A stretch of 64,000 nt of DNA from Bilabrum cf. latius (lineage: Eukaryota), in the NCBI GenBank assembly GCA_965178125.1, contig OZ237744.1, positions 434,001 through 498,000 of the forward strand. The letters are read 5' to 3'. The notes beneath the pieces are model-generated. The model did no database searches. It worked only from the letters and a program-made list of their open reading frames with translations, and had not been told where the DNA came from. This document shows positions 1 through 64,000 of this stretch, in pieces. The translations under genes and the position numbers were made by a program. Positions within the stretch are counted from its first letter, which is position 1, and the number at the start of each line of letters is the position of its first letter.

Positions 1-108
1 GAGGTTCGATCGGTTGCTGGGTCAGGAGGGGTGCGCTCGCCCAAACCGCCGGAGCGAAAGATAGAGGATCCCTTAGAGAAGACAAGGCGGATGGCTACGC
101 CGTACTGA
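1..108 (+). CDS. Possible 3' end of an upstream gene (partial)
   Basis: Frame 1 is open from the window edge (EVRSVAGSGGVRSPKPPERKIEDPLEKTRRMATPY) to TGA at 106-108, followed by AT-rich sequence. No homology recognised. Confidence 0.3.
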   Translation, partial: EVRSVAGSGGVRSPKPPERKIEDPLEKTRRMATPY

Positions 109-246
109 ATTTGAAGCAAATTGAATTTGTTTGTCTTTTGAATTGTGCTGCACATCATGATGCTCGTCACCGCAGACCGTCGCCGTGGCTTGCGCCATGA
201 TGACGCGTAGCACTCTAGTCGCACGATAGCCAAAACATAGCCAAAA

Positions 247-2384
247 ATGCGGATAGCATCGACCCTGATTGCAAGTCTGAGTGCCGTGTGCGCCTTCGCT
301 GCCTGTGGTAGCAAGCAGAGCGGGTAAGGAGAAGAGCGGGTATCATTATGCTTTCGGATCCATCCAATGTTCATACGCGCCTTGGCGTACCTAAACCAAA
401 CACCGCGGGATTTTGCAGTCCAACAGACAATCCTATTGCTACCATGTACGGAAATACTACCTTCCCATGGACGTCGAACGTGAGAAATACCTAGCAGTCC
501 TTTTGTATACACCCCTCCCCACCGTGCAGCCGCACCGAGAAATGTTGGCTCGGTACTCCCTCCCGAATTTGCATTGCAGATGGTCAATTTTTCGTGCGTT
601 TATAACATCAAGGACTACCAGGACGCCAACGATTAGTCGGATGACAGCGCCATTGCAAAAGCACTCAGCGACGCCTCCAAGAACTCGGGTGGTGGCGTTG
701 TCTACCTTCCAGCCGGCAAGTACGAAGTATCTGACAACATTATGATGCCATCTAATGTAGTGGTAAGTTTGCATCGAAGTGTTGGCAACGGATACGCGTG
801 GATTCCTAGCTGTCACAGCTATTGGTTTACGCATCGGCATTGACGGCAGAAACGGCACGTAAGGCTTTCTTTGATCATAACGTTTTGTTATCACCTGATG
901 CAGATTCGAGGAGAGCCGACTTCAGACCCAGCGAAGCACGGGACCAGTCCTGGCAAGCTGGATCCGAAGGCTACGATCGCTTGCCCAGACAGGAAGCACC
1001 TCGGCTTCTTGAACGCGGATCCCGGGGCCAAGAACATCGGGATCGTAAATCTGAACCTCGATGGGTGTGCCATCATGCTCTGGCCAGGCCTCAAATCGAG
1101 CGCGAAGCCCACACAGCTCAAGGACTACTGGTACGAGGCGACAGACGTGGAAGGCCTCGGCTCCAACAAGGTCGTGCTCGGCAACAAGGTCTCGAACGTG
1201 GTGTTCGGGTATCCCGATCCGGACACGACATCAGGCAACCAATGGCCGTGGCGATTCAGCACCGCCATCGCCGTGTACACGCAGCTCAACTCGCTCGTCG
1301 CCAACAACCTGGTGCCGGAGGCGAGCAGTAGCGCCAAGGTCACCGTCTCGTTCAGCGGCACCGAGTTCAAGAACATCGAGTTCCCGTATGATAACAGGTA
1401 CGGCATTGATGCCGGAAGACGTGAGGGGAGACGGAGTTGCTGACCTGTCGAATTGATTCGCGCGGCCCGAAGGATACTCCGCTTGCTCGAGTCACGGTCG
1501 CTGCCTGCTGCCAACCGGCTCTCCTTTCTACCTCGCCATCATGTATTTTCCGGCGCAGTGCTGCTCGGTGGGGCCATCGGCCACTACGAGGTGAGCCATG
1601 TATGGAGGATAGCCTCCACGGTCCAATCAGTCTCTGCAATAGGCTGATTGCATGGGCCCTCGTAGCGAGCAACTGCCAGTGTGATTGTTCCCATCACTAT
1701 GCATCATTTTGAATTGTTCTCACCCTTCGCTCCGCATTTATTCCGTTGCTGATCCTGCAGGGCACCAAGTGCAAAAAGGTCTCCTCGAACGCGAACCTGA
1801 CGCCTGACTGCGCCAAGTGGTTCTTCCCCATCGGCGTGTCTGTCCGCGACAACTTCGTGTACATGAATGGGCGCGTGGGCATCCAGTGGGCGGGCGGCTG
1901 CGCCTCAAAGTTGGAGGGTGGAGAGCAGCCCGGCTGCGGTACGCAGGTCTACAACAACCACGTCGAAGTAAAGAAGGACAGCATGTGCTACTCTGTTGAC
2001 GGCAAGAACCTGGCAAAGGGGTCTGCGACCAACGAGAACAGGGGTTACGATCAGGGCGGGTACGGTTCCAATGTCACGGCCAACACGGGCCGCATCAACC
2101 GGCAAAAGGTGCAGGGCGGGTACTTGACCACCGACGGCGAGGGCGTGCTTCACCAGGCCAGCAGCAACTCTGACATGATGTACACGCTCTGGAACGAGAA
2201 CAACCTGGAGGGCGGCTCATCCGGCTACATGCTCGCATACAAGCTGCAAGACCCTTCCCATAACGTGATCACGAGCAACCAGGTCATCTCGAGTGAGAAC
2301 ATTGGCTGCCTGGCCGGGAACGGCGGCAACTGCGGGAAAGAGAACGAGTGCAAGGACAATCATCCCAAGTGCGTCGGGTTCTGA
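247..2384 (+). CDS. Secreted pectin-lyase-fold (right-handed beta-helix) carbohydrate-active protein, 6 exons
   Basis: Phase-consistent exons 247-323, 419-479, 580-762, 904-1420, 1559-1590 and 1761-2384 with GT..CAG introns. Signal peptide MRIASTLIASLSAVCAFAA. Pectate_lyase_3-like N-terminus (VYNIKDY..DDSAIAKAL..GGGVVYLPAGKYEV). One in-frame TAG at 634-636; ends TGA. Confidence 0.75.
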
Positions 2385-2693
2385 GCAGCTCACGAGCTAG
2401 CTCGCGGGGGACCGCATGTGTCGTCTTTCCCTCCTCCATCAAGTTCTTCCCACCGCTGCCGCCGATGTGCACTTGCATTACTTGCGTTGGAAATGGGGCA
2501 GTCTTGGCACATGCATTGGGGCACACAATCTGTGGCCTTGCATGATGCGAATTCCCCCTTCGCCGGCGTGTACTGAATTCGAATTCAATTTTGTATGCAT
2601 TCATATTCGGGGCTTGTATTCTCGTGATGATTTCCACCCCAGCGCCACACTATTGCATATCGATCGGAGCGACTCGGAGGCATATTTGGTGGA

Positions 2694-5600
2694 ATGCGAA
2701 GAGTCCACACGAAGATCAGCAATATGTTGTCAGTTGCGGCAGCGATACTGTTGTTACTGCATACAGTTGATGCAAATAGCGGTCCGCCGCCTATGCCAAA
2801 TTCGACGTGTGATGTCCCGGAAGGCAGTCCACCGATTGACTGGCACGCGAATGTGGAGCGAAAGATGCTGCTCTTCTCAGATGATGACGGTTCCATCAAG
2901 TCCGATGCACGCCCAGCTATTGGAAACGGATTCTTTGCAACATAGGTGAGGCGCGCCAGTTTAACGCGTTGGTGAGGCCACTAGCTCAACGCGTGGACAA
3001 TGCTTATCCTACAATTTCTACTCTGCTCATGCTCGCAGGTCTCGAGCGGAGACTTGTTCGTGTCTGGGCTGTTCAATGGGTACCTGACCAAAGATCCCAG
3101 CCATCATGCCAGACTGCCTTCGTTCGCGAACATAATGGTCGTGGGCGGATCGTTCGACAAGGCCGGCCGCTCCGGAGCTGCCTTGAACCTGCAGAATGCA
3201 TCCTACATGCGGCGCATGGTGATTCCATTCGACGAGGCGTGCTCACCTGGCTCTAAGCAGAGTTGCACGGGAACTGAAAAGGACGGGGTTGTCGTAGAGC
3301 AGAGGTGGTACGCCCATCGAACCCGGCCGTCGCTTTTGGTGCATGAAATCGAAGCCCTGGCTCCATCAACGTCGGTAAACCCGTCGCAACCACCGAGACA
3401 AGCCCAGGCCACGGCAGCCCGTGCCCCCTTTGCCGTTATAGTCGCCCGACGTATCCCGTCTCCGCCTTCCTCCGACGTGGATCTACAGGAGATGACCCCT
3501 CCGGCGGGTCTCGCGCTCCAGCTGCAGGGAGGACAGAACCTTGTACCAGAGACCAACAGCACGCCGCACACTTCCGCTGTTCTCTTCTACGACGATCTTC
3601 CAGGTGTGATTGAGGTTTCACAGGCTCCGGGTGACTACGGAAATGCCTTCACTACAGTCCTTGCCGGCGTGCGCACGTCGCTGGAGACCAACGGCAGTGT
3701 GCCTGACATTGCCGAGGCTCTCCTGCAAGACAGAAAGAATGCAGTTCAGGCACAGAAGGAAAAAGGTATTGGGACCTTGCGAGCGGAGCACGAGGCGGCG
3801 TGGGCTTAGCTCTGGCAGTCCGGTCTGGAGGTCAGTGGACGCACCGACGTGGATGCAGCTGCTCGGCAGAGCCTCTACTCTCTCCTCTCTTCGGCAAGGT
3901 CCGACCGTGCGTACGGCCTGTCTCCGGGTGGCCTGAGCACGGACGGCTACCATGCACACGTGAGAATGTATCGCTCTACTTTGTTGAACCCAGCAATGTT
4001 GTGTGCTAGATCCGGCGCCTGCATGCTAAGCACATGGCACATGCAACTGTGCCTATGTCTTTCTCTGGTATTCGGCGTGTGTGCTGTAACCACCTTACAT
4101 TCATCCGTACATATCTTGTTGTCGCAGACCTTTTGGGACCAGGAGACCTGGATGTATCCAACGCTGGCGCTTCTCCAGCCCGAAATTGCTGCGAGCCTGC
4201 TGCAGTACCGCAGGGCCAGGCTGCAAGGAGCCTACGAGAAGGCGAGGACCTACCAGAACGGGTCGTTTCCCGGGTACTACGGGGCGATGTTTCCATGGGA
4301 AAGCGGCTTCACAGGTGTCGAGGTTTGCCCCTCGTGGGCTAGAACTGGCCACAAGGAGATCCACATCACTGGCGACATTGCCCTGGCTGTGTGGCAATAT
4401 CACAGGCTGACCAACGGCACAGAACAGTAGTGGCTGGAGGATGTTGCCTGGCCCATTTTGAATGGAACGGCGTCCTTCTGGGTGTCTCGCGCATCTTCTA
4501 AGCCATCCTCCTCCTCGTCACCATCCGTGCAGCTGGATGGTATGCCTGTGCGAGGGCCCGGTGCGGGCCGAGACTTGGATGCGTTTCTCGCCGGAGAGGG
4601 AGTGGAGGCAGACGCAGCTTCATCTGCGGATAACTCAGGACCGCTCCACATAAACGGTGTCATTCCTCCAGATGAGTTCCATTTAGGCGACGACAGTGTG
4701 TACACGAACGCGGTGGCGCGCCTGAACCTCCGTTTCGCGGTCAGTGCAGCTGAGGCCTTGGGCCACGGGAACGAGCCGCTTGTCGCCACCTGGCGAGACG
4801 CGGAGCCAAGGATCGTGATGCTATTCAACGAATCGAGCAAGGTGCATCCCGAATTTGCGCAATACAAAGGGGATTAGATCAAGCAAGCCGACGTTATTCT
4901 GCTCGGGTATCCGCTCGGCCTCGCCACCGAACCATTTGGAAACGTCACGGCAGAGAGTAGACAGGCGGACCTCAGCTACTACGACCCCAGGACGAGTCCA
5001 AAAGGGCCTGCGATGACCTGGGGTATGGTCGCCCTCGCGCAGGTGGAGCTTGGCATGATTCAGGAGGCAGAGTACAACCTGAACAGGAGTTTCTAGCTCA
5101 ACACGCGAGCTCCATTCTGCACGTGGACGGAGACGCCTTCAGGAGGCTGCCCCGATTTCCTTACCGGCGCAGGCGGGTTTCTGCAAGGGGTGACCTTTGG
5201 GTACCCACGGCTTCGAATCGCGGATGGCCACCTCGAGCTCAGGCCGGTGCTGCTCCCCGGCTCTGACAAGATGGTCATTCGCGGCGCGCACTACCTTGGG
5301 AGCGTACTTGATCTGACTGTTGCGAGGAGTGGCAGTGAGACCCAACTGCAGGTCGGTGTGCGGGCAACACCAACGCTCGTGCCTGTCCGAGCGAGTCATC
5401 CGCGTGCATCGGATAGTCTTCTGGCAGCTTCTAGTTCAGACGAGGTTGTGGCCAATAAGGCTGGGTCTGACGTGTCAGTGGCGCGTGCTAGGGCAGCATG
5501 TGGACTCCATTCTGGGCAGAGGCTCGATGATCTGGACGACGGTCTGCTCAGGTGCGTAGGAGCTGCTGCATCAGGTAGCCGCAGTCTGGCGGCGCAGCCC

Positions 5601-5732
5601 GTGGCGCAGCTGTGCGTGGTAGACTCGCGGGGCCAGATTCATCCCTTAACCGCTGGAGGGCCATCAGTCAGCGTAGAATGCCCGCCGCCCACCGCCGACG
5701 CGCCAGCGATACTGATCCAAGCTTGTCAATGA
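2694..5732 (+). CDS. Glycoside hydrolase family 65 (PGGHG / acid trehalase-like), 3 exons
   Basis: Exons 2694-2945, 3039-3959 and 4128-5732. Signal peptide. GH65 motifs IGNGFFAT, GLSPGGLS..YHAHTFWDQETWMYP, GAMFPWES, EIHITGDIA, VIPPDEFH, IKQADVILLGYP, GPAMTW, FLTGAGGFLQ. In-frame TAGs at 2943, 3807, 4428, 4875 and 5094; ends TGA. Confidence 0.9.
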
Positions 5733-5866
5733 AAGCAAAAGATACCTTCGCAAACGTGCCGCTTTTGTGGAAGTCGGCGATTCGTGGACCGTGTGGGGCT
5801 ATTGAAGTCACGTGCATGAAGGTTGCATAAAATTTTGAGTTACTTGTGTTTGAGTAGACTCACTGG

Positions 5867-8800
5867 TCACCCTTGGACATCTTCGCCGGGTTGGCCGACA
5901 CTGGCGGTTTCCACCATCTCTTGTGACCGCTCTTGCACGTCACCTTGCCGCCCGAAGCCTTCATCTTCAGCGACGGCTTGAGGCACGTTTGCACCGGCAG
6001 CGGCCGGCCTCTGCGGGCTCAAGCCACTCACAGCGGGGGCAGACCCCCAAGCTGCGCGCTATCCTCCACTGCGACTACCAGCCTAGTGGTTCATGCTGCT
6101 GTGCGGAGCCCTGCCCTGCCGGCGCTGGTGATCAGCAGGCCTCAGTGAACCAGACAGTGGCCCGCCAAACTGCGCAGTGCTGCGGTCGCCTCCCGAGGCA
6201 AGGCTGGCGGGGAGCGGGGGGACTCCCCTGCTGCTGCCCGCATTCGACCCCGAGCTCGGCGTGGCAGTACTGGCAGTGCCACGCGCCAAGCCTGCAAGCG
6301 GTGTTCCAATACGGACAGGGGAACCGACCGCCCAGTCCACATCACCGAGCGGAGTCTCCGGGTTGACCTGCAGTCCTTCCTTCCCGTCGTTATCAGATGC
6401 ATCACCGTCAGAATCACTTCGTGAGTCCTTGCCTTGCCGTGGCGATGAGGGCTGGGTGACCGGAGCAGGCATCCGCTGCTGCTTCCCGCGCCTGTTCCTT
6501 TTTGAAGGGTGGAACTCTGAGCAGAGGAACTCGATGTACTCCATGGCAGCGTCAACAGTAGGCCACTCCGTCAGTGGCACCCAGTGGTGGGAACCTGGCG
6601 GTAGCTGGGAGGAGGCAATGCCTTGACCAAACATGACCGAGCTGCTGGGCCTTGTGGACGAGCCAGGAGCACCAGAGGACTGGTCAGTGGGCCTCATGGC
6701 ATCCCGAGTTCGTGCTACACTGGCTTCCATACCGTCCGTGTCGTCACCATCGTCGTCGCTGATGCTACCTTCGTGCTGACCCGCGTCCTCTGAAGCAACC
6801 CACACGGAGTGCCCGCGCTCCGCGAGGTGGTCCAGCAGGTTCTCGGGCATGTCGACCGCAGCCACCGTCGTGCGCGATTGCAGAAGCTGGTCCAGAGCAG
6901 CAGCCACGAGCTCCGAGGCGCTGAAATCAATGCTAGAAATGTCGCTGCAGTCCAGAATCAGGTACCGCCTGCCACCTTGCATGCTCGCAGAGGAGTGGCT
7001 TGCGGGTGATGGAGACTCGGCACCTGTCCGGGTTCCGCCTCTTCGACGCTTCCTTTTCTTTATGTGAGTCGAGTCGAAGGAGTGCTCCACTGAGCCTGCT
7101 GCCTTGCCAGCATTTCCAAAAAACAAGGTGCCCTTTAGGGCCACGCTGCGGATGCGACGAACCACAGAGCTCGAGATGCCGGCAGCCCGAGCCCGAGCCC
7201 TCACAGCCTGCTCCACATGGGTGAGACGGCTGGCGACGTCTTGGCTAGCGGCCTGGAAGATGAAAGCAGCGCATGCCATTGCAATGCCGATAAGAATGCC
7301 CTATTCGAAGCCCAGAATGAGCATCGACAGGGCAATAACCCACACCACAATTCGCTCGGGCCAACTGAGGGTGTTCCATGGAGCGACAAATCCCTCGTAC
7401 ACCAGCTCGCCGCCGATATGGAGCAACAGGCAGCCTGCCAGCGGACGCGGCACCACGTCGGTGAGCGAACTGCCCAGCCAGATTCCGACGATGCTAGCAA
7501 CAGTTATCATAAGTCCTGCCCAGCGCTGTAGCCACATTCGAGGATTCCCAGCGCGCGCGCACTGCGATATAACCAGATCGCAGGCCACGAAGGAACCACA
7601 TCCGCGGGCCTTGCCGGGTTGATCTTGGGACGAGCTGTTTCGTTCTAGTGAGCTCGCACTGCCGGATGTCATAACTGTATCATCCATGTTAGATCTCCCA
7701 GTCGTGCCTGTCATCACGCTCACGCTGCCATCGTGCAACAGTGACTCGTCCAGCGATTGCCCTAGTCGAGCCGAGCGGCTGCGTCTACCCGCACCGCAGC
7801 ATGTGCACCACGCGCAGCAATCGCACCCATCTTCCCACGCAGTCTGCAACTGCTTCGCACCACCACGCCCAACGGAATCTCCGTCCTCCCATGCGCTGCT
7901 GGAGAGCCCTTTGATCCGCTCGACGACGCTATCCCGGTCAACCCTCTCGTTCCCGTCGTAAGCAAGGGCAGTTGCCGGGTCCATGTGGGAGCCACCCCTC
8001 GCCATGCGCGGGGTGCCCAGCCCTAGGTCCAGAGACACGACGGAAGACATAGTGCCTGTACGGTTCCTGCCCCGGCGCTGCCTCACGTAGGGCGATTCGC
8101 CAGCAACAGCAGCCGCACCACCGGTACCGTACATGCTCCCACCTCCGTCCACGAGGTAACTTGCACCGCGCGTAGTATTACCGTGCTTTCTGGCCATATT
8201 TGGGCTGCCAGCAGCATAGCCGGACCCCACAGCAACACCAGACGAAGCTGCATTCAAGTCAGGTGTGCGCATCGACTGTAGAAGCTCCTCAGGATTGATT
8301 TCATTGTGGTCAGCCTGCTGATACCCGCCCGCGCCCTAGCCCCCGTCCAGCTCGCCGACTCCAGTCGACGGCGGTGGCGTCAGGAGCTTGCCACCGCCAT
8401 CAGCATCGCCAGTCTTGCCAGCACCACGCATGGCTAGCCCACGGGACAGCTTCTATTTGACGATACCGATCGTCTCTGCCCCGCTACCCTTTCCTCCGTG
8501 CTCTCGCAAGATGTCAGGGAAGCCCTCCCCACCCCCGCACTTGTAGAACAAGGCGCTATTCGAGTAGCACAAGTAGTTTTGCACCCCACCCACTGCACCA
8601 GACAGGAGATTTGACCACCCGTGAGCCAAGAGCTCCTTGTTGATGTCGCATTTCTGGCCCGACGTGAGGCTCAGACTCGGGACGTTGATCGGCACATGCG
8701 CGAGCGAGAACACGACCAGGCCGATGAGAACGTGGGTGGAGCCCCAAATGGCACCCCAGCGCACGTTAGTGAAATCGAAGAGCCGCCACAAATCCAAGGG

Positions 8801-9791
8801 GTCGTAAGCAGGCCGCTCTCCGCCTGAAGCAGCTGTCGTGTCATTGAACGGCGTACCCCCTAAGGTCCAGCCAGCGTCGGAAGCCTCGCTCAGGCCCACC
8901 CCAGACACCAAGACAACAGGAAAGAACAAGGCCGGGATGGCGATAAAGTATAAGGGCGCCAGAAGGGGAGACTGTATATACTGGGCGAGGACTCGCAGGA
9001 ATATGGCCAGTCCCACGGCCACCGCTGTCAGGGGGAGGCAGGGCATCGTGAAGAACCGACGGATGGTGCTCCACTCGAGCTTCCACTCGACCGCGCTTGC
9101 TACCTGCAGCCCACTCGTGAGGAGAAACACACCGATCCCTGCGACGGCCCCGATCAAGAGAGGCTTTGGGATGTAGTTAACCACATGGCCGAGTCTGAAG
9201 AGGCCGAGCAGCAGGAACGCCAGGCCCACGAGTACCGTCGCCAGGGATTGGGCTACCAGAATGGTGGGAAACGCCTCCGCGGGGTCATCTGTGCCCATCT
9301 GCTGCAGCACCGAGGTGGCCAAGGCGCCCAGGAAGGGCACATTCTCTATCATCATCGCTGCCGTCGACGATCTGAAATCTGAGGTTAGCGAATGTACTAC
9401 TTGGCCTATACCAGTGCTCAGAAACATAAGCTCAACTCCAATATTTTGATACTCGGGGTAACTTGCCGAAAAAGGCCACAGGATGACACCTGCGAATCGG
9501 CCAGCAAGGAGGCAGAATGCGATGAGGACAAGATCGCGCCTCTCCTATTCCAACTTCGGCGTACAGTCTGGGAGCAAAACACTCACCATATGGAAGACAA
9601 TCTAGTAGGATGGTCAAGAAGAGGATGATAAAAGCCGGGCATTCCTGAAGGACAGCCAGGAAGCACGAGCATCCGCAAGCAGCGCTCGGACCCTATCCCG
9701 CCGATCCAGTTTCGCCTGACCTGTCATGTAGTCTGACAAAATGTACAGCTAGATCTGCTTTCGAGTTCGCTGTTCGACGGTTTACTTCCAT
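5867..9791 (-). CDS. SulP/SLC26-family anion (sulfate) transporter with C-terminal STAS domain
   Basis: ORF pieces 8453-9427, 7301-8272 and 6083-7279 are in one frame and separated only by TAG. One intron at about 9491-9585. Multiple TM helices; DINKELLAHGWSNLLSG motif; STAS features LKGTLFFGNA and LILDCSDISSIDFSA. ATG at 9791, TGA at 5867. Confidence 0.85.
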
Positions 9792-10280
9792 CGCAGCTGT
9801 GCAGATTCAGGTTGCACCTTCGTAGTGGGTTGTTCCTGCGGCAAATTTGACCGACTAATGGTGGTCAGCAGCTCGAACTTTCCGAGTCTGCCGAGACGAG
9901 TACAATATGTTATCACTGTAGCAAATCAATTATGATAAAAATTAACTCGGTACTCTGCCAGGCCGCGAGAATCCACTGACGGACGGTTGTTCCTTTCAGC
10001 GCCGTGACGAGTGCGTCGAGATGGCCAAAGTAGTGAGCATGTTGGGCAGCATCCAGTCAGAAATTAAGAATTTCAGGGAATGAGCGATCAAGTACAACCA
10101 CGAGGCACTGGCTTGCTGCCATGTGCTCGCACAGGCATGGCAGGCACCGCACATGCATTCTTGGCGCGGGCATGACCGGCCCAACCCAGCAGCTGCAACT
10201 TAAGTGCTCCCGACTTCATTCGTCGCACAAAGATCCCACGCGCCCAGCCGCGCAACCACCAAACCAACCAAGCCAAGGTA

Positions 10281-13200
10281 TTAGTCTGCAAGGTTTCGCC
10301 CCGAGGCAGCCCTGCCTCCAGCAGCACCAGAGCTCCCATGACGCGCCGCACTCCGCACGCTCGCTCCCCTGGACCCTCCCCCTCCCCCTACCCCTACTAA
10401 TTGCTGCTCCCCTCGACCCCTGCCATTGGTAGGCGCAGCGGCAGCTGAACCTGCGCTACGCTTGCCTTGTCCAAAGATTGCGCTTCCTGGAGGCTGTGCA
10501 ACTGAGAGCATGCCGGTCCACACGAAATAAGCAATCAAAAGCCCGCCCAATCCAAGGCTGAGCAGCCAGAACATCAGGTAGCCATACTCAAACTAAAGCT
10601 CGGGCATTTTGACGAAGTTCATGCCGTACACGCCAGCGAGGATCTGTGCTGGAGCAGTCACAGTGGTCACGAACGTGAGCACGTAGCTGTTTCTCTCCCT
10701 CGCAAACGACTGGAGCTGCTAAAAGCCATCACTGAGCCTGCGAACGCCGGCGTTTATGCCCCTCAAGTCTCCCAACACGTTCTGCAAATCATCCCGCGCA
10801 TCCGCGAGCTCTGCCTGCATGCCCCTCCAGAAGTTCCTGGCCAAGCTCTGCACCAGCACGGCGTTGTCATTGCCCGGTCCATCCCCACCGAACCGTGCCA
10901 TGAGCCGCCCCCCGCCACTGCCATGGCTGGGTCCTGCCCACCCAACGTTGTCGAGGGCCTCATTTCCATACCGATGGCTTGCTGCAGCTGACACTGGCAC
11001 GCCGGGGATGGACCCTGCGTGCGTGGTTTGACCGTGCTGCACGTCGTGCCAACCGGCTGCGCCACGCTGCTCCAACTCGCCTTGATACCCCCCACCACCC
11101 TGAAGCGGATGCTGGGAACCCACGAAGCTTTGATTATCCGTATCGTCCCTGCCACCCGCACCAACCGGATGCAGTCTGGTGGTGGCTCGCCCTCCTTGAC
11201 TTGCAAGGCCCCGCATTATGACGGTACCCGCCCTAGTTCTCGGAGGGCTGCCACCTCGACGATGCCCCGACTGCGAGCCACCCAGCTAAATCGCCTGGGC
11301 TAGCTCCTCGAGATCACCGAAGAGGGGCTCCAGTTGCTCTGCGAAGGATGTGGATGTCTTGCCTAGCTGCAACAAGTGGGCTGATTGCGTGGATGTTGCC
11401 TAGGCGCCCGGCTTGGTCAGCTGATACTCCACCGCGGCTTCCCACTCCTTTAGCGTGTCACGCACAAGAAACGAGTGCTCCAGCACTTGATCCAATAGGT
11501 ACAGCGAGAGTTCCCTGACTCGCATCTCCAGAAATCCCGACATCACGCCCTTGCACGTCAGCTGCTCGGCAAGCTGCCTGAGCGGCCCAAATGCGGCGCA
11601 TAGGTCCTTTAGTTCCCCAGGTCCCATTTGCGACAGCTCCGCGCAGTACGGGCGTCGGCTGTCGTGAGAAACCGTACGCTCCCACCCATGGCCAAAGGCC
11701 TTATCGTACCCTTGCTGGAGCTCGTCGTCGCCTTGGGGCCGCAGTGTGAGCAGGGCAGTCTGCGGAATGCTGAAGATAGACAGCTGCTCGAAGAGTATCT
11801 CTACAGGGGCGGAATACAGGTCTGCTTCTCCGACTAGCTCCATCGTATTGGCAGCGGTAATTCCACTCAATGTGAAACCACGGGACCCGTGGGGCTCTGC
11901 CAGTGACCCGCTCGCTGCGGAGGCAGGCTGGCCTGCTTGCGGTGTAGATGCCAGCCCGGCCGACACGATTCGACGACTGCTCACTGCGCGGAGTCCTGCT
12001 GCCCCATGCTCCTACTAGGACTCGCTGCAACAGCCATTTAAGCCAGAGCACGAGCCGATACAGCCTGAGCAACAGCCTGACGCCTGCCAGCAGCAGCAGC
12101 CAGCGACTAAAGCTTGCGGGTCCACACCGTCCGCGCCGCGTCCTGATGGACCAGCAAAGGGCGAGCGCTCCGTTGGAAGCGAGGTGCAATGCAAAAGGAA
12201 ATGACCAACATGCGTAGGCGTGCTAGATGCTTGCTCTTCAGCAAGCCGATCCGACCCGAAACTTGCGTCCCATGCAGATGCTGCATCCACGGCGTCATTA
12301 CCGTGGGGCCCTTCTCCACCCACGGTGTGCGCTCGTTGCATATTGCTGACACCATCTGAATGTAAAAACTAGCCAGCCACACCCTAGCCGTTGGCATCAT
12401 ACGATCGCTGGGGCCCTCCGTGGGAGATGGATCTGTCCACGCCCGGGAGTGGCTAAGCCCCTACCTGGCCCACTACACCATGATCGTACCCTGGTCCGCC
12501 CTCGTGAAACGGCGGTTGCTCCCGAGTGCGATCTGGGAGCGAGAAAGCGGTCCGTATAGGTGGTGCCTATACATCACTCGGCCCGCCTATAAGCTTACGA
12601 GTCCCGCCGCTGGCAGACTCCATCTCGTCGTCGCTCGAGCTGGCGCCAGCGGGGTCATCCACGATGCTGTCCGCGCGCCGCAGGACATCCGGACCAACTG
12701 TCCCTAGTGCCCGAATTTCAAGCCTGGGACTTTCTGGCTGAGAGTTTGGACCTACAGGCTGAGACTCTGAGGCATTGCTGGCGCTTGGAGGCGGCTACGT
12801 CTCCGCTGCAGCTTCTGACGGTAGCCTCGCTTTGGAAGCTGCACCTGCCTGTACAGTCTGCGCTGCCTGCCGTCCGTGGTAACCTCGAGCAGTGCTTCCT
12901 GCGGGGTCATCTACGTTTCCCGGGTGCCCTTCCAGAACCATTCGATTGCTTGGATCATCAAGGTCAGGCGTGGTGGCTGGGGCAGAGGGTGGCATGGCGG
13001 GTATGACTCTATCTGGCCCCAGGTGGTGCTGGGCTAGACCAGGGCGCTGCCTGCGCGTGCCACACAGGTGCTCGGGACGCGTGAGAAGCCCTCGAGACAA
13101 GGGAACACACTCGTGCTTGGCTCTCTGAAACACAGCGGCATCTTTTAGTAGCTCAAGCGGGATGCCGCTCCAAGCAGCAAGAGCACGCAAGACGGCCGGG

Positions 13201-14441
13201 TCGAAGCCTGCAACGTCTATCCAGAGCCTGCCGCGTGGTAGATCCTCGTCTGCAATGGATTCAGAGCGCTGAATTATTCCCCCACTAGCAGAACTTCCAG
13301 ACCCCTCGCTTTGGGTGTCTGTGTCATCGGGTTGCGCCGCTCCTCTAGCATCGAGTGTGCTCGCAACCGCCGTGGCAACGCACTGACTGCTCTATCGATC
13401 CGCATCGTAAGGCTCGGGTGGTTGTCCACCAGGCGACGTGGCACTGCCAGCCCTGAGACCCGGCGCGTTTATGCCCGCTACATCCCCGATCGATTCTCTC
13501 CCGCGGCCAGCCAACACCCCTCCAGCGACGGGGGTGATAGCGGGTGAGCCGAGAGCAGCAGCCAGGGCAGGTGGTGGCGGTGGAGTGCGCGGCTGCATCC
13601 CTACATGTCCAATATCCTGTCCGCCACCCGCCGTAGATGCTCCCGACTAGCCGGCTTGCGGCTACGCGGCAGGTTCTCTGGCATCTTGAGGCTGCTGGTT
13701 GCGCCTGGCAGGCCTGCCCCGAGCCCCAGCAGCTTTCCTGCGCTGCAGCCGAATCCATTGCCACCGTTCAATACGCCAGCGCACAAGCCAAGTGTGCAAA
13801 CGACCGAGCTGCTCCTTCCCAGGAGGGAACACGAATACCTTCGAGCCGCAAGGGGGCCTTCCGTGCTGCGCAGGCGGCAGAGCCACCCTGCTGCCGCCTC
13901 GGTGTTGCCCGCCGGGCGCCGGGGAGTTGAAGCTGCTTTGCCGTAGAAAATTGTGATAAGTTTCATCTTGCTGTCCTACGAACCAGTACGAGAATTCGAT
14001 GATCGACACGGTGCACCCAGCCCCGCTATCGGTCTTGCTGGCACCCTGAGCAGTTGCCGGCTCTGATAGCGCACCATCACCACCAAAATCAGCCGGACGG
14101 GCTCTGCCGCTGTAGACAAATAACTTCTACTGCAGCTGCTCTCGGGATGTGCGGCCGAAAAATTCTAAAAACTCCGGTTCAGTCACACCTTGCCCGCGCG
14201 ACGCATCCATCTCTCGGAGCAGCTGCGCAGTGGCGAGTCTATCTGATACTTCCAAGCCCATGTGATACAAAGCTACGTGTAATTCATCTACGTCAATGAC
14301 CTGGTCCTGATTCGTATCGATGGCTCTGAAGAGCCGCCTTAAGTTCTTCCTGGAGAAGCCGCCACGCATCGCAGAGTCAATTTTGGCCTGTACAAGGCGG
14401 CGGCGGCGATTTTGCTATGCAAGAGAGGATGGACCTGACAT
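10281..14441 (-). CDS. CorA/MIT-family Mg2+ transporter with N-terminal EF-hand pair (~1,380 aa)
   Basis: All fragments (14127-14369, 13662-14009, 13392-13598, 12795-13190, 12015-12341, 11400-11984, 10719-11216, 10281-10574) share one frame joined by TAG. EF-hand loops DTNQDQVIDVDE and DASRGQGVTEPE. LWIDVAGFD; YLLDQVLEHSF; C-terminal AGVYGMNFVKMPEL*FEYGY with two TM helices. Ends TAA. Start is 14441 or 14369. Confidence 0.8.
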
Positions 14442-14562
14442 GTGTAAGTTTATCTGCAGAACTAGTCTTGAATGGCTAGCACCGGAGTAGCTTTCGCGAC
14501 TTGCTCCGAATCCAACGCGACCCTTGCGCCAACTGCAGGCATTTTAGCCTCTCCTGGCTTCC

Positions 14563-16899
14563 ATGCCGATCGAGGTAGTGCATTTCGATGTAAACAAAAC
14601 CATCATTGCGACAGACAAAGCTTCTGGTCAGTCTGAGGAGACAGTTGTCGACGGGCTCGTAGCTCGCAACATTTTTGGGTGTGTTGTGGCTGTGGAAGGA
14701 GCACAAGAAGATGACAATCAATCGTTTGGAGTTCCACGACCAGGAAAGGTGCTCCCGGCCGTTCCACCTCGCACCTTCTGGCGATTTCGCCCGGTAGCTC
14801 CAGACGATCCCGTTCTCGGGGGGAAAGCGATGCCACCCGCACGGGTGCTTGGAGCGTTTGCTGGGTCTCATGCCGCACAGTCTGGGTTATCTGGACGATC
14901 ATCAACCATAAAACAAAACAAGGCGCAGCTTAAAGCGTTGCTTCTGTCCACAATGGGTGGTGTGCACGCTGAGGACCGCGGACCCGGTCTGTTGAAGCGA
15001 GTGTAGCAAATGGGCCAGGAAGGACGCGTGACATCACTCGAAACGTTTCTACAGGAATATGCCTATCCTAGAATACCCCTGAGTGACTGCGAGTCGCGCG
15101 GCTACTCTAAGAGGGAAGCCAAGCACTACAACAAAGTCGTGGCGAAGCACTTCAGAAGGAGAGTGCAGGCGGCGTTGATCCGAGGACTCGCAGAGGCATC
15201 GTCGGAAGAGGCTGCCGGGGCAGCTGATGGTGGCACAGGCGATAGGTCTGGTTCATTGCCTTCGGCCAAGCCGGCGGGGGCTTCCGCCCTCCGCGGTGCG
15301 AAACCCGCTGCGGCTGAGGCACCTGCTCCAGCCACCCACGAGGACGCCAACCGAGCTCTCGTGCTGGCTGCCAGTGCCTCTGACTTGGCCCCCATGCCGG
15401 ATCTTAAAGCGAGCTTGAAGCAACTGTAGGAGAGACTAACAAAGTCTGAGCACCCGAAACTGCCCGCCAATGCAACCGACGCTGCGATGGAGGCGGAGCA
15501 CCTGCTCGAGGTGTTCTCGCTGGGCATGGCGGGAGAGGATCGCGGCCTAGAGGCTGGGGCTGCCTCGGCCGACAAGAAGAAGTCTGGACTGCTGAGTGGG
15601 TTGGGTGCGCTAGACGCGTACCGGCGATTGCTGTTCAAGCAGTGGCGGGACCTCATGGCGCTGTGCCGCTTGTCGGCCTCGGAGCGAGCAGCGGTGGATG
15701 CCCTCCGAGCAACTGCTCCAGAATCGCGGCACCCAGCGGCGCGCGTCCTTCCCGAGCCCATGTAGGACGGCGCCAGGGGCATCATTCCAGCCTTCTTCCG
15801 GTTTGTCGAGGCCCAGCTCCTGGATCCTGCCACGCGGGACACACTAGCCATTGTGATTCGCACGTTTGGCACCGATATCGCTGACATCGGCACGGAATGG
15901 AACATGTACTGCACAGGGCAGCATCCGTACGAGCGAATTCCCAAGGAGCTCGGTCTGTTGGACGGCAGCGGTCCCACTGGCATCGACATGCGACTCATGC
16001 TGCCGTCCTCGACGGCCATGATCCACAGGAGCGGGTACAGGGACCAGCAGCTGTCCGTTGCCGTGGTAAGCGAGGACGGGCCGGCGCCCGCGTGCGCCCA
16101 GCTCGTCGGATACAGGGCGCTGGACGGCTGGATCCGGAATCAGATATCGAGCGGGCGGCGGTGCCTCGCGGTCAGGGACTGCTACGCCTTCTGGAACGAG
16201 CAGGGCGAGGCCGCGGGCGCGGGAAAGGTCGTGATGGTGGACGCAAGTGCCTGGGGGAAACCGCCTCCGGTAGACAAGGGAGCGGCTGGTGGGTCCGGGC
16301 CCGGGGCTGATGGTGGCGTGGCGAGAACTGCTGCAGAGGGCGAGGTGCACCCGGTGTTCTTCGATGACAACGTGCTGCGGCGGCGCGCGAAGATTGTGGA
16401 TGCGCGCGTCATTCTGCCCGCAGGGTGCTCCTTCCGCAGAGCTGGTTCAGCTGCCGCTGCTGCCACCCCTGCTGCCACTCCTGCTGCAGCTGCTGCTGCC
16501 ACTCCTGCTGCCACTCCTGCTGCCACTCCTGCTGCCACTCCTGCTGCCACTCCTGCTGCCACTGCTGCTGCTGGCAGTGCGCCATCGAAGGTTGCAACCA
16601 GTGGCAGCTAGTGCAGCAGCGGCTCAGAGGTGGAAGTGGACGAGCCGGACACGGATGACGAAAGCGCTGCAAAGGCTGCTGGTGCATCAGGGATTGCGGC
16701 GAAAGAGCCCAGGCTTCCATTCTGTCTCACTCGCGGCGTGGTCACCATCAGGTGCGAAATCCAGGACGCGCTGCGAGACCCTTCCTACTTCTCGAAGGAG
16801 ATGGAGGCAGCTAGGGTGATGTGGCCCTCGTTTAAGGAAGCAGTGGCGGCCAGGGTTTCTGCTGCTGGGGTTGCTGCCACGGAGGGTTCAGGAGTGTAA
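14563..16899 (+). CDS. Hypothetical protein with HAD-superfamily-like motifs
   Basis: Single frame with TAG at 15004, 15427, 15763 and 16609; ends TAA. VVHFDVNKTII (motif I-like), IVIRTFGTD and VFFDDN (motif IV-like). Confidence 0.65.
16455..16572 (+). repeat. Coding 12-bp tandem repeat (GCTGCCACTCCT)n encoding (AATP)n
   Basis: Directly visible imperfect tandem repeat inside the HAD-like CDS. Confidence 0.85.
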
Positions 16900-17127
16900 A
16901 GGCACTGCTTTAGGGCAGCTGCAGCAACGACCTGCCTCCCGTGTACAATCAGATTGCAGAAGGTACCATGAGGATCTCTCTGTCGTTACTTGCAGCATTT
17001 GCATACTCCGCCACAGCAACACATGGCTACGTGAGGCATCATTGGAGATGATCGGATCCACGTGTTCGGAAACTTCTTCATTGTGTTTCGCACAATACTC
17101 TAGGTCTGATACTGGTTGATCCTATCT

Positions 17128-20100
17128 ATGGCATCTGCATTAGGAGGACTCCGATCTGGGATAGGCGCAGGGAGCAACGTGCTTGGTTGGTCCAGATCAG
17201 ATGCCCGCGTTTGCACGCAGTATCTTGAGCTAGACTGCGAACTCAAGGGCCACCAAGGTTGTGTAAATACAATTTAGTGGCACGAAGACGGCAAAACGCT
17301 ACTTACAAGCGGTGATGATACCGATATTCGGGTGTGGACTCCCGCTGGACCCGGGTGGAAGTCAGTTGCCATCGGCACTGAGCACACGGGGAACGTTTTC
17401 GATGTTCGTTCCGTCGACAGAGAGTTGACCAGCCTTGTGTCTTGCGCCGCAGATGGCCGAGTACTGTGCACTAATTTCACTGCAGCGTCGGGAGCCGGGA
17501 GAGGATCTAATGAGTTATTTTAGCACGAAGGACGAGCACACAAGCTCGCGGTCCGTGGAGCTGGAAGTGCCGGTGAAGGCTTCACGTTCCTTTCTGCAGG
17601 AGAAGATGGTATCGTGGCGCTTCACGACCTGCGTGAAGCCGGGCCTCGGACGGGCGCCGGATCCAGTGAGGTCTCCTGGCGGAGTACCAAGCTGTTGCGG
17701 ACGCAGCTGGAGAGCTTCAACTGGCGCTATGAACTCAAAGAGACAAAAATTGGCATCAATATCGTTTGCTTTGACCCGCAGAACCAGCACCAGTTCCTGG
17801 TTGGTGGCGACGACTGCATGCTCCGGGTTTACGATCTTCGCAATTGCAACGCAGCCGCCCAGCTGTACTGTCCTTCCCACATGACCGGACAGGTGGTGGG
17901 AGTCGACAGCGACAAGTTTCACATCACTGGAGCATGCTACGCACGGGACGGCAGCACAATTGCAGCCACTTACAACGACGAGCACATTTACCTGTTTCAT
18001 ACGGCCGCGGACTGCGGCCCTCTAATGCAGGAGTTCCAGCGACTCGACAACGTAAGGACTATCTTCGGGCTGCAAGAGAGGGAGGATTCCAGCGACGAGG
18101 AAGAAGGTGAAGACGAACACAAAGAAGGCGATGCAGCGGGCAAGCCTGCAGCGGCAGAGGCCGCAGCAGTTGACGAGGCCGGCACCGGACCACCACAGGA
18201 AGACGACAAGAACAGCGAAGACTCCGATGACTACGTACGACCCGATCGGTTGCCTCCACAAATAGGGTGGGCTTCGAAGCCGTATGGTGGCACAGAGAAC
18301 TATGTTGGCGAACGTTTGAAGCAGTGGATCAAGGAAAGGACAGAGATTGACCTTTACTACACCGAGACCAGCAACGTGGACTACTTGAGTTCTGGCGAGG
18401 CATGGTCAAGAATGAAGAGGCGTGACACCCCCGAGCTCGTGCGCAAGTACTTGTTTGCGAGCAGGCTAGACACCCATCCGCGATGCTATTCGATTTACGA
18501 GCCTGGTGCCCACGAGGACTGCGAACAAGTGCTGCTTGGAGCCGGAAAGCGGCGCGAAGGCATTGACGTGGAGGGTGACGGTGCCGAAACGCCTGGCGGC
18601 AGCATTTCCACTTCGCGGTCGCGTCGGATGGAGAGTCACATGCGGTGGCGTGCTGGTGTCGGGGGTCCTCGCTGGGGGTCTGGGCCCGGTAGCATGCGCT
18701 TCGGGGGTAAGGGCACACGCAGAAGCGGAGGCGCAGCCCCGGGCAGGCGGCATTTTGGAGCGTCAAGTGGTTTCAGCGGCAGCTCGGGATCCGGCTGGCT
18801 CGGCGCGCGGTTCTCGAACAAGGCGATGAGAATGTTTGCGAGCCGTCCTGCCCCATTGATCCCTAGGCAGGCGCTTGGGCTGCCACGCAAAGGTACGGCA
18901 ACCTACGAGCAGGCGGCCAGGTTCAAGCGATACGCACCAGACCGCACCTACACGCTGCAGCTGAGGGGGCAGCGCAATGCAGACACGGTCAAAGGCGTTA
19001 CATTCATGGGCAAACGATCCGAGGTCGTTGTGGCCGGCAGCGACTCTGGCCACATCATTGCGTGGGACAGGTACACGGGCAACCACCTGTGCACAGTGAA
19101 GGCAGACAAGGATGGCGCAGTGAACTGCCTGCACGGCCATCCTGCCGGCCTGCCTATTCTTGCCACGAGCGGGCTAGAGCACACTGCCAAGGTGTGGTCT
19201 CCATCGATCCGCAGGACGCTATCAGAATCTAAAGTCTCTGCCCAGACTGGTGCTAGCAAGGGCACCAAGAAAGGTGGCAATGCCGGAGCAGGCACCGGTG
19301 GTCAAACCGAACGAAGCAGTGGGGCAGCGACTGCCTCGGGCAGGCGACCAACATGTTCTCCACTCTATGAGTCCGTTGGTGGCCGAAAAGGTCTGCAACC
19401 GCCGCGTGTTACGGACCCTCGAGCGTCGCAAGGCGAAGACGGCTACTATCGGCTGTCTCGAGACCAGGCAGTCGAGTTGCTCGAGCGAATAGAGAGGAAT
19501 CGCGTAACAGGCATGGCATCCAGGCCAGTCGGCGCAGGTAGTATGGCAGCAGACAGGATCTTCCAGGTGCGGGCCCTCATGCGCGTCTCTGTGTAGATGG
19601 AGGCGGCCCGCCAGCGCGTGCAGCGAGCTCGCCGCGAGCTGGGACTCCGTATGTCTGCCAGGGGCTGGCAGGGCAGGGTACCTGCTGCTCCTCGGTATCG
19701 TGACCCTGGGATGGTACTGTTGATGGGAGGCAGGGACAGCAGCGACGAGGAAGATGGGGGCGACAGCGATTAGGATGAGGATGATGGCGGGGATGGGGAT
19801 GGGAAGGGTGGTGGTGAACAAGCTGCCACACCAGCGAATGTAGGTGGTAGCGCTCCAGCAGCAGCAGGAAGCACTTCGGCTGAATCCGGCGGCAGCTCGG
19901 GCCCCGAATAGACCCAGTTGGAGAGTTTTACGGTCGAGGCAGCGAGGGCTGTGCTCGGGGCCGAGGCCGACGGCCTGCGTGCCATTGCAGATCTGGAGGC
20001 GCAGGCTGGCGTTCTGGCACGTCTGCGCGAGCTTCACCGGACGGTTTACCTTGGACTGCTGCATGGGGCTGAGGATGAGGATGAGGGTGAGGATGAGGAT

Positions 20101-20238
20101 GAGGGTGAGGGTGAGGGTGAGGATGGGGAAGAGGAGGGTGCTGCGCAGTGGGATTCCAGCGACAGCTCGGACAGCAGCTCGGAAAGTGGCTCAGAAAGTA
20201 GTGATAGCGTGGAAGACAGAGATGATGAACGGCACTGA
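17128..20238 (+). CDS. DCAF8/DCAF6-like WD40 protein (CRL4 substrate-receptor-like)
   Basis: LKGHQGCVNTI*WHEDGKTLLTSGDD; HTGNVFDV; LF*HEGRAHKLAV; HITGACYARDG..ATYNDEHIYLF; GQRNADTVKGVTF..VVAGSDSGHI..WDR; VNCLHGHP..LATSGLEHTAKVWSP. TAG at 17275, 17521, 19594, 19771 and 19909. Acidic tail; ends TGA. Confidence 0.88.
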
Positions 20239-20385
20239 TACATGAGTGTTATTTGTTGTGTTATGTCTTTACAGCTGCTTGTAGAGGGTGCATACGAGGC
20301 TATTCATCTTCAACATACCCACAACAAATATGGACAAAACAGTCCAGCTAACTCTGTGCAGCACCGCCACGAATAATCTTTCTTC

Positions 20386-20886
20386 TCAGGTACGGGGAGT
20401 ACGATCAACAGACGATCTCTCAAACGACTTGCCAGTTGGCATGCGGTCCTCGGCTCGAACGACGGAAGTCGGGTCAGCACCCTTAGCCACATACACTTCA
20501 ATGTCAAAGCCGTCTGTAGGACGCCACCCAGGGTCCAAAAGGGTCTGCATGGTTCTATCGAGCTCGACTTCAGAGTCAGCAAGACACTTGCGAAGGGTTG
20601 ATACCTCCCGCGCCAGCTCTCGAACTCGAATGGTGTCATCGGCTGCGGTTCGAACTGCCCTCTTCAACAGAGTCCCTCTTCGGACAATGGAAACACCCCT
20701 CTCGGCAGCGGGCGTCTATTCAGATTCGTCATGCACTTCCTGCGGTTGCTGCTCTTTGGCACCGGTTGCACCAGATATTGTGCCAGCTTTGATTATGTTG
20801 TGTGCTTCCTTTGCGGAACGAAATCGAGATGCTGCCGGGAGAAACAGGTCTGTTTCTGCGACAAAGTCATTTTTGGGAGATTCCAT
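20386..20886 (-). CDS. Small hypothetical protein (166 aa) with short coiled coil
   Basis: ATG at 20886 (MESPKNDF...) to TGA at 20386 with one in-frame TAG at 20716-20718. No family recognised. Confidence 0.5.
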
Positions 20887-21049
20887 ACCGAAGCTATATT
20901 TGCATTTGTATCAAAATTGACCTAGATCTAACCGTTGGAATCACAGCATGTGACGAGCCACGGTCGCAAGCGGGGGTCGCATCGCATCGCATTACAGGTG
21001 TTGCAGGCAAACTGCGACCCAGCAGTCTCAATCCAGAAGATATCCCCTG

Positions 21050-21344
21050 CTCAGTTGGTCTCCACGCACGTCCCGGCCGGCACGCTCGCCACGTTCCGAC
21101 CGCTCTGCCCGATCACGCAGCTCACGTCGGTCCGCTTCCCGTCCTTGGCCACAGACACCACCACCGTCTCCCCGGGGGCGCCCTCCAGCGTCACGCTCGC
21201 GCTGCTGCCGTCCTCCGCCCACGCGATGAACCGGTCGCCCGAGGTGGGCACCCACTTGCCGGCCTCGCCCAGCAGCGCCCACCCGTTGGGAGACACGGGG
21301 CTCAGGTGGAAGAGCTCGAACGTGTACTGGTCCGAGGGGGACAG
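21050..21344 (-). repeat. Direct repeat copy A: orphan duplicate of the last ~97 codons plus stop of the gene at 26631-29212
   Basis: 295 bp identical to 26630-26924 except at 21066, 21084 and 21329. Confidence 0.95.
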
Positions 21345-24300
21345 TGATAAGGGGACCTGATCTTTTGTGGAATCACCACGCTATCACGAAGCCACATCTG
21401 GAACAAAGGCCCGGGACCTACCAGACTTCACGCTTCAGCTGCAATGGCCTAAACCACCTAAGCTCCACCCTGAGGACCCATTTCCCCCTGGGGAGCGTCA
21501 GCATTCACGTTCCCTCCGGCATACCCGTTCTGGGCCAACCCTGCCTCGATATTGGCGACCGCTGTGGCGAGGTTGATGTGTTCGGTTGCCCCTACAGCCA
21601 CTGGCACTGGCAGGCTGGCAAAGTCGTCCCGGACCACCCTGACGAGCGCCCGTTTGGCCTTCACTGCAGCACTTCGAACTTTTCGAGCCAAAATCGAGGG
21701 CGCTTGAGTGGTCCTGCACGCCCCGTGAGTATATAGTGTGGTACACACGCTGTTCCCCGCGCACGTGCTGGTGCTAGGCGGCGACCGAAAGGCGAGCCTT
21801 AGGTACAGAAGACCGCGAGATGCGTGGATTGACCGGACGGGTCGAAACCCGCCACCCCTTGTCCTCCTATCTCTTCTTCCGCAGCTCGTCAAGCACCTCC
21901 AGGAACTCGGCCGACTTCTCCCCGATCCCACCCAACACGTCTACCACAAAGGGTACGACTCCGTCGGACCCGCACGCCACTGTGCACCGTCCCTGTCTGT
22001 GTCCTCATAGTCCCTGGCCGGGGGGTTTCTTATTGTTTGACAACTAAGTTTGTGATTCAACTCAAAGGTGCACGCTTTCACGATTACGCATGAGTCATTG
22101 GCCGGGCCAAAGGGCTGGAAATACAGAAATACAGAAATACATTGTTGGGTAAAGATTCCATAAGCACCCAGATGCACCGTCGCCCCCGAAGGCGTTTGGG
22201 TGATCACCTAGATCCAGAGGAGCCCTAAAACAAAGGACTACAAGACCCCCGACCCTTTCAGGCCAAAGGCCCCCCGTTCTCAGCCTATGCCGCCGAGTTC
22301 CCATTCTTCGCCATCAGTGTGGTCCCCCACAGGCCCCCAGCCTGTTGCCTTCATAAGGAGAAAGCATACAGGTGCGGAGCGTGTGCCTGGCACAAGGCGC
22401 GGTCCAGTCCCACATCGGGTTCCCCGGTCGAGACCCACCATTTCCTCCTCCATGACCGTCTCTGCGTCTCACGATCCTTCAGAGAGGCGAGCATGCACGC
22501 GCTCATGCCTTTGGCCCATTGCCTCTCTATATCCTTTAGCAAGCCGTGGGGCTTGAAAATCCGTCGCTCTAGTCGGGCGTTCGCATTGGTTGCCGCTATC
22601 AGCTCCTGCGTGGCCGTGGCGGCTAGGGCAGCCGCCGCATCACCACGCATCCACTGCCTGCATGTCAGCTGCTCCTGCTGGCGCAGCTGGTTTCTGAGCA
22701 CCTGCACCACTCGGTTGGCCAGCACCTTGACAGCTGTACGTTCCGAGGACCGTGCAATCGTGCGCTCTATCCGAATGAGCGCGTCTTCGACAATTGGCTT
22801 GGCCCTGTTGGTGTGCTCCAGCTTCTCGTCCCAAGGATCCAGGGTGAGAGCTGTCTTCGCCCATGCCTTCCGAAGAGAGGCGGGCGACCTCCCTCTATTC
22901 TGGCTGGCCCTGACCAACAAGTTGCGTGAAAGTTTGCTTAATCGGATCCGATTACCCTTGGTGCTGACTCACGCACTGCTGAGTGGCTCCCGTTGTCTCA
23001 TTTCTGGTTTGTGGCGACAAGCCGGCTTCACGCTAGATTTTGTGTATTTTAGTACGTAAAGTATGATACCTTGGAATCGGTTGCGTGCTCAGTCCCTTGC
23101 TCATGCGAGACGATTGCGCGCCAAGTTTCGGTGTGTTCCAGGTCTTCGTGCTCCTTGTCACGTAGCAAGTGGCACCTTCAGAAATTTCAGAGTGGTTCCT
23201 GTGATATATTCTGGAGTCGAGCCTATTCATAGTCAACGGTAGCATTTATCGAGATGCTTTTAGTCGACTGCAGCGGAGAAGCACATCGACCTCAAGACTG
23301 ACTGGCTGGAGAAATTGGGCCGTTGTTGGCGCACGCGAGACGTCGATATATTTTTGATGAATATCACTAACTCATCCAGGTGGCGAGGTCTGATTTCACG
23401 ACGTAGCTTGGAAGATGCCGCAGCTGCAGTGCATGAGCTCCATACTGATGCAACGACATTGTGCAGAAGCATTGGCTCTGACAAGCAGCTCATTTCAGAG
23501 GCAATTAGAGCAGCAATTGACAATACAGCTACTCCAGTTGTTTCTGATGAAGATGCCGAGCGGATGCAACGCTTGCACGCCGCTGGCCTTCTCTCTGTAC
23601 TGCAGAGCGAATCATGTGTGGATTACTTTCGATCCAAGCAGGCATTCCAGGATTTCCAGTCGATACAAAACCACATTGACACCTTGTTAACGGGCTACGA
23701 GGCAGCCAGAATCGGCTACGAGGCAGCCAGAATCAAGGTGCAAGAGAGGGAAGCGGCACTTGAAGGTGAAGTTGGCCTACCGGCCCACTACCCGCATGAC
23801 ATGTCTACCACGACAACATGGACTGCCGACATGATCGAAGGCTGGTGTTCCAAAGCAGATGCCGCTGGTTTTCGCACCGTGTGTGGCAAGACAGCTTCTG
23901 AATACATTCGCGAGGCGTGCCGCGTCGAGCCTGACGACTTATCGACACGGACCGCGTGCTCAGTTGCTGCTCGTGCTGTCCTGAATGCCTTACAGGTCCT
24001 AATGCATGCCAGGGTGGTTACCCGTGAGCTGGAAGTGCCTGTGTACGAAGCCCTCGTTCTCTGCGGAGCCCCAGAATCTCACCGTGAGAGGGCGTTGTTG
24101 TCTTCCATTGAAGCAGCCATGCATCTCATAGGGGGGCGATCTACACAACAGCGCAATAACGGGTTGCTGGTGGGTGCAAAAGGTATGGGCAAGTCGTCAT
24201 TGTTCAAGTCTATTGGAATGGCCATGGCCATGATAGACTTCGCCAACCCGGACGTGATTGTCTGTCCTGCGTATTCTGTCTCCCCAAAGGGCGCAGCTCC

Positions 24301-26629
24301 TCTTGCGCACATCGCAGAGGCTATGCACAAGAGAGGAATCCTCATTGGTGATGACGGGGTACTGCCTGCATGGTGCGATCCAAACTTCAGGTAGAATGCC
24401 AATGGAAGACAGGTCGCCCTGAAAAGTTGGATCAAGGCTTGGGAAAATGACAATGGCAAGTGCCTTGTCCCATTCCTGCTACTCGACGAAGTTGCGGATG
24501 TGCGATGGAAAACCAAGGACGTGGTGGATCGGTTCATGTATAACCTGTAGGCGATTGCGGAGCACGAACATGTGCCGATGGTGATGAGACTCACTGGAAC
24601 GTGGTCGGACACCCCGAACTTCTTGTTCAACCGCTAGGGTGCTTTTGCCTTGCAAAAGCAAAAAATCCCGACGTACCAGCTGCAGAATGTGTCTGCGACA
24701 GTTGAGGCGTAGCTCCTGTGTCTGTATGGCGACCCAGGCAATGATGTGGAACCGGGCGTTTTGATCGCGAAGGCGATTGCCAAGAGGATGCTCGAGGACG
24801 ACCAGCTGACCATTCTACGCAAGCATGGTTTTCTGTCTCCCTACCCATTACTAGGAACAGGACAGTCAAGGAAAATCTATGGTCCAGTGGTTATTACGCC
24901 CAGTGACGCCAAGCAGTGGCGAGATACTGTCCCGGACTGGAAGGAGTAGGCGATGGAGGGGGAGCAGCTGGTTGAGATTCTTCGGCATTCGGCTGCAAAT
25001 ATCCCGCGTTTTCTTGTCAGGAGTATTGATGACAGCGTGTCGGACATGATTGGTGATAGGCTGCGGAACGATCTCAGTAGTGACCCGGCGTTCGCCCACT
25101 TTGCAGGTTGGTTGCTGCGCCAAACAGTGGCTGGAGGCCATCACAGCCTCAGACTTGCGGAGAAAGATTTCGTTGAGAGTGGTGTAGAAGTCTCCAACGA
25201 CATTGTGCGTAAGTCGCTTGCTGAAGCAAAGCAAGCTTCAGATGAAGGAAGTGTGGTCAAGTTCTTGGATAAGTACAATATTCGTGGCCATATTGTGACG
25301 GAAGCGGAGAAACCGAATTCGGTTGCGCCTCGTCTCGTGCGCTTTAGCTCGAAGCTGTTCCTTCTGGTTGCTAATGCTCACCTCAATCATGTGGCAGGTT
25401 AGCTAGCATAGATAGAGATCAGTGCACTGCATGATGCCAGTGGAGTGTATGGACAGGATCCAATTGAAGGTCTTGTTGCTGAAGGCTTCGCCTTGAACGG
25501 TCTTGACACGGTTGGAGAGCGCGTGGGGTTGAAGGGGACCCTTGGATTCCGCAGGCTGGACACTGAAAGATTCATGAAGGCATTGCCATTTGTGGGGAGG
25601 AAGAACAAACGCGTGAAGCAAGAAGCCGGTCTAGATAGGCTAGATTTGAAAAGAACAGCCGGCCAAGTTATTCCCGTCAATACGATACTGAAAGAGAGCC
25701 CTGACCGGCGTAAGGCTGATTTGGTGGCGATTTGTGTTGCTGATGGCTCAGATGAAGCTGTGGTAGTTCGGGCGCAGGTGAAAATGGACAGGATTCCCGA
25801 TAGGTGGCTGGAACACGCGAAGCACCTCTCCCGTTCTTGGTAGCGTAGAGTAGATGGGTTTGAGCCAGTGCTGTCGTGTCTCTAGCAGGCCAGCAATTTA
25901 AAGCATATCAAGAAGTGGACGCACCTGCCAGTCTGGCTGTCGGCAGTAGAGCCAAGTGATAAGAATGAGATCGAGGCCACTGGCGTGAAGGTGGTGAGCG
26001 GGGAGGCATTCTGGAGGATGGCCATTCCAGCGGTGCAGCTGACAGTGACTTCTTTGCATGAGTCGGCGCCCGAGTTCACGGACGATGAAAAGCACGACCT
26101 GTTGTCTAGGGTATAGCGACCGTTCACCTACATGGCCAGCGTAGAAAAGCGAGAGATTCGGCGTGAATGATGCAGGGATTCCTAGCGTATGCCCCTATTC
26201 TGGTTCAAAAGCTTCAAAAGCTTCAGGTGGAGTGAACAAGGTGGTATGGCACGTCCAAGCCCTGCCAGTCTATAGGAGGAAGGACGAATATTTGCCTGCG
26301 CCGATCTCGTCACCGGTTCGGTGCGCAACTATTGTGCGGTGTGCGATCTGAGATTGGTAAGGTAGGATGGTACACGTCTTACCCATTTTGTGCGTAGGAG
26401 TTGAACCGCACTTTGCTCGTGCTTCCGGTCGCAGCCAGGGCTGCATAGAGAGGCCAATGTGGCCAAACTTGGGTTGTGCTTGTTTTGATCGCACCCGCCA
26501 GAGCTTGCAACTGGGCCACCGATGGAAACTGATTAGTTTTTGACATCTGATAACTGATGTGTCATTCATGCCTGCAAAGAGCTCTCGCGTCACTTGCCCC
26601 GCAAAGCGTGGGGGCTGATTCACGCAGAC
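21345..26629. mobile_element. Putative ~5.3-kb insertion between 295-bp direct repeats, carrying an NTPase-REase ORF and degenerate ORF fragments
   Basis: Bounded by the duplicated gene 3' end. Visibly less GC3-biased than flanking genes. No terminal inverted repeats or integrase recognised. Confidence 0.5.
23063..26170 (+). CDS. P-loop NTPase + PD-(D/E)XK endonuclease-like protein (Crinkler/RHS-type architecture), 1,035 aa
   Basis: Intronless frame from ATG 23063 to TGA 26168-26170 with 12 in-frame TAGs. Walker A GLLVGAKGMGKS; Walker B PFLLLDEV; C-terminal PIEGLVAE...KADLVAI...VRAQVK (E..D..QxK REase-like). Confidence 0.65.
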
Positions 26630-26924
26630 CTCAGTTGGTCTCCACACACGTCCCGGCCGGCACACTCGCCACGTTCCGACCGCTCTGCCCGATCACGCAG
26701 CTCACGTCGGTCCGCTTCCCGTCCTTGGCCACAGACACCACCACCGTCTCCCCGGGGGCGCCCTCCAGCGTCACGCTCGCGCTGCTGCCGTCCTCCGCCC
26801 ACGCGATGAACCGGTCGCCCGAGGTGGGCACCCACTTGCCGGCCTCGCCCAGCAGCGCCCACCCGTTGGGAGACACGGGGCTCAGGTGGAAGAGCTCGAA
26901 CGTGTACTAGTCCGAGGGGGACAG
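26630..26924 (-). repeat. Direct repeat copy B, forming the in-use 3' end of the secreted glycosidase-like gene
   Basis: Matches 21050-21344 at an offset of 5580 bp. Confidence 0.95.
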
Positions 26925-29212
26925 CTGCAGGGGGTGGGAGCCGTCCACCTGCACCAGCTTGTCCGTTGAGTTCTGCTCGAACGCCACGTACGACTCGCCC
27001 ATCAGGCCCAGGTCGGTCAGGGACAGCGACATGGCGTCGGTCAGGTCGGCCGACAGCACGTGCCCGAACCGCAGCCCCTGCACCGACGACTCTGTGCTCC
27101 ACACCTCGCCTTCTGCACCGGTGCTGAAGGCCCTGTTGCCGATCATCGCGTCCACCAGAGTGGCCGACCGGTCGGGCCGCAGGAGGATCCCGTCCTCCCT
27201 GCAGGTGGCCATGATGATGGAGCGGTTGGACAGGCCGATCTGGTCGCTGAAGGCCACGGGGCCGCGGCTCAGCGTGAGCACAGCGGACTGCAGGCGGTGC
27301 CTGGGCTCAGTGCGATCGTCGTGGTACTTGTTCTTGGCCAGTGGCTGGTTGGTCTCCGACCAAGCGTTGTCCTTGGACGGCGCGATGCCCACGGCGTTGG
27401 CGAGCATGCCGCTGAGGCTGACGATCCACTGGTCGGAGAGGCTGGAATGGTAGTCTCCAGAGGCCCTCGCCTGCGACACCGTGGGCATCTCAAGCGACTG
27501 CATGATGTGGCGCACATGAGACATGCACATCTGGATGTGCTTGCCGGCGATTTGGGCACCTGCGTCCATCTGCATAAGCCACTGGCGGCCGACGGTCGCG
27601 CTCTCAGTGAGGATGGGCAGCTTGTCGGTCTGGAAGTCCAGCCAGTCCTGCTCGTACACGTCCATGGTGGCCCCCGGCCCCTTGGGATCCGTCATGATGT
27701 GCACCCACAGGTCGGTGTCCACAGGGAGGGCGAAATCGCCCGAGAAGACGAAGTTGTAGTCACCACCGTTCTTCTTGGCGTACACGGTCTGAGGAGACCA
27801 GAACCTGCATTTAATAGACGAGACAACATGGACAGACGAAAGGTATCGATGGGACGCCTTCACGACTACAAACCAAGACCTGCAGACCAAGGGGCGGTCT
27901 GAGGAGACCAACCCAAAACAACACCAGCCAACTCACCGGTTGTGCGCGATCGCCTTCCACTCCGTCTGGTTGTAGATGTACTCGAAGCCGTCGGGGAAGA
28001 TGCTCGGCATGGGCACCCACTCCGTCACTGCGCTCTTGTCGTCCTTGGGGTACCACCAGCTGTCTGCCAGCCACGTCCTGTAAGGGATGTTCTGCTGCTT
28101 GGCATACTTGGCGATGTCCACCATCGTGTCCTGGTAGTTCTTGCCAGGCTCGGTGTTGTAGTAGTACACGGCGCCGCTGCGAGAAACATGAACAATGCAA
28201 CACAAGGGGAAGGCGGAAGCAGTGATTCAAAGTGCACGGTGGGACGCACACGCAACAGGCGCCAAGCGGAGGAAGCTAGAAATCAGCCTCACTTGTCGGT
28301 CGAGTACTGCAGCGTGCGAAGCGTGAAGTCGTTGTCCGGCACGTCGTCAGGCTTGTTGTACGCCCGCCGCATCACCCGGCCCCAACCGCGCACAGCCGCA
28401 TTCACGCCGGCCTCCGCGTTGTTGCCGCCATGCACGATGGTGGACGTGGAGTACCCCGCCGGGATGTCCGTGACCGAGCCCATGGTGCCCGCCCGGAGGA
28501 CGCGCTGGCCGGTGGTGTCGAACTCGTGGGAGGCGGTGAAGAACTGGGAGAAGGGGCTGATGATGACAGAGCGCGCCTGGTCCTGGTCGAACACCACCAG
28601 GGGGCCGGTGCCCGAGACACCGCCCGGCACTTTGCCGGTCGAGTTGTCCCACTGCCCGATGTGGGTGCCTGACGCGCACATGTCGCCCTCGAACGCGAGG
28701 TATCCTCGCAGGCCTTGCTTGGATGCTCCTGATGGCCATTCCCCGACCACCAATGAAGGGAACGATGAAAGCACGCCATCGCGCGGCGAGCTTCCAGAAA
28801 TCGAAGTGTTCTTGGCTCCGTTCGGCCAGCTCTGCTCGAATACCACAAACGCCTGGTCCCCGCGCTCTCCTCCCCCGCTTCCATACTGACGCACCGTCGT
28901 CACATATGGGGTGCTGCCAGCCTTCCACGTGATGGACGTGCCAGTCCACTCGCCAAACGAGTCGGATCCAGACACGCTCGAATGGCCGGCGTAGCCCAGC
29001 GACCCGTCGGCCGTGCTGTACTTTTGCCCATCAGCCATGGTGAATACATCAATGGACTCCAGGTAAGCGTCGCCGCCGACCTGCAGGACGATGTGACCGG
29101 ACTGGGGATCAGCGATCGTTGCCGTGACGTCGTTTGGGTTCGCGGCAGTTGCAGTTGTTGGCATGTGGGCGGTGAGGGCCACCGCCGCCAGTAACGCTGC
29201 ACAGGTGTACAT
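26631..29212 (-). CDS. Secreted glycoside-hydrolase-like protein (TIM-barrel, possibly clan GH-D related), 3 exons
   Basis: Signal peptide MYTCAALLAAVALTA. Introns at about 28179-28291 and 27805-27935. Motifs YSTDNGAVYYY, LADSWWY, IFPDG, AHNRFWS, VYEQDWL, QARASGDY, GPVAFSD. One TAG at 26907-26909; ends TGA. The function assignment is inference. Confidence 0.7.
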
Positions 29213-29391
29213 TGTTTTACTACCGGTAGCAAATTGGCTGCTTATACTGCCAAAAACAGGCAGATAAAACCTGTAAATCACTGGAATGAATGTCGCGAGG
29301 ATCGCTCGCACAAAAAGTATGTATTAATCAATGTTGTGTGTACTAATAGGCAAGAGAATAGCTCGTGTAAGTTGGCCAGCCTGCGCACCGA

Positions 29392-30394
29392 TCAAGAGCT
29401 GAGGGCCGCTAGTCTTGCGCTCAAATCACCTCCACCGGCCCCACCGCTTCCTCCCGATGCCCCTCCACCGCTGCCGCCACCGGATGGTGCGCTGGGCATG
29501 GCGGTCGCGTCGATGGCCCCTTCGCCGCTGCCCCCGGCAGCCGCGGACGCAGGGGCTGGAGATGGGGCAGCACCCCCGGCTGCGACAGCAACGCGGCCAG
29601 TTGGCGCGGCTGCTGCTGCGGCAGGAGCTGCGACTGCTGCGCCTCCTTTCGGCACAGCAGCCACCGTTCCGAACTTGCCGGCTGTGATCTCACCAAGCAC
29701 CGCATCGATTTCCTCGTCAGCCATATCATCCAAATCCTCTTCCTGTATAGAGTCCAACTCGTCCTCGATCACCTCCCCGATGATCTCCGATTTGTGCATC
29801 TCTGCCGCTAGTCGCCGCGCAGTCGCTGCTACTCCCGGTGCATTCACGAGTTTGTTCATGCCTGCCATGAGCTGTGCGCTCTTGCCAAGGACGCCAGCAA
29901 CCTTAACCATTGATGCCTGCTACTGCATTTGCATCATCACGGAGTTGAGCTGCGTGCGGCTTGTCAGGATACGGTCTTGTGCAGCCCTATTCTGCAACAG
30001 TTGCTTGGCGAGCTGCTTCATGACGCCTCGCTGACCTTTCCGAGCAGCATTACGGATTTCAGCTTCCGTTTTCCCGGCATCTCGCTACATGCCTGCAATG
30101 AAAGGCTGCATTTGCTGTATCATGGATCGGGTTGGCAATCTAACCAGTGCAACTAGCCATGGTCGGCGATCTCACCAAGTCTTATTCTATCCAGACTTCG
30201 CAGCTCTTTGCGCATCTCGCGCTACCATCGCTTCATCTGCAGTTAAGCGGAGCACATGTGAAGAGCTCCAGTCGTAAATGAGCCCAGTTTGAAAAAATAT
30301 AAATGGCAAAGCTGGTCTAAGACAATTGTCTGCTCACGTCATCCTTCAGCTTGTCTTGGGGTGACTGCTATGGCTCAGAACTGAATGACCACAT
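29392..30394 (-). CDS. VPS24: ESCRT-III subunit VPS24/CHMP3 (Snf7 family), 3 exons
   Basis: MKRW*REMRKELRSLDR; GM*RDAGKTEAEIRNAARKG; KQLAKQL..RTQLNSVMMQMQ*QASMVKVAGVLGKSAQLM..NKLV; EMHKSEIIGEVIED; C-terminal MIM-like LSARLAALSS. TAG at 30368, 30222, 30085 and 29920; ends TGA. Confidence 0.85.
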
Positions 30395-30646
30395 CTTAGA
30401 GTGAGAATAACTAGACTGCAAGCTGACGTAGTGGCCGTATATCTTCGCGTAATGCTGGCATCACGGATCGTCTTCTGGCTGCTGCGTGCAGTGCACCCGG
30501 GGCCAGCCCGCGATGTGTCAAAGAAGAAAGCAGTGCATCGCTGAAATCAATCGACATCAACATCTTCGGGGTTGTCCTGGTTCTCTATAACACTAATTCA
30601 GCCCATCGAGGCCACTACAGACGACACAAAAATGAAATTCAAAAAA

Positions 30647-30717
30647 TACTCGCGCCGGGAATCGAACCCGGGCTATTTGAATGGAAATCAAAGATACTAC
30701 CATTATACTACACGAGT
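30647..30717 (-). tRNA. tRNA-Gly (anticodon TCC)
   Basis: Cloverleaf with acceptor ACTCGTG/CGCGAGT, anticodon arm TTTGA-TTTCCAT-TCAAA and T arm CCGGG-TTCGATT-CCCGG. Discriminator A, followed by a T6 Pol III terminator. Confidence 0.85.
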
Positions 30718-31264
30718 GCATGAAGGGGATCTTCAAATTGAATATATATTAGATGCAGCAAGTACATTATTGAACCTCATATTCTTCTATTTGTGTCACG
30801 GTGCGTAATGTTCTTCAGTAGGTCACCCCTGTGAAATCATGTAGGTCACTATACTCACTGGGATCATATGACAAGCTGTTTTGTGGCTTACGTTTCGCCT
30901 CCAGCAGCACTCACTGCCGTGCCATCCATACAAACCAGGTACCACTGGAGGGGCACTGAAGTGCAGCACTGCAACATACTCCCAACATTTGCCAAGTTCA
31001 CCAGCTCGCTTCAAGAGTCTCATCGTAACCCCAGGCCTCCGCTGCCTCCAAGGGCGAGATACGCCTCAACCGACCCATCCCCGTCTCCACACACCCGAGG
31101 CAACGCCCGACTCGGAGCGTGCTCGCAAAGAGCATGCAGCACTGAAATCCATGCGTTGGAGACAACGCGCGCAGCATGATTGCAGCTATTTTGATTTCCA
31201 TACCAATTCGCCGCGACCCAGCCACCCTTCAAGCCAGTGTGCATTGGTATCACGCAACCCGCTA

Positions 31265-34200
31265 TCAGTTTTCGTACAGGAATGCTGCACCTGCTTGAGT
31301 CTTCCTCTTTCCCCTTGCCACCATGCCACCCATCCGACGGACTCCAGGTTGCCGCAACCCCCCACCGAGCTTTGCACCCAGTGTGCCATTCGCACCGGCA
31401 GCAGCTGAAGAGCTCGCAGTTGCAAGTCTGCCAACAGCCTTGCTATTGACAACGACAACGGCACCAGCACCAGCACCAGCACCAGCACCAGCACCAGCAC
31501 CAGCAGGTCCACTATCGGCACGTAATCCAGGCGCTTGACTTGCTACTTGACTATTCAGTGACTACCCACCCCCTGATGCGCGGTCAATACTGCCTGGCTT
31601 GGTGCTAGACGCTACGGACTCTTCTGCTGCATGTGTAGAGGATCCAGGCTTCGAAGACGATGTACCAGCGAGGCGGCGAGCTAGCTTTGTCCCGGTCCCG
31701 GTCCCGCCTCTCGCTGCGCGACCATGGCCAAGGGATGGTCTCTTTCTTGCAACCGATAGGCGCGGCCTTACCGCGCTAGAAGAAAGCAACATCGTACCCT
31801 CTCCTGCTGCGGCTCCTGCGCGAGGCAGGCTCGTCCTTCCCCTCAGATGAGATGCTTGCCTGACCGAGCCTGGAGTGCCTGCTGCGCGGTGACCCGTTGG
31901 CTGGGTCGAGATTCGCCGCATCACAGGGCAGCACCCTACCCTCATGTCAAGACTCCATTCTAGTTCGGGTGCCTGCGTCCTCACCGCTGCCTTCAAATCC
32001 GAGCCGTGGGCAGGTACCGGCGCATGCTTGCTGCTTGCGCGGCATGCAGATCCTGCGAGCCACGCACTCCCACCCTTCATCACCTGCTGGGCAGCTACTG
32101 CTGCTGCCCATCCAGCGGTTGGCACGTGGTTGAGCCCAGCAGAAGTCGCAGCACCCGCAGCACCAGCAGCTTGGGCAGCTTTTCGAGACCGTGCAAGCGA
32201 CAGAGCAACCTCCCGGCGCAGGCCAGCCATGACGGGTGCCAGGCTCCTCGTGCTGGCATCAGTGCGAGTCGCCAGGTGCGTGCAGTCTGTCCAAGTGCAG
32301 CGCACTGCAGGTATTCTTGGCATGACTGACATCAGAAGCACGTCCCTGAGAATGACGACGGTACCGGGCTGCAGCACCCGCTTCGCTGCCCCGAACCTGT
32401 CGTGCCTGCCCTGCAGCTCGAGACTGAGCAGGCCACCAGACTCATCCGTTAGAAACACCTCAACGTCACCCTATAGCGCAGTGCCAGAACGACCTCTCTC
32501 GCCTTCCTACGACAGGCTAGGACCTGTTGCAGCTGCTGCTCGCCGGGCCACAACGACCGCCACGATGTCTACGATTGAGTTAATCTGGACGACCTCGGGC
32601 AACGTCATGGCTGCAGGCCTCACTCGCCTGATCCAGGCAAACTCGCTTAGGGGCGAGGGCGGCGATTTCGTGGGTGGGGGCGCGGGGGTTTCTGCTCTTG
32701 CTATTGCGCGTCCGCTCCACGTCTCAACTGTGCCCTGCCCTCCTAACGAATTGTCGAACCGTACTATCTTTGGAGTAGCCCCGGAGCTAGCCGCATCAGC
32801 TTGTGCTGATGCCTCAGTACTATCCTCCGATGTACCAGGGCATGGAACCGGTATTCCGATAGCCCGCGAAATCTCCGCGATATTCCATCGCATCCGACCC
32901 GAATATCCGATGTTTGACAATGAGATAGCTTGGGCCAAGTCACGCCTGTTGCTGGCCGAAAGCCTAGATTTTGCAGGGGTCTGCATCGCGCTAGCATCAA
33001 AGGACACGGATAGCACACTCTCTCCAGCACTGGACGATTTCTTTGCGGAATGCAAAGGAGTGACCGCCTTCGTTGCGTGTGACATGGGCCTTGCATCTTC
33101 ACCTGAAGATCGCCCATTCTAGCATGGGCCAGTCCCACCCCCAGCTGGCTGGTCTTTCGGAACCGGCAAGGGAAGCGGCTCTGCCCTCGTTCCCCTGGTA
33201 GACGACAATCGGATGCCGAGCCTTGCTACTGCAGCGTTACCTCCTGTTCTGCTTGTGAGCCCGCGGCACCCTCGGATCTTTGCAGCGGCTGCCGATGCTC
33301 CATGCGAGGCTGGAATGAGCGGCGCTCCGCGTCGCTTCCTCGCGATTCTGTGCAGAGCAGACATGGAGGCTGCCGCGCTGCGCCTCTGCAAGGCTCGCAG
33401 CTATTGCTAGCGGCTGAAACCCTTCGCGTGCTGCGCTACATCCGGAGGGGCCCACCACGTCGAGCTTCCACGCCTAGCATCTCTGAGGTCCCCAGGTCGC
33501 ATGTGCGGGCTGCCACCGACCTGGACGTTGCACAGCCTCACCCGGGACCCCTCGCGCAGGCCGTGCATCTCGTCCATGCCGGCCCGCCACAGCGTCACTT
33601 CTGCCTCTACCACGAGAGGCACCTTTTGAGCGGCCATTCTAGACAGTGATTGAAGCTGCTTCTGCCAATCTGAGTCATCCAAAGGTGCAATGCCTGCAGC
33701 CTCGGGCCGATTGCGCTTTCCAAATACCTGCGCTTTGGAAGCAGTAGCGCTCACCGCAGGAGCCTCGGTTCTCGCTTTCTTCCTGGAGTGCGTCTACGGG
33801 GTGGACCATACGCCCTTGCTGTCAGGACGTGGTGGCGAGCTTGAAGCACATGCTTGCGCAGCCGTCTCGTCATTGGCACGGGTAGGATCTGAATGCACCG
33901 ATGACGACGTCGAAGAAGTTGCTCCAGGCTGCGGTGGCACTGAATCTGATTTGGTCGCCTCATCGCTCGCCTCTTCTGGTACTTCCGGTCGCTTTCGCTT
34001 CCTCGGCAGGGCACCCGCGGCACCATTGCCATCAAAGGAAGCCTTCTCAAGCTCCATCCTTGCCTGCGCCTGAGACAGCAGGATGGGTCTTACAGCCCCT
34101 TGCAGACTTGTTTCTTCTCTCGAAGCTGCTCCACGCAGCACAACCGGCGAGAAAGGCAGGGGTGGCATTCGGTGAGCCAAGCGCTTCCCACTGCCGTTCA

Positions 34201-37200
34201 CAGGGGCAGACATGGGCCTGTTGAGCTCCTCTTCCTGGGAACCGGAGGTGTCCGTCTGATGGTTAGAATCCCCCTAGCTACTAGACAGCCGTGACAAGCG
34301 CCGAGACAGCCGTGATGGCGGAAGCCGCCCACGCGCAGAGCTAGGAGTCTGGCTGCCTGCCGTTCTGCCTGCGCCAGTAGGGGTTCCTGACACCCCATCT
34401 GATTCGTCGCCCTCCATCATTTCCTGAGTCGCAACGTCACCAAAGGCAGCGAGAGCATCCTCCAGGCTGGCATCCAGATCATGACCGGCATCATCGCTGT
34501 CACCGTCTGAGCCAGCCCGCCCAGGGTGTTTTCGATCAGCACCTGGTCGTACCGTGCGGGACGCACTGCCGGCCTTTGCCGGCGGGCTGAATCGCTTTGG
34601 CCCTTTTGAAGCAGCTAGTTCACGGCAGCGTCTCAAATGAGACTCGAAAACGGGGTCCTGCGGTGCCCAGCAGTCATGGTCGCCACTATCTGAGCCAGTC
34701 CGTGGCAGCGCTGATTCTGGCGGCCGCGGCAACGGGGCAGGACCCGCTGATCCAGCGGTCGCGCCAAGAGTGACCAGCTCGGCCGGGCACTAGTCCACCA
34801 CGATGCAGCTCACAAAGGGCATGGCATCTTCTCTCCTGCCGCCCTCGAGCTCTCTCAACTTGGCTTCAGCGCGCCGTTGCTGTGATTCAACGCACGCAGC
34901 CATCTCTTGCCTCAGCATCGATTCCATGTCTTCGCCATCGCTACCCCGTGACCTTTTCCTGTTCTACTTGGTCCGCTGCTGCATTTCACTCTCAACCTCT
35001 TGCCTCTCCTTTGCAAACTCAACCTCCAGCTCTGCCTTGACCCTTGCCACCTCTTTGGCTCGCTCAGCAGAAGCTTGTTTCGAGAGCATGTCAAGCTCAA
35101 GTTGGGACACTGAGCGCTTGGATCCATCGGGGAGAGTTGCAAGGTACCGCGGGGCCATCTGTCGCACCACCGTAACAACGATGCAGGGGGCAGGGCCTCC
35201 TTCTGGCAGCAGCGACCGAAGCGATACTGGGAACAGCTGCTGCTGCTGAAATCCAAGCTTTGCGTGCCAAGGTGCTCTACGAGTAGCATTTGCGAACAAG
35301 ACGAGGTGTCTATCCTTCAGTAGGTCGCGCTTCAGCATACCCCTGCCTTTTTGCTTCGACTTGGAGGTCGACTTGGACCTCTTTGACGAGCTGCTTAAAA
35401 CAGATGACGAAGAGGACGCAGAGGCCTCGCGTGACCCCGTGCTGAAGTCAGACCAGCCCCCCAAATGCATGTGTACAGCATTGGTTGCTGTCTCAAGTGG
35501 GTCGCAGCCGTCTACTTGCATGCCTCCGCCCCGCCCACCAGCAGGCTTTGAAGAGCTACCAGCACTTCCTGATGCTTGCTGGTCACCTGATGGAGCGGTA
35601 GCGGCTTGAATACGCGCAACACCCCCAACAAGCTGGGCACAAGAGACCCTGATCTTGTCGCCAGGCCGAATGCGACGATCACACGCATACCTTGACAGAT
35701 GGGGGTCAAAGCGAGCCTGGATTGAGTACCATCCATCTGAAAGAGTTGCGACAGCCTGATTCGCCTGGCCAGCTGCACCGCTCACTGCCTTGTCGGTCTG
35801 CTGCAGCTCCGATGCAGTATTTGTCTCGATGCTTTCTACGGCCAGAATCATATATCTTTCAGCCTTCGAGTCCCCTTCCAGTACTCGACGCAGGGCAGAG
35901 CGCCGCCCTTCACTGAACTCCCGTTGGAATCGCTTCCCCAGCCTGGTAGCAACGACTCCGAGACGCAAGCAGGCATCTCCAGCCGCTGCAACGACCGGGT
36001 CGGCTAGTTCGGCCGGTAAAACCTGCTAGGCAATGCATGCCCCTATCTGTAGCGCCTCTCTCAAGTCACTCTGCGTCGATCCTGTCAACGACTTCAGCTA
36101 ACGTGCAGCCTCCTTCAGGATCCAGTGCTCCATGGCTGCAAGCTTCCACACTGTCATTTTAAACTGCTGGGCAATCCAGGACGGCGTGAGCTGGTCTGCA
36201 GGACCCGTCCCGGACTGCACAAGCTGTCGATGAATATCCTGCACACCGACCGTTGCAAATGGCACGGATAAACCGCTTTTTCCAGCGACGACCCTTCCAT
36301 CCCCGCCGAATCGAGTGAGAACTGCATCCCCTGCGGTCACTTTGAGGCCACCGAGCTGCGACAGCAAAAATTGCTTAGCTCGAGAAACGGCACGATCGGG
36401 GTGAATCCCCAAGTTGTCGATCTTCGCAACGAGCTCCAAGGGGCTAGACCGCATGCTGCCGCTCGACTCTGCAGCCGCCCTAATCGCCATGAATGCACAC
36501 AGACAAGCGACACGATAGGCTCTCTGTTGCAAGCCGTCTTTCATGGATACCTTCGGGCCGCTTAAATGCGCGTTGTGCTGGCCGATCGACCACATTCCGG
36601 CCGGGCCGATGAACAGAGCTCGACTGGAACTCTTAGAGGCTTCAGCAGACTTTGCAGCTTCAGCGTGCCTGTTCTAGGCAGGCTATCGCACCCTTGCGGC
36701 CGGTGTCGGTGTCATTAACGCCAGCTGTGGCATATCATCGTGTGATATGTCAGCACCAACTGTACGGTTGAATGATGCGGGGGTTTTTGAGGGTACTCCG
36801 CGGGCTAAGGCAGACCTTGGGGTGCTTGCTAAAGCACTCATTCCTGACGTAGCGGCATGGATGCCTATAGCACTCATCGCCGACCCCTCCAAGGATTCGA
36901 GAGCCAGTGCACTGCTGCTGCTGCTGCTGCTGCCTTTGCCGACAGTGCCATCTACCTGCGAAGCGTCTGGTTTGGTACCATTTGCTCCTCTACCTGCACT
37001 TGCACCTGCACCTCCATCTGTCCCAGCCGCCTCCAGCAGCTTGCCCGCCTCCCCATCAGCCGATGCCAGCATCGCACGAGCTCGAGCCTGTGCCTCAGCC
37101 GACACACGCACTGGCCGGTTCCGCCCTGTCTGGAAGCCCACGCTGCCCCCCGATGAGGCACCGCCAACAGACCCACTACTAGCACCGCCTGATGCACCTG

Positions 37201-40200
37201 CACCACCACCTGCACCTGCACCTACATCTGCCCCAGCCGCCTCCAGCAGCTTGCCCGCCTCCCCATCAGCCGATGCCAGCATCGCACGAGCTCGAGCCTG
37301 TGCCTCGGCCGACACACGCACTGGCCGGTTCCGCCCTGTCTGGAAGCCCACGCTGCCCCCCGATGAGGCACCGCCAACAGACCCACTACTAGCACCGCCT
37401 GATGCACCTGTACCACCACCTGCACCTGCACCTCCATCTGTCCCAGCCGCCTCCAGCAGCTTGCCCGCCTCCCCATCAGCCGATGCCAGCATCGCACGAG
37501 CTCGAGCCTGTGCCTCGGCCGACACACGCACTGGCCGGTTCCGCCCTGTCTGGAAGCCCACGCTGCCCCCCGATGAGGCACCGCCAACAGACCCACTACT
37601 AGCACCGCCTGATGCACCTGCACCACCACCTGCACCTGCACCTACACCTGCACCTGCACCTCCATCTGCCCCAGCCGCCTCCAGCAGCTTGCCCGCCTCC
37701 CCATCAGCCGATGCCAGCATCGCACGAGCTCGAGCCTGCGCCTCGGCCGACACACGCACTGGCCGGTTCCGCCCTGTCTGGAAGCCCACGCTGCCCCCCG
37801 ATGAGGCACCGCCAGCAGACCCACTTCTAGCACCGCCTGATGCACCTGCACCACCACCTGCACCTGCACCTACATCCCCATCTGCCCCAGCCGCCTCCAG
37901 CAGCTTGCCCGCCTCCCCATCAGCCGATGCCAGCATCGCACGAGCTCGAGCCTGTGCCTCGGCCGACACACGCACTGGCCGGTTCCGCCCTGTCTGGAAG
38001 CCCGCGCTGCCCCCTGATGGGGCACCGCCAACAGACCCACTACTAGCACCGCCTGATGCACCTGCACCACCACCTGCACCTGTACCTGCACCACCACCTG
38101 CACCTCCATCTGCCCCAGCCGCCTTCAGCAGCTTGCCCGCCTCCCCATCAGCCGATGCCAGCATCGCACGAGCTCGAGCCTGCGCCTCGGCCGAATCACG
38201 CACTGGCCGGTTCCGCCCTGTCTGGAAGCCCGCGCTGCCCCCTGATGGGGCACCGCCAGCAGACCCACTACTAGCACCGCCTGATGCACCTGTACCACCA
38301 CTTGCACTTGCACTTGCACCTCCATCTGCCCCAGCCGCCTCCAGCAGCTTGCCCACCTCCCCATCAGCCGATGCCAGCATCGCACGAGCTCGAGCCTGCG
38401 CCTCGGCCGACACACGCACTGGCCGGTTCCGCCCTGTCTGGAAGCCCGCGCTGCCCCCCGATGAGGCACCGCCAGCAGACCCACTACTAGCACCGCCTGA
38501 TGCACCTGCACCTGCACCTGCACCTACATCTGCCCCAGCCGCCTCCAGCAGCTTGCCCGCCTCCCCATCAGCCGATGCCAGCATCGCACGAGCTCGAGCC
38601 TGCGCCTCGGCCGACACACGCACTGGCCGGTTCCGCCCTGTCTGGAAGCCCGCGCTGCCCCCTGATGGGGCACCGCCAACAGACCCACTACTAGCACCGC
38701 CTGATGCACCTGCACCACCACCTGCACCTGCACCTGCACCTGCGCCTGCACCTGCACCTCCATCTGTCCCAGCCGCCTCCAGCAGCTTGCCCGCCTCCCC
38801 ATCAGCCGATGCCAGCATCGCACGAGCTCGAGCCTGTGCCTCAGCCGACACACGCACTGGCCAGTTCCGCCCTGTCTGGAAGCCCACAATGTCATTCGTA
38901 TGCGATGTTTCAGGAGCCTACGTACTAGAATCGACAGCTGATGAGTCGTCTTGAACGGGCTGTGCAGCGCCCGGTGACTGTTGTGAAGCAGATACCGAGC
39001 CACGACTAATCCGATCGAGTCGGGGAGACTTAAATCGCCTACTGTCTGCCCCCGTTCGACGAATGTCCTTGGGAGAGTCCGCGCCAGCGGTATCACTTGC
39101 TGTCTATCTTACCCGCAGTCGCTTCTTCGAACGCCTAGCCTCAGCGAGTCCAGACACAGTTGGCGAGTATGCGAAGGACTATGAGTTCGAGCCAGGGCTG
39201 GGCACAGCTGCCACTGCCGCATCCACGCCTACGTCTATATCGCGCGTCACAGCAGCTGAGCTTGAAGCAGTTGCACCGTTGTCTGTTGTGCTGCCAGCAA
39301 TAGCGCGCTTTGCAGAGCTTTCCTTTCGAGGAGAGTTTTGCGACGGCTACGACGGCTCGCTGCTGTCAGGAGCGCCGTGAGACTCCAAGGATGGCAAAGC
39401 CTGCTGCTGAACAGGTGGCTTATTGGAGGCATCTGCCCTGCTCACAGCCTATGATGGCGTCATTGATTGCTTCTGCACAGTGTTAGTGGCCATGCTATTG
39501 CCAGCATCGGCCTACATACCCGACTCATCGCTTTCTGGGGATGGGAGCACACGTCCCGCTTCACCGATTTTGCCTGAAGCAACCATCCTATCACTCGCGG
39601 AGCGCCCGAGGACACTGTCAGGCTACTATGACCCTTGCCTTGGCGCGGCACCAAACGATGCTTCTTCCTGTGTCTCAGCTTGCATAGATGCAGCTGCATC
39701 ACTGAAAGCTATGCCGCGGGGTGAAAGTACCCCGCCAGACTAGCCCTCTGCGTCAGTGACGGCAGTTCTAGGCACCGCAAGGGGCGCTGCAGCACCGCTC
39801 CTGGCGGTTACCCCCTGCAGCTCAGTGTTCTCGAAGCTGCTCGCATCCGCAGCAGCGGCTGGGGCCGGGCCAGACTGGCTCGTGCCCGAAGCGCCCGACC
39901 CCTAAAGCTACCGCTTGCTACCTTGTGAGGTGGAGTCAGAAGAATCAGGCGATGGATCGGAATTGGCAGAATTCGGTGATGTCCCTTTCTGCTTGCTTCT
40001 TGAGGAAGAGCGCCGGTTTTTCGAGGACTTGCTCGGTGCTCGCTTTGCACCGGGGGACGCGGATCTGCGCCCCCTTTTCGACCTTGAAACGCTAGCTGGC
40101 GCAGATTTCGGTCGTGGGACGCCGCACATCTTGCATTTTCTAGCCCTAGAATTGTTGTTGAAGGTGCACATGCTGCAGTCCCAGCGATCCTGCTCAGCTT

Positions 40201-40381
40201 TCAGACGTCGCATCTTTGCTCGCTCTGCACGCGTCATAGCCTTAGACTGGCTGGATGAGATACTATCAGATGCAATGATATCACCATCCAATGGCTGCAC
40301 ATCGTCTATGTCATTGTGGTCATCTGCTTCCTTACCACTGAAGTACGCTCCCGCAGCACCTGCCCCTTCCAATTTATCCAT
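31265..40381 (-). CDS. BRCA2: BRCA2 homolog (~3,040 aa): N-terminal RanBP2-type zinc finger, 9 BRC repeats, helical domain, OB folds and tower
   Basis: Ten ORF-track fragments all lie in one frame and all end in TAG. SWIAQQFKMTVWKLAAME (helical domain); REFSEGRRSALRRVLEGD..MILAV; LSDGWYSIQARFD; LFANATRRAPWHAKLGF; FPVSLRSLLPEGG; OB3-like IVDIVAVVV and VFLTDES. Terminal TGA at 31265. I did not check every codon for hidden stops or introns. Confidence 0.9.
31461..31505. repeat. (GCACCA)n hexamer microsatellite encoding (GA)n near the BRCA2 C-terminus
   Basis: About 7 perfect units directly visible. Confidence 0.85.
36990..38887 (-). repeat. Tandem array of 9 BRC-repeat units (~204-240 bp each)
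   Basis: Near-identical core GFQTGRNRPVRVSAEAQARARAMLASADGEAGKLLEAAG separated by Gly/Ala/Ser linkers whose length varies through CACCTG hexamers. Confidence 0.95.
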
Positions 40382-40731
40382 AGGAACCTCGAGCCGGTTG
40401 TTCTATCACGGTGTTACAAACACACTCAAATCTTGTGTGGATTTACCGTACGGCCTGTTTCTACTCCTGCGGCACGCCACCTGTGCGAGCAATTCCAAGG
40501 ACACGCCTGACGAGCGGAAGCAGCACCTATCAAAGATGGGCTGGAGAGTACTAACACAATTATCTATCAGCTAAGGCCAAGTATTGAGATCAAACGAAGG
40601 AATTAGGTTCCAGTTGGTGCACTAACATTCAAATTGCCCACGGCGTTCGTAAGGAACCTTGATCGAACCTACTCGGCATCCGACGACGACGAACAGCACA
40701 AGGAGATTCAATGGAATAAGCAATACGAACA

Positions 40732-43062
40732 TCAATCGATAGAGGTGCCGTTGGTATCGATCCCCCTAGCCTCTAGCTCACCCTGCAGTCTCTCCTGCTT
40801 TTCTGCCTCGTCCTGCGTCGCTTTCACTGCCCTCATGTACTTGCGTTGCTGGTCCTGCAGCTCTTGCAATGCCACCTGCTTCATATCGCGCTGCTGCTTG
40901 TGCACGTCAAGCTGCATCTGCTGCTCATTACGGGTGCGCTCCACCGCAGATTGGATGGCCGCGAGCTGCTTCGAGATGGACTCTCGCCCCTTGGCGCTGG
41001 CCATGGCCTTGATGAAGCTGTCGGCCACCGACACCACGATCGATTTCTCCTTGGAGAGATGCTCCAACCTCTGGGACTCCACCTGATGCATGCTAAAATA
41101 CTTCCTGGTTTCATCCGTCTTACTCGCTGAGACGTCGTACAGCTCCTCGAAGCGAGCGCGGTACTGCATCAGCTCAGCCTGTGACGGCACCTCGTCCTTC
41201 AGCAGCGCAATACGCTGCACCTCGCGCGCACGACGGCCCAGCAACGCGCGCATCCTCCTGTGCTTATCCTTGGCCTCTTCAAATGCCGCCTCTGCACGCG
41301 CCAGCCTCGTGCCGTCATCGTCTCCAGCGCCACCCCCGCCCCCGCCCTCTCCTGCAGCCGCGCGCAGAGTGTCAAGCCGGGAGGTAAGGTCATCCCGCTG
41401 CCTCTTGCAGTTGGCCTTGAAGGCCCTTTCTTGCTCGAGCATGGTGGCGTGTACCGCCAGCGCCTTCCGGAGGGCCATCCACTCGTCATACTTTCCTTGT
41501 TCCCTGGCTGATGCCTCTAGCTTGGCCAGCTCCTTGTCGAATCGGCCCAGGTGCGCCCTGGACTTGCGGAGGCCCTGTTCCACAGCGCCCAGCTCTTCTA
41601 GCACGCCGGCCAATTCCTCCAACGCCGCCTGCATCTCCACCTCAGCCACCTGCAGCTCACGACGGGCGCGGGCTAGCTTCCTCTTGTGGGCCTGTGCCCT
41701 GCCCAATCGCGAGTTGGCCAGCATGGCCCCGCTCTCCGCCTCCGCCTGCTGCGCCGCCCTTCTCCTCTCATACTCTGCCGCGGCCTGCGACATCGCCCCG
41801 CTCTGTTCCCCCAGCAGCGCACCCACATCTACGTCTTCATCGTCGCCGTGGCCGTGCGCGCCACCGCTCCCGCCAACCCCGGCCTTTCCCCCCGCTGCTC
41901 CCGCACCTCCTTTGGCGCTGGTCATGAGTCCCAGCATCCTAGACTCCGCCTCCCTCGCTGCCTTGCTCTTCTTGCCCCCCTTGCCCTTGCCCTTGCGGGT
42001 GCTCTTCCCGCCTGCCTCCTCGTCCTCATCGTCGCTGCCATCCCCGCCCGCTGCGCCCCCCCCACCGCCCCCTCCTTTACCCTTCAGCGATGTCCCCGCC
42101 GCCAGCCGCTCCCCGTACTCGAGCAAAGCCGCTTGCACCCTGCCTTGGCGGTCCAGTGATGGGTCGCTCCAGAGCTCCGCGGTCCTTCGCATCCTACGGG
42201 CTGGCTTGTATCGGTTCAGAATGTGCCTGACAAACTATGTCGATGCAGCTTGCTTCCTAACGACTTCGGCCGACGCTTGCTGCGACTCCTCTCTGGACAT
42301 GGTCGGGGCCGGCCCCGTGTCGCCCTTGCGCGCCGCTTTTGCAGCCCTGCTTGCCGCCACGAGGTGAGGCCTTGCATGCTCAAAGGCTTCGCCGAGATTC
42401 TCTTCGAACGTCATCATGGCAGCCCGGCGAACGTCGTCGCCCGTGGCGCGCCGGTTGTCGAGGACTTGGCGCACGAGCCACTGCACGACGGGGAAAATCT
42501 TGTTGTAGTCGCCACCCTGAATTTGGTTGGCCTGCAGTGGGGCCGGGCAGCCCATTTCACGCAGAGCTTTGACTATCTGCTCTCCGACAGCACTGCGTTA
42601 AAGGACGGAGTGGATGTAGACAATGCAAATGCGTCCAGGAGCTCCAATGACTTGGTGAGCGGACTCGCGACAAGTATAGCTCACATTTTCTGACCCAGCT
42701 TGAAGCTGTCATCGTATAGAATATCAACTTCAAGGTCAGCTCCAGACGAGGCGATTCCCCATGCGAGACCCCCCACGACCTGCGTCCGCCTCAGGAAGAT
42801 CGGCAGCAGTTGCACATGGTGAACGTACCGAAGAAAGGACTGACAGGCCTGTTGGGCGAAATAATATACTCACCTTATCGAACGGGTCAACTTTAGGAAG
42901 CCTTGCACGGAAGTACCCAGCGCTAAGTAGCAGCGAAACGCAAGCCTCCAGCTTTTCCTGTTGCAACTTCTTTTCGTCTGATGAAGTGGCGTCTTGATCG
43001 CCTGCCTGCATTTCAGACGGTGCAATATGATCATCTGGTTCTGAATCTGAATCGAAGTCCAT
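40732..43062 (-). CDS. CCDC93: CCDC93 (CCC/Commander complex coiled-coil protein), 3 exons
   Basis: LLLSAGYFRARLPKVDPFDK|VVGGLAWGI; CPAPLQANQIQGGDYNKIFPVVQWLV; DEVPSQAELMQYRARFEELY..ETRKYF. Introns at about 42782-42873 and 42594-42657. TAG at 42235; ends TGA. Confidence 0.9.
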
Positions 43063-43777
43063 GCTGATGAAGCCAAAACCAGTACAATCTCGCCGGGATC
43101 GCTGAAATCATTTGTACCGTGCTATTTGATTAAATAAGACCAACATGAGCACCACCTGAACACTCTTGAAGCTTGACAGGTGTGAGATATTTCAAGATTG
43201 TGGAGGTTCGACCAACTTTTAGATGTGCTTTGCTATGTGAATCTGCACTGGCTGCAGCAAGTTGTTTTGCTTGAGTGCTGGTGGCGACTGTTGTGTGCCT
43301 TGGCGCTGCCACCTACTTGTGATACTGGACGCTCGAAGCTGAATGAAGAAAAAACACTGCGTTCTTTCCGATCGCGCTATCGTTTATTCGACTGCTGCTG
43401 ACATGAGAGACTCATGAATTCTGCAATCCCGACAGCTTCCGTCCGTGTGTTTTTGTGTTGGCCCTGCCCCAAGTACAAACGTGTTTCCCTCGCCTGGTAC
43501 AAACGGGCGCTTGGAGTCAAACCTTGGGCATAGTATGTGTGTATCGTGTGGAGTGTGGCGCCTCGCGGCGACTGCTCCACCCTGCATGCAAGCGAATTGC
43601 CCGTGCACCTGCACCCTGACCTGTGGGCTGCTGAGGGCCTTGGCCTCGTGCCATGAATGCGCACATTCTTCTTGCCCTTTAATGTTTATCAAATTTTGCA
43701 GGTTTATCACATCTAGGTGTTCTAATAACACCCCACATGTATTTATCTGGCAGAATCCGCCACAAGCACGACTGGTT

Positions 43778-46700
43778 TTATCGAAGCCACAGTTGCTCAT
43801 CATCCGCCTGAGAGGAACCGCCAGCTATCCGAGGGTCATAAAGACTTATCGCTGGTCTCTTGCGTCTACTTTCGTCCTGCCCCACCGGTGCCTTCCTGGC
43901 ACTTTGGCTGCCGGGTCGAGCACCGTGACCGAGCTACCGCAGCTGCCTGCTCCTCGTCTCGGCGGCCTGAGCCGCGCGGGCCTCCAGCAGCCCCAGCCTT
44001 GCGCGAGATGCGCCTGCACCGCCCAGCACCCGTGATCCAGCCCCAAGCAGCTTGCCGCTGCTTCTGGTGGAGCCAATGGCCCCGCCTGTCCTTGGTGGTC
44101 GGCGCGGAGACACGCCTGCACCGCCCCATGCCTTCCTGTCCGCAGCGCGCCGCACCGCGCTCGCTGCCAGCAGCCGAGGAGAGACGAGAGCATCGAGGGT
44201 GTCAGTACCACCGCTGGGTGCCACTGGCACGACCCCACTTCTGCGCGGGGCGGTCACTAGGCTGGCCTTGTTTCTTGCAGTCAATCGTTTGCGGTCGCTA
44301 CCAGCTTTAGCATGGCCAAAGCCCCGGCGATTCTTGATTCTGTGCCTGTCGGAGCCTTGCATGCCCTTCTCAAGCCCACTTCCAGAACCATGCTATGGAG
44401 CATGGTCATCACCCAGCCCTAGGTCCTTTTCAATGGCAAGATCCTCCCGCGCGCGAGCATGCATGGCTTCGACTGAGTGATGCAGCCCAACCGCCGATGC
44501 CTTTGCTAGCGCCCTGGCACCGTCTGCCAGAACATCGTGGGTGCCATGCGCCGTGCGAACACCCTTCAGTACCTGCACGGTGTTCTTAGACAGCTGCCCA
44601 AAGGCACCGTACAGCGGTTTGTCATCCAGTTTGCGGGCCTCCTCTTCCTGCTGCTGTTTCCTTCTCAGATGGCGGTGAGACACACTGGGGTTGACCGGCC
44701 GGGTGTCCGCAAGATCGCTTGGACTCGTTTTCGACGGACGCACAGGATCAAATAAAGAGTCTCGTGCGGCCCTTCTACCAAATGCAGGACGCGCGCTGCC
44801 TGCAGCTACTGCACCCTTGGAGCGACTCTAGCCCGACCTTGCCACCTTCTTGCCGGCACCGCCCTACTGCGCGGGGTGCTGCGGCCGACCTGCCCCGAAC
44901 GCCTCGTCCTTCAGACCTCGTGGGGCCTTCAACCTGCGGCCATTTGAGTCGTACGTGGCTGCCTCTCGACCGGATGGCGACGGATCGCACGATAGCTGCC
45001 AAGCCCTCGGCTGCTTACGTGCTAGCGTTTGCATCTGCGCAAGCATGGCCTTGCTGTGCGATCGTCGAACGGATGCTTCTGGAAGCAAATCTTGCCGCAT
45101 TTCCACGGGGCGGAAACCCTCCGGATGGATGCTCCTAGCGGATGACAGGCCGTGCATGATCGAAAAGCTGCTTCCTCCGAAGCCGAGGCTTGCGCTGGTC
45201 CCTCGCAGCGGCGACTCGGGAATAGCTGCCCCAGATGGAAGCCCCTGCACATTGAATGGTGGTAGCCCGCGGTTCTGCACCAATGACTCGGAACTATAGC
45301 TGGACTGCAGCCGTGCGAGGCTCTCGGCACCTGCCAAAGCCGCAGCTCCTCCATCCGTCCTTGGGCTGCTGTCCTGCGAATGCCTTTCCCAGTGCGCTTG
45401 CTGCGCAGCGGCCGCCAGAGAGACCTGAGCAAACGGCCTTGACTTCCGAAGCATGGCCTTGGCCGCGGCTCGGCTGTTCCTAGGTGAGCGAGATGCTGGC
45501 AGGTTTGGGGAAGTCGCCTGAGAGATGGACACCCCCCCGGCAGGTAACCCTCCTGAGAGCACTTGGTCTTCGGGCACCCGCGACAGAGCCGTCTGCATCA
45601 GTGAGATGCCTGAAGCTGCCCCGCGACCGGATTTCGGCGTATTGAAGCTGGATGAATGTGCAAGAGAGTGCACCGACCTTACCCTGCGCATGTTGAGCTT
45701 GGGCACCTTGGGCCTGTCCGTCTTGCGGCCCTGGCCCGGGCTGTTTGCGATGTGCTTGAGCCGCTCGATTCGAGCGAGGCATGCACCAACCGAGTCTGCA
45801 TCGAGATCGGCAAATGGAAGGGCCTGCATCGATTGGCTGGCCTGCTTATTGCCTCCAGCAAAGTTTCTGCTGGGGCTGCTGCCCAACCTCTGCTCGCTTC
45901 TGTGGGCGCCCACGAAGCGGCGAGCTAGGCCAGTCCGGGCGTCAATCGTCTTGAGCTTCCTACGCCTGTCCGCGTTGGCCTTGGCCGTAGCATTGAAGCG
46001 TTTTTCGAACTTTTTGTACTTTGATTTAAGCGAATCGAGAGCATGGTCCATTTGCCCAACTGCCCACTTGCTGGCCTGCCTCGCGGTCTGCACCTATGCA
46101 ATGACGTTCTCTTCGACCATCCTCGCCTCTGCTACTTTCGATTCGAAGAGCCCGACGGGGAGGTCTTCTTCGACGTCTGGCAGCACGTCTATGCGCCGAA
46201 GCCCATTGCTCGCCTGGCCGAGTTTGCGGGCTGCTTTGCCTTGCTGCCCGTGAAAGGAGCCCGAGTTGGTGGATGGCGGGGTCTTCAGGATTCTCGATAT
46301 GCTCCGGCTGTCATCATCACCAAACCCCAGTGTGTCGGCAGTCATGTCTGCCGCGCCAAATCCGTCCCCGTCCTCGTTTTGCTTCATGAGCTGCCGCAGA
46401 GAAGGCAGCGTGTGCTCTGTGTTCCCATCGAACAGTGAATCTTTCGACACGATGCCCGCCTCATCGCCGAACAGGGACCGGCTTGAGTCCTTGCCCCGTC
46501 CGATCTGTCCCAAAAATTGAGGTACTTTCGAACCGTTGCTGAAACCTGCCACTGAGCCGGGCTTCTGCGCCGACACTCCACTCAACAGAGAACGCGAGGA
46601 GCCCTGCTTCGCCGCAGAGCGTTTCGAAGCAAACATGGAGGCCATTGCCCGCAATGGACTGGCTCTGCTTCCGGCATCAGGTGGGTCTGAGACTTCTGCG

Positions 46701-49700
46701 GACCTAGGAGGTGATAACTTCAGCGGCGGGGCAGGCGGCACCTTAGTCCCGGCGAATGAGGTCAAGTTGGGCGACAGCGGAATCTCGGGGGCTAGTGCGG
46801 TGGGAGGTGACGCAACACCTCGCCTTTGTGGGGGCGACGGCAGCGTGGAGGCAGCTCCTGGGGGGTTGCTTGGAGCATGCATGCCCGCGCTGGCAGCAGC
46901 ATTAAGGCTTGATGAAGCAGGCAACTGCTCTCCGTTGTCACCCTGCTCACCCCCTTGCGACGAGCTGATAGCCACCGCCTGCATTACCGCGCTCAAACTC
47001 CTGCTCGAGTTGCCCATGCCGTTCCATCGCGCGGACGGAGAGCCAATCCTGTGAGTGGGCGAGGACTTGCCGTCCAGAGTCGCAGAGCTGTGGCCGCGCG
47101 GGCGGGTGAGCATGGCGCCAGCAGGTATTCCTGGCGATGCAGGTGCTGGGGACCCTGCCAAGGCACCCAGCTCCGGGCTGACAAACGCGACTCGGATGTG
47201 GGAGTCAGAGCCGCTGTTGACCGTAGAAGCAGCAGATCTGCTCGGCGGTGGGGCGCGCCTGCTTTCTCGCTACCTTTCCGCGGCCGCCGTCTTGCGAGCA
47301 TCCTTGCTCTGCATGGCTAGCCCGAATATACCGGTTCGACCAAGCACGCGAGACAGAGCAGCCAGCGCCTCATCGTCCTTGCACACGCCCTCCACAAACT
47401 CTGCCTCATCGACGGTCCCGCTCTTGTCCTTGTCGAGCACGTCGAGGACACGAACGGCCTCATACCTGTCCACGTCCTGCTTCGACTGTGCGAATAGAAG
47501 CATCCGGTACATTTCTTGCTGGTCTAGTTCGCCTGATGAATCCGTATCGAACAGGCTGAACAGAAATCGTGCACGTTCCTCCGCTGTGCCTCGAGTCGCT
47601 TGCTGGAAGCCACCGAACACTTCGCGGATGGTCACCCGCTTGTTTCCATCGAGGTCAAAGAGACGGTACAGCCTACGAATCAACGGAGCTGCATCCCTTG
47701 GCGCGCCAAATACGTCTGTGAGGAGCTGTCGGAACTGAGACGGGGAGACTATTCTCTCCAGAAGACCCAGATGGGACGACTCGCGGTGGGCTAGTCTGGC
47801 AAACCCGCTCTGCGGGGCAGTGCTCTCTACAGGATCGTCCGAATACTTCATGACGATGAGACCGAGCGTCCTCAGATCGAATCGAGGGGAACCTGCCGGG
47901 ATGTATGTCCCCGATGCATCTCTCTCAGAGTAGTCGTCTGCGAGCACCTCGATGAGCAGAGGTTCCCTGCGCAAGGCATTGACAAACTCTGCCCGGGTTA
48001 CAACCCCGTCCCCATCTGCGTCTAGCATGAGCACGAGATTGCGAATGAAAGTCTCCACCTGAGCCTCGGTTGCGTCATCTTGGTCAAACACCGCAGCAGC
48101 GGCAGGCGCATCCCGCATGGCAGCGCGGCGCCGCTTGATGCTCTCATCCACCAGATCGATGCGGGGCGTGTTTTCTGCCGCGGAGGTACCCTCTGCGGCC
48201 TTGCGGTGACTAGACCGTGCAATTGCTAGGGCCATTGTCGACGAAACGATGCTGTTCCTCCGAGGCTGTGCTGCTGTGGCATTCGTACCTGACTTTCTGC
48301 GTCCTAGCAATCCTCGGACAAGATCCTGAATCGGCAGCTGCCCGCTGTTCTTTTCGTCCCACAGATCGAAAATGAGTGTCAGTCGTGCTGCTGTGGCATC
48401 CGGTGCTACCTTTGCGAGACCGATACATACTTCGAGGATGTCAACAAGTCCCTCTTCTGCAGTGTCGAACCCTCTATACACAGACTCGGCGAGGCGCACG
48501 AGCTCCTCGCTGGTGGGGGGCGGGGGAATGGCATCAATGCTCTTTGGCGGCTTTGAATCTATACCCGTAATATCCATAAATGTCGCTCTCTCCCGTTTTG
48601 CCCGCTCTCGTTGCTCCTTCAAGAAATCGTCCAAGTTGGGAGGCATTAGATCCTCCATTGACGTGGCCTTGGACACGCTGGAGCGGCGACTCAACAAGTA
48701 TGCGCCGGCTGCCGATCGTGACGTGAAGGCATACAACTCTACAACACCGCCCCCGCGGGCGCCTTCCGAAGATTTTCTGTCCTGATCGAGCGGCTTCAGC
48801 TTTGACATCTGCGCACTGCCGTCGGCTGGTTCCGAATCGCTAGTAACACCATGTCGGCCAGCCTCGGCGCTGGTGCTGCCGCGGCGCATGCTCAGCCGCT
48901 TCATCTTGAGCTTGTCTCTGCTTTGCTGCTGCATTTCCTCGCCTATCTTCTCGTAACGGGCTTGCAGTGAGATTGATATGACTAGAGCAAGGGCAGAATG
49001 CCACTCCCACCTAGACACGAGGGCGCCATCGGCTGACGCCTGCACGAGCTCTTGCCGAAGCCGCTTCACGTCCTCGCAGCGAAATGAGGCACCCAGCGCC
49101 AGTTTCCTGAGCGCTCGCATAGTTTCGTCCCGGCGACAAATTCTGTCCATCTATCTAGCCCTTGCCGCCTCAGATTTCCGCTGCCCGCGCCTCGCGATTC
49201 TGGAAGACTGTGCAGAGCCGTGACTGCCTGCGTGGGATCGAGTCGATCCACCGCCTACAGATGACGCGTCATCGATGCCGGTAAACAAGTGCGTCTCGCC
49301 GCCGTGATTGCCTCGGATGCTTCGACTAGGAGATGCCACACTACCTGAGAGTGCGCTGCCTGCCTCTGACTAGTCCTCCCACTGGTTGTGCTGCGAGGCA
49401 TGGCGCGCCAGCATTGCACCCTGCCGGAGCGTGCTTGATGAGGCCCTGGTACCAGACTCGTGGCCCATCCGAGACCCTGGACGCCGCACGCTCTCAAGGT
49501 GGGTGACGGGCCCAGCACCTGCAGCTACGTTGGCAGCATGTCTTGATCCCCCAAAGACGTCTCTCGCTTGCTTGGCGAGTGCTGCGATGGATGGGTCAGA
49601 GAACAGGATGGATCGGCGCCTCCGAAACGAGCCCACTGGACCGAGCTAGTTTCCACACACCTGCAGCAATGCACGCGGAAGAGGATGCGTAACTATCCAC

Positions 49701-52700
49701 TCAGAGAACTCCCCAAACTCCACTTCTGAGTTCAGCAGCATGTCCTGCAGCTCCAATGACCTCCGGGCGTTCCTGGCTTCGTCTTCTTCAATCAAGGGGG
49801 CTGGGGGAAACAGTGTGCCCCGCTGCTGGACACGCTTGGCCTCGTCACCAGCGTGGGTTGCCGCAGGTGTTCTCTCATCGTTTTTGGTGGGTTCTGCCGT
49901 TGCTCGCGCGCCTGAACCCGGGGATCCAATGGGTGCTTGGTCCTTCGGGCGGCGGCGCCTCTTGGAGCTTTTCAGTGGCTGCACGGAAGGGATCTAGCCC
50001 AAGACCGGACCGGTGCTTCGCTGCCTAGCTTTTTCTGCCGCCGCACTCACGGCCTCTTCGTGGTCCAGCTGTCGCTTGACATCCTCCTGCCACACGGCCA
50101 AAGCGTGAACGGCCGAGCTGCGCTCAACGCTCAGCGCGTGCGCGGTGGACTGGACCTACAGCTCCGACCTGCGTAGGAGCTCAGCCTCCATTCTCGTCTT
50201 GCTCCATGACTTTGTGCGGTGCCTGGACACCCAAGGTCGCCAAGAAGACGGGGGCCCGATCAGAGACATCGCGAGTGCTACGCACATGAATGGAGACGTG
50301 GCACTGGTCACATCCCGCATGGATTCCGAGCCTGACGATCCCGGCTTCGCCTGGATCGTGCCAGACTATAGCTTCCTAGCCAAATCAGAGATGGCTGCAG
50401 TGGCCACAATCACCTAGTTGGACGTGGTCAGCTGCGCAGCAGCTCTGGAGGGTACGTACAGAAAGCGGCCTAGGCGTTTCAGCAGCTGCTGTCGGCTAGC
50501 TTGGGCTGCCTTAACGATGACCATGGAGGACTTGCGCCGAAATCGACGGTGCGATCCCACTGGAACTTGCGCCTCGGAGACAATACTCCGTCTCTTGCCA
50601 GAATTAAACCTGCTGAGACCTCGCTTTGCCTTGCTTGCAGTAGGCTCCGGCTCGCTCATCTGCCCAGCAGATTCGCCGCCGTCTTTCGCCGCCTCCTCCT
50701 GCAAGGCCTCGAGCAGGTTCACTCCCGACTTGACCCTTCCCATGTGCGAGATGGAGCGCCTTCGAAGGGCCACCTTTGCGCTCGTCGACGCGCTCTTGCG
50801 CTTGGTACCCAGCAGTCCAGAGTTGCCCTTGCCCTTATTTGCCTCTGCTGCAATCGCTCCTAGGTCGTGTCTGCCCTTCAGCTTGGACTTTGAATCGTGG
50901 TGGCCAAACGCAAGTGAATCCTTGATCGAGGAACGACGGCGGGCTCGCTTCATGTGCTTGCCTGTGCGAAACGATGCAGTTGATTTCAAGAGGGTCTGTG
51001 TCGTGCCCGCAATGGTCACTGCAGAGGCAAGCACATTCTTGGCGTGCTCGATCCGGTCTTTTCTGCGTGCAGCCGGGGGGCGTGCTCCTCGTGGCAGCTG
51101 GCGAGGCGCCCGCGACGATGTGATGCGCTTCATCAGCGGTGATGCAAAGGGCCTACCACTGCGTATAGTACCTGGGCTGTCCCGCCCGGCCGGGATGATT
51201 CCAGGCACTGGGGAGCCAGGTGGTGGCGAGGGTGAGGGAGACGTGGAGCGCACTCGAGTCACGTGCTTCTGTGCCCCTTCGACACCCTTTGTAAGCTTCG
51301 ATTCATCGACGTGCTGGACTACTCGAGCCATCGTTGCAGCTCCACCCGCCCCACCCTTCCTGCTTGTCACCATCGCTGGTGTCATCTTGACTGCAGCCCT
51401 CATCACGGAGGCGATGCTTGCGACGGAGCCGCTGGGCATGAGTCCGCTAGCGAGCTTCACCCGCCTCTCCTCTTCCGCGATCCGCTTTTCCTCTCGCTCG
51501 ATGATGCTAGCGACGGCTGAGTCTCGCCTACCTCGATGATGCCCGTGCTTGCCTCGGCTATGGGCCGAAGCCGACGCTCTGATCGTCCCGAGAGCATCCG
51601 TCCTGATCTTCGCGTCGACTTTGTTCTAATCAAGAGCAACGTGCAGCTTCTGTGCGACACGTCCAATGACCGAGAACAAATAGGCAACGTGTCTCTGCGG
51701 TTAAAAAAAAGGGCGGCGATGCTTGTGAGACGAGGAACGCATGCACACGCACAAATGAAACGCAAGGGTGGAAGCGTGTGGAAATTCATGCAATGCACGA
51801 CGTAACTTACGACTGTTAGGGTAGATGGTCCGTCCTGATGCTCATCTGAATCAGATGCAGGCTAGGACGCTCTCCTGCCACCAGATGCTGCAGATGATTT
51901 TCTCGTTGTACGACTAGACCTGCTCGGTGGAGCAGGCGGGACTGAACGGGCCCCCGCTCGGGAGCCAAACGTAGCGTGACCCTAGCCTGGAGCAGTCTGC
52001 GTGTCCAACAAGTCGTCGGGAACAACGTCGCCGATAACCCCAACTGCTTCGCCCGCAGAGCCCAGCGAGTCCCCGTCCGTGCCGACGCTATCTGCGGCGA
52101 GCTAACCCTTGCGTGGGCTACTGCTTCCTATGGACGGAGCTGCGGAGCCCTTGCTCCCGCTAGCACCTCCCTCGCTCGATGAAGATGATGATGAGGATGG
52201 TTCGGAATCAGATTCAGAGGAAGACGAAGAGGATGGCTCGAATCGGAAGGATGCTGCGTGGTCCAGAGCATTGCCACCTGCCCCCAGCAGGTGACCCTGA
52301 GGCCGCCCCACGCGAAGAATAGACACAGCCCTCGCGTAGTACTCCAAGTCACGCACCATCGTGTGTTTATTCAGCCTGTCTGCGAGCTATCGGTTGATTT
52401 CCTTCGAGATCACGTGCGGGGGCCATGACATAGCGCATAGCGCACCATCGAGTTTAGCCCGCACTCCATCGATCACCTGCTACTAGTGCTTGATATCCTT
52501 CGTGGTACGAGACGCCATGATTGCTAACGCTGCCCTCCTCATGTACTCCTGTAGCCTGGGCCACCCGATCTCGCGATGCTGGCCTCTGGCAATGGACGGC
52601 TATGCAGCTATTGCAAGAGCCGCCCGCTGGCTTGTCTGCTGCTCGCCGCTGAGAAGGGCGGGCTAGCTCTTCATTGCAGACGTGACCTGGAGCAGCCAGC

Positions 52701-53391
52701 GGTATGCCGCCCACATCACCTGTCGTCTCTTCCTCCTTCGGCCTCTCCCTGCGGCTAGCAGCTCCCACAGCAGCCTGAGCCTGTCACGCAAAGGGCCGTC
52801 GCAGTAGATCGTCAGAAGCACAAATATGTCCAGAGCTCTGACCACGCGAACGCCTCTGGGTCTGCACACGGTATCTTGGAGCTGATGGTCTTGCAGAAGG
52901 TCTGCAAGGGGGTCCTTCTTATGCTTGTCCTTTCTTCGGGATTTGCGGCCCCGAGATGCCTCGTCGTCGCTGCCGATCTCGCTGTCCTCCTCTTCTGATG
53001 GGAACAGGTCCGACTCTAGATGATCATCTGTCGCAAATATATCAAATATTTCCATGGGGACAGAGAGAAACTGGCCTGGAAGCAACAAGTGATCCGTGGC
53101 TGTAAACACGTGCACAAAATCGCGCTTTGCAAGCCACAAGCTTGCGATTGGCGGTGCTGCCATTGCATCAAGTTCTGGAAGGTCCCCTCCTAGTCTTGAT
53201 TCGAGGATTGCTGTTCGAAGCTGAGCCATTTCAGCTCGCTCCTCGGCAACTTGGTGAGCTCTCTCGATGGCACCCGTGAGTGCATGCAGAGTCCACGCCC
53301 GCAGCATTGAGTCACGGGGAGTAGCTTCCTCAGAACTGATCTCATTTCTCTAGCGCGCTTCAATGATTGCTCTGGAGATACTTGATCCCAT
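43778..53391 (-). CDS. Giant (~3,100 aa) multi-EF-hand protein with N-myristoylation motif (calcineurin-B/recoverin-like modules)
   Basis: Starts MGSSIS at 53391. One intron at about 51695-51811. Downstream fragments from 50414-51460 to 43934-44362 share one frame joined by TAG. EF loops DTAEEGLVDILE, DEKNSGQLPIQD, DADGDGVVTRAE, DLDGNKRVTIRE, DTDSSGELDQQE and DKDKSGTVDEAE. Ends TAA at 43778. Confidence 0.75.
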
Positions 53392-53687
53392 GATGCCTCT
53401 ATACTGTTGGACAGGTAAGCGTCCTCACCACTCGCAAGATTCCGTTCAACTCGAAAAGGCTTCACGATGGAAATTGATGGATCATGCAGCCTGATAAGGC
53501 CTGCAATTCGCTACTGTATCTAAACAGATACACAGTCGTAAGGATAGCTTTTGCAATCGCAAACTAGATATGCTTTAGCGTCCGATCAAAGTCTTGGTCG
53601 CACTTGGTCGCAACGGCCACCTCTTTTGAGCACCTGTGACGAGTGTGTGGAGGAACGAGGGTTTGTGCATCTTTTCTCGCTCATATC

Positions 53688-56600
53688 ATGCCTAGGCAGA
53701 AAGCGAGGAGCAGGGGGCGTAAGAAGGGAGGAGGCAAGGGTGGTCGATAGAGGGACGACCGCTGGGACCAGGATGACGGCAAGGAATTGGTGTTCGAGAA
53801 CGCATCGTTCCGTCAGTTCTACAAGGATCTGGGAATCCTGTCGGAGGAAGAAGCAGATGCTATGGTAGAGCAGATGAAGAAACAACTAGCTACAAATTTC
53901 CGTTTGAGTGCGTTACACCCAGACTTGGATGCGCTGACTCACCGCATGGAGACGGACTTTAAGGAGTTCGAGGTTCCGGTCGAGGCTCTGGATTTCAGAT
54001 CGCCATTCCACCAGCAGCTGAAGGAATTTCAGGATCGATGCGACCAAGAGGATGAGGCGGCCAAGAAAGAGGGGAGGGCGAGAAAAGCCATGGCAGAGCT
54101 TGCGACAGAGTGCGGCCTGTCGGGCAAGACATCGACCATCCCGCTGAACCGTATGAAGTGGTACACGCCCGCGCCCGCCTATCAGTTTGAATCCTCTAGG
54201 CGCAGTCTTCGCAGAACCCCGGAGCTTCGCGAGCTGCACAAGATTCTGGTAGATGAGACCGAGGCTGGCAACATCACGCGGCAAGAAGCAGTGAGCATGC
54301 TGCCGCCCCTGCTGCTCGACGTGCAGCCTCACCATCGGGTGCTCGACATGTGTGCCTCACCAGGCAGCAAGACCTCCCAGCTGCTCGAAGCGCTGCACGA
54401 ATGCGAAAAGGAAGGCAAGATTCCCACCGGTGTGGTGGTGGCGAACGACAACAACCCCAAGCGGGCCTACATGCTCGTCCACCAGTGCAAACGCATGACT
54501 GCGCAGTCGCTGGTCGTGTCCGTGCAGGACGGTCAGCAGATCCCGGCACCCGGCCAGGTCACGGCTAGGCACTTCAAAGCATGCTAGTCATCGCTCGAGC
54601 GTCACGCCGCCTTCCTGGCCAAGCAGGGTGAGGCTGACGGGGCGCCTTCCTCCTCCTCTACCGCAGCCTCGTCGGCAAGCTCTTCGTCTTCGTCTTCTTC
54701 TTCGGCAGCGGCGACCGCCGGAGCGCTGACGGTGCCCACGGTGGAGGGCGCGGCTGACTACGGCGATTCGGCGGAGACGTTCGACCGAGTGCTAGCTGAC
54801 GTGCCCTGCAGCGGGGACGGGACGTTCCGCAAGAACGTTGACCTGTGGCTCAAGTGGACCCCCTCGTCCTCCATCAGCCTGCACAACGTCCAGGTGCAGA
54901 TCGCGGCCAGGGGGTTGCAGCTGCTCCGCACGGGTGGTCGCATGGTGTACTCGACCTGCAGCATGAGTCCTTACGAGGACGAGGCTGTGCTCGGTGCGCT
55001 GCTGCGCTGGGGTAAGGGCAGCGTCCGCCTGGTGAACGTGGAGGAGCGTCTGCCTGGGTTTAAGCGCAGGCCCGGCGTGTCGTCTTGGACCGTGATGGAC
55101 CGGCACTGCAACGTGTTCTCCAGCTTTGACGACATCCCGAAGTGCATGAAGGAAGTGGACAAGGAGCGCACGGCGTTTCGCGAGAAGCTCAGGACGCGCG
55201 CCTTCGAGCTCATGAAGGAGCGGGGTGTCGATCCCGACGGCGTGCACGATGGAGTCAGGCTCGAGGACGATGACCCGAGGGCAATTGCGATGCGGGACGC
55301 AAAGATCGAGCTGCTCGCTGCCTCGGGCGAGAAGCCCCCCCGCTTCCCGCTCATCAACAGCAACGAGCAGACGACAAAGGCTCGCCCGTGGAGCATCGAG
55401 GGCTGCCAGGGTGCCCCTAGCAGGATCGTCGGCAAGTACCTCAGCCACATCAGCAGCATTCCCGACTCGCTCTTCCCCCCCACGGCGGAAGAGGCAGCGG
55501 AGATGCACCTGGAGAGGAGCTTCCGCGTGGTCCCGCAGGACAACGACACTGGAGGTTTCTTCGTCGCTCTGCTGGAGCGGACGGGGCCACTGCCCGACGA
55601 CTTGCCCGTGCTGCAGAATAATAGGCAGCACCTGCACCAGCACACAGGTACCCCCAAGTCTGAGGAAGATAAGGACGCTGCCGTCTCAGCTGGCGCCAAG
55701 CGAGCGCGCGAGGAAGCCGGGGCGGCCGGTGCGGCCTCGAAGAGCTCGGGCCCTGCCAGTGGTGCCGGGGCGTCATCGTCTGCACCCGCCGGTGCGGGCG
55801 CCGCTGCCTCTCCGGATGGCGAGCCAGCCGATAAGAAGCCGCGGGTAGATGGATCCTCTGCCGATGCTGCTGGATCGTCGTCTGCTGCCGAGACGTCGGA
55901 TGGCGCCGCCCCGATGCAAGATGACGAGGGTGATAGTGACGAGGCGGCAGCTGAGAAGGGCGGTGAAGCTGCGAAAGGCAAGCCCAAGAAGGCCAAGTCA
56001 GAGGACGAGCGCCGAGGCAAGAAGGGTGGCAAGAAGCAGCCGAGGGTCTTCACGGATGAAGACATCGCGGCACTACCTCGCCGGCCTCGTTTCGGCAGCG
56101 TCATCCCACTTGCGTGGTTCAAGAGCGACGAGGCCAGGCATTCCCTGATCCAGACCATCCCGCAGGAGATCTATGATTCGTTGCACCGCAGCTGGGGCTT
56201 CGACCGGGAGCTGCTTCCCAGGGAGCAGCTGGTGGTGAGGAACGGAAACCTGGGTAGCATCAGCTGGGTCACGCCCGAGTCGGCCAGGCTGGTGGTGCAG
56301 CCCATGGAGACGAGCGTGGCTCTTACGCTTGAGAGATCGGAGCGGCTGGGCCACGATCTCAAGCACATGCGCATGCAGGTGCTGGGCGCGATCCGGAGGT
56401 AGACCAACATCGTAATTTGCGGCGTGCAGGTGTTCGAGACCAAGAGCACCATCATCGAGCCCATCGCTGATATGTCCTCGCAGGAGGACGCGAACCCCGA
56501 GTCGGTGCGCAAGCTGCTCGATGGTGTAGACTACCGCGTGGTCAGCTCCGGGGCGCACCTGATCGAGCCCGCGATGCGAGCGTCGAGCGGGAGCGGGGAG

Positions 56601-57020
56601 GGTCCACGGTGCCTGCGGCTATCTGCGGACGACTACGCCGAGGTGGTGGGGCGGGGCACCGGTTGCGAGTTCGGTCCTGACGACAAGGGGCTCAGCGAGC
56701 ACGGGAGAGATGCGGTCAAGAAGGCTGCACGAGGTTTCGGGATCATCGCGCTGGATCCTTCCATCCCCAACGCGGACGGGAAGCCCACCCTGCAGGACGG
56801 TCCAGGGCATGAGTCAGCCAACCGGACTGCCCTTCTCCTCCAGGTGCGCACCTCGATTCCTTGCCAGGTTCGCGAGGGGCAGATGGTAAGGGTGATGGTC
56901 CCTGGGGCCGTGGTGGAGCACCAGGGCATCAACCTGAGCATCCTTGCGAGGCTTCGGGGCAAGGGGTCTGCTGCACAGGCGGGAGCTGGAGATGTTGCGT
57001 CCGGTGGGGCTGGGAACTGA
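53688..57020 (+). CDS. NSUN2: tRNA (cytosine-C5)-methyltransferase NSUN2/Trm4
   Basis: GNITRQEAVSMLPPLLLDVQPHHRVLDMCASPGSKT; FDRVLADVPCSGDGT; MVYSTCS; DTGGFFVA. TAG at 53748, 54585 and 56400; ends TGA. Confidence 0.93.
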
Positions 57021-57260
57021 TTGCTCAACGCACCACAGACAGCATTAGGCAACATGCTCGCATCAAGTATGTCTATCTTGTTTTTTGTCTGTTCTTCCAT
57101 TGCAATCGTGGGGCTAGTAGTACACGTTGCAAATACGAGGAGGGATCGGATCGTGGTTTCCGCTGCAGAACGAAGCACTTCGCAAACTCAGGCCCACTTC
57201 AACAAAGCAAACAATATCAATGAAACTAGAGTGAATAGTCGCTAGGTATCCAATTCACGC

Positions 57261-57716
57261 ATGGCTGAATGCGCGGTGTGCTACAAGAACTTGGATGTGA
57301 CCGGAACGAGAACAGCAAAGTGCTGCAATAAGTGCTGCGTCGAGTGCGCCGACAAGTGGATTGCGCAAGGTAGTGACTCTGGGGCTAGGGTAACATGCCC
57401 TGTGTGCAATAAGGTGTGGAAGCAACGGCGCAGCACCAACGACGGCACCGAATGGGTGCTCTGGATACCCGTGGCTCTGATCGCAATACTTTACCCTGTC
57501 ATACTGTGGCTGGTTTCTTGGGATGCTACAACCGTATTTCAAAGCACAGGGCCAGACGCCTCATCGATTCAGATGGAAGACATGTACTTCAAGATCGTGC
57601 TAGCAGTCGTGCTGTGGATGCCTCTTCTCTATTGGGGTCCTGTATTCCTGATTTCCTAGTACTGCTTGGAACCAGACGATGAAGACATCCCGGAGGATGA
57701 GGCGCACATTGACTGA
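57261..57716 (+). CDS. Small RING-finger-like protein with two TM helices
   Basis: CAVC..CCNKCCVEC..W..CPVC followed by two hydrophobic segments. TAG at 57657 precedes an acidic tail ending TGA. Confidence 0.7.
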
Positions 57717-57854
57717 AAATAGACATGCATTCTTCTAGGTAGCGTGCACGCCACAGGAACGCTCAATCCCACTGCAGGTGCCGCTAGCGAAGGGCCACAC
57801 CTGCCTCGGCAACGCCCCCTGCTTGTGATGACCATTGCGAAGAATCAGTGCGGA

Positions 57855-58679
57855 TCAGACTGCATGAGTGTCCAGGAACTCATCATCAATGCCCAGACTG
57901 TTGTCAGCCCCCTCGTCCTCTGCGTCACTCCCTACCGCGGAATCGGCCGAGTCGAGTGTCTCCAAGCCGTGCTCAAAGGCAAACTCGGTCGTTGGAACAA
58001 GCCCCACAACCGCCAAGGCTCGTCCAAGGCTTGCCACAGTCGGCATCTCCTGGGTTGCCTTGCGCGAGTGGATCAGCTTGCCGTTGAGGTAGACCTCGTA
58101 CGCGCCTGACTGCGAGAGGTAGCTCGAGGCCTACCCCAGAGCAAAATAGATCCCGATCCCGTACATTCTGTTTTCCTGCAGCCAATTGCAGGCTTGCGAT
58201 GCAGGGTGCGATGCATCGAGCCCAATCGAATTCATCACGGTCGGCCCTGCAAAGCTGGCCGCCATCATGACGTAAGACGAAATCTAAGTTGCCTGTGCCG
58301 CGAAGCGCTTGACTGCACCAACGTCATACTCTTTCATAAACACGTCCTGGGTCGCAAGGCCCGGAAAACCAGCTTCAAGTGCTGCCCTATCTCTCTAAAA
58401 CTGTCCCTTGAACGCGCAGGCTGTGCATATCCTAAATTCCAGTGTAACCCCGCCTTCGCTTGCAGGATGCACGTCTTCACTAGTTTGGGTTTCGGCAGTA
58501 CCCCTGCTTGCAACCCCTTCTTCTTGTCGCTGCGGCTGAGCTGGAGTACTCGCTGGGCCAGCCGTCTCGTTGCGGTTCAGTAGTTTCTGAAGAGCGGGAC
58601 GAAACGCGCCAAGCAGTCCCACGGCTGCAACAAACAAAATTAGGCTAAAAGATCCTGGAGCGGTTTTGCCGGCTGCCAT
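57855..58679 (-). CDS. Selenoprotein-T-like (Rdx family) protein, cysteine variant
   Basis: N-terminal hydrophobic leader; FRICTACAFKGQF (CxxC in place of CxxU); WLQENRMY..SGAYEVYLNGKLIHSRK..MP matches the SelT C-terminal pattern. TAG at 58395, 58284 and 58131; ends TGA. Confidence 0.8.
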
Positions 58680-58911
58680 GGCTTGTAGAGTGAGCTGCAG
58701 GAGCACCTCGAGTTTGGTGCAGCATTGATGACGAGCGCTCGCTTTTGCGGGTCATTTTTCGTCTTTTTTGCCAGTGATTGGAAGGTTAGTGATGCGATCA
58801 CACTAATAATGCCAAGCATGTTCCGTTTTGTGCGTTGAGTATCAGTTCAACCGTTATCTTTTGCCTGTATTGGTGCCAGCTAGACAAATATTGCAGTTGC
58901 TGCTACACTCC

Positions 58912-59376
58912 ATGGCGGCGGCTACTGGTGGCGAAACAGTAGCACCCAAAGAACTCAAGGTCTACTTTGCTGGATCTATCCGGGGGGGTCGAACGGACGC
59001 TGATTTGTACGGTCGCCTCATCAAGTTCATGCAGTCAAAGTGCAAGTGCGCCGTGTTGACTGAGCACGTTGGCCTGGACTCTGTCGCCGAACATGAGGCA
59101 CCATTAACAGAAAAAGAAATTTACGATCGCGACATGGACTGGTTGCGCGAGTCTGACTGCGTTGTTGCGGAAGTCACTCAACCTTCATTAGGCGTCGGAT
59201 ACGAACTAGCCATGGCCGAGACACTTCAAAAGCCCACCTTGTGCCTATTTCGTGGTAAACCAGGCGGGTTGTCTGCGATGCTAACTGGCTGCTCATACTT
59301 CAAGATAGAGAATGTAGAAACCGAGGAGGCGGAGCAGAAGGCAATCCAAGACTTCTTGGCAGCGTTTGCCAAGTGA
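58912..59376 (+). CDS. DNPH1: 2'-deoxynucleoside 5'-phosphate N-hydrolase 1 (Rcl)
   Basis: VYFAGSIRGGR; VLTEHV; IYDRDMDWL..DCVVAEVTQPSLGVGYEL; LSAML. Ends TGA; no internal TAG. Confidence 0.93.
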   Translation: MAAATGGETVAPKELKVYFAGSIRGGRTDADLYGRLIKFMQSKCKCAVLTEHVGLDSVAEHEAPLTEKEIYDRDMDWLRESDCVVAEVTQPSLGVGYELAMAETLQKPTLCLFRGKPGGLSAMLTGCSYFKIENVETEEAEQKAIQDFLAAFAK

Positions 59377-59474
59377 CTGAACGATTGTGAATGCGTGGAT
59401 CCAGCTACTAGTATGCCTTCATTCATCCCCAAGCTACACCCCAACGTTATCAACCATTTTTCAAGTGAACCGCA

Positions 59475-62400
59475 TCACTGCATCGCAAACGCAATCCAAG
59501 ACACGTTTACGTGTCCGCCCGAGGAGGCCGAGCTTGCTCGAGCATCTGGTTGGACTCGCGCTGCACCGTGCATGAACACCCAGTCGCTGCTGGCCGACGA
59601 TGCTGCCTCCATACCATGTATCAAATCGCCCCCCTTGGCGGTTGGAAGCAGCTCCATTGGGGCGTGGACCGCGAGGGCACCATCCACCCGCACGACCAGG
59701 GACGCGTTCGTCGGCATCGCGGCGATCGGGAGCGAAAATCGGAACAGAACGCCGTTTCCGAGGCTACCGCCGCCGCTGCTAGCTGCTGCTGCTGCTGCTG
59801 CTCCGGCTTCCGTAGACACGAGCTGCCAGCCCGACCAAGTCCCGGAGGACTCGGCGCAGATGGCGGCGGCAGGGGACCGCATGCACCACCCGTGCCCAGG
59901 CTCAGCCAGGTCGGAAGCGAGCATGGACGGTGCAACATCGTAGCCCTCTGTCGTGGTGAAGAACCCGGCCAGCCGGATGAATGCCTGTAGCGACCATGCG
60001 TGCCTGTGGGTGCACATGACGGGGGCATAGGGCCAGTTGGACACACCCGGTGTCTTGCTCAGATAGGAGCTCACCGAATCCGCCGAGGACCAAATGCCCG
60101 CCCAGTACTCGGGGTAGGCATTCGCCTGGTACGCCAGCGTGTTCTTCAAGGCCTCATCCAAAGCCAGCCTTGACATGCGTACAGCCTGCGCCGGGATGGC
60201 GGCCCCGGGTTTCCTGCGGTAATCGAGCCGGAGCGCTCTGCTCTGGCGCGCAAGGCCCGCGATCAGGGGACCGTTCAGCGACTGCCACACCCCGCCATTC
60301 TCCTGCACCCCGGGAGTCGAGCGGCACAGGGGCGACGGCTCGCTCATTTCAGGGGCTCCGATCGGAGAAGGTGCCCTGAGTGCGTCCAGCGAGTCCATCA
60401 TCTGATCCAGCTGCACCAGTGCCGAGTCGTCTTGCAGGCCTGATCCGACCTACCCGCCGATGCTCGATCTGGACCCGTTGAAATAGTGCGTGACCACCTC
60501 CCCCATGAGAGCCCAGGTAGTGGGGGTGGCCACCATGTAGTCCGCCCCCCTCCATCCCAAGGACTCGTTGGCGGGACCCAACCACGCCCTCATGTAATAG
60601 CCCTTGTCTGGCAGCCACGCCCACTCCTGCATCGCCTGCCTCTACTGAGCCGCAAACGCGCGCGCTGCGTCGGCCCTCTACCGCCATTCGGGCGATATGG
60701 GTGCTCCTGCATTCGCCGCCGCTTCGAGCATATCGGCGTAGCGCGTCATGGAGTAGGAGGCAGTGGCAGCGTTGAGCACGCTCTCACCGTGCTCCACGAC
60801 CTCCCAGAACCGAGTCGTGTTGTAGGTGGCGTTCGCCTTGCACTGGGTGTACGTGTCTGACCAGTCTGAGGTCTGCAGGCGCATGATTCCGTGCTGACCA
60901 ACCGACACGTTTCTGATAGAATACTGCACTGCAGTCCACAGCGCGTCTTCCACGGTCCACGCTGGGGTCCGGCGTGGTGGTGCAATAGCACCTGCCTGGA
61001 CTGCGACACTAGCATGCACCTTGGTGCTGATTTCCTATGGATCCAACAGGCCGTCGGACGGATCGTAGAACTTGGGGATCGTCTCCTGCAGCACGCTGAA
61101 GTCGCGCCTCGCTAGAGTGATGTCTGCAGCCAGCATGGGCAGCCAGAGCTCCTGGTCGCTCGGAATCAGGTTGAACGTCATGAGAAGGCCCTGCGACGTC
61201 AAAGCGTACGGACTTAGGAACCGCTGGTGCCCGAGCGGCGACGGCCGACTGGGGTTCTGCAGCTGCTTCAGAGACAGCCGGAGGATGCTACGAGCCGATG
61301 AAGGGGCAGACAGAGCGAGAGGCATGGCGTGCTGCAGCGGGTCTCGCATGGCGCCCTGAAAGCCCGCAACGTACCTGTACTGCGTGCCCTGATCCAGGAG
61401 CGTCTCGTTCCAGAACGTGGACAGGGTGCGAGCACCGAGCACGTATCCAGAGTGCCACTCAATCTCCCTGCCCAGCCAGCCAAACCGTCCCTGCAGCCGA
61501 TCGCTTGCGCCAGCCAAACCGGTGAGTGCGACGCTCTCGCGGAGCGTTTGCTCCCGGGCTGCTCGCTTCGCGGCGGCTGATGGAAGCCCACCAGCAGCCG
61601 CGTTGGGCTGGCCCGGCTGCTTTGCCCCGTTGAATGCCACTGTAGCGGCACGGATCACATCTTGGGCCCTGGTCACGAGCTGATCGGACGAGCCCGTGCC
61701 GTTCACGTAGCCCCACAGGAACGCTGCGGAAGCGGTACCTGCAGCAGCTGGACCCATTAAACCAACTTGTAAGCGTAGTACTCGTCTGTTGACGGTGCAC
61801 GCCAATGCTGTCGGCACCCGCTGCCCGGAGGTGATGTCCTTACGCACTCCAACTTCGAGTGGGGGCGGCTTGCATAGAAAGCTAGTTCCGTTTGGCGATC
61901 CGCCAGATCCTGGTAGAGCTACCTGAAACACGGCCGGCGGGTGCTCGTCGTAGAGGGATCCCCCTCTCGGTGGATTGGGGAATCGGTTGGTCCACGGTGA
62001 ACGGAAGCTCCTCTGCCAAAGTAGCCCCTGCATTGCCTCGAACAGCGCGAGCTCGGTGCCGTTGAACGGAACCCACTGCCGTGAGAGCAGGATGAGGGGA
62101 TCATTTTGAGTTGGACCGGTTCCTTGAAGACGGAGGGCACCGCCAGCAGCATGCGCACCGCTGCCAGATGCACGCGCCGCAGTCCCAAGATACCCGGTCG
62201 TGTTGTAGTGCGTCGCACCAAGCAGCACGGGCTGCCCGAATACAGAATCTGAGACATTTGGATACGTGTGCTGCGCTGCCTAGTAGACGGCATCCATGTG
62301 CCGGATCAGTGCTCCGCTCGAAACCTCTACGAAGAGCTCAACTTGCCGACTCCGCGCGGCAGGGGTAGGCATCTACACTACGGTAGCATCGACGAATATC

Positions 62401-63077
62401 CCGATCGATGGCTCGTTACCAGGGGTTGGTACGAAGGTTACGTTGGCATCAAGCAGCATGGTTTTGTTAGTGTCCATCCAGCCGGTGATGCTGATTGTAG
62501 AGAACGCGTACCCAAACCGCATACTACGGTTGAATGAGTCGTCTTGCGGACTGGATTGAAGACCTGCCTCGCACCAGGTGCTTCCACTGCGGGTGATTTC
62601 TGCAAACTCCCCGCACATGCCTGCGTGCAAATCGGAATCAGCAGTTGCACTTTGCCAGCTCAAGGTCACCTGTCCGAAACCTTGCTGCTCGTGGGCAAAC
62701 TTGCCGATCCTGTCGATGCTGCTGATTAGATGCGGTCCACCCTCGTCAGAACGGACTTCCATACCACCGAACTAGTTCGCAACAAGGACCAGGCGCTCGT
62801 TCGCTACCTGGAACCACTGCTCGTTCGGAAGCTTGACTAGTTCGTTGATACTCGACAACGAAGCTTTTCTTCGAGGTACGATAGACGTGGGCCCGAGCTG
62901 CACACCATGATGCGAATAAATAGGAGCATATGAGTCATCATCAAGGGCCCAATCACCGAAGGATCCGCCACCAAACGAGTAGTTCGAATCTTGGGCAACC
63001 GCGAATGCACGGACAGATCCTGACACAGCAGCAAATACCACAAAGACGGTTGAAATTGTGCAATACTGATAAATCAT
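59475..63077 (-). CDS. Secreted GH94/six-hairpin glycosidase- or phosphorylase-like protein (1,200 aa), intronless
   Basis: Six fragments in one frame joined by 7 TAGs (62772, 62373, 62280, 61035, 60678, 60642, 60450). Signal peptide; RDPLQHAMPL; PSDQELWL; GQHGIMRLQTSDWSD; ESVLN; ENGGVW; WAGIWSSADS. The family call is inference from motif resemblance. Confidence 0.65.
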
Positions 63078-63209
63078 GTTTTTAATCAGCAGAAGTAGTC
63101 GGCCCAATCAGGAATACTAGGTAGGCTATGCAACGAAGTGCAGTTTTGAGCATAAGACCATGTAATATCATGTAGGTATATATACGCATTTATGACCCTT
63201 TCGACAAGC

Positions 63210-63281
63210 TCCGTAATGGTGTAATGGTTAGCATATCTGGCTCTCACTCAGGTAATCCGGGTTCAATTCCCGGTTACGGAA
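63210..63281 (+). tRNA. tRNA-Glu (anticodon CTC)
   Basis: Acceptor TCCGTAA/TTACGGA; anticodon arm TCTGG-CTCTCAC-TCAGG; T arm CCGGG-TTCAATT-CCCGG. T6 terminator follows. Confidence 0.9.
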
Positions 63282-63595
63282 ATTTTTTGTTATCGACTGC
63301 TCGCTGCTACTCGTTAGTTTTTTCTTTCCTTGCGCCGTCCCGCTTCCCCTTATTCCTGTGCATTCACCGCACTCTCTCGCCTCGGGGCTGTGTGCGTGGG
63401 GGCCGCGCTCGCGATGGCCGGGTGTTGCGCGGCGGGTCCGGCGCTGCAGGCGGAGGTATTAGTAGCCTGTGCCGTCGAATTGTAGTACCAACTGCAGAGC
63501 ACATTAGCATGCTTCAAGGATACTTACGTACTGCACTGCCGTCACTGTTTGGTTCAAGCAGCATCATTTATAAATAACATATAGGGAAGCAGCCC

Positions 63596-64000
63596 TCACG
63601 AGTACTCCTCGTCGATCTCGACCCGCACAGGCGACAAGTCCCAGTCCACCACGTCTTCTCCATGCGAGCTACCGTCCGGTCCTTGCTCTGCAGCCGCCGC
63701 AGACACCTCCGGGGGCACTCCGAACTGCCCCACGCTCGCTGCGTGCCTGCTTCGCAAGGAGTCCTCCGGCCCGGCATGGCCGCGGCCCTCCTAAACCTTG
63801 CTGTCGTGCCCTGACTCTCCCCGCGCTCTGCGGCTGTCACCTTCGGCCAATGCTCGGTCTCGGTCGTCGGTCCCCGCAGATGCACCCGCCGCTTCCAGCG
63901 CATTCCACAGCGCCACGTACCTTGCAGCAAGCGATTTCTCTAGCCCTGACAGCGCCAGCACCCCAGATCGGACACGGGCACGACTCCGCGCCAGCTCCAC
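63596..64000 (-). CDS. 3' end of a gene entering from the right (partial, unknown product)
   Basis: Open frame from the window edge through a TAG at 63791 to TGA at 63596. Confidence 0.5.

What the first reader, a model, noticed from the sequence alone, without database searches (positions are those of the whole stretch)
247..64000. Non-standard nuclear genetic code: UAG reassigned to glutamine across the whole window
Seen: more than 70 in-frame TAGs interrupt clearly conserved genes (BRCA2, NSUN2, VPS24, CCDC93, DCAF8-like, GH65, CorA, SulP, SelT-like) with no frameshifts, and no gene model ends in TAG. From recalled family consensus, TAG sits where homologs have Gln: GH65 AWA*LW vs PGGHG AWAQLW (3807); DCAF8-like F*HEGRAHKL vs AQHKGASHKL (17521); VPS24 W*RE vs plant WQR (30222) and M*RD vs IQRE (30085). 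Inference: TAG is a regular Gln codon in this genome. Stop-codon reassignment is rare outside ciliates and a few protist groups, so this may be an undescribed code for this lineage.
Basis: partly seen in the sequence, partly recalled or inferred. Interest (0 to 1): 0.95.

Follow-up and report, generated by a model that had tools for sequence, protein, structure and literature searches.

The report
Nuclear code reading UAG as glutamine
This stretch of a GC-rich microbial eukaryote's chromosome is full of genes that only make sense if the stop codon UAG is translated, most likely as glutamine, while UAA and UGA still end proteins, which is a rare but already known kind of genetic-code variant.

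Summary
In 15 stop-to-stop reading frames (16,875 codons) there are 114 in-frame TAG. There are no internal TAA or TGA: the 3 TAA and 12 TGA are all terminal. Reading TAG as sense raises ORFs of at least 1000 aa from 0 to 8; reading TAA as sense adds none. These frames carry GH65, SulP, CorA, DCAF8-like, Snf7/VPS24, BRCA2, CCDC93, NSUN2 and Rdx domains.

Contigs of two runs carry six canonical intron joints, so they derive from RNA. They keep the TAGs with 0 differing letters, which argues against editing, splicing-out and assembly error.

Glutamine is the best reading. Of 28 TAG-versus-homologue residue pairs, 8 are Q, giving a posterior of 0.999 for Q. A column method also ranks Q first. TAG matches Q as often as ordinary CAG/CAA do (31%).

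A close relative and a 57%-identical metagenome contig also carry in-frame TAGs.

No tRNA-Gln(CUA), eRF1 or peptide evidence could be obtained, and the organism is not placed. The code type (UAG=Gln, UAA/UGA stop) is already known from Iotanema and some ciliates. The aphelid Amoeboaphelidium is unlikely (40% GC there, and TAA is sense).

The parts
580..2384 (+). Pectate-lyase-like gene with 3 mapped introns (762-902, 1421-1558, 1589-1758). The spliced ORF is 451 aa, has 1 in-frame TAG (codon 19) and ends in TGA.
   Evidence: Intron joints; spliced translation; Pfam PF12708 on exon 1.
2976..5732 (+). GH65 (PGGHG-like) glycosidase frame with 5 TAG. The one at 2982-2984 lies in the intron 2944-3036. 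Four are exonic (3807, 4428, 4875, 5094). There is a second intron at 3960-4127. The frame ends in TGA.
5867..9613 (-). SulP/STAS anion transporter frame with 7 TAG. One lies in the intron 9487-9583. The frame ends in TGA.
10281..14543 (-). EF-hand + CorA-like Mg2+ channel frame of 1420 aa with 16 TAG. It ends in TAA.
14311..16899 (+). Frame of 862 aa with no known family and 6 TAG. It ends in TAA.
   Evidence: RNA-type contig over 14565-16522.
17110..20238 (+). DCAF8-like WD40 protein frame with 5 TAG. It ends in TGA.
23060..26170 (+). Frame of 1036 aa with a P-loop motif, no Pfam or PHROG family and 12 TAG. It ends in TGA. All of its database relatives are fragments.
29392..30360 (-). VPS24/CHMP3 (Snf7) gene. 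There are 2 TAG in the main exon (one at 30085-30087) and further TAGs in upstream exon sequence (W-TAG-RE at 30222-30224). It ends in TGA. The upstream limit is approximate.
31265..40405 (-). BRCA2 frame of 3046 aa with tandem BRC-repeat units and an OB1 domain. It has 26 TAG and ends in TGA.
40732..42597 (-). CCDC93 frame with 1 TAG. It ends in TGA, 10 residues after the end of the alignment to human CCDC93.
43778..51700 (-). EF-hand protein frame of 2640 aa with 14 TAG. It ends in TAA.
51457..53424 (-). Frame of 655 aa with no known family and 9 TAG. It ends in TGA.
53640..57020 (+). NSUN2-like RNA m5C methyltransferase frame with 3 TAG. It ends in TGA.
57855..58751 (-). Rdx-family (SelT-like) frame with 3 TAG. 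It ends in TGA.
59475..63107 (-). Frame of 1210 aa with a weak GH94-superfamily match and 7 TAG. It ends in TGA.

Best explanation
The window is nuclear DNA of a GC-rich (59%), gene-dense, intron-poor eukaryote. Its translation system reads UAG as an ordinary sense codon, most probably glutamine, and UAA and UGA remain the terminators. This is the pattern of NCBI table 15 (table number recalled). TAG makes up about 14% of Gln codons here: 114 of 796 TAG+CAG+CAA.

Shown:
- In-frame TAGs are frequent and specific to TAG.
- They lie inside conserved domains.
- They persist in spliced transcripts.
- They are shared with relatives.
- They align with Gln and Gln-like residues as ordinary Gln codons do.

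Inferred, not shown: decoding by a tRNA-Gln with a CUA anticodon (or efficient near-cognate tRNA-Gln), together with an eRF1 that no longer recognises UAG but still recognises UAA and UGA, as proposed for Iotanema spirale (PMC9161772 passage on the GTS motif).
For: ORF lengths: there are 0 ORFs of at least 1000 aa under the standard code, 8 with TAG as sense, and 0 with TAA as sense.

Stop-codon counts: there are 114 in-frame TAG against 0 internal TAA/TGA in 16,875 codons. Off-frame, TAA (131) and TGA (631) are common. If TAA were used like CAA relative to CAG (181:501), about 41 in-frame TAA would be expected.

Homology continues past the TAGs: GH65 to residue 801 with the last TAG at 707; CHMP3; DCAF8; NSUN2; CCDC93 to residue 611 of 621.

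RNA: contigs of runs X5 and X6, from two studies, carry six GT..AG / CT..AC joints that are absent from run X1. No run shows a differing letter. Of the 39 in-frame TAGs in 500-20400, 19 lie in the listed spliced-run pieces and 2 lie in mapped introns.

Amino acid:
- Window TAG against L001 gives Q,R,S,Q,H,H,T,E,M,Q. L001 TAG against the window gives K,Q,E,Q,W,E.
- The 12 PDB pairs give Q,N,Q,L,V,A,H,Q,R,K,R,T.
- Together Q is 8 of 28, with posterior 0.999 for Q and R next at 5e-4. Each of the three subsets puts Q first.
- Ordinary Gln codons in the same window-L001 alignment match Q in 31% of 26 pairs. TAG matches Q in 5 of 16, also 31%.
- Over 14 TAG columns in two families the summed mean BLOSUM62 score is Q 5.84, E 3.15, S -0.27. 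The same method names the right residue for all 56 sense codons tested.

Relatives:
- Standard-code gene calls of a relative with 91-96% identity end where the window has CAG, AAG and CAG.
- Its fragments of the 1036-aa gene end exactly at window TAGs 445, 781 and 928.
- All 53 database relatives of that gene are fragments of at most 465 aa.
- L001 has 7 in-frame TAG by eye in the frame-2 translation; 6 of them lie in the 609-codon alignment to the window.
Against: No tRNA-Gln(CUA) lies in the window; the only tRNAs are Gly(TCC) and Glu(CTC). No whole genome was available, so the decoding machinery is unseen. There is no peptide evidence.

Most TAG columns are variable. Only 3 of 12 PDB pairs are Q. 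In the GH65 family Q is only 8-12% of residues at three TAG columns. In the column method the lead of Q over E is modest (5.84 against 3.15).

CAG, GAG, AAG, TGG and TCG are single-base neighbours of TAG, so part of the Q/E/K/W/S signal could reflect mutation paths rather than meaning.

The RNA nature of runs X5 and X6 is inferred from intron joints. The tool itself guesses 'RNA? (probably DNA)' for X5.

The 16 TAGs of the CorA-like gene are not in any listed RNA piece.

The controls are favoured by alignments built with the true residue, while TAG was X.

That no gene ends in TAG is partly circular.
Confidence: 0.85

Rival explanations
1. UAG is ambiguous. It is read as Gln inside genes but also terminates some genes, depending on context, as reported for UAR or UGA in Condylostoma, Parduczia, karyorelictids and Blastocrithidia.
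For: Nothing in the window demands it. It cannot be excluded either, because the frames were defined by reading through TAG. In the DCAF8-like frame three TAGs (aa 829, 888, 934) lie beyond the last homology to human DCAF8 at about aa 702, so one of them could in principle be the real end.
Against: Where the C-terminus can be checked, the frame ends at TGA. CCDC93 aligns to residue 611 of 621. The GH65 alignment runs 94 residues past the last TAG. All 15 frames end in TGA or TAA, and a further in-frame TGA or TAA follows 1 to 231 codons (median 26) downstream.
Confidence: 0.08
2. UAG is a sense codon for another amino acid, such as Glu, Arg, Lys or His, as UAG is Leu in the rhizarian exLh, Ser in Scotinosphaera and Glu in some ciliates.
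For: E is second in the column method (3.15 against 5.84 for Q). E accounts for 3 of 28 pairs, and so does R. GAG and AAG are single-base neighbours of TAG.
Against: The posterior over 28 pairs is Q 0.999, R 5e-4, E 8e-5. Q ranks first in all three independent subsets. The two TAG columns with a clearly dominant residue that is also seen at conserved motifs are Q: 'VEAQL' with Q in 8 of 11, and 'LQQASNL' with Q in 5 of 10. No Leu, Ser or Tyr signal appears.
Confidence: 0.04
3. The TAGs are not translated at all. They are assembly or sequencing errors, pseudogene lesions, edited to CAG in the RNA, or removed by splicing.
For: Two of the 39 TAGs in 500-20400 do lie in mapped introns. The metagenome relative L001 also has one in-frame TGA and one in-frame TAA, as a decayed copy would.
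Against: Four runs show 0 differing letters. Spliced contigs retain 19 of the 39 TAGs. Lesions would hit TAA and TGA too, yet there are 0 internal ones in 16,875 codons against 114 TAG. Fifteen neighbouring genes, including core ones, cannot all be pseudogenes. The TAG positions are shared with a relative of 90-94% identity.
Confidence: 0.02

Closest known systems
Iotanema spirale (Fornicata) nuclear code: UAG=Gln with UAA and UGA as stops (PMC5304391, abstract and passages; PMC9161772, passages)
   Same: UAG alone is reassigned to Gln and UAA stays a terminator. UAG is a minority Gln codon: about 8% there (PMC5304391 passage) and about 14% here.
   Different: Iotanema is an anaerobic gut flagellate known from a transcriptome. 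Here we have a 59% GC, gene-dense genome that encodes BRCA2, CCDC93 and PGGHG-like proteins. Whether the two are related was not tested. The eRF1 GTS-motif change reported there could not be looked for here.
Ciliate UAG-only=Gln codes: Protocruzia tuzeti and two phyllopharyngean lineages (PMC11687900, discussion passages); NCBI table 15 (number recalled)
   Same: The codon table is the same.
   Different: Ciliate origin is unlikely but was not formally tested. That ciliate genomes are generally AT-rich is recalled, not taken from a call.
Amoeboaphelidium protococcarum (aphelid) code: TAG and TAA=Gln (PMC6299283 passage; PMC5304391 passage)
   Same: It is a non-ciliate protist, associated with algae, that reads TAG as Gln.
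   Different: TAA is reported as sense there; here there are 0 internal TAA in 16,875 codons. The Amoeboaphelidium genomes are 40.5% and 39.9% GC (PMC10608142, Table 1) against 59% here.
Other UAG-only reassignments: rhizarian exLh (Leu), Scotinosphaera (Ser) (PMC5304391; PMC11687900 passages)
   Same: UAG is uncoupled from UAA.
   Different: The amino acid differs. Leu and Ser score far below Gln here.

Membership tests
Nuclear code with UAG=Gln and UAA/UGA as stops (table-15 type) | Frequent in-frame UAG inside conserved protein-coding genes. | tested here: met
   There are 114 in 15 frames, and homology continues past them.
Nuclear code with UAG=Gln and UAA/UGA as stops (table-15 type) | UAG is present in mature mRNA, neither edited nor spliced out. 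| tested here: met
   Nineteen of the 39 TAGs in 500-20400 lie in listed pieces of contigs that carry intron joints, with 0 differing letters. Two of the 39 lie in introns and 18 are not in a listed piece. The RNA nature of the runs is inferred from the joints.
Nuclear code with UAG=Gln and UAA/UGA as stops (table-15 type) | UAG positions correspond to Gln in homologues. | tested here: met
   Q is 8 of 28 pairs with posterior 0.999. Q ranks first over 14 columns. This is statistical, from few genes, and not genome-wide.
Nuclear code with UAG=Gln and UAA/UGA as stops (table-15 type) | UAA and UGA are not used as sense codons. | tested here: met
   There are 0 internal TAA or TGA in 16,875 codons. 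Reading TAA as sense does not lengthen ORFs. Sequence downstream of the TAA stops looks non-coding, and the next stop follows within 23-32 codons.
Nuclear code with UAG=Gln and UAA/UGA as stops (table-15 type) | A tRNA-Gln with anticodon CUA. | not testable with these tools
   None is in the window, and no whole genome is held.
Nuclear code with UAG=Gln and UAA/UGA as stops (table-15 type) | An eRF1 altered so that UAG is not recognised. | not testable with these tools
   eRF1 is not in the window, and no genome is held.
UAR=Gln code (table-6 type: many ciliates, some ulvophytes, hexamitids, oxymonads, Amoeboaphelidium) | In-frame UAA is used as Gln alongside UAG. | tested here: not met
   There are 0 internal TAA, against about 41 expected from the CAA:CAG ratio.
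Programmed readthrough or site-specific recoding (Sec- or Pyl-like) | Rare, gene-specific sites that depend on a local signal. | tested here: not met
   There are 114 sites in 14 of the 15 frames counted, about 1 per 148 codons, and 3 more in the Rdx frame. No search for signals was made.

The most novel reading that the evidence does not exclude
This is an independent, so far undescribed origin of the UAG-only-to-Gln nuclear code in a GC-rich, non-ciliate, non-fornicate protist clade. The clade has at least three members: the window's organism, a relative of 91-96% identity, and a metagenome lineage 57% identical in one gene that also has in-frame TAGs. DNA and RNA-type data for the organism exist under several organism labels, so it may be a culturable or host-associated protist. 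In that case it would allow experiments on how a eukaryotic release factor tells UAG from UAA.
Probability: 0.4. Interest if true: 0.75.

Novelty: new member of a known kind. Interest (0 to 1): 0.6.

Why it matters
There are two practical consequences. Any annotation of this genome with the standard code will shatter its genes. The only database relatives of two genes here are fragments that end at TAG or at Gln positions. The organism's proteins are therefore effectively missing from protein databases.

There is also an evolutionary one. In the papers I read, codes that separate UAG from UAA are reported from only a few lineages (PMC5304391, PMC11687900). Each new case bears on how tRNA-Gln(CUA) and eRF1 specificity co-evolve. 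A case with a genome, transcript data and relatives would be a useful comparison.

Tried and rejected
- Whole genome: none is held. tRNA-Gln(CUA), eRF1 and 18S could therefore not be sought.
- Rfam on the window: only the two tRNAs.
- Earlier findings of this scan: nothing.
- Metagenome scan with the 1210-aa GH94-like protein: 26 pattern matches, none confirmed.
- 'Shorter' homologue search with the 3046-aa BRCA2 frame: none of 8000 candidates scored. The low-complexity words probably flooded it, and a search was wasted.
- Family alignment A1 was too divergent for the search for related loci. The single protein found nothing in genome contigs (86 pattern matches, 0 confirmed) or in viral contigs (4 matches, 0 confirmed).
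- PDB searches with SulP and the GH94-like protein: no hits.
- PHROGs on the 1036-aa protein: no family.
A different, standard-code CCDC93 ORF gave only CCDC93 clusters from animals and plants, which does not help placement.
- No RNA holder is listed on record for the window. RNA status was inferred from intron joints only.
- Aphelid origin was considered and set aside on GC content and TAA use.
- Literature searches turned up no paper describing a GC-rich non-ciliate lineage with UAG-only=Gln other than Iotanema. The library lacks most subscription journals (for example Karpov 2013 and the 2022 aphelid genome paper), and supplements were not opened.
- The fragment-end counts are suggestive only. 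In one search, 22 of 53 hits reach their C-end within 1 residue, and the stop falls on window TAG 4 times, Q 5, E 3 and other residues 10; the other 31 hits were dropped. The stop codon of those hits is unseen, and L001 shows that some are TGA or TAA.
Full report
**What is there.** The window is 59% GC throughout. Under the standard code no ORF reaches 1000 aa; the longest is 758 aa. If TAG alone is read as sense, eight ORFs exceed 1000 aa: 3046, 2640, 1420, 1248, 1210, 1126, 1042 and 1036 aa. Reading TAA as sense instead changes almost nothing. Reading TGA as sense lengthens frames unspecifically, as expected for the commonest stop triplet.

The long frames translated with TAG=X carry the following families:
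- GH65
- SulP+STAS
- CorA+EF-hand
- WD40, with human DCAF8 as the best PDB hit
- Snf7, matching CHMP3/Vps24
- seven matched BRCA2 repeats plus an OB1 domain
- CCDC93
- EF-hands
- RsmB/F, matching human NSUN2
- Rdx, SelT-like

Three long frames (862, 1036 and 655 aa) have no Pfam family.

**Counts.** In 15 stop-to-stop frames (16,875 codons) there are 114 in-frame TAG. The 3 TAA and 12 TGA are all terminal. In the other two frames of the same DNA, TAG, TAA and TGA occur 308, 131 and 631 times. So coding frames exclude TAA and TGA but tolerate TAG. If TAA were a Gln codon used in the CAA:CAG proportion (181:501), about 41 internal TAA would be expected; none is seen. After the three TAA ends the next in-frame stop comes within 23-32 codons, and codon usage there looks non-coding. 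I read this as UAG sense, with UAA and UGA as stops.

**Are the TAGs real and in the mRNA?** Four public runs were laid on 500-20400. Run X1 holds the stretch with 0 differences.

Contigs of X5 and X6, from two different studies, carry six joints with GT..AG ends, or CT..AC for the minus-strand gene. The joints are at 762-902, 1421-1558, 1589-1758, 2944-3036, 3960-4127 and 9487-9583, and X1 lacks them. I take these contigs to be cDNA-derived, although the tool's own guess for X5 is 'RNA? (probably DNA)'. No run shows any differing letter.

Of the 39 in-frame TAGs in this stretch:
- 19 lie in the listed pieces of X5/X6 contigs;
- 2 lie inside mapped introns;
- 18 are not in a listed piece. Sixteen of these are in the CorA-like gene. 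Only the longest pieces were listed.

This argues against assembly error, RNA editing and splicing-out for the covered sites.

**Which amino acid?** The nearest full-length homologues are distant. The best GH65 hit is 40% identical, and TAG sits mostly at variable columns, so single examples prove little. I used four lines of evidence.

(a) Twelve TAG positions align with a residue of a solved structure: Q,N (CHMP3); Q,L,V,A (PGGHG); H,Q (DCAF8); R (NSUN2); K (CCDC93); R (CorA); T (BRCA2). The pairs from NSUN2, CCDC93 and BRCA2 come from weakly aligned stretches.

(b) A metagenome contig, L001 (2751 nt, 55% GC), encodes a relative of the 1036-aa protein, 57% identical over 609 codons. It is itself interrupted by in-frame TAGs. 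Window TAGs face Q,R,S,Q,H,H,T,E,M,Q in L001. L001 TAGs face K,Q,E,Q,W,E in the window.

(c) With BLOSUM62-derived substitution probabilities, the 28 pairs give posterior 0.999 for Gln, with Arg next at 5e-4. Dropping the three weak pairs gives 0.9997. Each of the three subsets alone ranks Gln first. Q is 8 of the first 27 pairs, against a background of 4.3%, P=1.2e-5. In the same window-L001 alignment ordinary Gln codons face Q in 31% of 26 pairs, and TAG faces Q in 5 of 16, also 31%.

(d) A column method over 14 TAG sites in two families gives Q 5.84, E 3.15 and S -0.27. The same method names the true residue for all 56 sense codons tested.

There are three caveats. The controls benefit from alignments made with the true residue. 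The pairs are few and come from few genes. And Q, E, K, W and S codons are single-base neighbours of TAG, so mutation paths contribute to the signal. The two CAA pairs need two steps, and Tyr and Leu neighbours are absent.

**Relatives share the trait.** A search for shorter proteins found three fragments of 91-96% identity, all from one 42-kb contig. They are pieces of the same GH65 gene as cut by a standard-code gene caller. They end where the window has CAG (Q95), AAG (K254) and CAG (Q484).

For the 1036-aa protein, all 53 relatives among 1.84 billion representatives are fragments of at most 465 aa. Three fragments of 90-94% identity end exactly at window TAGs 445, 781 and 928.

Of the 22 hits (of 53) whose alignment reaches their C-terminus within one residue, the stop falls on a window TAG 4 times, on Q 5 times, on E 3 times and on other residues 10 times. 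The stop codons of these hits are unseen, so this is supporting evidence only.

**Mechanism.** Shown: UAG is read through in at least 15 genes. Inferred from known cases: a tRNA-Gln(CUA) or efficient near-cognate tRNA-Gln, plus an eRF1 that has lost UAG recognition (PMC9161772 passage on Iotanema). Neither could be examined. The window has only tRNA-Gly(TCC) and tRNA-Glu(CTC), and no genome is held.

**Comparison with known codes.** From abstracts and passages I read, UAG-only=Gln is described for Iotanema spirale (PMC5304391), and for Protocruzia tuzeti and two phyllopharyngean ciliate lineages (PMC11687900). Amoeboaphelidium protococcarum is reported to read both TAG and TAA as Gln (PMC6299283, PMC5304391), and its genomes are 40% GC (PMC10608142, Table 1); both points differ from this window.

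My literature searches found no other lineage. The library misses many subscription papers, and I opened no supplements.

The organism could not be placed. Its names in the run table are coded, and no close named homologue appeared.

**Verdict.** The reading 'UAG = sense, most likely Gln' is well supported, with confidence about 0.85 for the full statement. The kind of code is known. Whether this lineage is new to the literature remains open.

Noticed in passing
L001:239-262 (frame 2): The metagenome relative of the 1036-aa gene has, besides its in-frame TAGs, one in-frame TGA opposite window W438 (TGG) and one in-frame TAA opposite window R444 (AGG), both inside a conserved 'LPAWCDP' stretch. 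Other database fragments end at the same two places (P0158, P0179). This may be a decayed copy, a missed intron, or further recoding in that lineage.
   Followed up: partly
window 23060-26170 (+): The 1036-aa protein has a P-loop-like 'GAKGMGKSS' motif and no Pfam or PHROG family. Its only relatives (53) are fragments from assemblies and metagenomes, 24-94% identical, which suggests a lineage-restricted and perhaps multi-copy family.
   Followed up: partly
window 500-20400: About half of the contigs of runs X5 (31 of 59) and X6 (40 of 75) that lie on this stretch are only 90-95% identical to it. A relative of 91-96% protein identity also exists on a 42-kb contig. This could be a diverged second haplotype, a homeologue or a sister strain.
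   Followed up: no
window 16436-17099: Summed contig depth jumps to 707 (X5) and 1159 (X6), and many contigs break at 16467-16580. That stretch is a GCC-rich run coding for alanine/threonine/proline repeats in the 862-aa frame. It is probably a repeat shared by many transcripts.
   Followed up: no
window 34900-37900 (-): The BRCA2 frame holds about nine near-identical tandem units of about 70 aa, each with a BRC repeat ('GFQTGRNRPVRVSAEAQARARAMLASADGE...'). Pfam matches seven BRC stretches. None of the units contains a TAG.
   Followed up: no
window 57855-58751 (-): The Rdx-family (SelT-like) protein has 'CTAC' where selenoproteins of this family carry CxxU. It appears to be a Cys form, so TGA recoding is not needed here.
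   Followed up: no
window 30647-30717 (-) and 63210-63281 (+): tRNA-Gly(TCC) and tRNA-Glu(CTC) are the only RNA genes found. Neither can read UAG.
   Followed up: yes
window 26631-29323 (-): Two adjacent frames (433 aa with 1 TAG; 344 aa with none) have very high GC3 (0.88 and 0.75) and no Pfam family. They are possibly exons of one secreted protein.
   Followed up: no

Follow-up and report, generated by a model that had tools for sequence, protein, structure and literature searches.

UAA and UAG are nearly always reassigned jointly, and the locus analyzed here raises the question of whether UAG alone has become a sense codon and UAA is still used to terminate genes. The analysis covers a single 64-kb stretch of DNA (hereafter, the window) with about 20 genes, three of which end in TAA. 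From these data we consider it highly probable that UAG is read as sense, most likely as glutamine, and that genes are terminated mostly by UGA and sometimes by UAA, as in NCBI translation table 15.

Gene content and in-frame codon counts

The window is eukaryotic nuclear DNA with 59% GC and short GT-AG introns that are borne out by spliced RNA contigs. Under the standard set of stops, it contains 27 ORFs of at least 300 codons with a total of 11,622 codons; with TGA and TAA as the only stops, it contains 33 such ORFs with a total of 25,063 codons, the longest having 3,047. In the TGA/TAA-bounded ORFs, Pfam domains, all of them eukaryotic, flank in-frame TAG codons on both sides (Table 1). The domains present are GH65, SulP/STAS, CorA, WD40, BRCA2 repeats and OB1, CCDC93, EF-hand, RsmB/F, Snf7 and Rdx. 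No relative of the GH94-like protein was found in PDB.

Table 1. Genes of the window, their terminators and in-frame TAG codons
Gene	Coordinates	Strand	Stop	In-frame TAG	Remarks
GH65 / PGGHG-like	exons 3037-3959 and 4128-5732; upstream exon ending 2943	+	TGA	4	Pfam PF03632, E 2e-37
SulP/STAS transporter	5867..9953; intron 9487-9583	-	TGA	6	
CorA-like / EF-hand	CDS 10281-14441	-	TAA (10281..10283)	16	1,386 codons
859-codon gene	CDS 14320-16899	+	TAA (16897..16899)	6	
DCAF8-like WD40	17128..20238	+	TGA	5	
P-loop	23063..26170	+	TGA	12	1,035 codons
Three-exon secreted protein	26631-29209	-			TAG 26907..26909 in last exon
CHMP3/Vps24 (Snf7)	29392..30123	-	TGA	2	Pfam PF03357, E 5e-25
BRCA2 homologue	31265..40381	-	TGA	25	3,038 codons; Pfam BRCA2 repeat, E 9e-62; BRCA-2_OB1, E 5e-24
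CCDC93	40732..43062; exons 43062-42874, 42779-42685, 42592-40732	-	TGA		stop near conserved C-terminus
Giant EF-hand	exon 2 43778-51694; intron 51695-51810; exon 1 51811-53391	-	TAA (43778..43780)	22-23	~3,170 codons; GTAAGT donor, CAG acceptor, exons joined in frame
NSUN2-like tRNA (cytosine-5) methyltransferase	53688..57020	+	TGA	3	
GH94-like	59475..63077	-	TGA	7	1,200 codons

Codon counts were taken from 19 CDS pieces after refinement (16,983 codons); this set wrongly includes 37 intronic codons (51700-51810) and omits some 85 codons from the exon that follows, neither of which alters the zero counts. The reading frames contain 113 TAG, 186 CAA and 505 CAG codons, and TAA and TGA are each found zero times, in agreement with the initial annotation, which had reported coding regions free of both. 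For the identical sequence, frames 2 and 3 gave 55 and 77 TAA (132 in total), 279 and 373 TGA (652 in total), and 162 and 143 TAG, respectively. The absence of in-frame TAA is partly circular, because the ORFs were delimited with TAA as a stop; nevertheless, the out-of-frame densities together with the ORF lengths show that it is not a chance effect.

These counts bear on a code in which UAA and UAG both specify glutamine, TAA is rare owing to the high GC content, and TGA is the sole terminator. Such a code would be in line with the 59% GC, with the disfavoring of NNA codons in the window CDS (NNA shares of 0.17-0.52), and with the closure of most genes by TGA. Nevertheless, if TAA had the share that CAA takes among CAR codons (0.269), the probability of observing none beside 113 TAG would be 4e-16, and it is still 1e-9 at 0.167, the lowest NNA share among 13 NNR codon pairs. 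Out of frame, TAA is common. Moreover, under this code there would be only five TAA 'sense codons', all of them in three genes and within 95 codons of the end, in stretches whose codon usage is non-coding. We therefore regard it as extremely unlikely.

Three candidate in-frame TAA codons were traced and rejected. Two are intronic: TAA 42598-42600, which bounds a long ORF, lies within intron 2 of CCDC93, and TAA 51701-51703 is likewise located in an intron. The third, TAA 23057-23059, marks a gene boundary just upstream of the P-loop gene, where the neighboring ORF is an antisense shadow of a minus-strand gene: the plus-strand ORF 22229-23056 has a coding score of -0.10 per codon and the minus-strand ORF 22354-22968 scores +0.09, with true CDS windows never falling below +0.01.

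In contrast to TAA, TAG behaves as a sense codon. Each of the first 12 long ORFs to be tabulated contains one TAG or more, and the positions of TAG along 14 genes resemble those of CAA and CAG (102 TAG vs. 636 CAR; KS p = 0.47). Conserved sequence goes on past TAG: the GH65 protein, which has one TAG (3807-3809) within the motif AWAxLW, is aligned with human PGGHG well beyond its TAG residue 699, and the Pfam CorA match (residues 1209-1306 of the CorA-like protein) contains TAG residues 1241 and 1283, the latter being followed by the second membrane helix. The introns of the GH65 gene are demonstrated by spliced RNA-derived contigs (X5, X6, X7), and the joint of the SulP/STAS intron is CT..AC on the plus strand and GT..AG on the minus strand. 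Over TAG-bearing stretches the spliced RNA-derived contigs are identical to the DNA, with zero differences; thus, TAG is not altered by editing or lost through splicing, and the TAG codons located in 4128-8564, the region covered without a difference by one contig (X5 record 8), exist in RNA. Together, these data support UAG as a sense codon within the window.

Termination of genes by TGA and TAA

The TAA ends proposed in the initial annotation, at 10281, 16897 and 43778, are all exact, and each terminates a long ORF. Its figure for TGA ends (about 16) is approximately correct: 13 are backed by homology or a long ORF and another four are less certain. One further TGA 'end', at 51457, is not a stop, since the ORF in question forms exon 1 of the gene ending at 43778. 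UGA is the dominant terminator (13-17 of 16-20 gene ends), with UAA in a minor role, a point that the initial annotation did not make; where genes end, TGA and TAA stand at 13-17 to 3, similar to their out-of-frame ratio (652 to 132).

The sequence beyond the three TAA stops looks non-coding. Past the stop at 10281, a second in-frame TAA is encountered after 27 codons and a TGA after 95, and the coding score is -0.11 per codon, vs. +0.11 over an equal length before the stop. Past the stop at 43778, the second TAA comes at 33 codons and TGA at 87, with scores of -0.07 after and +0.15 before. Downstream of the stop at 16897, the next in-frame TGA is 24 codons away and the ATG of the next gene is located at 17128; the score drops from +0.39 before the TAA to -0.22 between it and the TGA. 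This TAA is not spliced out, since an RNA-derived contig (X5 record 13) is continuous over 16534-20058 and spans it. None of the three extensions has a Pfam match, and they score like the stretches that follow TGA stops. The RNA contigs do not set 3' ends, and the stop at 10281 lies outside their coverage; the three TAA-ended proteins have no conserved C-terminus, so that their endpoints are unconfirmed by homologues. Conserved tails end at TGA, as in CCDC93, where the alignment reaches residue 629 of the human protein (631 residues), and the CHMP3 tail closes with a putative MIM-like motif. Overall, with zero TAA in frame vs. 132 out of frame and three TAA-ended genes, the data support the view that UAA behaves like UGA in the window, being kept from reading frames and placed at gene ends, and the earlier proposal that UAA is still a stop and is uncoupled from UAG holds.

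The gene ends also bear on whether UAG might be ambiguous, that is, a context-dependent stop or sense codon, with UAA and UGA being plain stops. In 14 genes taken together, the final 50 codons hold one TAG, vs. 5.9 expected from the CAR share, which could hint at residual UAG termination near gene ends; a shortage of ambiguous codons ahead of true stops is described as a hallmark of such codes by McGowan et al. (PMC11687900), and the TGA stop of the BRCA2 gene is directly followed by TAG. However, the depletion is absent at 20 codons (1 vs. 1.9) and at 100 codons (9 vs. 9.8), and the 50-codon value carries no correction for having tried three window sizes. Besides, no gene in the window ends in TAG or needs it as an end, every ORF running on to TGA or TAA, and conserved C-termini end at TGA, as in CCDC93. 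Ambiguous use of UAG thus appears improbable.

The residue specified by UAG

The most likely meaning of UAG, judged from homologous sequences, is glutamine. Residues were scored at TAG positions in a small sample of six usable homologue columns (three from GH65, one from NSUN2 and two from CHMP3), in which glutamine ranked first with 7.64 bits, followed by Glu (5.71) and Lys (2.90), and all remaining residues were negative. In controls of like design, Q came first in 188 of 300 draws from true Q columns, and in only 1, 4, 14 and 10 of 300 draws from true E, K, N and D columns, respectively. In searches against PDB, 24 TAG sites were submitted and 11 were aligned to the best match. Glutamine stands opposite TAG at three of them, each within a conserved motif: in human PGGHG (TAG residue 270), in human CHMP3 (TAG 30085-30087), and in human DCAF8 (TAG 17521-17523; nelfxhegrahkla vs. 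krvaqhkgashkla). The other eight sites are aligned with L, V, A, R, N, H, K and T, and no residue except Q recurs. Most of the six columns and eleven pairwise sites behind the glutamine assignment are variable positions.

The TAG at 26907..26909 on the minus strand corresponds to CAG (21327-21329) in a near-identical copy of the sequence at 21051-21383. Within some 290 aligned bases the paralogues differ at three positions, which besides this codon are AGC/AGT and TGC/TGT; hence all three differences are silent if TAG encodes glutamine.

A sense UAG with another meaning, such as Glu or Lys, or the Leu or Ser known from other UAG-only codes, would fit some of these observations. Glu and Lys are next after Gln in the six columns and are near it in the GH65 columns alone (Q 4.47 bits, K 4.02, E 3.12); the second TAG of CHMP3/Vps24 faces E in yeast (N in human); and nuclear codes with UAG as Leu or as Ser do exist, according to PMC5304391 and PMC11687900. 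Against this, true E, K, D and N columns rarely place Q first, Leu scores -2.37 bits in GH65 and has no positive score over the six columns, and glutamine fits the Q found opposite TAG in three conserved motifs, as well as the CAG/TAG difference between the paralogues, a single transition. A residue other than glutamine therefore seems very unlikely. With UAG read as glutamine, it would account for about one in seven glutamines (113 of 804 Gln-type codons).

Proposed mechanism and relation to known codes

A plausible route to this code would start with the change of a tRNA-Gln anticodon from CUG to CUA. The resulting tRNA-Gln(CUA) would pair with UAG and not with UAA, because of the C:A mismatch at the wobble position. 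The N-terminal domain of eRF1 would compete poorly at UAG and still recognize UAA and UGA, and the organism would be predicted to have no tRNA with the anticodon UUA, which would read UAA too. A tRNA-Gln(CUA) combined with an eRF1 weak on UAG was proposed in the initial annotation, and the same prediction is found in section 9 of PMC5304391, where the eRF1 N-domain motifs relevant to UAG recognition are given as GTS, NIKS, YxCxxxF and L69. The only tRNA genes in the window are tRNA-Gly(UCC) and tRNA-Glu(CUC); neither a tRNA-Gln(CUA) nor a gene for eRF1 or GlnRS was seen there.

With regard to the organism, its NSUN2-like protein groups with oomycetes, a stramenopile affinity is possible, and nothing in the window points to a ciliate. 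The code may represent an independent origin of UAG-only glutamine in a GC-rich protist that is neither a ciliate nor a metamonad, lives freely or in association with algae, and is possibly a deep-branching stramenopile, with UGA as the main and UAA as the minor terminator; we put this at somewhat less than an even chance. If so, at 59% GC the UAG stop is not expected to have been rare when it was captured, and the case would therefore speak against simple codon capture under AT pressure and favor a tRNA-driven (ambiguous-intermediate) route. Each lineage that splits UAA from UAG shows that the ribosome, the release factor and the tRNA pool can discriminate the two. Known organisms with UAG-only glutamine are AT-leaning or UAA-terminating, and mostly ciliates; a GC-rich genome with mostly UGA-ended genes, UAA as a working stop and UAG in a sizeable share of glutamines is a contrasting case for theories of codon reassignment. 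In practice, gene prediction under the standard code would cut short most genes of this genome, and its annotation needs table 15.

UAG-only glutamine was said in the initial annotation to be reported in very few lineages, which agrees with the literature in PMC5304391 and PMC11687900. It is described in Iotanema spirale (Fornicata), where UAA and UGA are stops (Panek et al. 2017, PMC5304391), in the phyllopharyngean ciliates Hartmannula sinica and Trochilia petrani (McGowan et al. 2024, PMC11687900), and in Protocruzia tuzeti (as cited within PMC11687900). The window resembles Iotanema in that UAG alone is assigned to glutamine and UAA is kept as a terminator, and in the predicted route from tRNA-Gln(CUG) to tRNA-Gln(CUA) with an altered eRF1, the eRF1 change reported for Iotanema being T32G (PMC5304391). 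However, UAA is the primary terminator in Iotanema and UGA is primary here, and Iotanema, a metamonad, is known from transcriptome data, whereas the window belongs to a GC-rich genome with an oomycete-like NSUN2.

Hartmannula, Trochilia and Protocruzia share table 15 with the window, and their in-frame UAG codons are widespread and distributed like Gln codons (PMC11687900). In these ciliates UAA is preferred and the stop used least is UGA (1.7-13.1% of genes), according to that paper; this order is reversed in the window, which in addition is part of a long GC-rich contig with spliceosomal introns. In the codes with UAG as Leu (rhizarian exLh, TARA phyllopharyngean MAGs) or Ser (Scotinosphaera), as given in PMC5304391 and PMC11687900, UAG is also uncoupled from UAA, which is still a stop, but the residue is different: at the TAG columns of the window Leu is negative and Ser has no positive score. 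Finally, codes in which UAA and UAG both specify glutamine (NCBI table 6) are described in those sources for many ciliates, hexamitin diplomonads, some green algae and oxymonads. They likewise turn a stop codon into glutamine, probably via a mutated tRNA-Gln; there, however, UAA and UAG are both sense and UGA is the sole stop, whereas in the window UAA is kept out of reading frames and ends genes.

Gene content of the window

The GC content of the window is 56-62% over 64 kb. With the standard stop codons, its six frames contain 27 ORFs of at least 300 codons (11,622 codons in total), and with TGA and TAA as the only stops they contain 33 such ORFs (25,063 codons in total), the largest single ones having 3,047, 2,641, 1,421 and 1,249 codons. 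The ORF products are ordinary eukaryotic proteins. Contigs from the public runs X5, X6 and X7 are identical to the DNA except for missing GT..AG segments of 93, 168 and 97 bases, which are kept in the DNA sequencing run X1; thus, these contigs are RNA-derived and the genes possess a few short spliceosomal introns. The introns are 92-168 bases long with GTGAG or GTAAG donors. The second CCDC93 intron and the giant gene intron have the common 3' end motif TTTAAC(C)GCAG, in which TAAC, located 6-7 bases from the acceptor, is a possible branch-point-like element. A search of the window with Rfam identified two tRNAs and nothing else.

Features of the window (positions within the window)
Feature	Position	Strand	Remark
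GH65/PGGHG-like glycosidase			ORF product
SulP/STAS transporter			ORF product
CorA-like channel with EF-hands	10281-14441	-	ORF product; TAA at 10281-10283
DCAF8-like WD40 protein			ORF product
BRCA2 (BRC repeats and OB1)	31265-40381	-	ORF product; BRC units at 36900-38900
CCDC93			ORF product
CCDC93 introns	42780-42873; 42593-42684	-	From sequence reading
Giant EF-hand protein	51811-53391; 43778-51694	-	ORF product; exons 1 and 2; TAA at 43778-43780
Giant gene intron	51695-51810	-	From sequence reading; in-frame link between ORF 51811-53391 and the one closed at 43778
NSUN2-type methyltransferase			ORF product
CHMP3			ORF product
RING protein	57018-57716	+	ORF product
Rdx/SelT-like protein	57855-58673	-	ORF product
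DNPH1-like protein			ORF product
859-codon gene	14320-16899	+	TAA at 16897-16899
(Ala-Thr-Pro-Ala)n-coding repeat	16332-16915	+	GC-rich; in the 859-codon gene
P-loop gene	23063-26170	+	
Exon copies, secreted-protein gene	21051-21383; 26631-26960	-	Last of three exons
tRNA-Gly(UCC)	30647-30717	-	Intergenic spacer; not a suppressor
tRNA-Glu(CUC)	63210-63281	+	Intergenic spacer; not a suppressor

Several genes have features of their own. The BRCA2 homologue contains about nine nearly identical units of ~80 residues, in each of which a Gly/Ala/Ser-rich spacer follows a BRC repeat (FQTGRNRPVRVSAEAQARARAML...), a recent tandem amplification that is unusual for BRC repeats. Over the (Ala-Thr-Pro-Ala)n-coding repeat, the summed contig depth in the RNA-derived runs reaches 685-1,318, with many loose-ended contigs at 90-95% likeness, which suggests that this repeat is present in many transcripts or genes. 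The ORF of the RING-finger membrane protein starts right after the NSUN2 TGA in the same frame and is open for 231 codons, probably a coincidence (a one-in-three chance) combined with a very short intergenic spacer. At its redox site, the Rdx/SelT-family protein carries CTAC (Cys-x-x-Cys) where animal SelT has Cys-x-x-Sec, in agreement with the lack of in-frame TGA across the window.

Distribution of TAG, TAA and TGA codons

The initial annotation had proposed that UAG is read as Gln while UAA and UGA remain stops, with no in-frame TAA or TGA in any coding region. Among 16,983 codons in 19 CDS pieces (a set that includes 37 intronic codons and omits about 85 exonic ones, with no effect on the zero counts), we counted 113 TAG, 186 CAA and 505 CAG codons, and neither TAA nor TGA, a zero that is partly circular for TAA as the ORFs were delimited with it as a stop. 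In frames 2 and 3 of the same pieces all three are common (TAA 55 and 77, TGA 279 and 373, TAG 162 and 143). Therefore, the reading frames exclude TAA exactly as they exclude TGA, but admit TAG. Assuming TAA to be synonymous with TAG and used at the CAA share (0.269), the probability of finding no TAA among the TAR codons would be 4e-16, and it would still be 1e-9 with the smallest share that NNA takes in any of the NNR pairs (0.167). Since TAA occurs out of frame about once per 260 codons, TAA-free ORFs thousands of codons long are not due to chance.

The TAG codons lie within genes. Conserved sequence continues past them, beyond residue 699 in the GH65 protein and past residue 1283 in the CorA-like protein, where the second helix follows, and RNA contigs covering TAG-bearing stretches show no base differences from the DNA. 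The placement of TAG along genes resembles that of CAA and CAG (KS p = 0.47). The observed and CAR-based expected numbers of TAG codons in 14 genes, at the three window sizes tried, are 1 and 1.9 in the last 20 codons, 1 and 5.9 in the last 50, and 9 and 9.8 in the last 100; the 50-codon scarcity is at most a hint of residual UAG termination near gene ends, and may weakly point to context-dependent termination at this codon.

The three TAA gene ends were located where the initial annotation had placed them, and all other gene ends are TGA. Our count of TGA ends, against approximately 16 in that annotation, is 13 backed by homology or a long ORF plus four that are less certain; an apparent TGA end at 51457 was discounted, being out of frame within exon 2 of the giant gene and thus not a stop. 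The alternative that the three TAA codons are themselves sense can be weighed by what follows them. The next in-frame TGA lies 95, 24 and 87 codons past the TAA at 10281, 16897 and 43778, respectively, so that the extensions span 9996-10280, 16900-16968 and 43517-43777. A second TAA is present at +27 in one of them and at +33 in another; were TAA sense, its sole five occurrences in about 17,000 codons would be confined to the final 95 codons of just three genes. The mean codon-usage log-odds are -0.11, -0.22 and -0.07 per codon in the extensions and +0.11, +0.39 and +0.15 in equal lengths before the TAA; stretches after TGA stops range from -0.66 to +0.06. A Pfam search of the three extensions gave no match. 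None of the three TAA codons lies within a GTAAGT-type donor, and record 13 of X5, an RNA contig covering 16534-20058, is continuous across 16897, thus the TAA there is not spliced out. The TGA:TAA proportion at gene ends (13-17:3) is about equal to the out-of-frame one (652:132), in agreement with two working terminators used according to composition. These comparisons come from one window, from three proteins that lack a conserved C-terminus and from RNA contigs that give no 3' ends and do not cover 10281-10283. The split between TAA and TAG is confirmed as an observation, and its interpretation, with UAG as Gln and UAA as a stop, is supported as far as one window allows.

Three further candidates for in-frame TAA were rejected. 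Those at 42598-42600 and 51701-51703 lie inside CCDC93 intron 2 and the giant gene intron, respectively. The third, at 23057-23059, is upstream of the P-loop gene start and adjoins an antisense-shadow ORF, which scores -0.10 per codon, with +0.09 on the opposite strand. For comparison, windows from true CDS average +0.16 ± 0.08, with none under +0.01, and those from antisense strands average -0.25 ± 0.15.

Residue encoded by UAG

The GH65 alignment (150 homologues from an exhaustive HMMER search) contains three usable TAG columns, which score 4.47 bits for Q, 4.02 for K, 3.12 for E and -2.37 for L. In a control with random triples of known codons, the true residue was recovered in 2,308 of 2,950 cases, and Q was given for non-Q codons in 20 of 2,850. 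Adding one NSUN2 column (120 homologues) and two CHMP3 columns (four homologues, pooled from two cluster members and word-indexed searches that gave 2 and 1 proteins) yields six columns with 7.64 bits for Q, 5.71 for E, 2.90 for K and negative scores for all others. In matched controls of 300 draws each, Q ranked first 188 times for true Q columns, and 1, 4, 10 and 14 times for true E, K, D and N columns, respectively.

In a structure-sequence search, 11 of 24 TAG sites aligned with the best match, and three of these are Q, located in the locally conserved motifs AWAxLW (PGGHG), IxR (CHMP3) and xHxGxxHKLA (DCAF8); the remaining eight are L, V, A, R, N (E in yeast), H, K and T. The GH94-like protein had no solved relative in this search. 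The two copies of the secreted-protein exon differ at three of ~290 bases, one difference being CAG versus TAG and the other two silent. The copies are 5.3 kb apart and diverge upstream at the apparent splice acceptor; the three-exon gene is GC3-rich (0.88). Taken together, the homologue columns, the structure-aligned sites and the exon pair make Gln the best reading of UAG from these sequence comparisons, with Glu or Lys less probable and Leu disfavoured.

Other sites and one other approach were set aside. The TAG at NSUN2 residue 300 lies within an insertion, gapped in all 120 homologues; the one at residue 21 falls near the N-terminus, where the alignment is poor (G 39, E 16, K 12, A 11, Q 9); and the one at GH65 residue 477 is gapped in 136 of 150 homologues. 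Inference from neighbouring residues, which gave V, T or I for TAG, was dropped, as it ranked the true residue first for 18 of 58 codons and did not recover CAA and CAG as Q.

Decoding, lineage and known codes

A CUA anticodon reads UAG and not UAA, and a UUA anticodon would read both (PMC5304391; PMC11687900). Given the codon usage observed, established decoding rules would thus predict a tRNA-Gln(CUA), one mutation away from tRNA-Gln(CUG), and no tRNA with a UUA anticodon. The anticodon is described as an identity element for GlnRS (PMC5304391; PMC11687900), and this enzyme may need adapting. By the same rules, eRF1 would keep UAA and UGA recognition and lose the contest at UAG; for Iotanema, T32G in the eRF1 GTS motif has been proposed (PMC5304391). 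The same paper lists GTS, NIKS, YxCxxxF, E55, S70 and L69 for the eRF1 N-domain. No genes for tRNA-Gln(CUA), GlnRS or eRF1 were found within the 64-kb window.

The protein collections contain no near match to the organism. For GH65, the best one has 45% identity; NSUN2 matches have 35-40%, the top named ones all being oomycetes; and the best CHMP3 cluster, at 35%, includes Cafeteria roenbergensis. A metagenome scan with NSUN2 as the query yielded two loci with 54% identity. As the L002 homologue lacks in-frame TAG, it is not from a close relative and allows no codon-level comparison. A quick single-gene tree of NSUN2, built from 41 rows, groups the query with oomycetes and unnamed environmental sequences at SH-aLRT values of 93 and 97; animals, fungi and an amoebozoan fall elsewhere. 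Alveolates, rhizarians and plants are absent from this tree, therefore the placement is a lead rather than a result, and the stramenopile-like affinity is only a lead.

The pattern is that of NCBI table 15. The sources consulted list nuclear UAG-only Gln in Iotanema spirale, Hartmannula sinica, Trochilia petrani and Protocruzia tuzeti, and UAG-only Leu or Ser in a rhizarian, TARA phyllopharyngeans and Scotinosphaera (PMC5304391; PMC11687900). In the full-text literature covered, which leaves aside most subscription journals, we found no description of a GC-rich or stramenopile organism with the table 15 code. The organism is a new addition to a rare known code type, distinguished by its GC-rich genome, by UGA-dominant termination, with UGA closing ~5/6 of the genes, and by a lineage outside those on record.

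Follow-up and report, generated by a model that had tools for sequence, protein, structure and literature searches.

The stretch of DNA analysed here (the window) is 64 kb long, has a GC content of ~59%, and contains long intron-poor genes and dispersed high-copy repeats; its gene set includes BRCA2, CCDC93, and a PGGHG-like GH65 gene. A 295-nt segment occurs twice within it, once as the 3′ end of a gene encoding a GH36-like protein (copy B) and once as an orphan fragment (copy A). The features of the locus are as follows:

21050..21344, minus strand: copy A, an orphan duplicate of the last 97 codons, the TGA, and 1 further nt of the GH36-like gene
21327..21329, minus strand: CAG (Gln) codon of copy A, the ancestral state, common to the outgroup sequence L001 and present in a contig of public run X5
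21345..22909, strand not assigned: cluster of high-copy repeat fragments, with a depth in the thousands against ~50-95 in the flanks
22118..22141, strand not assigned: (GAAATACA)x3 microsatellite, at which many repeat copies with differing flanks are found
23063..26170, plus strand: single-copy P-loop ORF, 1035 codons long, in which 12 codons are TAG and a Walker-A-like motif, GAKGMGKS, is present
26630..26924, minus strand: copy B, the 295 nt in their genuine place at the 3′ end of the GH36-like gene
26631..26633, minus strand: TGA stop of the GH36-like gene, which ends the frame 91 sense codons past the TAG
26907..26909, minus strand: in-frame TAG of copy B, codon 686 of 777, probably read as Gln and derived from CAG
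26631..27804, minus strand: exon 3 (1 nt, 390 sense codons, and TGA), predicted to encode the second half of a (beta/alpha)8 barrel and a C-terminal beta-sandwich
27937..28176, minus strand: exon 2, in agreement with the family consensus
28293..29212, minus strand: exon 1, with the ATG at 29212-29210 and a hydrophobic, signal-peptide-like N-terminus

The two copies are direct repeats spaced 5580 nt apart that agree at 292 of 295 positions, and their left and right flanks are unrelated. A chance match is excluded since the window holds just two families of direct repeats of at least 60 nt, of which this pair is one. On the plus strand the differences lie at 21066/26646, 21084/26664, and 21329/26909, where copy A always has G and copy B always has A. 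On the minus strand, which is the coding strand, the codons of copy A and copy B are TGC/TGT (Cys), AGC/AGT (Ser), and CAG/TAG, and both third-position changes are in a CpG context. A preliminary description of this DNA had named the same two intervals, the same three sites, and the same codons, and had held that all three changes are silent if TAG encodes glutamine; each of these statements was borne out by the minus-strand comparison. The protein frame after the TAG is identical in the two copies. Copy A lacks an ATG and has an in-frame stop 13 codons upstream; it is a dead fragment that is not under selection.

Independent support for the pair was sought in Logan contigs of public runs from three studies, in which allele frequencies are not visible. 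Both alleles and all four junctions are present in these contigs. Position 26909 is crossed with 0 differences by contigs of X1 (26665-27219), X4 (26879-27219), and X6 (26590-27219), and a contig of X5 (21085-21437, 0 differences) crosses 21329 into the unique flank of copy A. The left junction of copy A is crossed in X1, X4, and X5 (20700-21114), and the junction at 26629/26630 in X1, X4, X5, and X6. X1 may be the source sample of the window's assembly; X5 and X6 come from other studies. In X4 the depth is 98 over the stretch common to both copies (21085-21328) and 45-56 in the flanks, a roughly twofold difference. The preliminary description had looked to reads to confirm both alleles; it is contigs that carry them, and base 26909 is hardly likely to be an error. 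Three further features of the contigs were observed: X6 has no contig cover over 20921-21362, the X6 contig over the 3′ exon of the GH36-like gene has a depth far above its neighbours and starts at 26590 beside adapter sequence, and a joint of 26869 to 27175 (equivalently 21289 to 27175) occurs with just 26 letters on one side.

The spacer between the copies is 5285 nt long. Most of it (22910-26629) is single-copy DNA in which a conserved gene lies, the P-loop ORF, which encodes an orphan P-loop protein and is convergent with the GH36-like gene; five homologues were found among shorter proteins and none among proteins of similar length. The right edge of copy A directly adjoins the high-copy repeat cluster, other genomic copies of which continue past 22902 with one common sequence. 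Loose contig ends occur at 22118/22119 with an agreement of ~0.5, and the microsatellite there is probably the 3′ tail of a 5′-truncated non-LTR retroelement on the minus strand. The ORFs of the cluster gave no Pfam match and no Atlas match.

Several origins of the duplicate were considered and found to lack support. A processed pseudogene or retrocopy is not supported, as copy A ends 1 nt past the stop without a 3′ UTR, an A-run, or short flanking repeats. Transposon target-site duplications are ~2-20 nt long and flank a mobile element that recurs elsewhere; this pair is 295 nt long and the intervening DNA is mostly single-copy with a conserved gene. A 3′ or 5′ transduction requires a source element inside the intact gene, and none is present there. 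Inverted repeats of at least 40 nt were not found around the duplicate. Our best guess is that a break in the transposon-rich spacer gave rise to it, through templated repair or template switching.

The GH36-like gene is encoded on the minus strand in three exons separated by GT..AG introns and has 777 codons. The TAG is in frame within the minus-strand ORF 26631-27911, and the 295-nt repeat stops 1 nt past the TGA. The earlier statement that the intact gene is the one with the TAG copy, followed by about 90 codons, agrees with the 91 sense codons that we find before the TGA. At E<=1e-3 the family comprises 2429 members, and residues 380-420 of the query are covered by 141 of the best 150 of these homologues. 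Conserved positions past the TAG include Phe338, Pro345, Asn349, Gly350, and Trp351 (query numbering). When the 91 post-TAG codons were compared with L001, an outgroup whose protein is 71% identical, a dN/dS of 0.31 was obtained and 62 of the 91 residues were identical. The codons past the TAG are conserved and under purifying selection.

The fold was examined using a model of the homologue P0007, which is 49% identical to the window protein and is not that protein itself (pLDDT 92.9, pTM 0.92). The model consists of an N-terminal beta-sandwich, a (beta/alpha)8 barrel, and a C-terminal beta-sandwich, and a stop at the TAG would cost the C-terminal sandwich 8 of its 14 strands. In a Foldseek search with the P0007 model the best matches were 7exf (E 1.6e-22, TM 0.61-0.68) and other GH36 alpha-galactosidases, followed by GH97. 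The Arabidopsis alkaline alpha-galactosidase/raffinose-synthase-like AtRS6 (PDB 7exf, GH36) has the same three-domain build as the model, whereas the sequence identity is just 12-13%. Pfam gave no match for the window protein P0001, for its exons 1 and 2, or for the homologues P0007, P0008, and P0014, and the family profile matched 7exf weakly in sequence (E 0.011); the product is therefore termed GH36-like in its modelled fold and not a member by sequence of the curated GH36/raffinose-synthase family. It is predicted to be a secreted GH36-like glycosidase with an alpha-galactosidase fold.

The preliminary description took the silent-only pattern of the duplicate as support for reassignment of UAG to glutamine. 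The pair is a sound control, but its weight is less than was implied. Within the 295-nt segment 101 of 291 possible transitions are silent, which gives p=0.042 for three of three; when C-to-T changes alone are counted 50 of 88 are silent and p=0.18. On its own the three-of-three statistic is weak. Furthermore, information can come only from changes acquired by copy B because copy A is unselected, and at the Ser site the outgroup L001 agrees with copy B and not with copy A, so that the three changes cannot all be confidently placed in copy B. The pattern could have arisen by chance from three neutral C/T mutations, of which two are at CpG, with the Ser change possibly in copy A; the duplicate would then be uninformative on selection and on the code, and the code would rest on other evidence. 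We regard this as unlikely though by no means far-fetched. What speaks against it is that the outgroup assigns the key change, CAG to TAG, to the functional copy and that the codons downstream of the TAG in that copy are under purifying selection. A coincidence of this kind would be compatible with TAG encoding glutamine and would not contradict it.

The outgroup bears more directly on the identity of the amino acid. L001 has CAG at the TAG site, as does copy A, which places TAG as the derived state in the selected copy and upholds the CAG-to-TAG transition route that had been proposed. The sole in-frame TAG of L001 in turn faces a CAG of the window, a reciprocal swap. Across the 390 aligned codons of the window gene and L001, both TAG codons (2/2) pair with CAG, and both sites lie within gap-free, well-aligned blocks. 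As far as the aligned genes go, TAG pairs with CAG in the paralogue and, in both directions, in the orthologue-like L001. In the same alignment glutamine codons pair with glutamine in 30 of 39 cases, glutamate with glutamine in 2 of 34, and lysine with glutamine in 2 of 23, which yields likelihood ratios for glutamine of ~120 against glutamate and 68 against lysine. This evidence from a close relative favours glutamine over glutamate by ~120:1, and stems from a single gene with two or three sites.

The meaning of a reassigned codon is usually inferred from alignments of distant homologues. Here these are unable to separate glutamine, glutamate, and lysine because new UAG codons sit at variable positions. 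At 15 TAG columns the summed BLOSUM62 scores were 11.2 for Glu, 9.4 for Gln, and 5.8 for Lys, and hydrophobic and aromatic residues were excluded. In the P-loop ORF, compared with relatives that are 53-55% identical, Gln was found at 1 of 10 TAG columns versus 6 of 19 CAG/CAA columns. At the four TAG columns of the GH65 gene Gln was present in 9-17 of 120 homologues, and human PGGHG (PDB) has Q, L, V, and A. The PDB comparison for the NSUN2-like gene gave no TAG inside a confidently aligned block. Codon 686 of the GH36-like gene itself lies in a variable loop in which the homologues have K39, R17, E13, L11, T7, and Q6 of 122. In the automatic alignment of 150 homologues this codon fell in an insertion with gaps in 148 of 150, and the column was re-registered on the conserved Phe with the 122 of 150 sequences having that Phe retained. 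A conservative replacement would be tolerated in such a variable, Lys/Arg-rich loop. The comparison of close copies therefore becomes the discriminating evidence, which supports the idea of the preliminary description as a method.

It could be argued that UAG is a sense codon for glutamate or lysine and that CAG/TAG is a conservative replacement in a tolerant loop. Lys, Arg, and Glu are the commonest residues at this variable site, the distant-homologue score of Glu is slightly above that of Gln, and CAG is the transition neighbour of TAG whatever its meaning, so one pair in 99%-identical copies proves little. Additionally, UAG encodes Glu in other eukaryotes, according to the accessible part of PMC11687900. 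We nevertheless consider this very unlikely given that at 71% protein identity TAG faces CAG in both cases and never GAG or AAG, and that Glu and Lys codons so rarely face Gln.

The reading of TAG as a sense codon extends across the window. With the standard stops there are 0 ORFs of at least 800 aa; there are 11 when TAG is read through, 0 when TAA alone is read through, and 13 when TGA is the sole stop. In all, 13 long ORFs contain 112 in-frame TAG codons and end at TGA in 10 cases and at TAA in 3. Eukaryotic Pfam domains above the curated cut-off were found in 9 of the 13. A Pfam scan of 10 ORFs identified a domain in 7 (GH65, SulP, CorA, BRCA2, CCDC93, EF-hand, and RsmB/F methyltransferase) and none in 3; P0003 has WD40 and ANAPC4_WD40 above the curated cut-off, P0002 has sub-threshold AAA matches only, and P0001 has none. 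TAG is a sense codon in this genome. TAA and TGA still terminate genes, as seen within the window, with the test of TAA as a terminator being partly circular since the ORFs themselves are delimited by TAA. The tRNA and Rfam scans of the 64-kb window detected tRNA-Gly(TCC) and tRNA-Glu(CTC) only; a tRNA with the anticodon CUA was not found there.

Context-dependent termination is known from some ciliates, and UAG might likewise be sense inside genes and stop at gene ends here, not cleanly reassigned. A gene truly ending at TAG would look longer when ORFs are defined by TAA and TGA. Such ambiguity seems scarcely likely at all in this window: the GH36-like gene and L001 both end at TGA at the C-terminus of the family, all 13 long ORFs reach TGA or TAA, and no feature of the window needs a TAG terminator. 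A sequencing or assembly error as the source of the TAG at 26907-26909 is hardly conceivable, and so is a genuine premature stop by which the gene would be newly truncated. The standard code would remove the last 91 codons, and the public gene calls of relatives are cut alike (P0004 cluster products of 243-270 aa). Against this, A at 26909 is found without any further difference in contigs of three runs belonging to at least two studies, 112 in-frame TAG codons occur in the 13 long ORFs, and the frame past the TAG is open to the TGA with a protein identical to that of copy A, covered by 141 of 150 homologues, and with a dN/dS of 0.31.

The explanation that we hold to be very probable is a nuclear code in which UAG encodes glutamine and UAA and UGA are stops, together with a recent copy of a gene end and a CAG-to-TAG change that was synonymous in the working gene. 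The host would be a GC-rich (~59%), intron-poor microbial eukaryote whose nuclear genes use UAG as a glutamine codon. A recent duplication, at ~1% divergence, would have placed a second copy of the final 295 nt of the GH36-like coding sequence 5.6 kb downstream, in unchanged orientation and bordering a cluster of transposon fragments. Since then copy B, the working gene, would have gained C-to-T changes on the coding strand, one of which turned CAG into TAG; the direction of the two third-position changes we infer. With UAG meaning Gln, the CAG-to-TAG change would be synonymous, and translation past the TAG would still yield the C-terminal beta-sandwich domain. Decoding would involve a tRNA-Gln with the anticodon CUA together with an eRF1 that has lost recognition of UAG, and the window contains neither of these genes.

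A code with UAG alone as a glutamine codon corresponds to NCBI table 15. Codes in which both UAA and UAG (UAR) encode glutamine are found in hexamitin diplomonads, many ciliates, and other protists. The window has in common with them UAG as glutamine and the CAG-to-TAG transition as the obvious mutational route, but it differs in that TAA acts as a stop, with three long ORFs ending at TAA. Nuclear codes with UAG only as glutamine have been described in the fornicate Iotanema spirale, in Protocruzia tuzeti, and in two phyllopharyngean ciliate lineages, as given in the accessible parts of PMC5304391 and PMC11687900; in the Iotanema/Protocruzia type, as far as those parts describe it, UAG is a sense codon that corresponds to glutamine and termination is left to UAA and UGA, as in the window. 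Bacteriophages recoded from TAG to glutamine (code 15) use the same codon and amino acid as the window, yet according to the accessible part of PMC9523058 they switch code during infection, whereas the window is eukaryotic chromosomal DNA that has spliceosomal introns and carries nuclear genes.

The window is also unlike ciliate macronuclear DNA in its 59% GC, its long intron-poor genes, its dispersed repeats, and its gene set. The best named protein matches are 35-49% identical and come from choanoflagellates, amoebozoans, euglenids, a dinoflagellate, and a haptophyte. A literature search covering main articles found no description of a GC-rich genome outside the ciliates in which UAG only is read as glutamine. 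Tentatively, the host may belong to an undescribed non-ciliate lineage in which UAG alone has moved to glutamine and codon capture is in progress, with a CAG-to-UAG change fixed within ~1% divergence and a like swap in L001 elsewhere in the gene; we regard this as possible but doubtful.

The decoupling of UAG from UAA is known in just a handful of lineages. Very close copies, such as the 99% paralogue and the 71% relative used here, resolve both the meaning of a codon and the direction of change, and a genome-wide tabulation of swaps between close copies offers a route to settling a code without databases. There is a practical consequence as well, in that gene calling under the standard code leaves the genes of the host and its relatives truncated or split, as in two cases: the P0004 cluster and the P-loop gene, which in a relative is split into pieces at UAG in public gene calls. 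A UAG-only glutamine code is already known in a few protists, and the CAG/TAG pair serves as a supporting control and does not by itself amount to a discovery. Its value lies mainly in the solid support that it adds, and this value would grow should the host lineage turn out to be new.

Reading through TAG restores the long open reading frames of the window. With the standard stops no ORF of at least 800 aa is found; reading through TAG gives 11, reading through only TAA gives 0 and reading through only TGA gives 4. The 13 long ORFs contain 112 in-frame TAG codons; ten of these ORFs end at TGA and three at TAA, and in nine the Pfam scans gave eukaryotic domains that score above the curated cut-off. 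In a Pfam scan of 10 ORFs, seven had matches (PGGHG-like GH65, SulP, CorA, BRCA2, CCDC93, EF-hand and an NSUN2-like methyltransferase) and the remaining three had none. Comparison with solved structures bore out the PGGHG and NSUN2 assignments. Additionally, a WD40 protein (P0003) matched Pfam WD40 and ANAPC4_WD40, and a P-loop ORF (P0002) had only sub-threshold AAA matches. From the gain in ORFs on read-through and the in-frame TAG codons in them it follows that TAG is a sense codon in the window and that TAA and TGA terminate, with the test of TAA as a stop being partly circular because the ORFs were delimited by TAA. No tRNA with the anticodon CUA was found within the 64-kb window; the following tRNA genes were found:

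30647-30717, minus strand, tRNA-Gly(TCC)
63210-63281, plus strand, tRNA-Glu(CTC)

Two of the long genes have features of their own. The BRCA2 homologue (31265-40405, minus strand, ~3046 codons, 26 in-frame TAG) contains at least nine tandem BRC-repeat units at 36983-39028, with a period of 204-234 nt and 67-94% identity, and no TAG lies inside the units. In the PGGHG-like GH65 gene (2976-5732, plus strand), ORF residues ~330-383 are without a counterpart in human PGGHG and look like an in-frame retained intron.

The preliminary description had reported a 295-nt duplication with three differences, and pairwise alignment and a repeat search returned the same coordinates and codons. The direct repeat consists of an orphan copy at 21050-21344 (copy A) and a copy at 26630-26924 (copy B) that are identical at 292 of 295 positions, start 5580 nt apart and have unrelated flanks on both sides. 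The only other direct-repeat family of at least 60 nt in the window is that of the BRC repeats. The differences are:

21066/26646, plus strand, difference 1, G (copy A) / A (copy B)
21084/26664, plus strand, difference 2, G (copy A) / A (copy B)
21329/26909, plus strand, difference 3, G (copy A) / A (copy B)

On the coding (minus) strand these read TGC/TGT, AGC/AGT and CAG/TAG, and the two third-position differences (TGC/TGT and AGC/AGT) are in a CpG context. Copy B is, as had been proposed, part of an intact gene, whose three exons are:

29212-28293, minus strand, exon 1
28176-27937, minus strand, exon 2
27804-26631, minus strand, exon 3, with copy B as its 3' end

The introns (116 and 132 nt) have GT..AG ends, and joining the exons recovers the consensus of the family near "TDNGA.YYYN" and "AHNR.WS". 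The gene is 777 codons long, its product is hydrophobic at the N-terminus, and TAG is codon 686, followed by 91 sense codons and TGA. The exon-3 product (P0001) has no Pfam match, and a search of a library of 1.8 billion proteins gave 2429 relatives at E<=1e-3, mostly of ~750 aa and matched up to the very C-terminus. A fold model was made for a 49%-identical homologue (P0007), rather than the window protein itself, from a 30-sequence alignment. The model (pLDDT 92.9) has a (beta/alpha)8 barrel between an N-terminal and a C-terminal beta-sandwich, and its top structural match is 7exf, an Arabidopsis alkaline alpha-galactosidase/raffinose-synthase-like protein (E 1.6e-22, TM 0.61-0.68), with other GH36 enzymes next and GH97 enzymes after them. 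By sequence the family profile matches 7exf weakly (E 0.011). The gene is predicted from the model to be GH36-like in fold and is not assigned as a family member.

The region after the TAG is conserved. Query residues 380-420 are covered by 141 of the 150 best homologues, the window protein agrees with the commonest residue of the homologue alignment at 47 of the 91 positions after the TAG, and Phe338, Pro345, Asn349, Gly350 and Trp351 are strongly conserved. On the P0007 model the TAG falls in a C-terminal sandwich loop, between residues 668 and 669, and a stop at this point would delete 8 of the 14 strands of the sandwich. Compared with a relative encoded on a metagenome contig (L001), dN/dS is 0.31 over the 91 post-TAG codons (62 identical residues) and 0.21 over the 298 codons preceding TAG.

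It had been argued that the three differences are silent only if TAG encodes Gln. All three are indeed silent under that reading, but the duplicate alone is a small sample: 101 of the 291 possible transitions in the 97 sense codons are silent (three of three, p=0.042), as are 50 of 88 C-to-T changes (three of three, p=0.18). Additionally, copy A has an in-frame stop 13 codons upstream and no ATG, so it is not under selection, and selection therefore filters only changes that arose in copy B. At the Cys site L001 has TGC, which places the change in copy B. At the Ser site L001 has AGT, the state of copy B, and the change was either in copy A or, in parallel, in L001; L001 is a weak guide at silent sites, since the same codon is used at only 163 of 277 conserved residues. 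At the Gln site both L001 and copy A have CAG, so the change was in copy B. The proposed CAG-to-TAG route stands on this comparison, with the change arising in the working gene and leaving the conserved domain downstream intact.

Distant homologues are not decisive on the meaning of TAG, as judged from alignment columns. Gln occurs in 13, 10, 17 and 9 of 120 sequences at four TAG columns of the GH65 gene, and the TAG column of the GH36-like family has K39, R17, E13, L11, T7 and Q6 of 122. In 53-55% identical relatives of the P-loop ORF, ten TAG columns have E, E, M, G, K, Q, H, T, D and R, with Gln at 1 of 10 TAG columns versus 6 of 19 CAG/CAA columns. Summed BLOSUM62 scores over 15 TAG columns are 11.2 for Glu, 9.4 for Gln, 5.8 for Lys and 1.6 for Arg and negative for all others (including Leu -29, Tyr -25 and Trp -39), which excludes hydrophobic and aromatic meanings and leaves Glu and Lys beside Gln. 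Close copies are decisive where these fail. Across 390 aligned codons the L001 product shares 71% identity with that of the window gene: 277 residues are the same, 163 of them with the same codon. CAG is opposite the window TAG, the one in-frame TAG of L001 is opposite a CAG in the window gene, and both sites are in gap-free blocks. In the symmetrised alignment Gln pairs with Gln at 30 of 39, Glu with Gln at 2 of 34 and Lys with Gln at 2 of 23, so that two of two TAG-CAG pairs favour Gln ~120-fold over Glu and 68-fold over Lys. Taken together, the duplicate, the outgroup and the reciprocal swap assign UAG to Gln and not to Glu or Lys.

Both alleles are present in public sequencing runs, as seen in de Bruijn contigs, which, unlike reads, show presence and not allele frequency. 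The stretch or part of it occurs in 20 runs, six of them with at least half of the sampled words, and contigs were compared for four runs from three studies (X1, possibly the sample behind the assembly, X4, and X5 and X6, which are from other studies). Zero-difference contigs cover 26909 (A) in X1 (26665-27219), X4 (26879-27219) and X6 (26590-27219), and an X5 contig (21085-21437) covers 21329 (G) and extends into the unique flank of copy A. Junctions are spanned by contigs at 20700-21114 (X1, X4, X5) and 22873-26694 (X4, X5). The segment common to both copies between the variant sites (21085-21328) is a separate X4 contig of depth 98 versus 45-56, as expected for two copies.

Contigs of all four runs also join 26869 to 27175 (and 21289 to 27175). 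The 305 nt left out have non-canonical ends (GA..CG), the short side has only 26 letters, and a paralogue or a k-mer artefact may lie behind the join. The X6 contig over the 3' exon (26590-27219) has a depth of ~250-400, versus 2-10 over the P-loop gene next to it, and its start immediately follows Illumina adapter sequence. X6 may be an RNA run and position 26590 may lie close to the 3' end of the mRNA, neither of which contigs can show.

The upstream edge of copy A (21344) adjoins a cluster of high-copy repeat fragments (21345-22909) with contig depth in the thousands versus 50-95 for the flanks. Many of its copies have divergent flanks at 22118/22119, beside a (GAAATACA)x3 tail at 22118-22141, and past 22902, where the window copy is truncated, all continue with one common sequence. 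The cluster is probably a 5'-truncated minus-strand non-LTR retroelement; its ORFs had no match in Pfam families or Atlas clusters. Copy A ends 1 nt past the stop codon, and alignment and flanks revealed neither a 3' UTR nor poly(A), and no short repeat on its two sides. We lean, with low confidence, towards an origin at a break in the repeat-rich spacer, through templated repair or template switching. Some transposon-mediated capture is less likely, and another route altogether slightly less likely still. A transposon target duplication does not fit, as a length of 295 nt is too great for one and most of the interval is unique. Nor do a processed retrocopy, given the missing 3' features and flanking repeat, or transduction, which requires a source element inside the intact gene.

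The interval from 22910 to 26629 is single-copy and contains the P-loop gene:

23063-26170, plus strand, orphan ORF of 1035 codons with a Walker-A-like motif and 12 in-frame TAG

In a close relative this gene is spread over three gene calls (90-94% identical) along a single 3118-bp contig; the C-termini of all three lie exactly before window TAG codons 444, 780 and 927, and one call begins directly after TAG 67. The TAG positions are therefore conserved, and standard-code gene callers split the gene. Public calls in the cluster of the L001 product (P0004, P0275 and P0276) have only 243-270 aa and are apparently cut at the in-frame TAG of the relative's GH36-like gene.

UAG-only reassignment to Gln with UAA kept as a stop was first described for Iotanema spirale (PMC5304391) and later for Protocruzia tuzeti and two phyllopharyngean ciliate lineages, beside other UAG-only changes, to Leu in a rhizarian and to Ser in Scotinosphaera (PMC11687900). 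The window fits the UAG=Gln/UAA-stop code of the Iotanema spirale type as described there, and its composition and gene structure are unlike those of ciliate macronuclear DNA. The best named protein matches of its genes share 35-49% identity and come from scattered taxa. Literature searches turned up no account of a genome like this, though one may exist. This variant of the code belongs to a known kind, and the finding is a good control and not a discovery in itself. It documents the route from CAG to UAG in a selected gene and points to mis-annotated public proteins, as standard-code annotation truncates genes of the group; its interest would rise if the lineage proves new.
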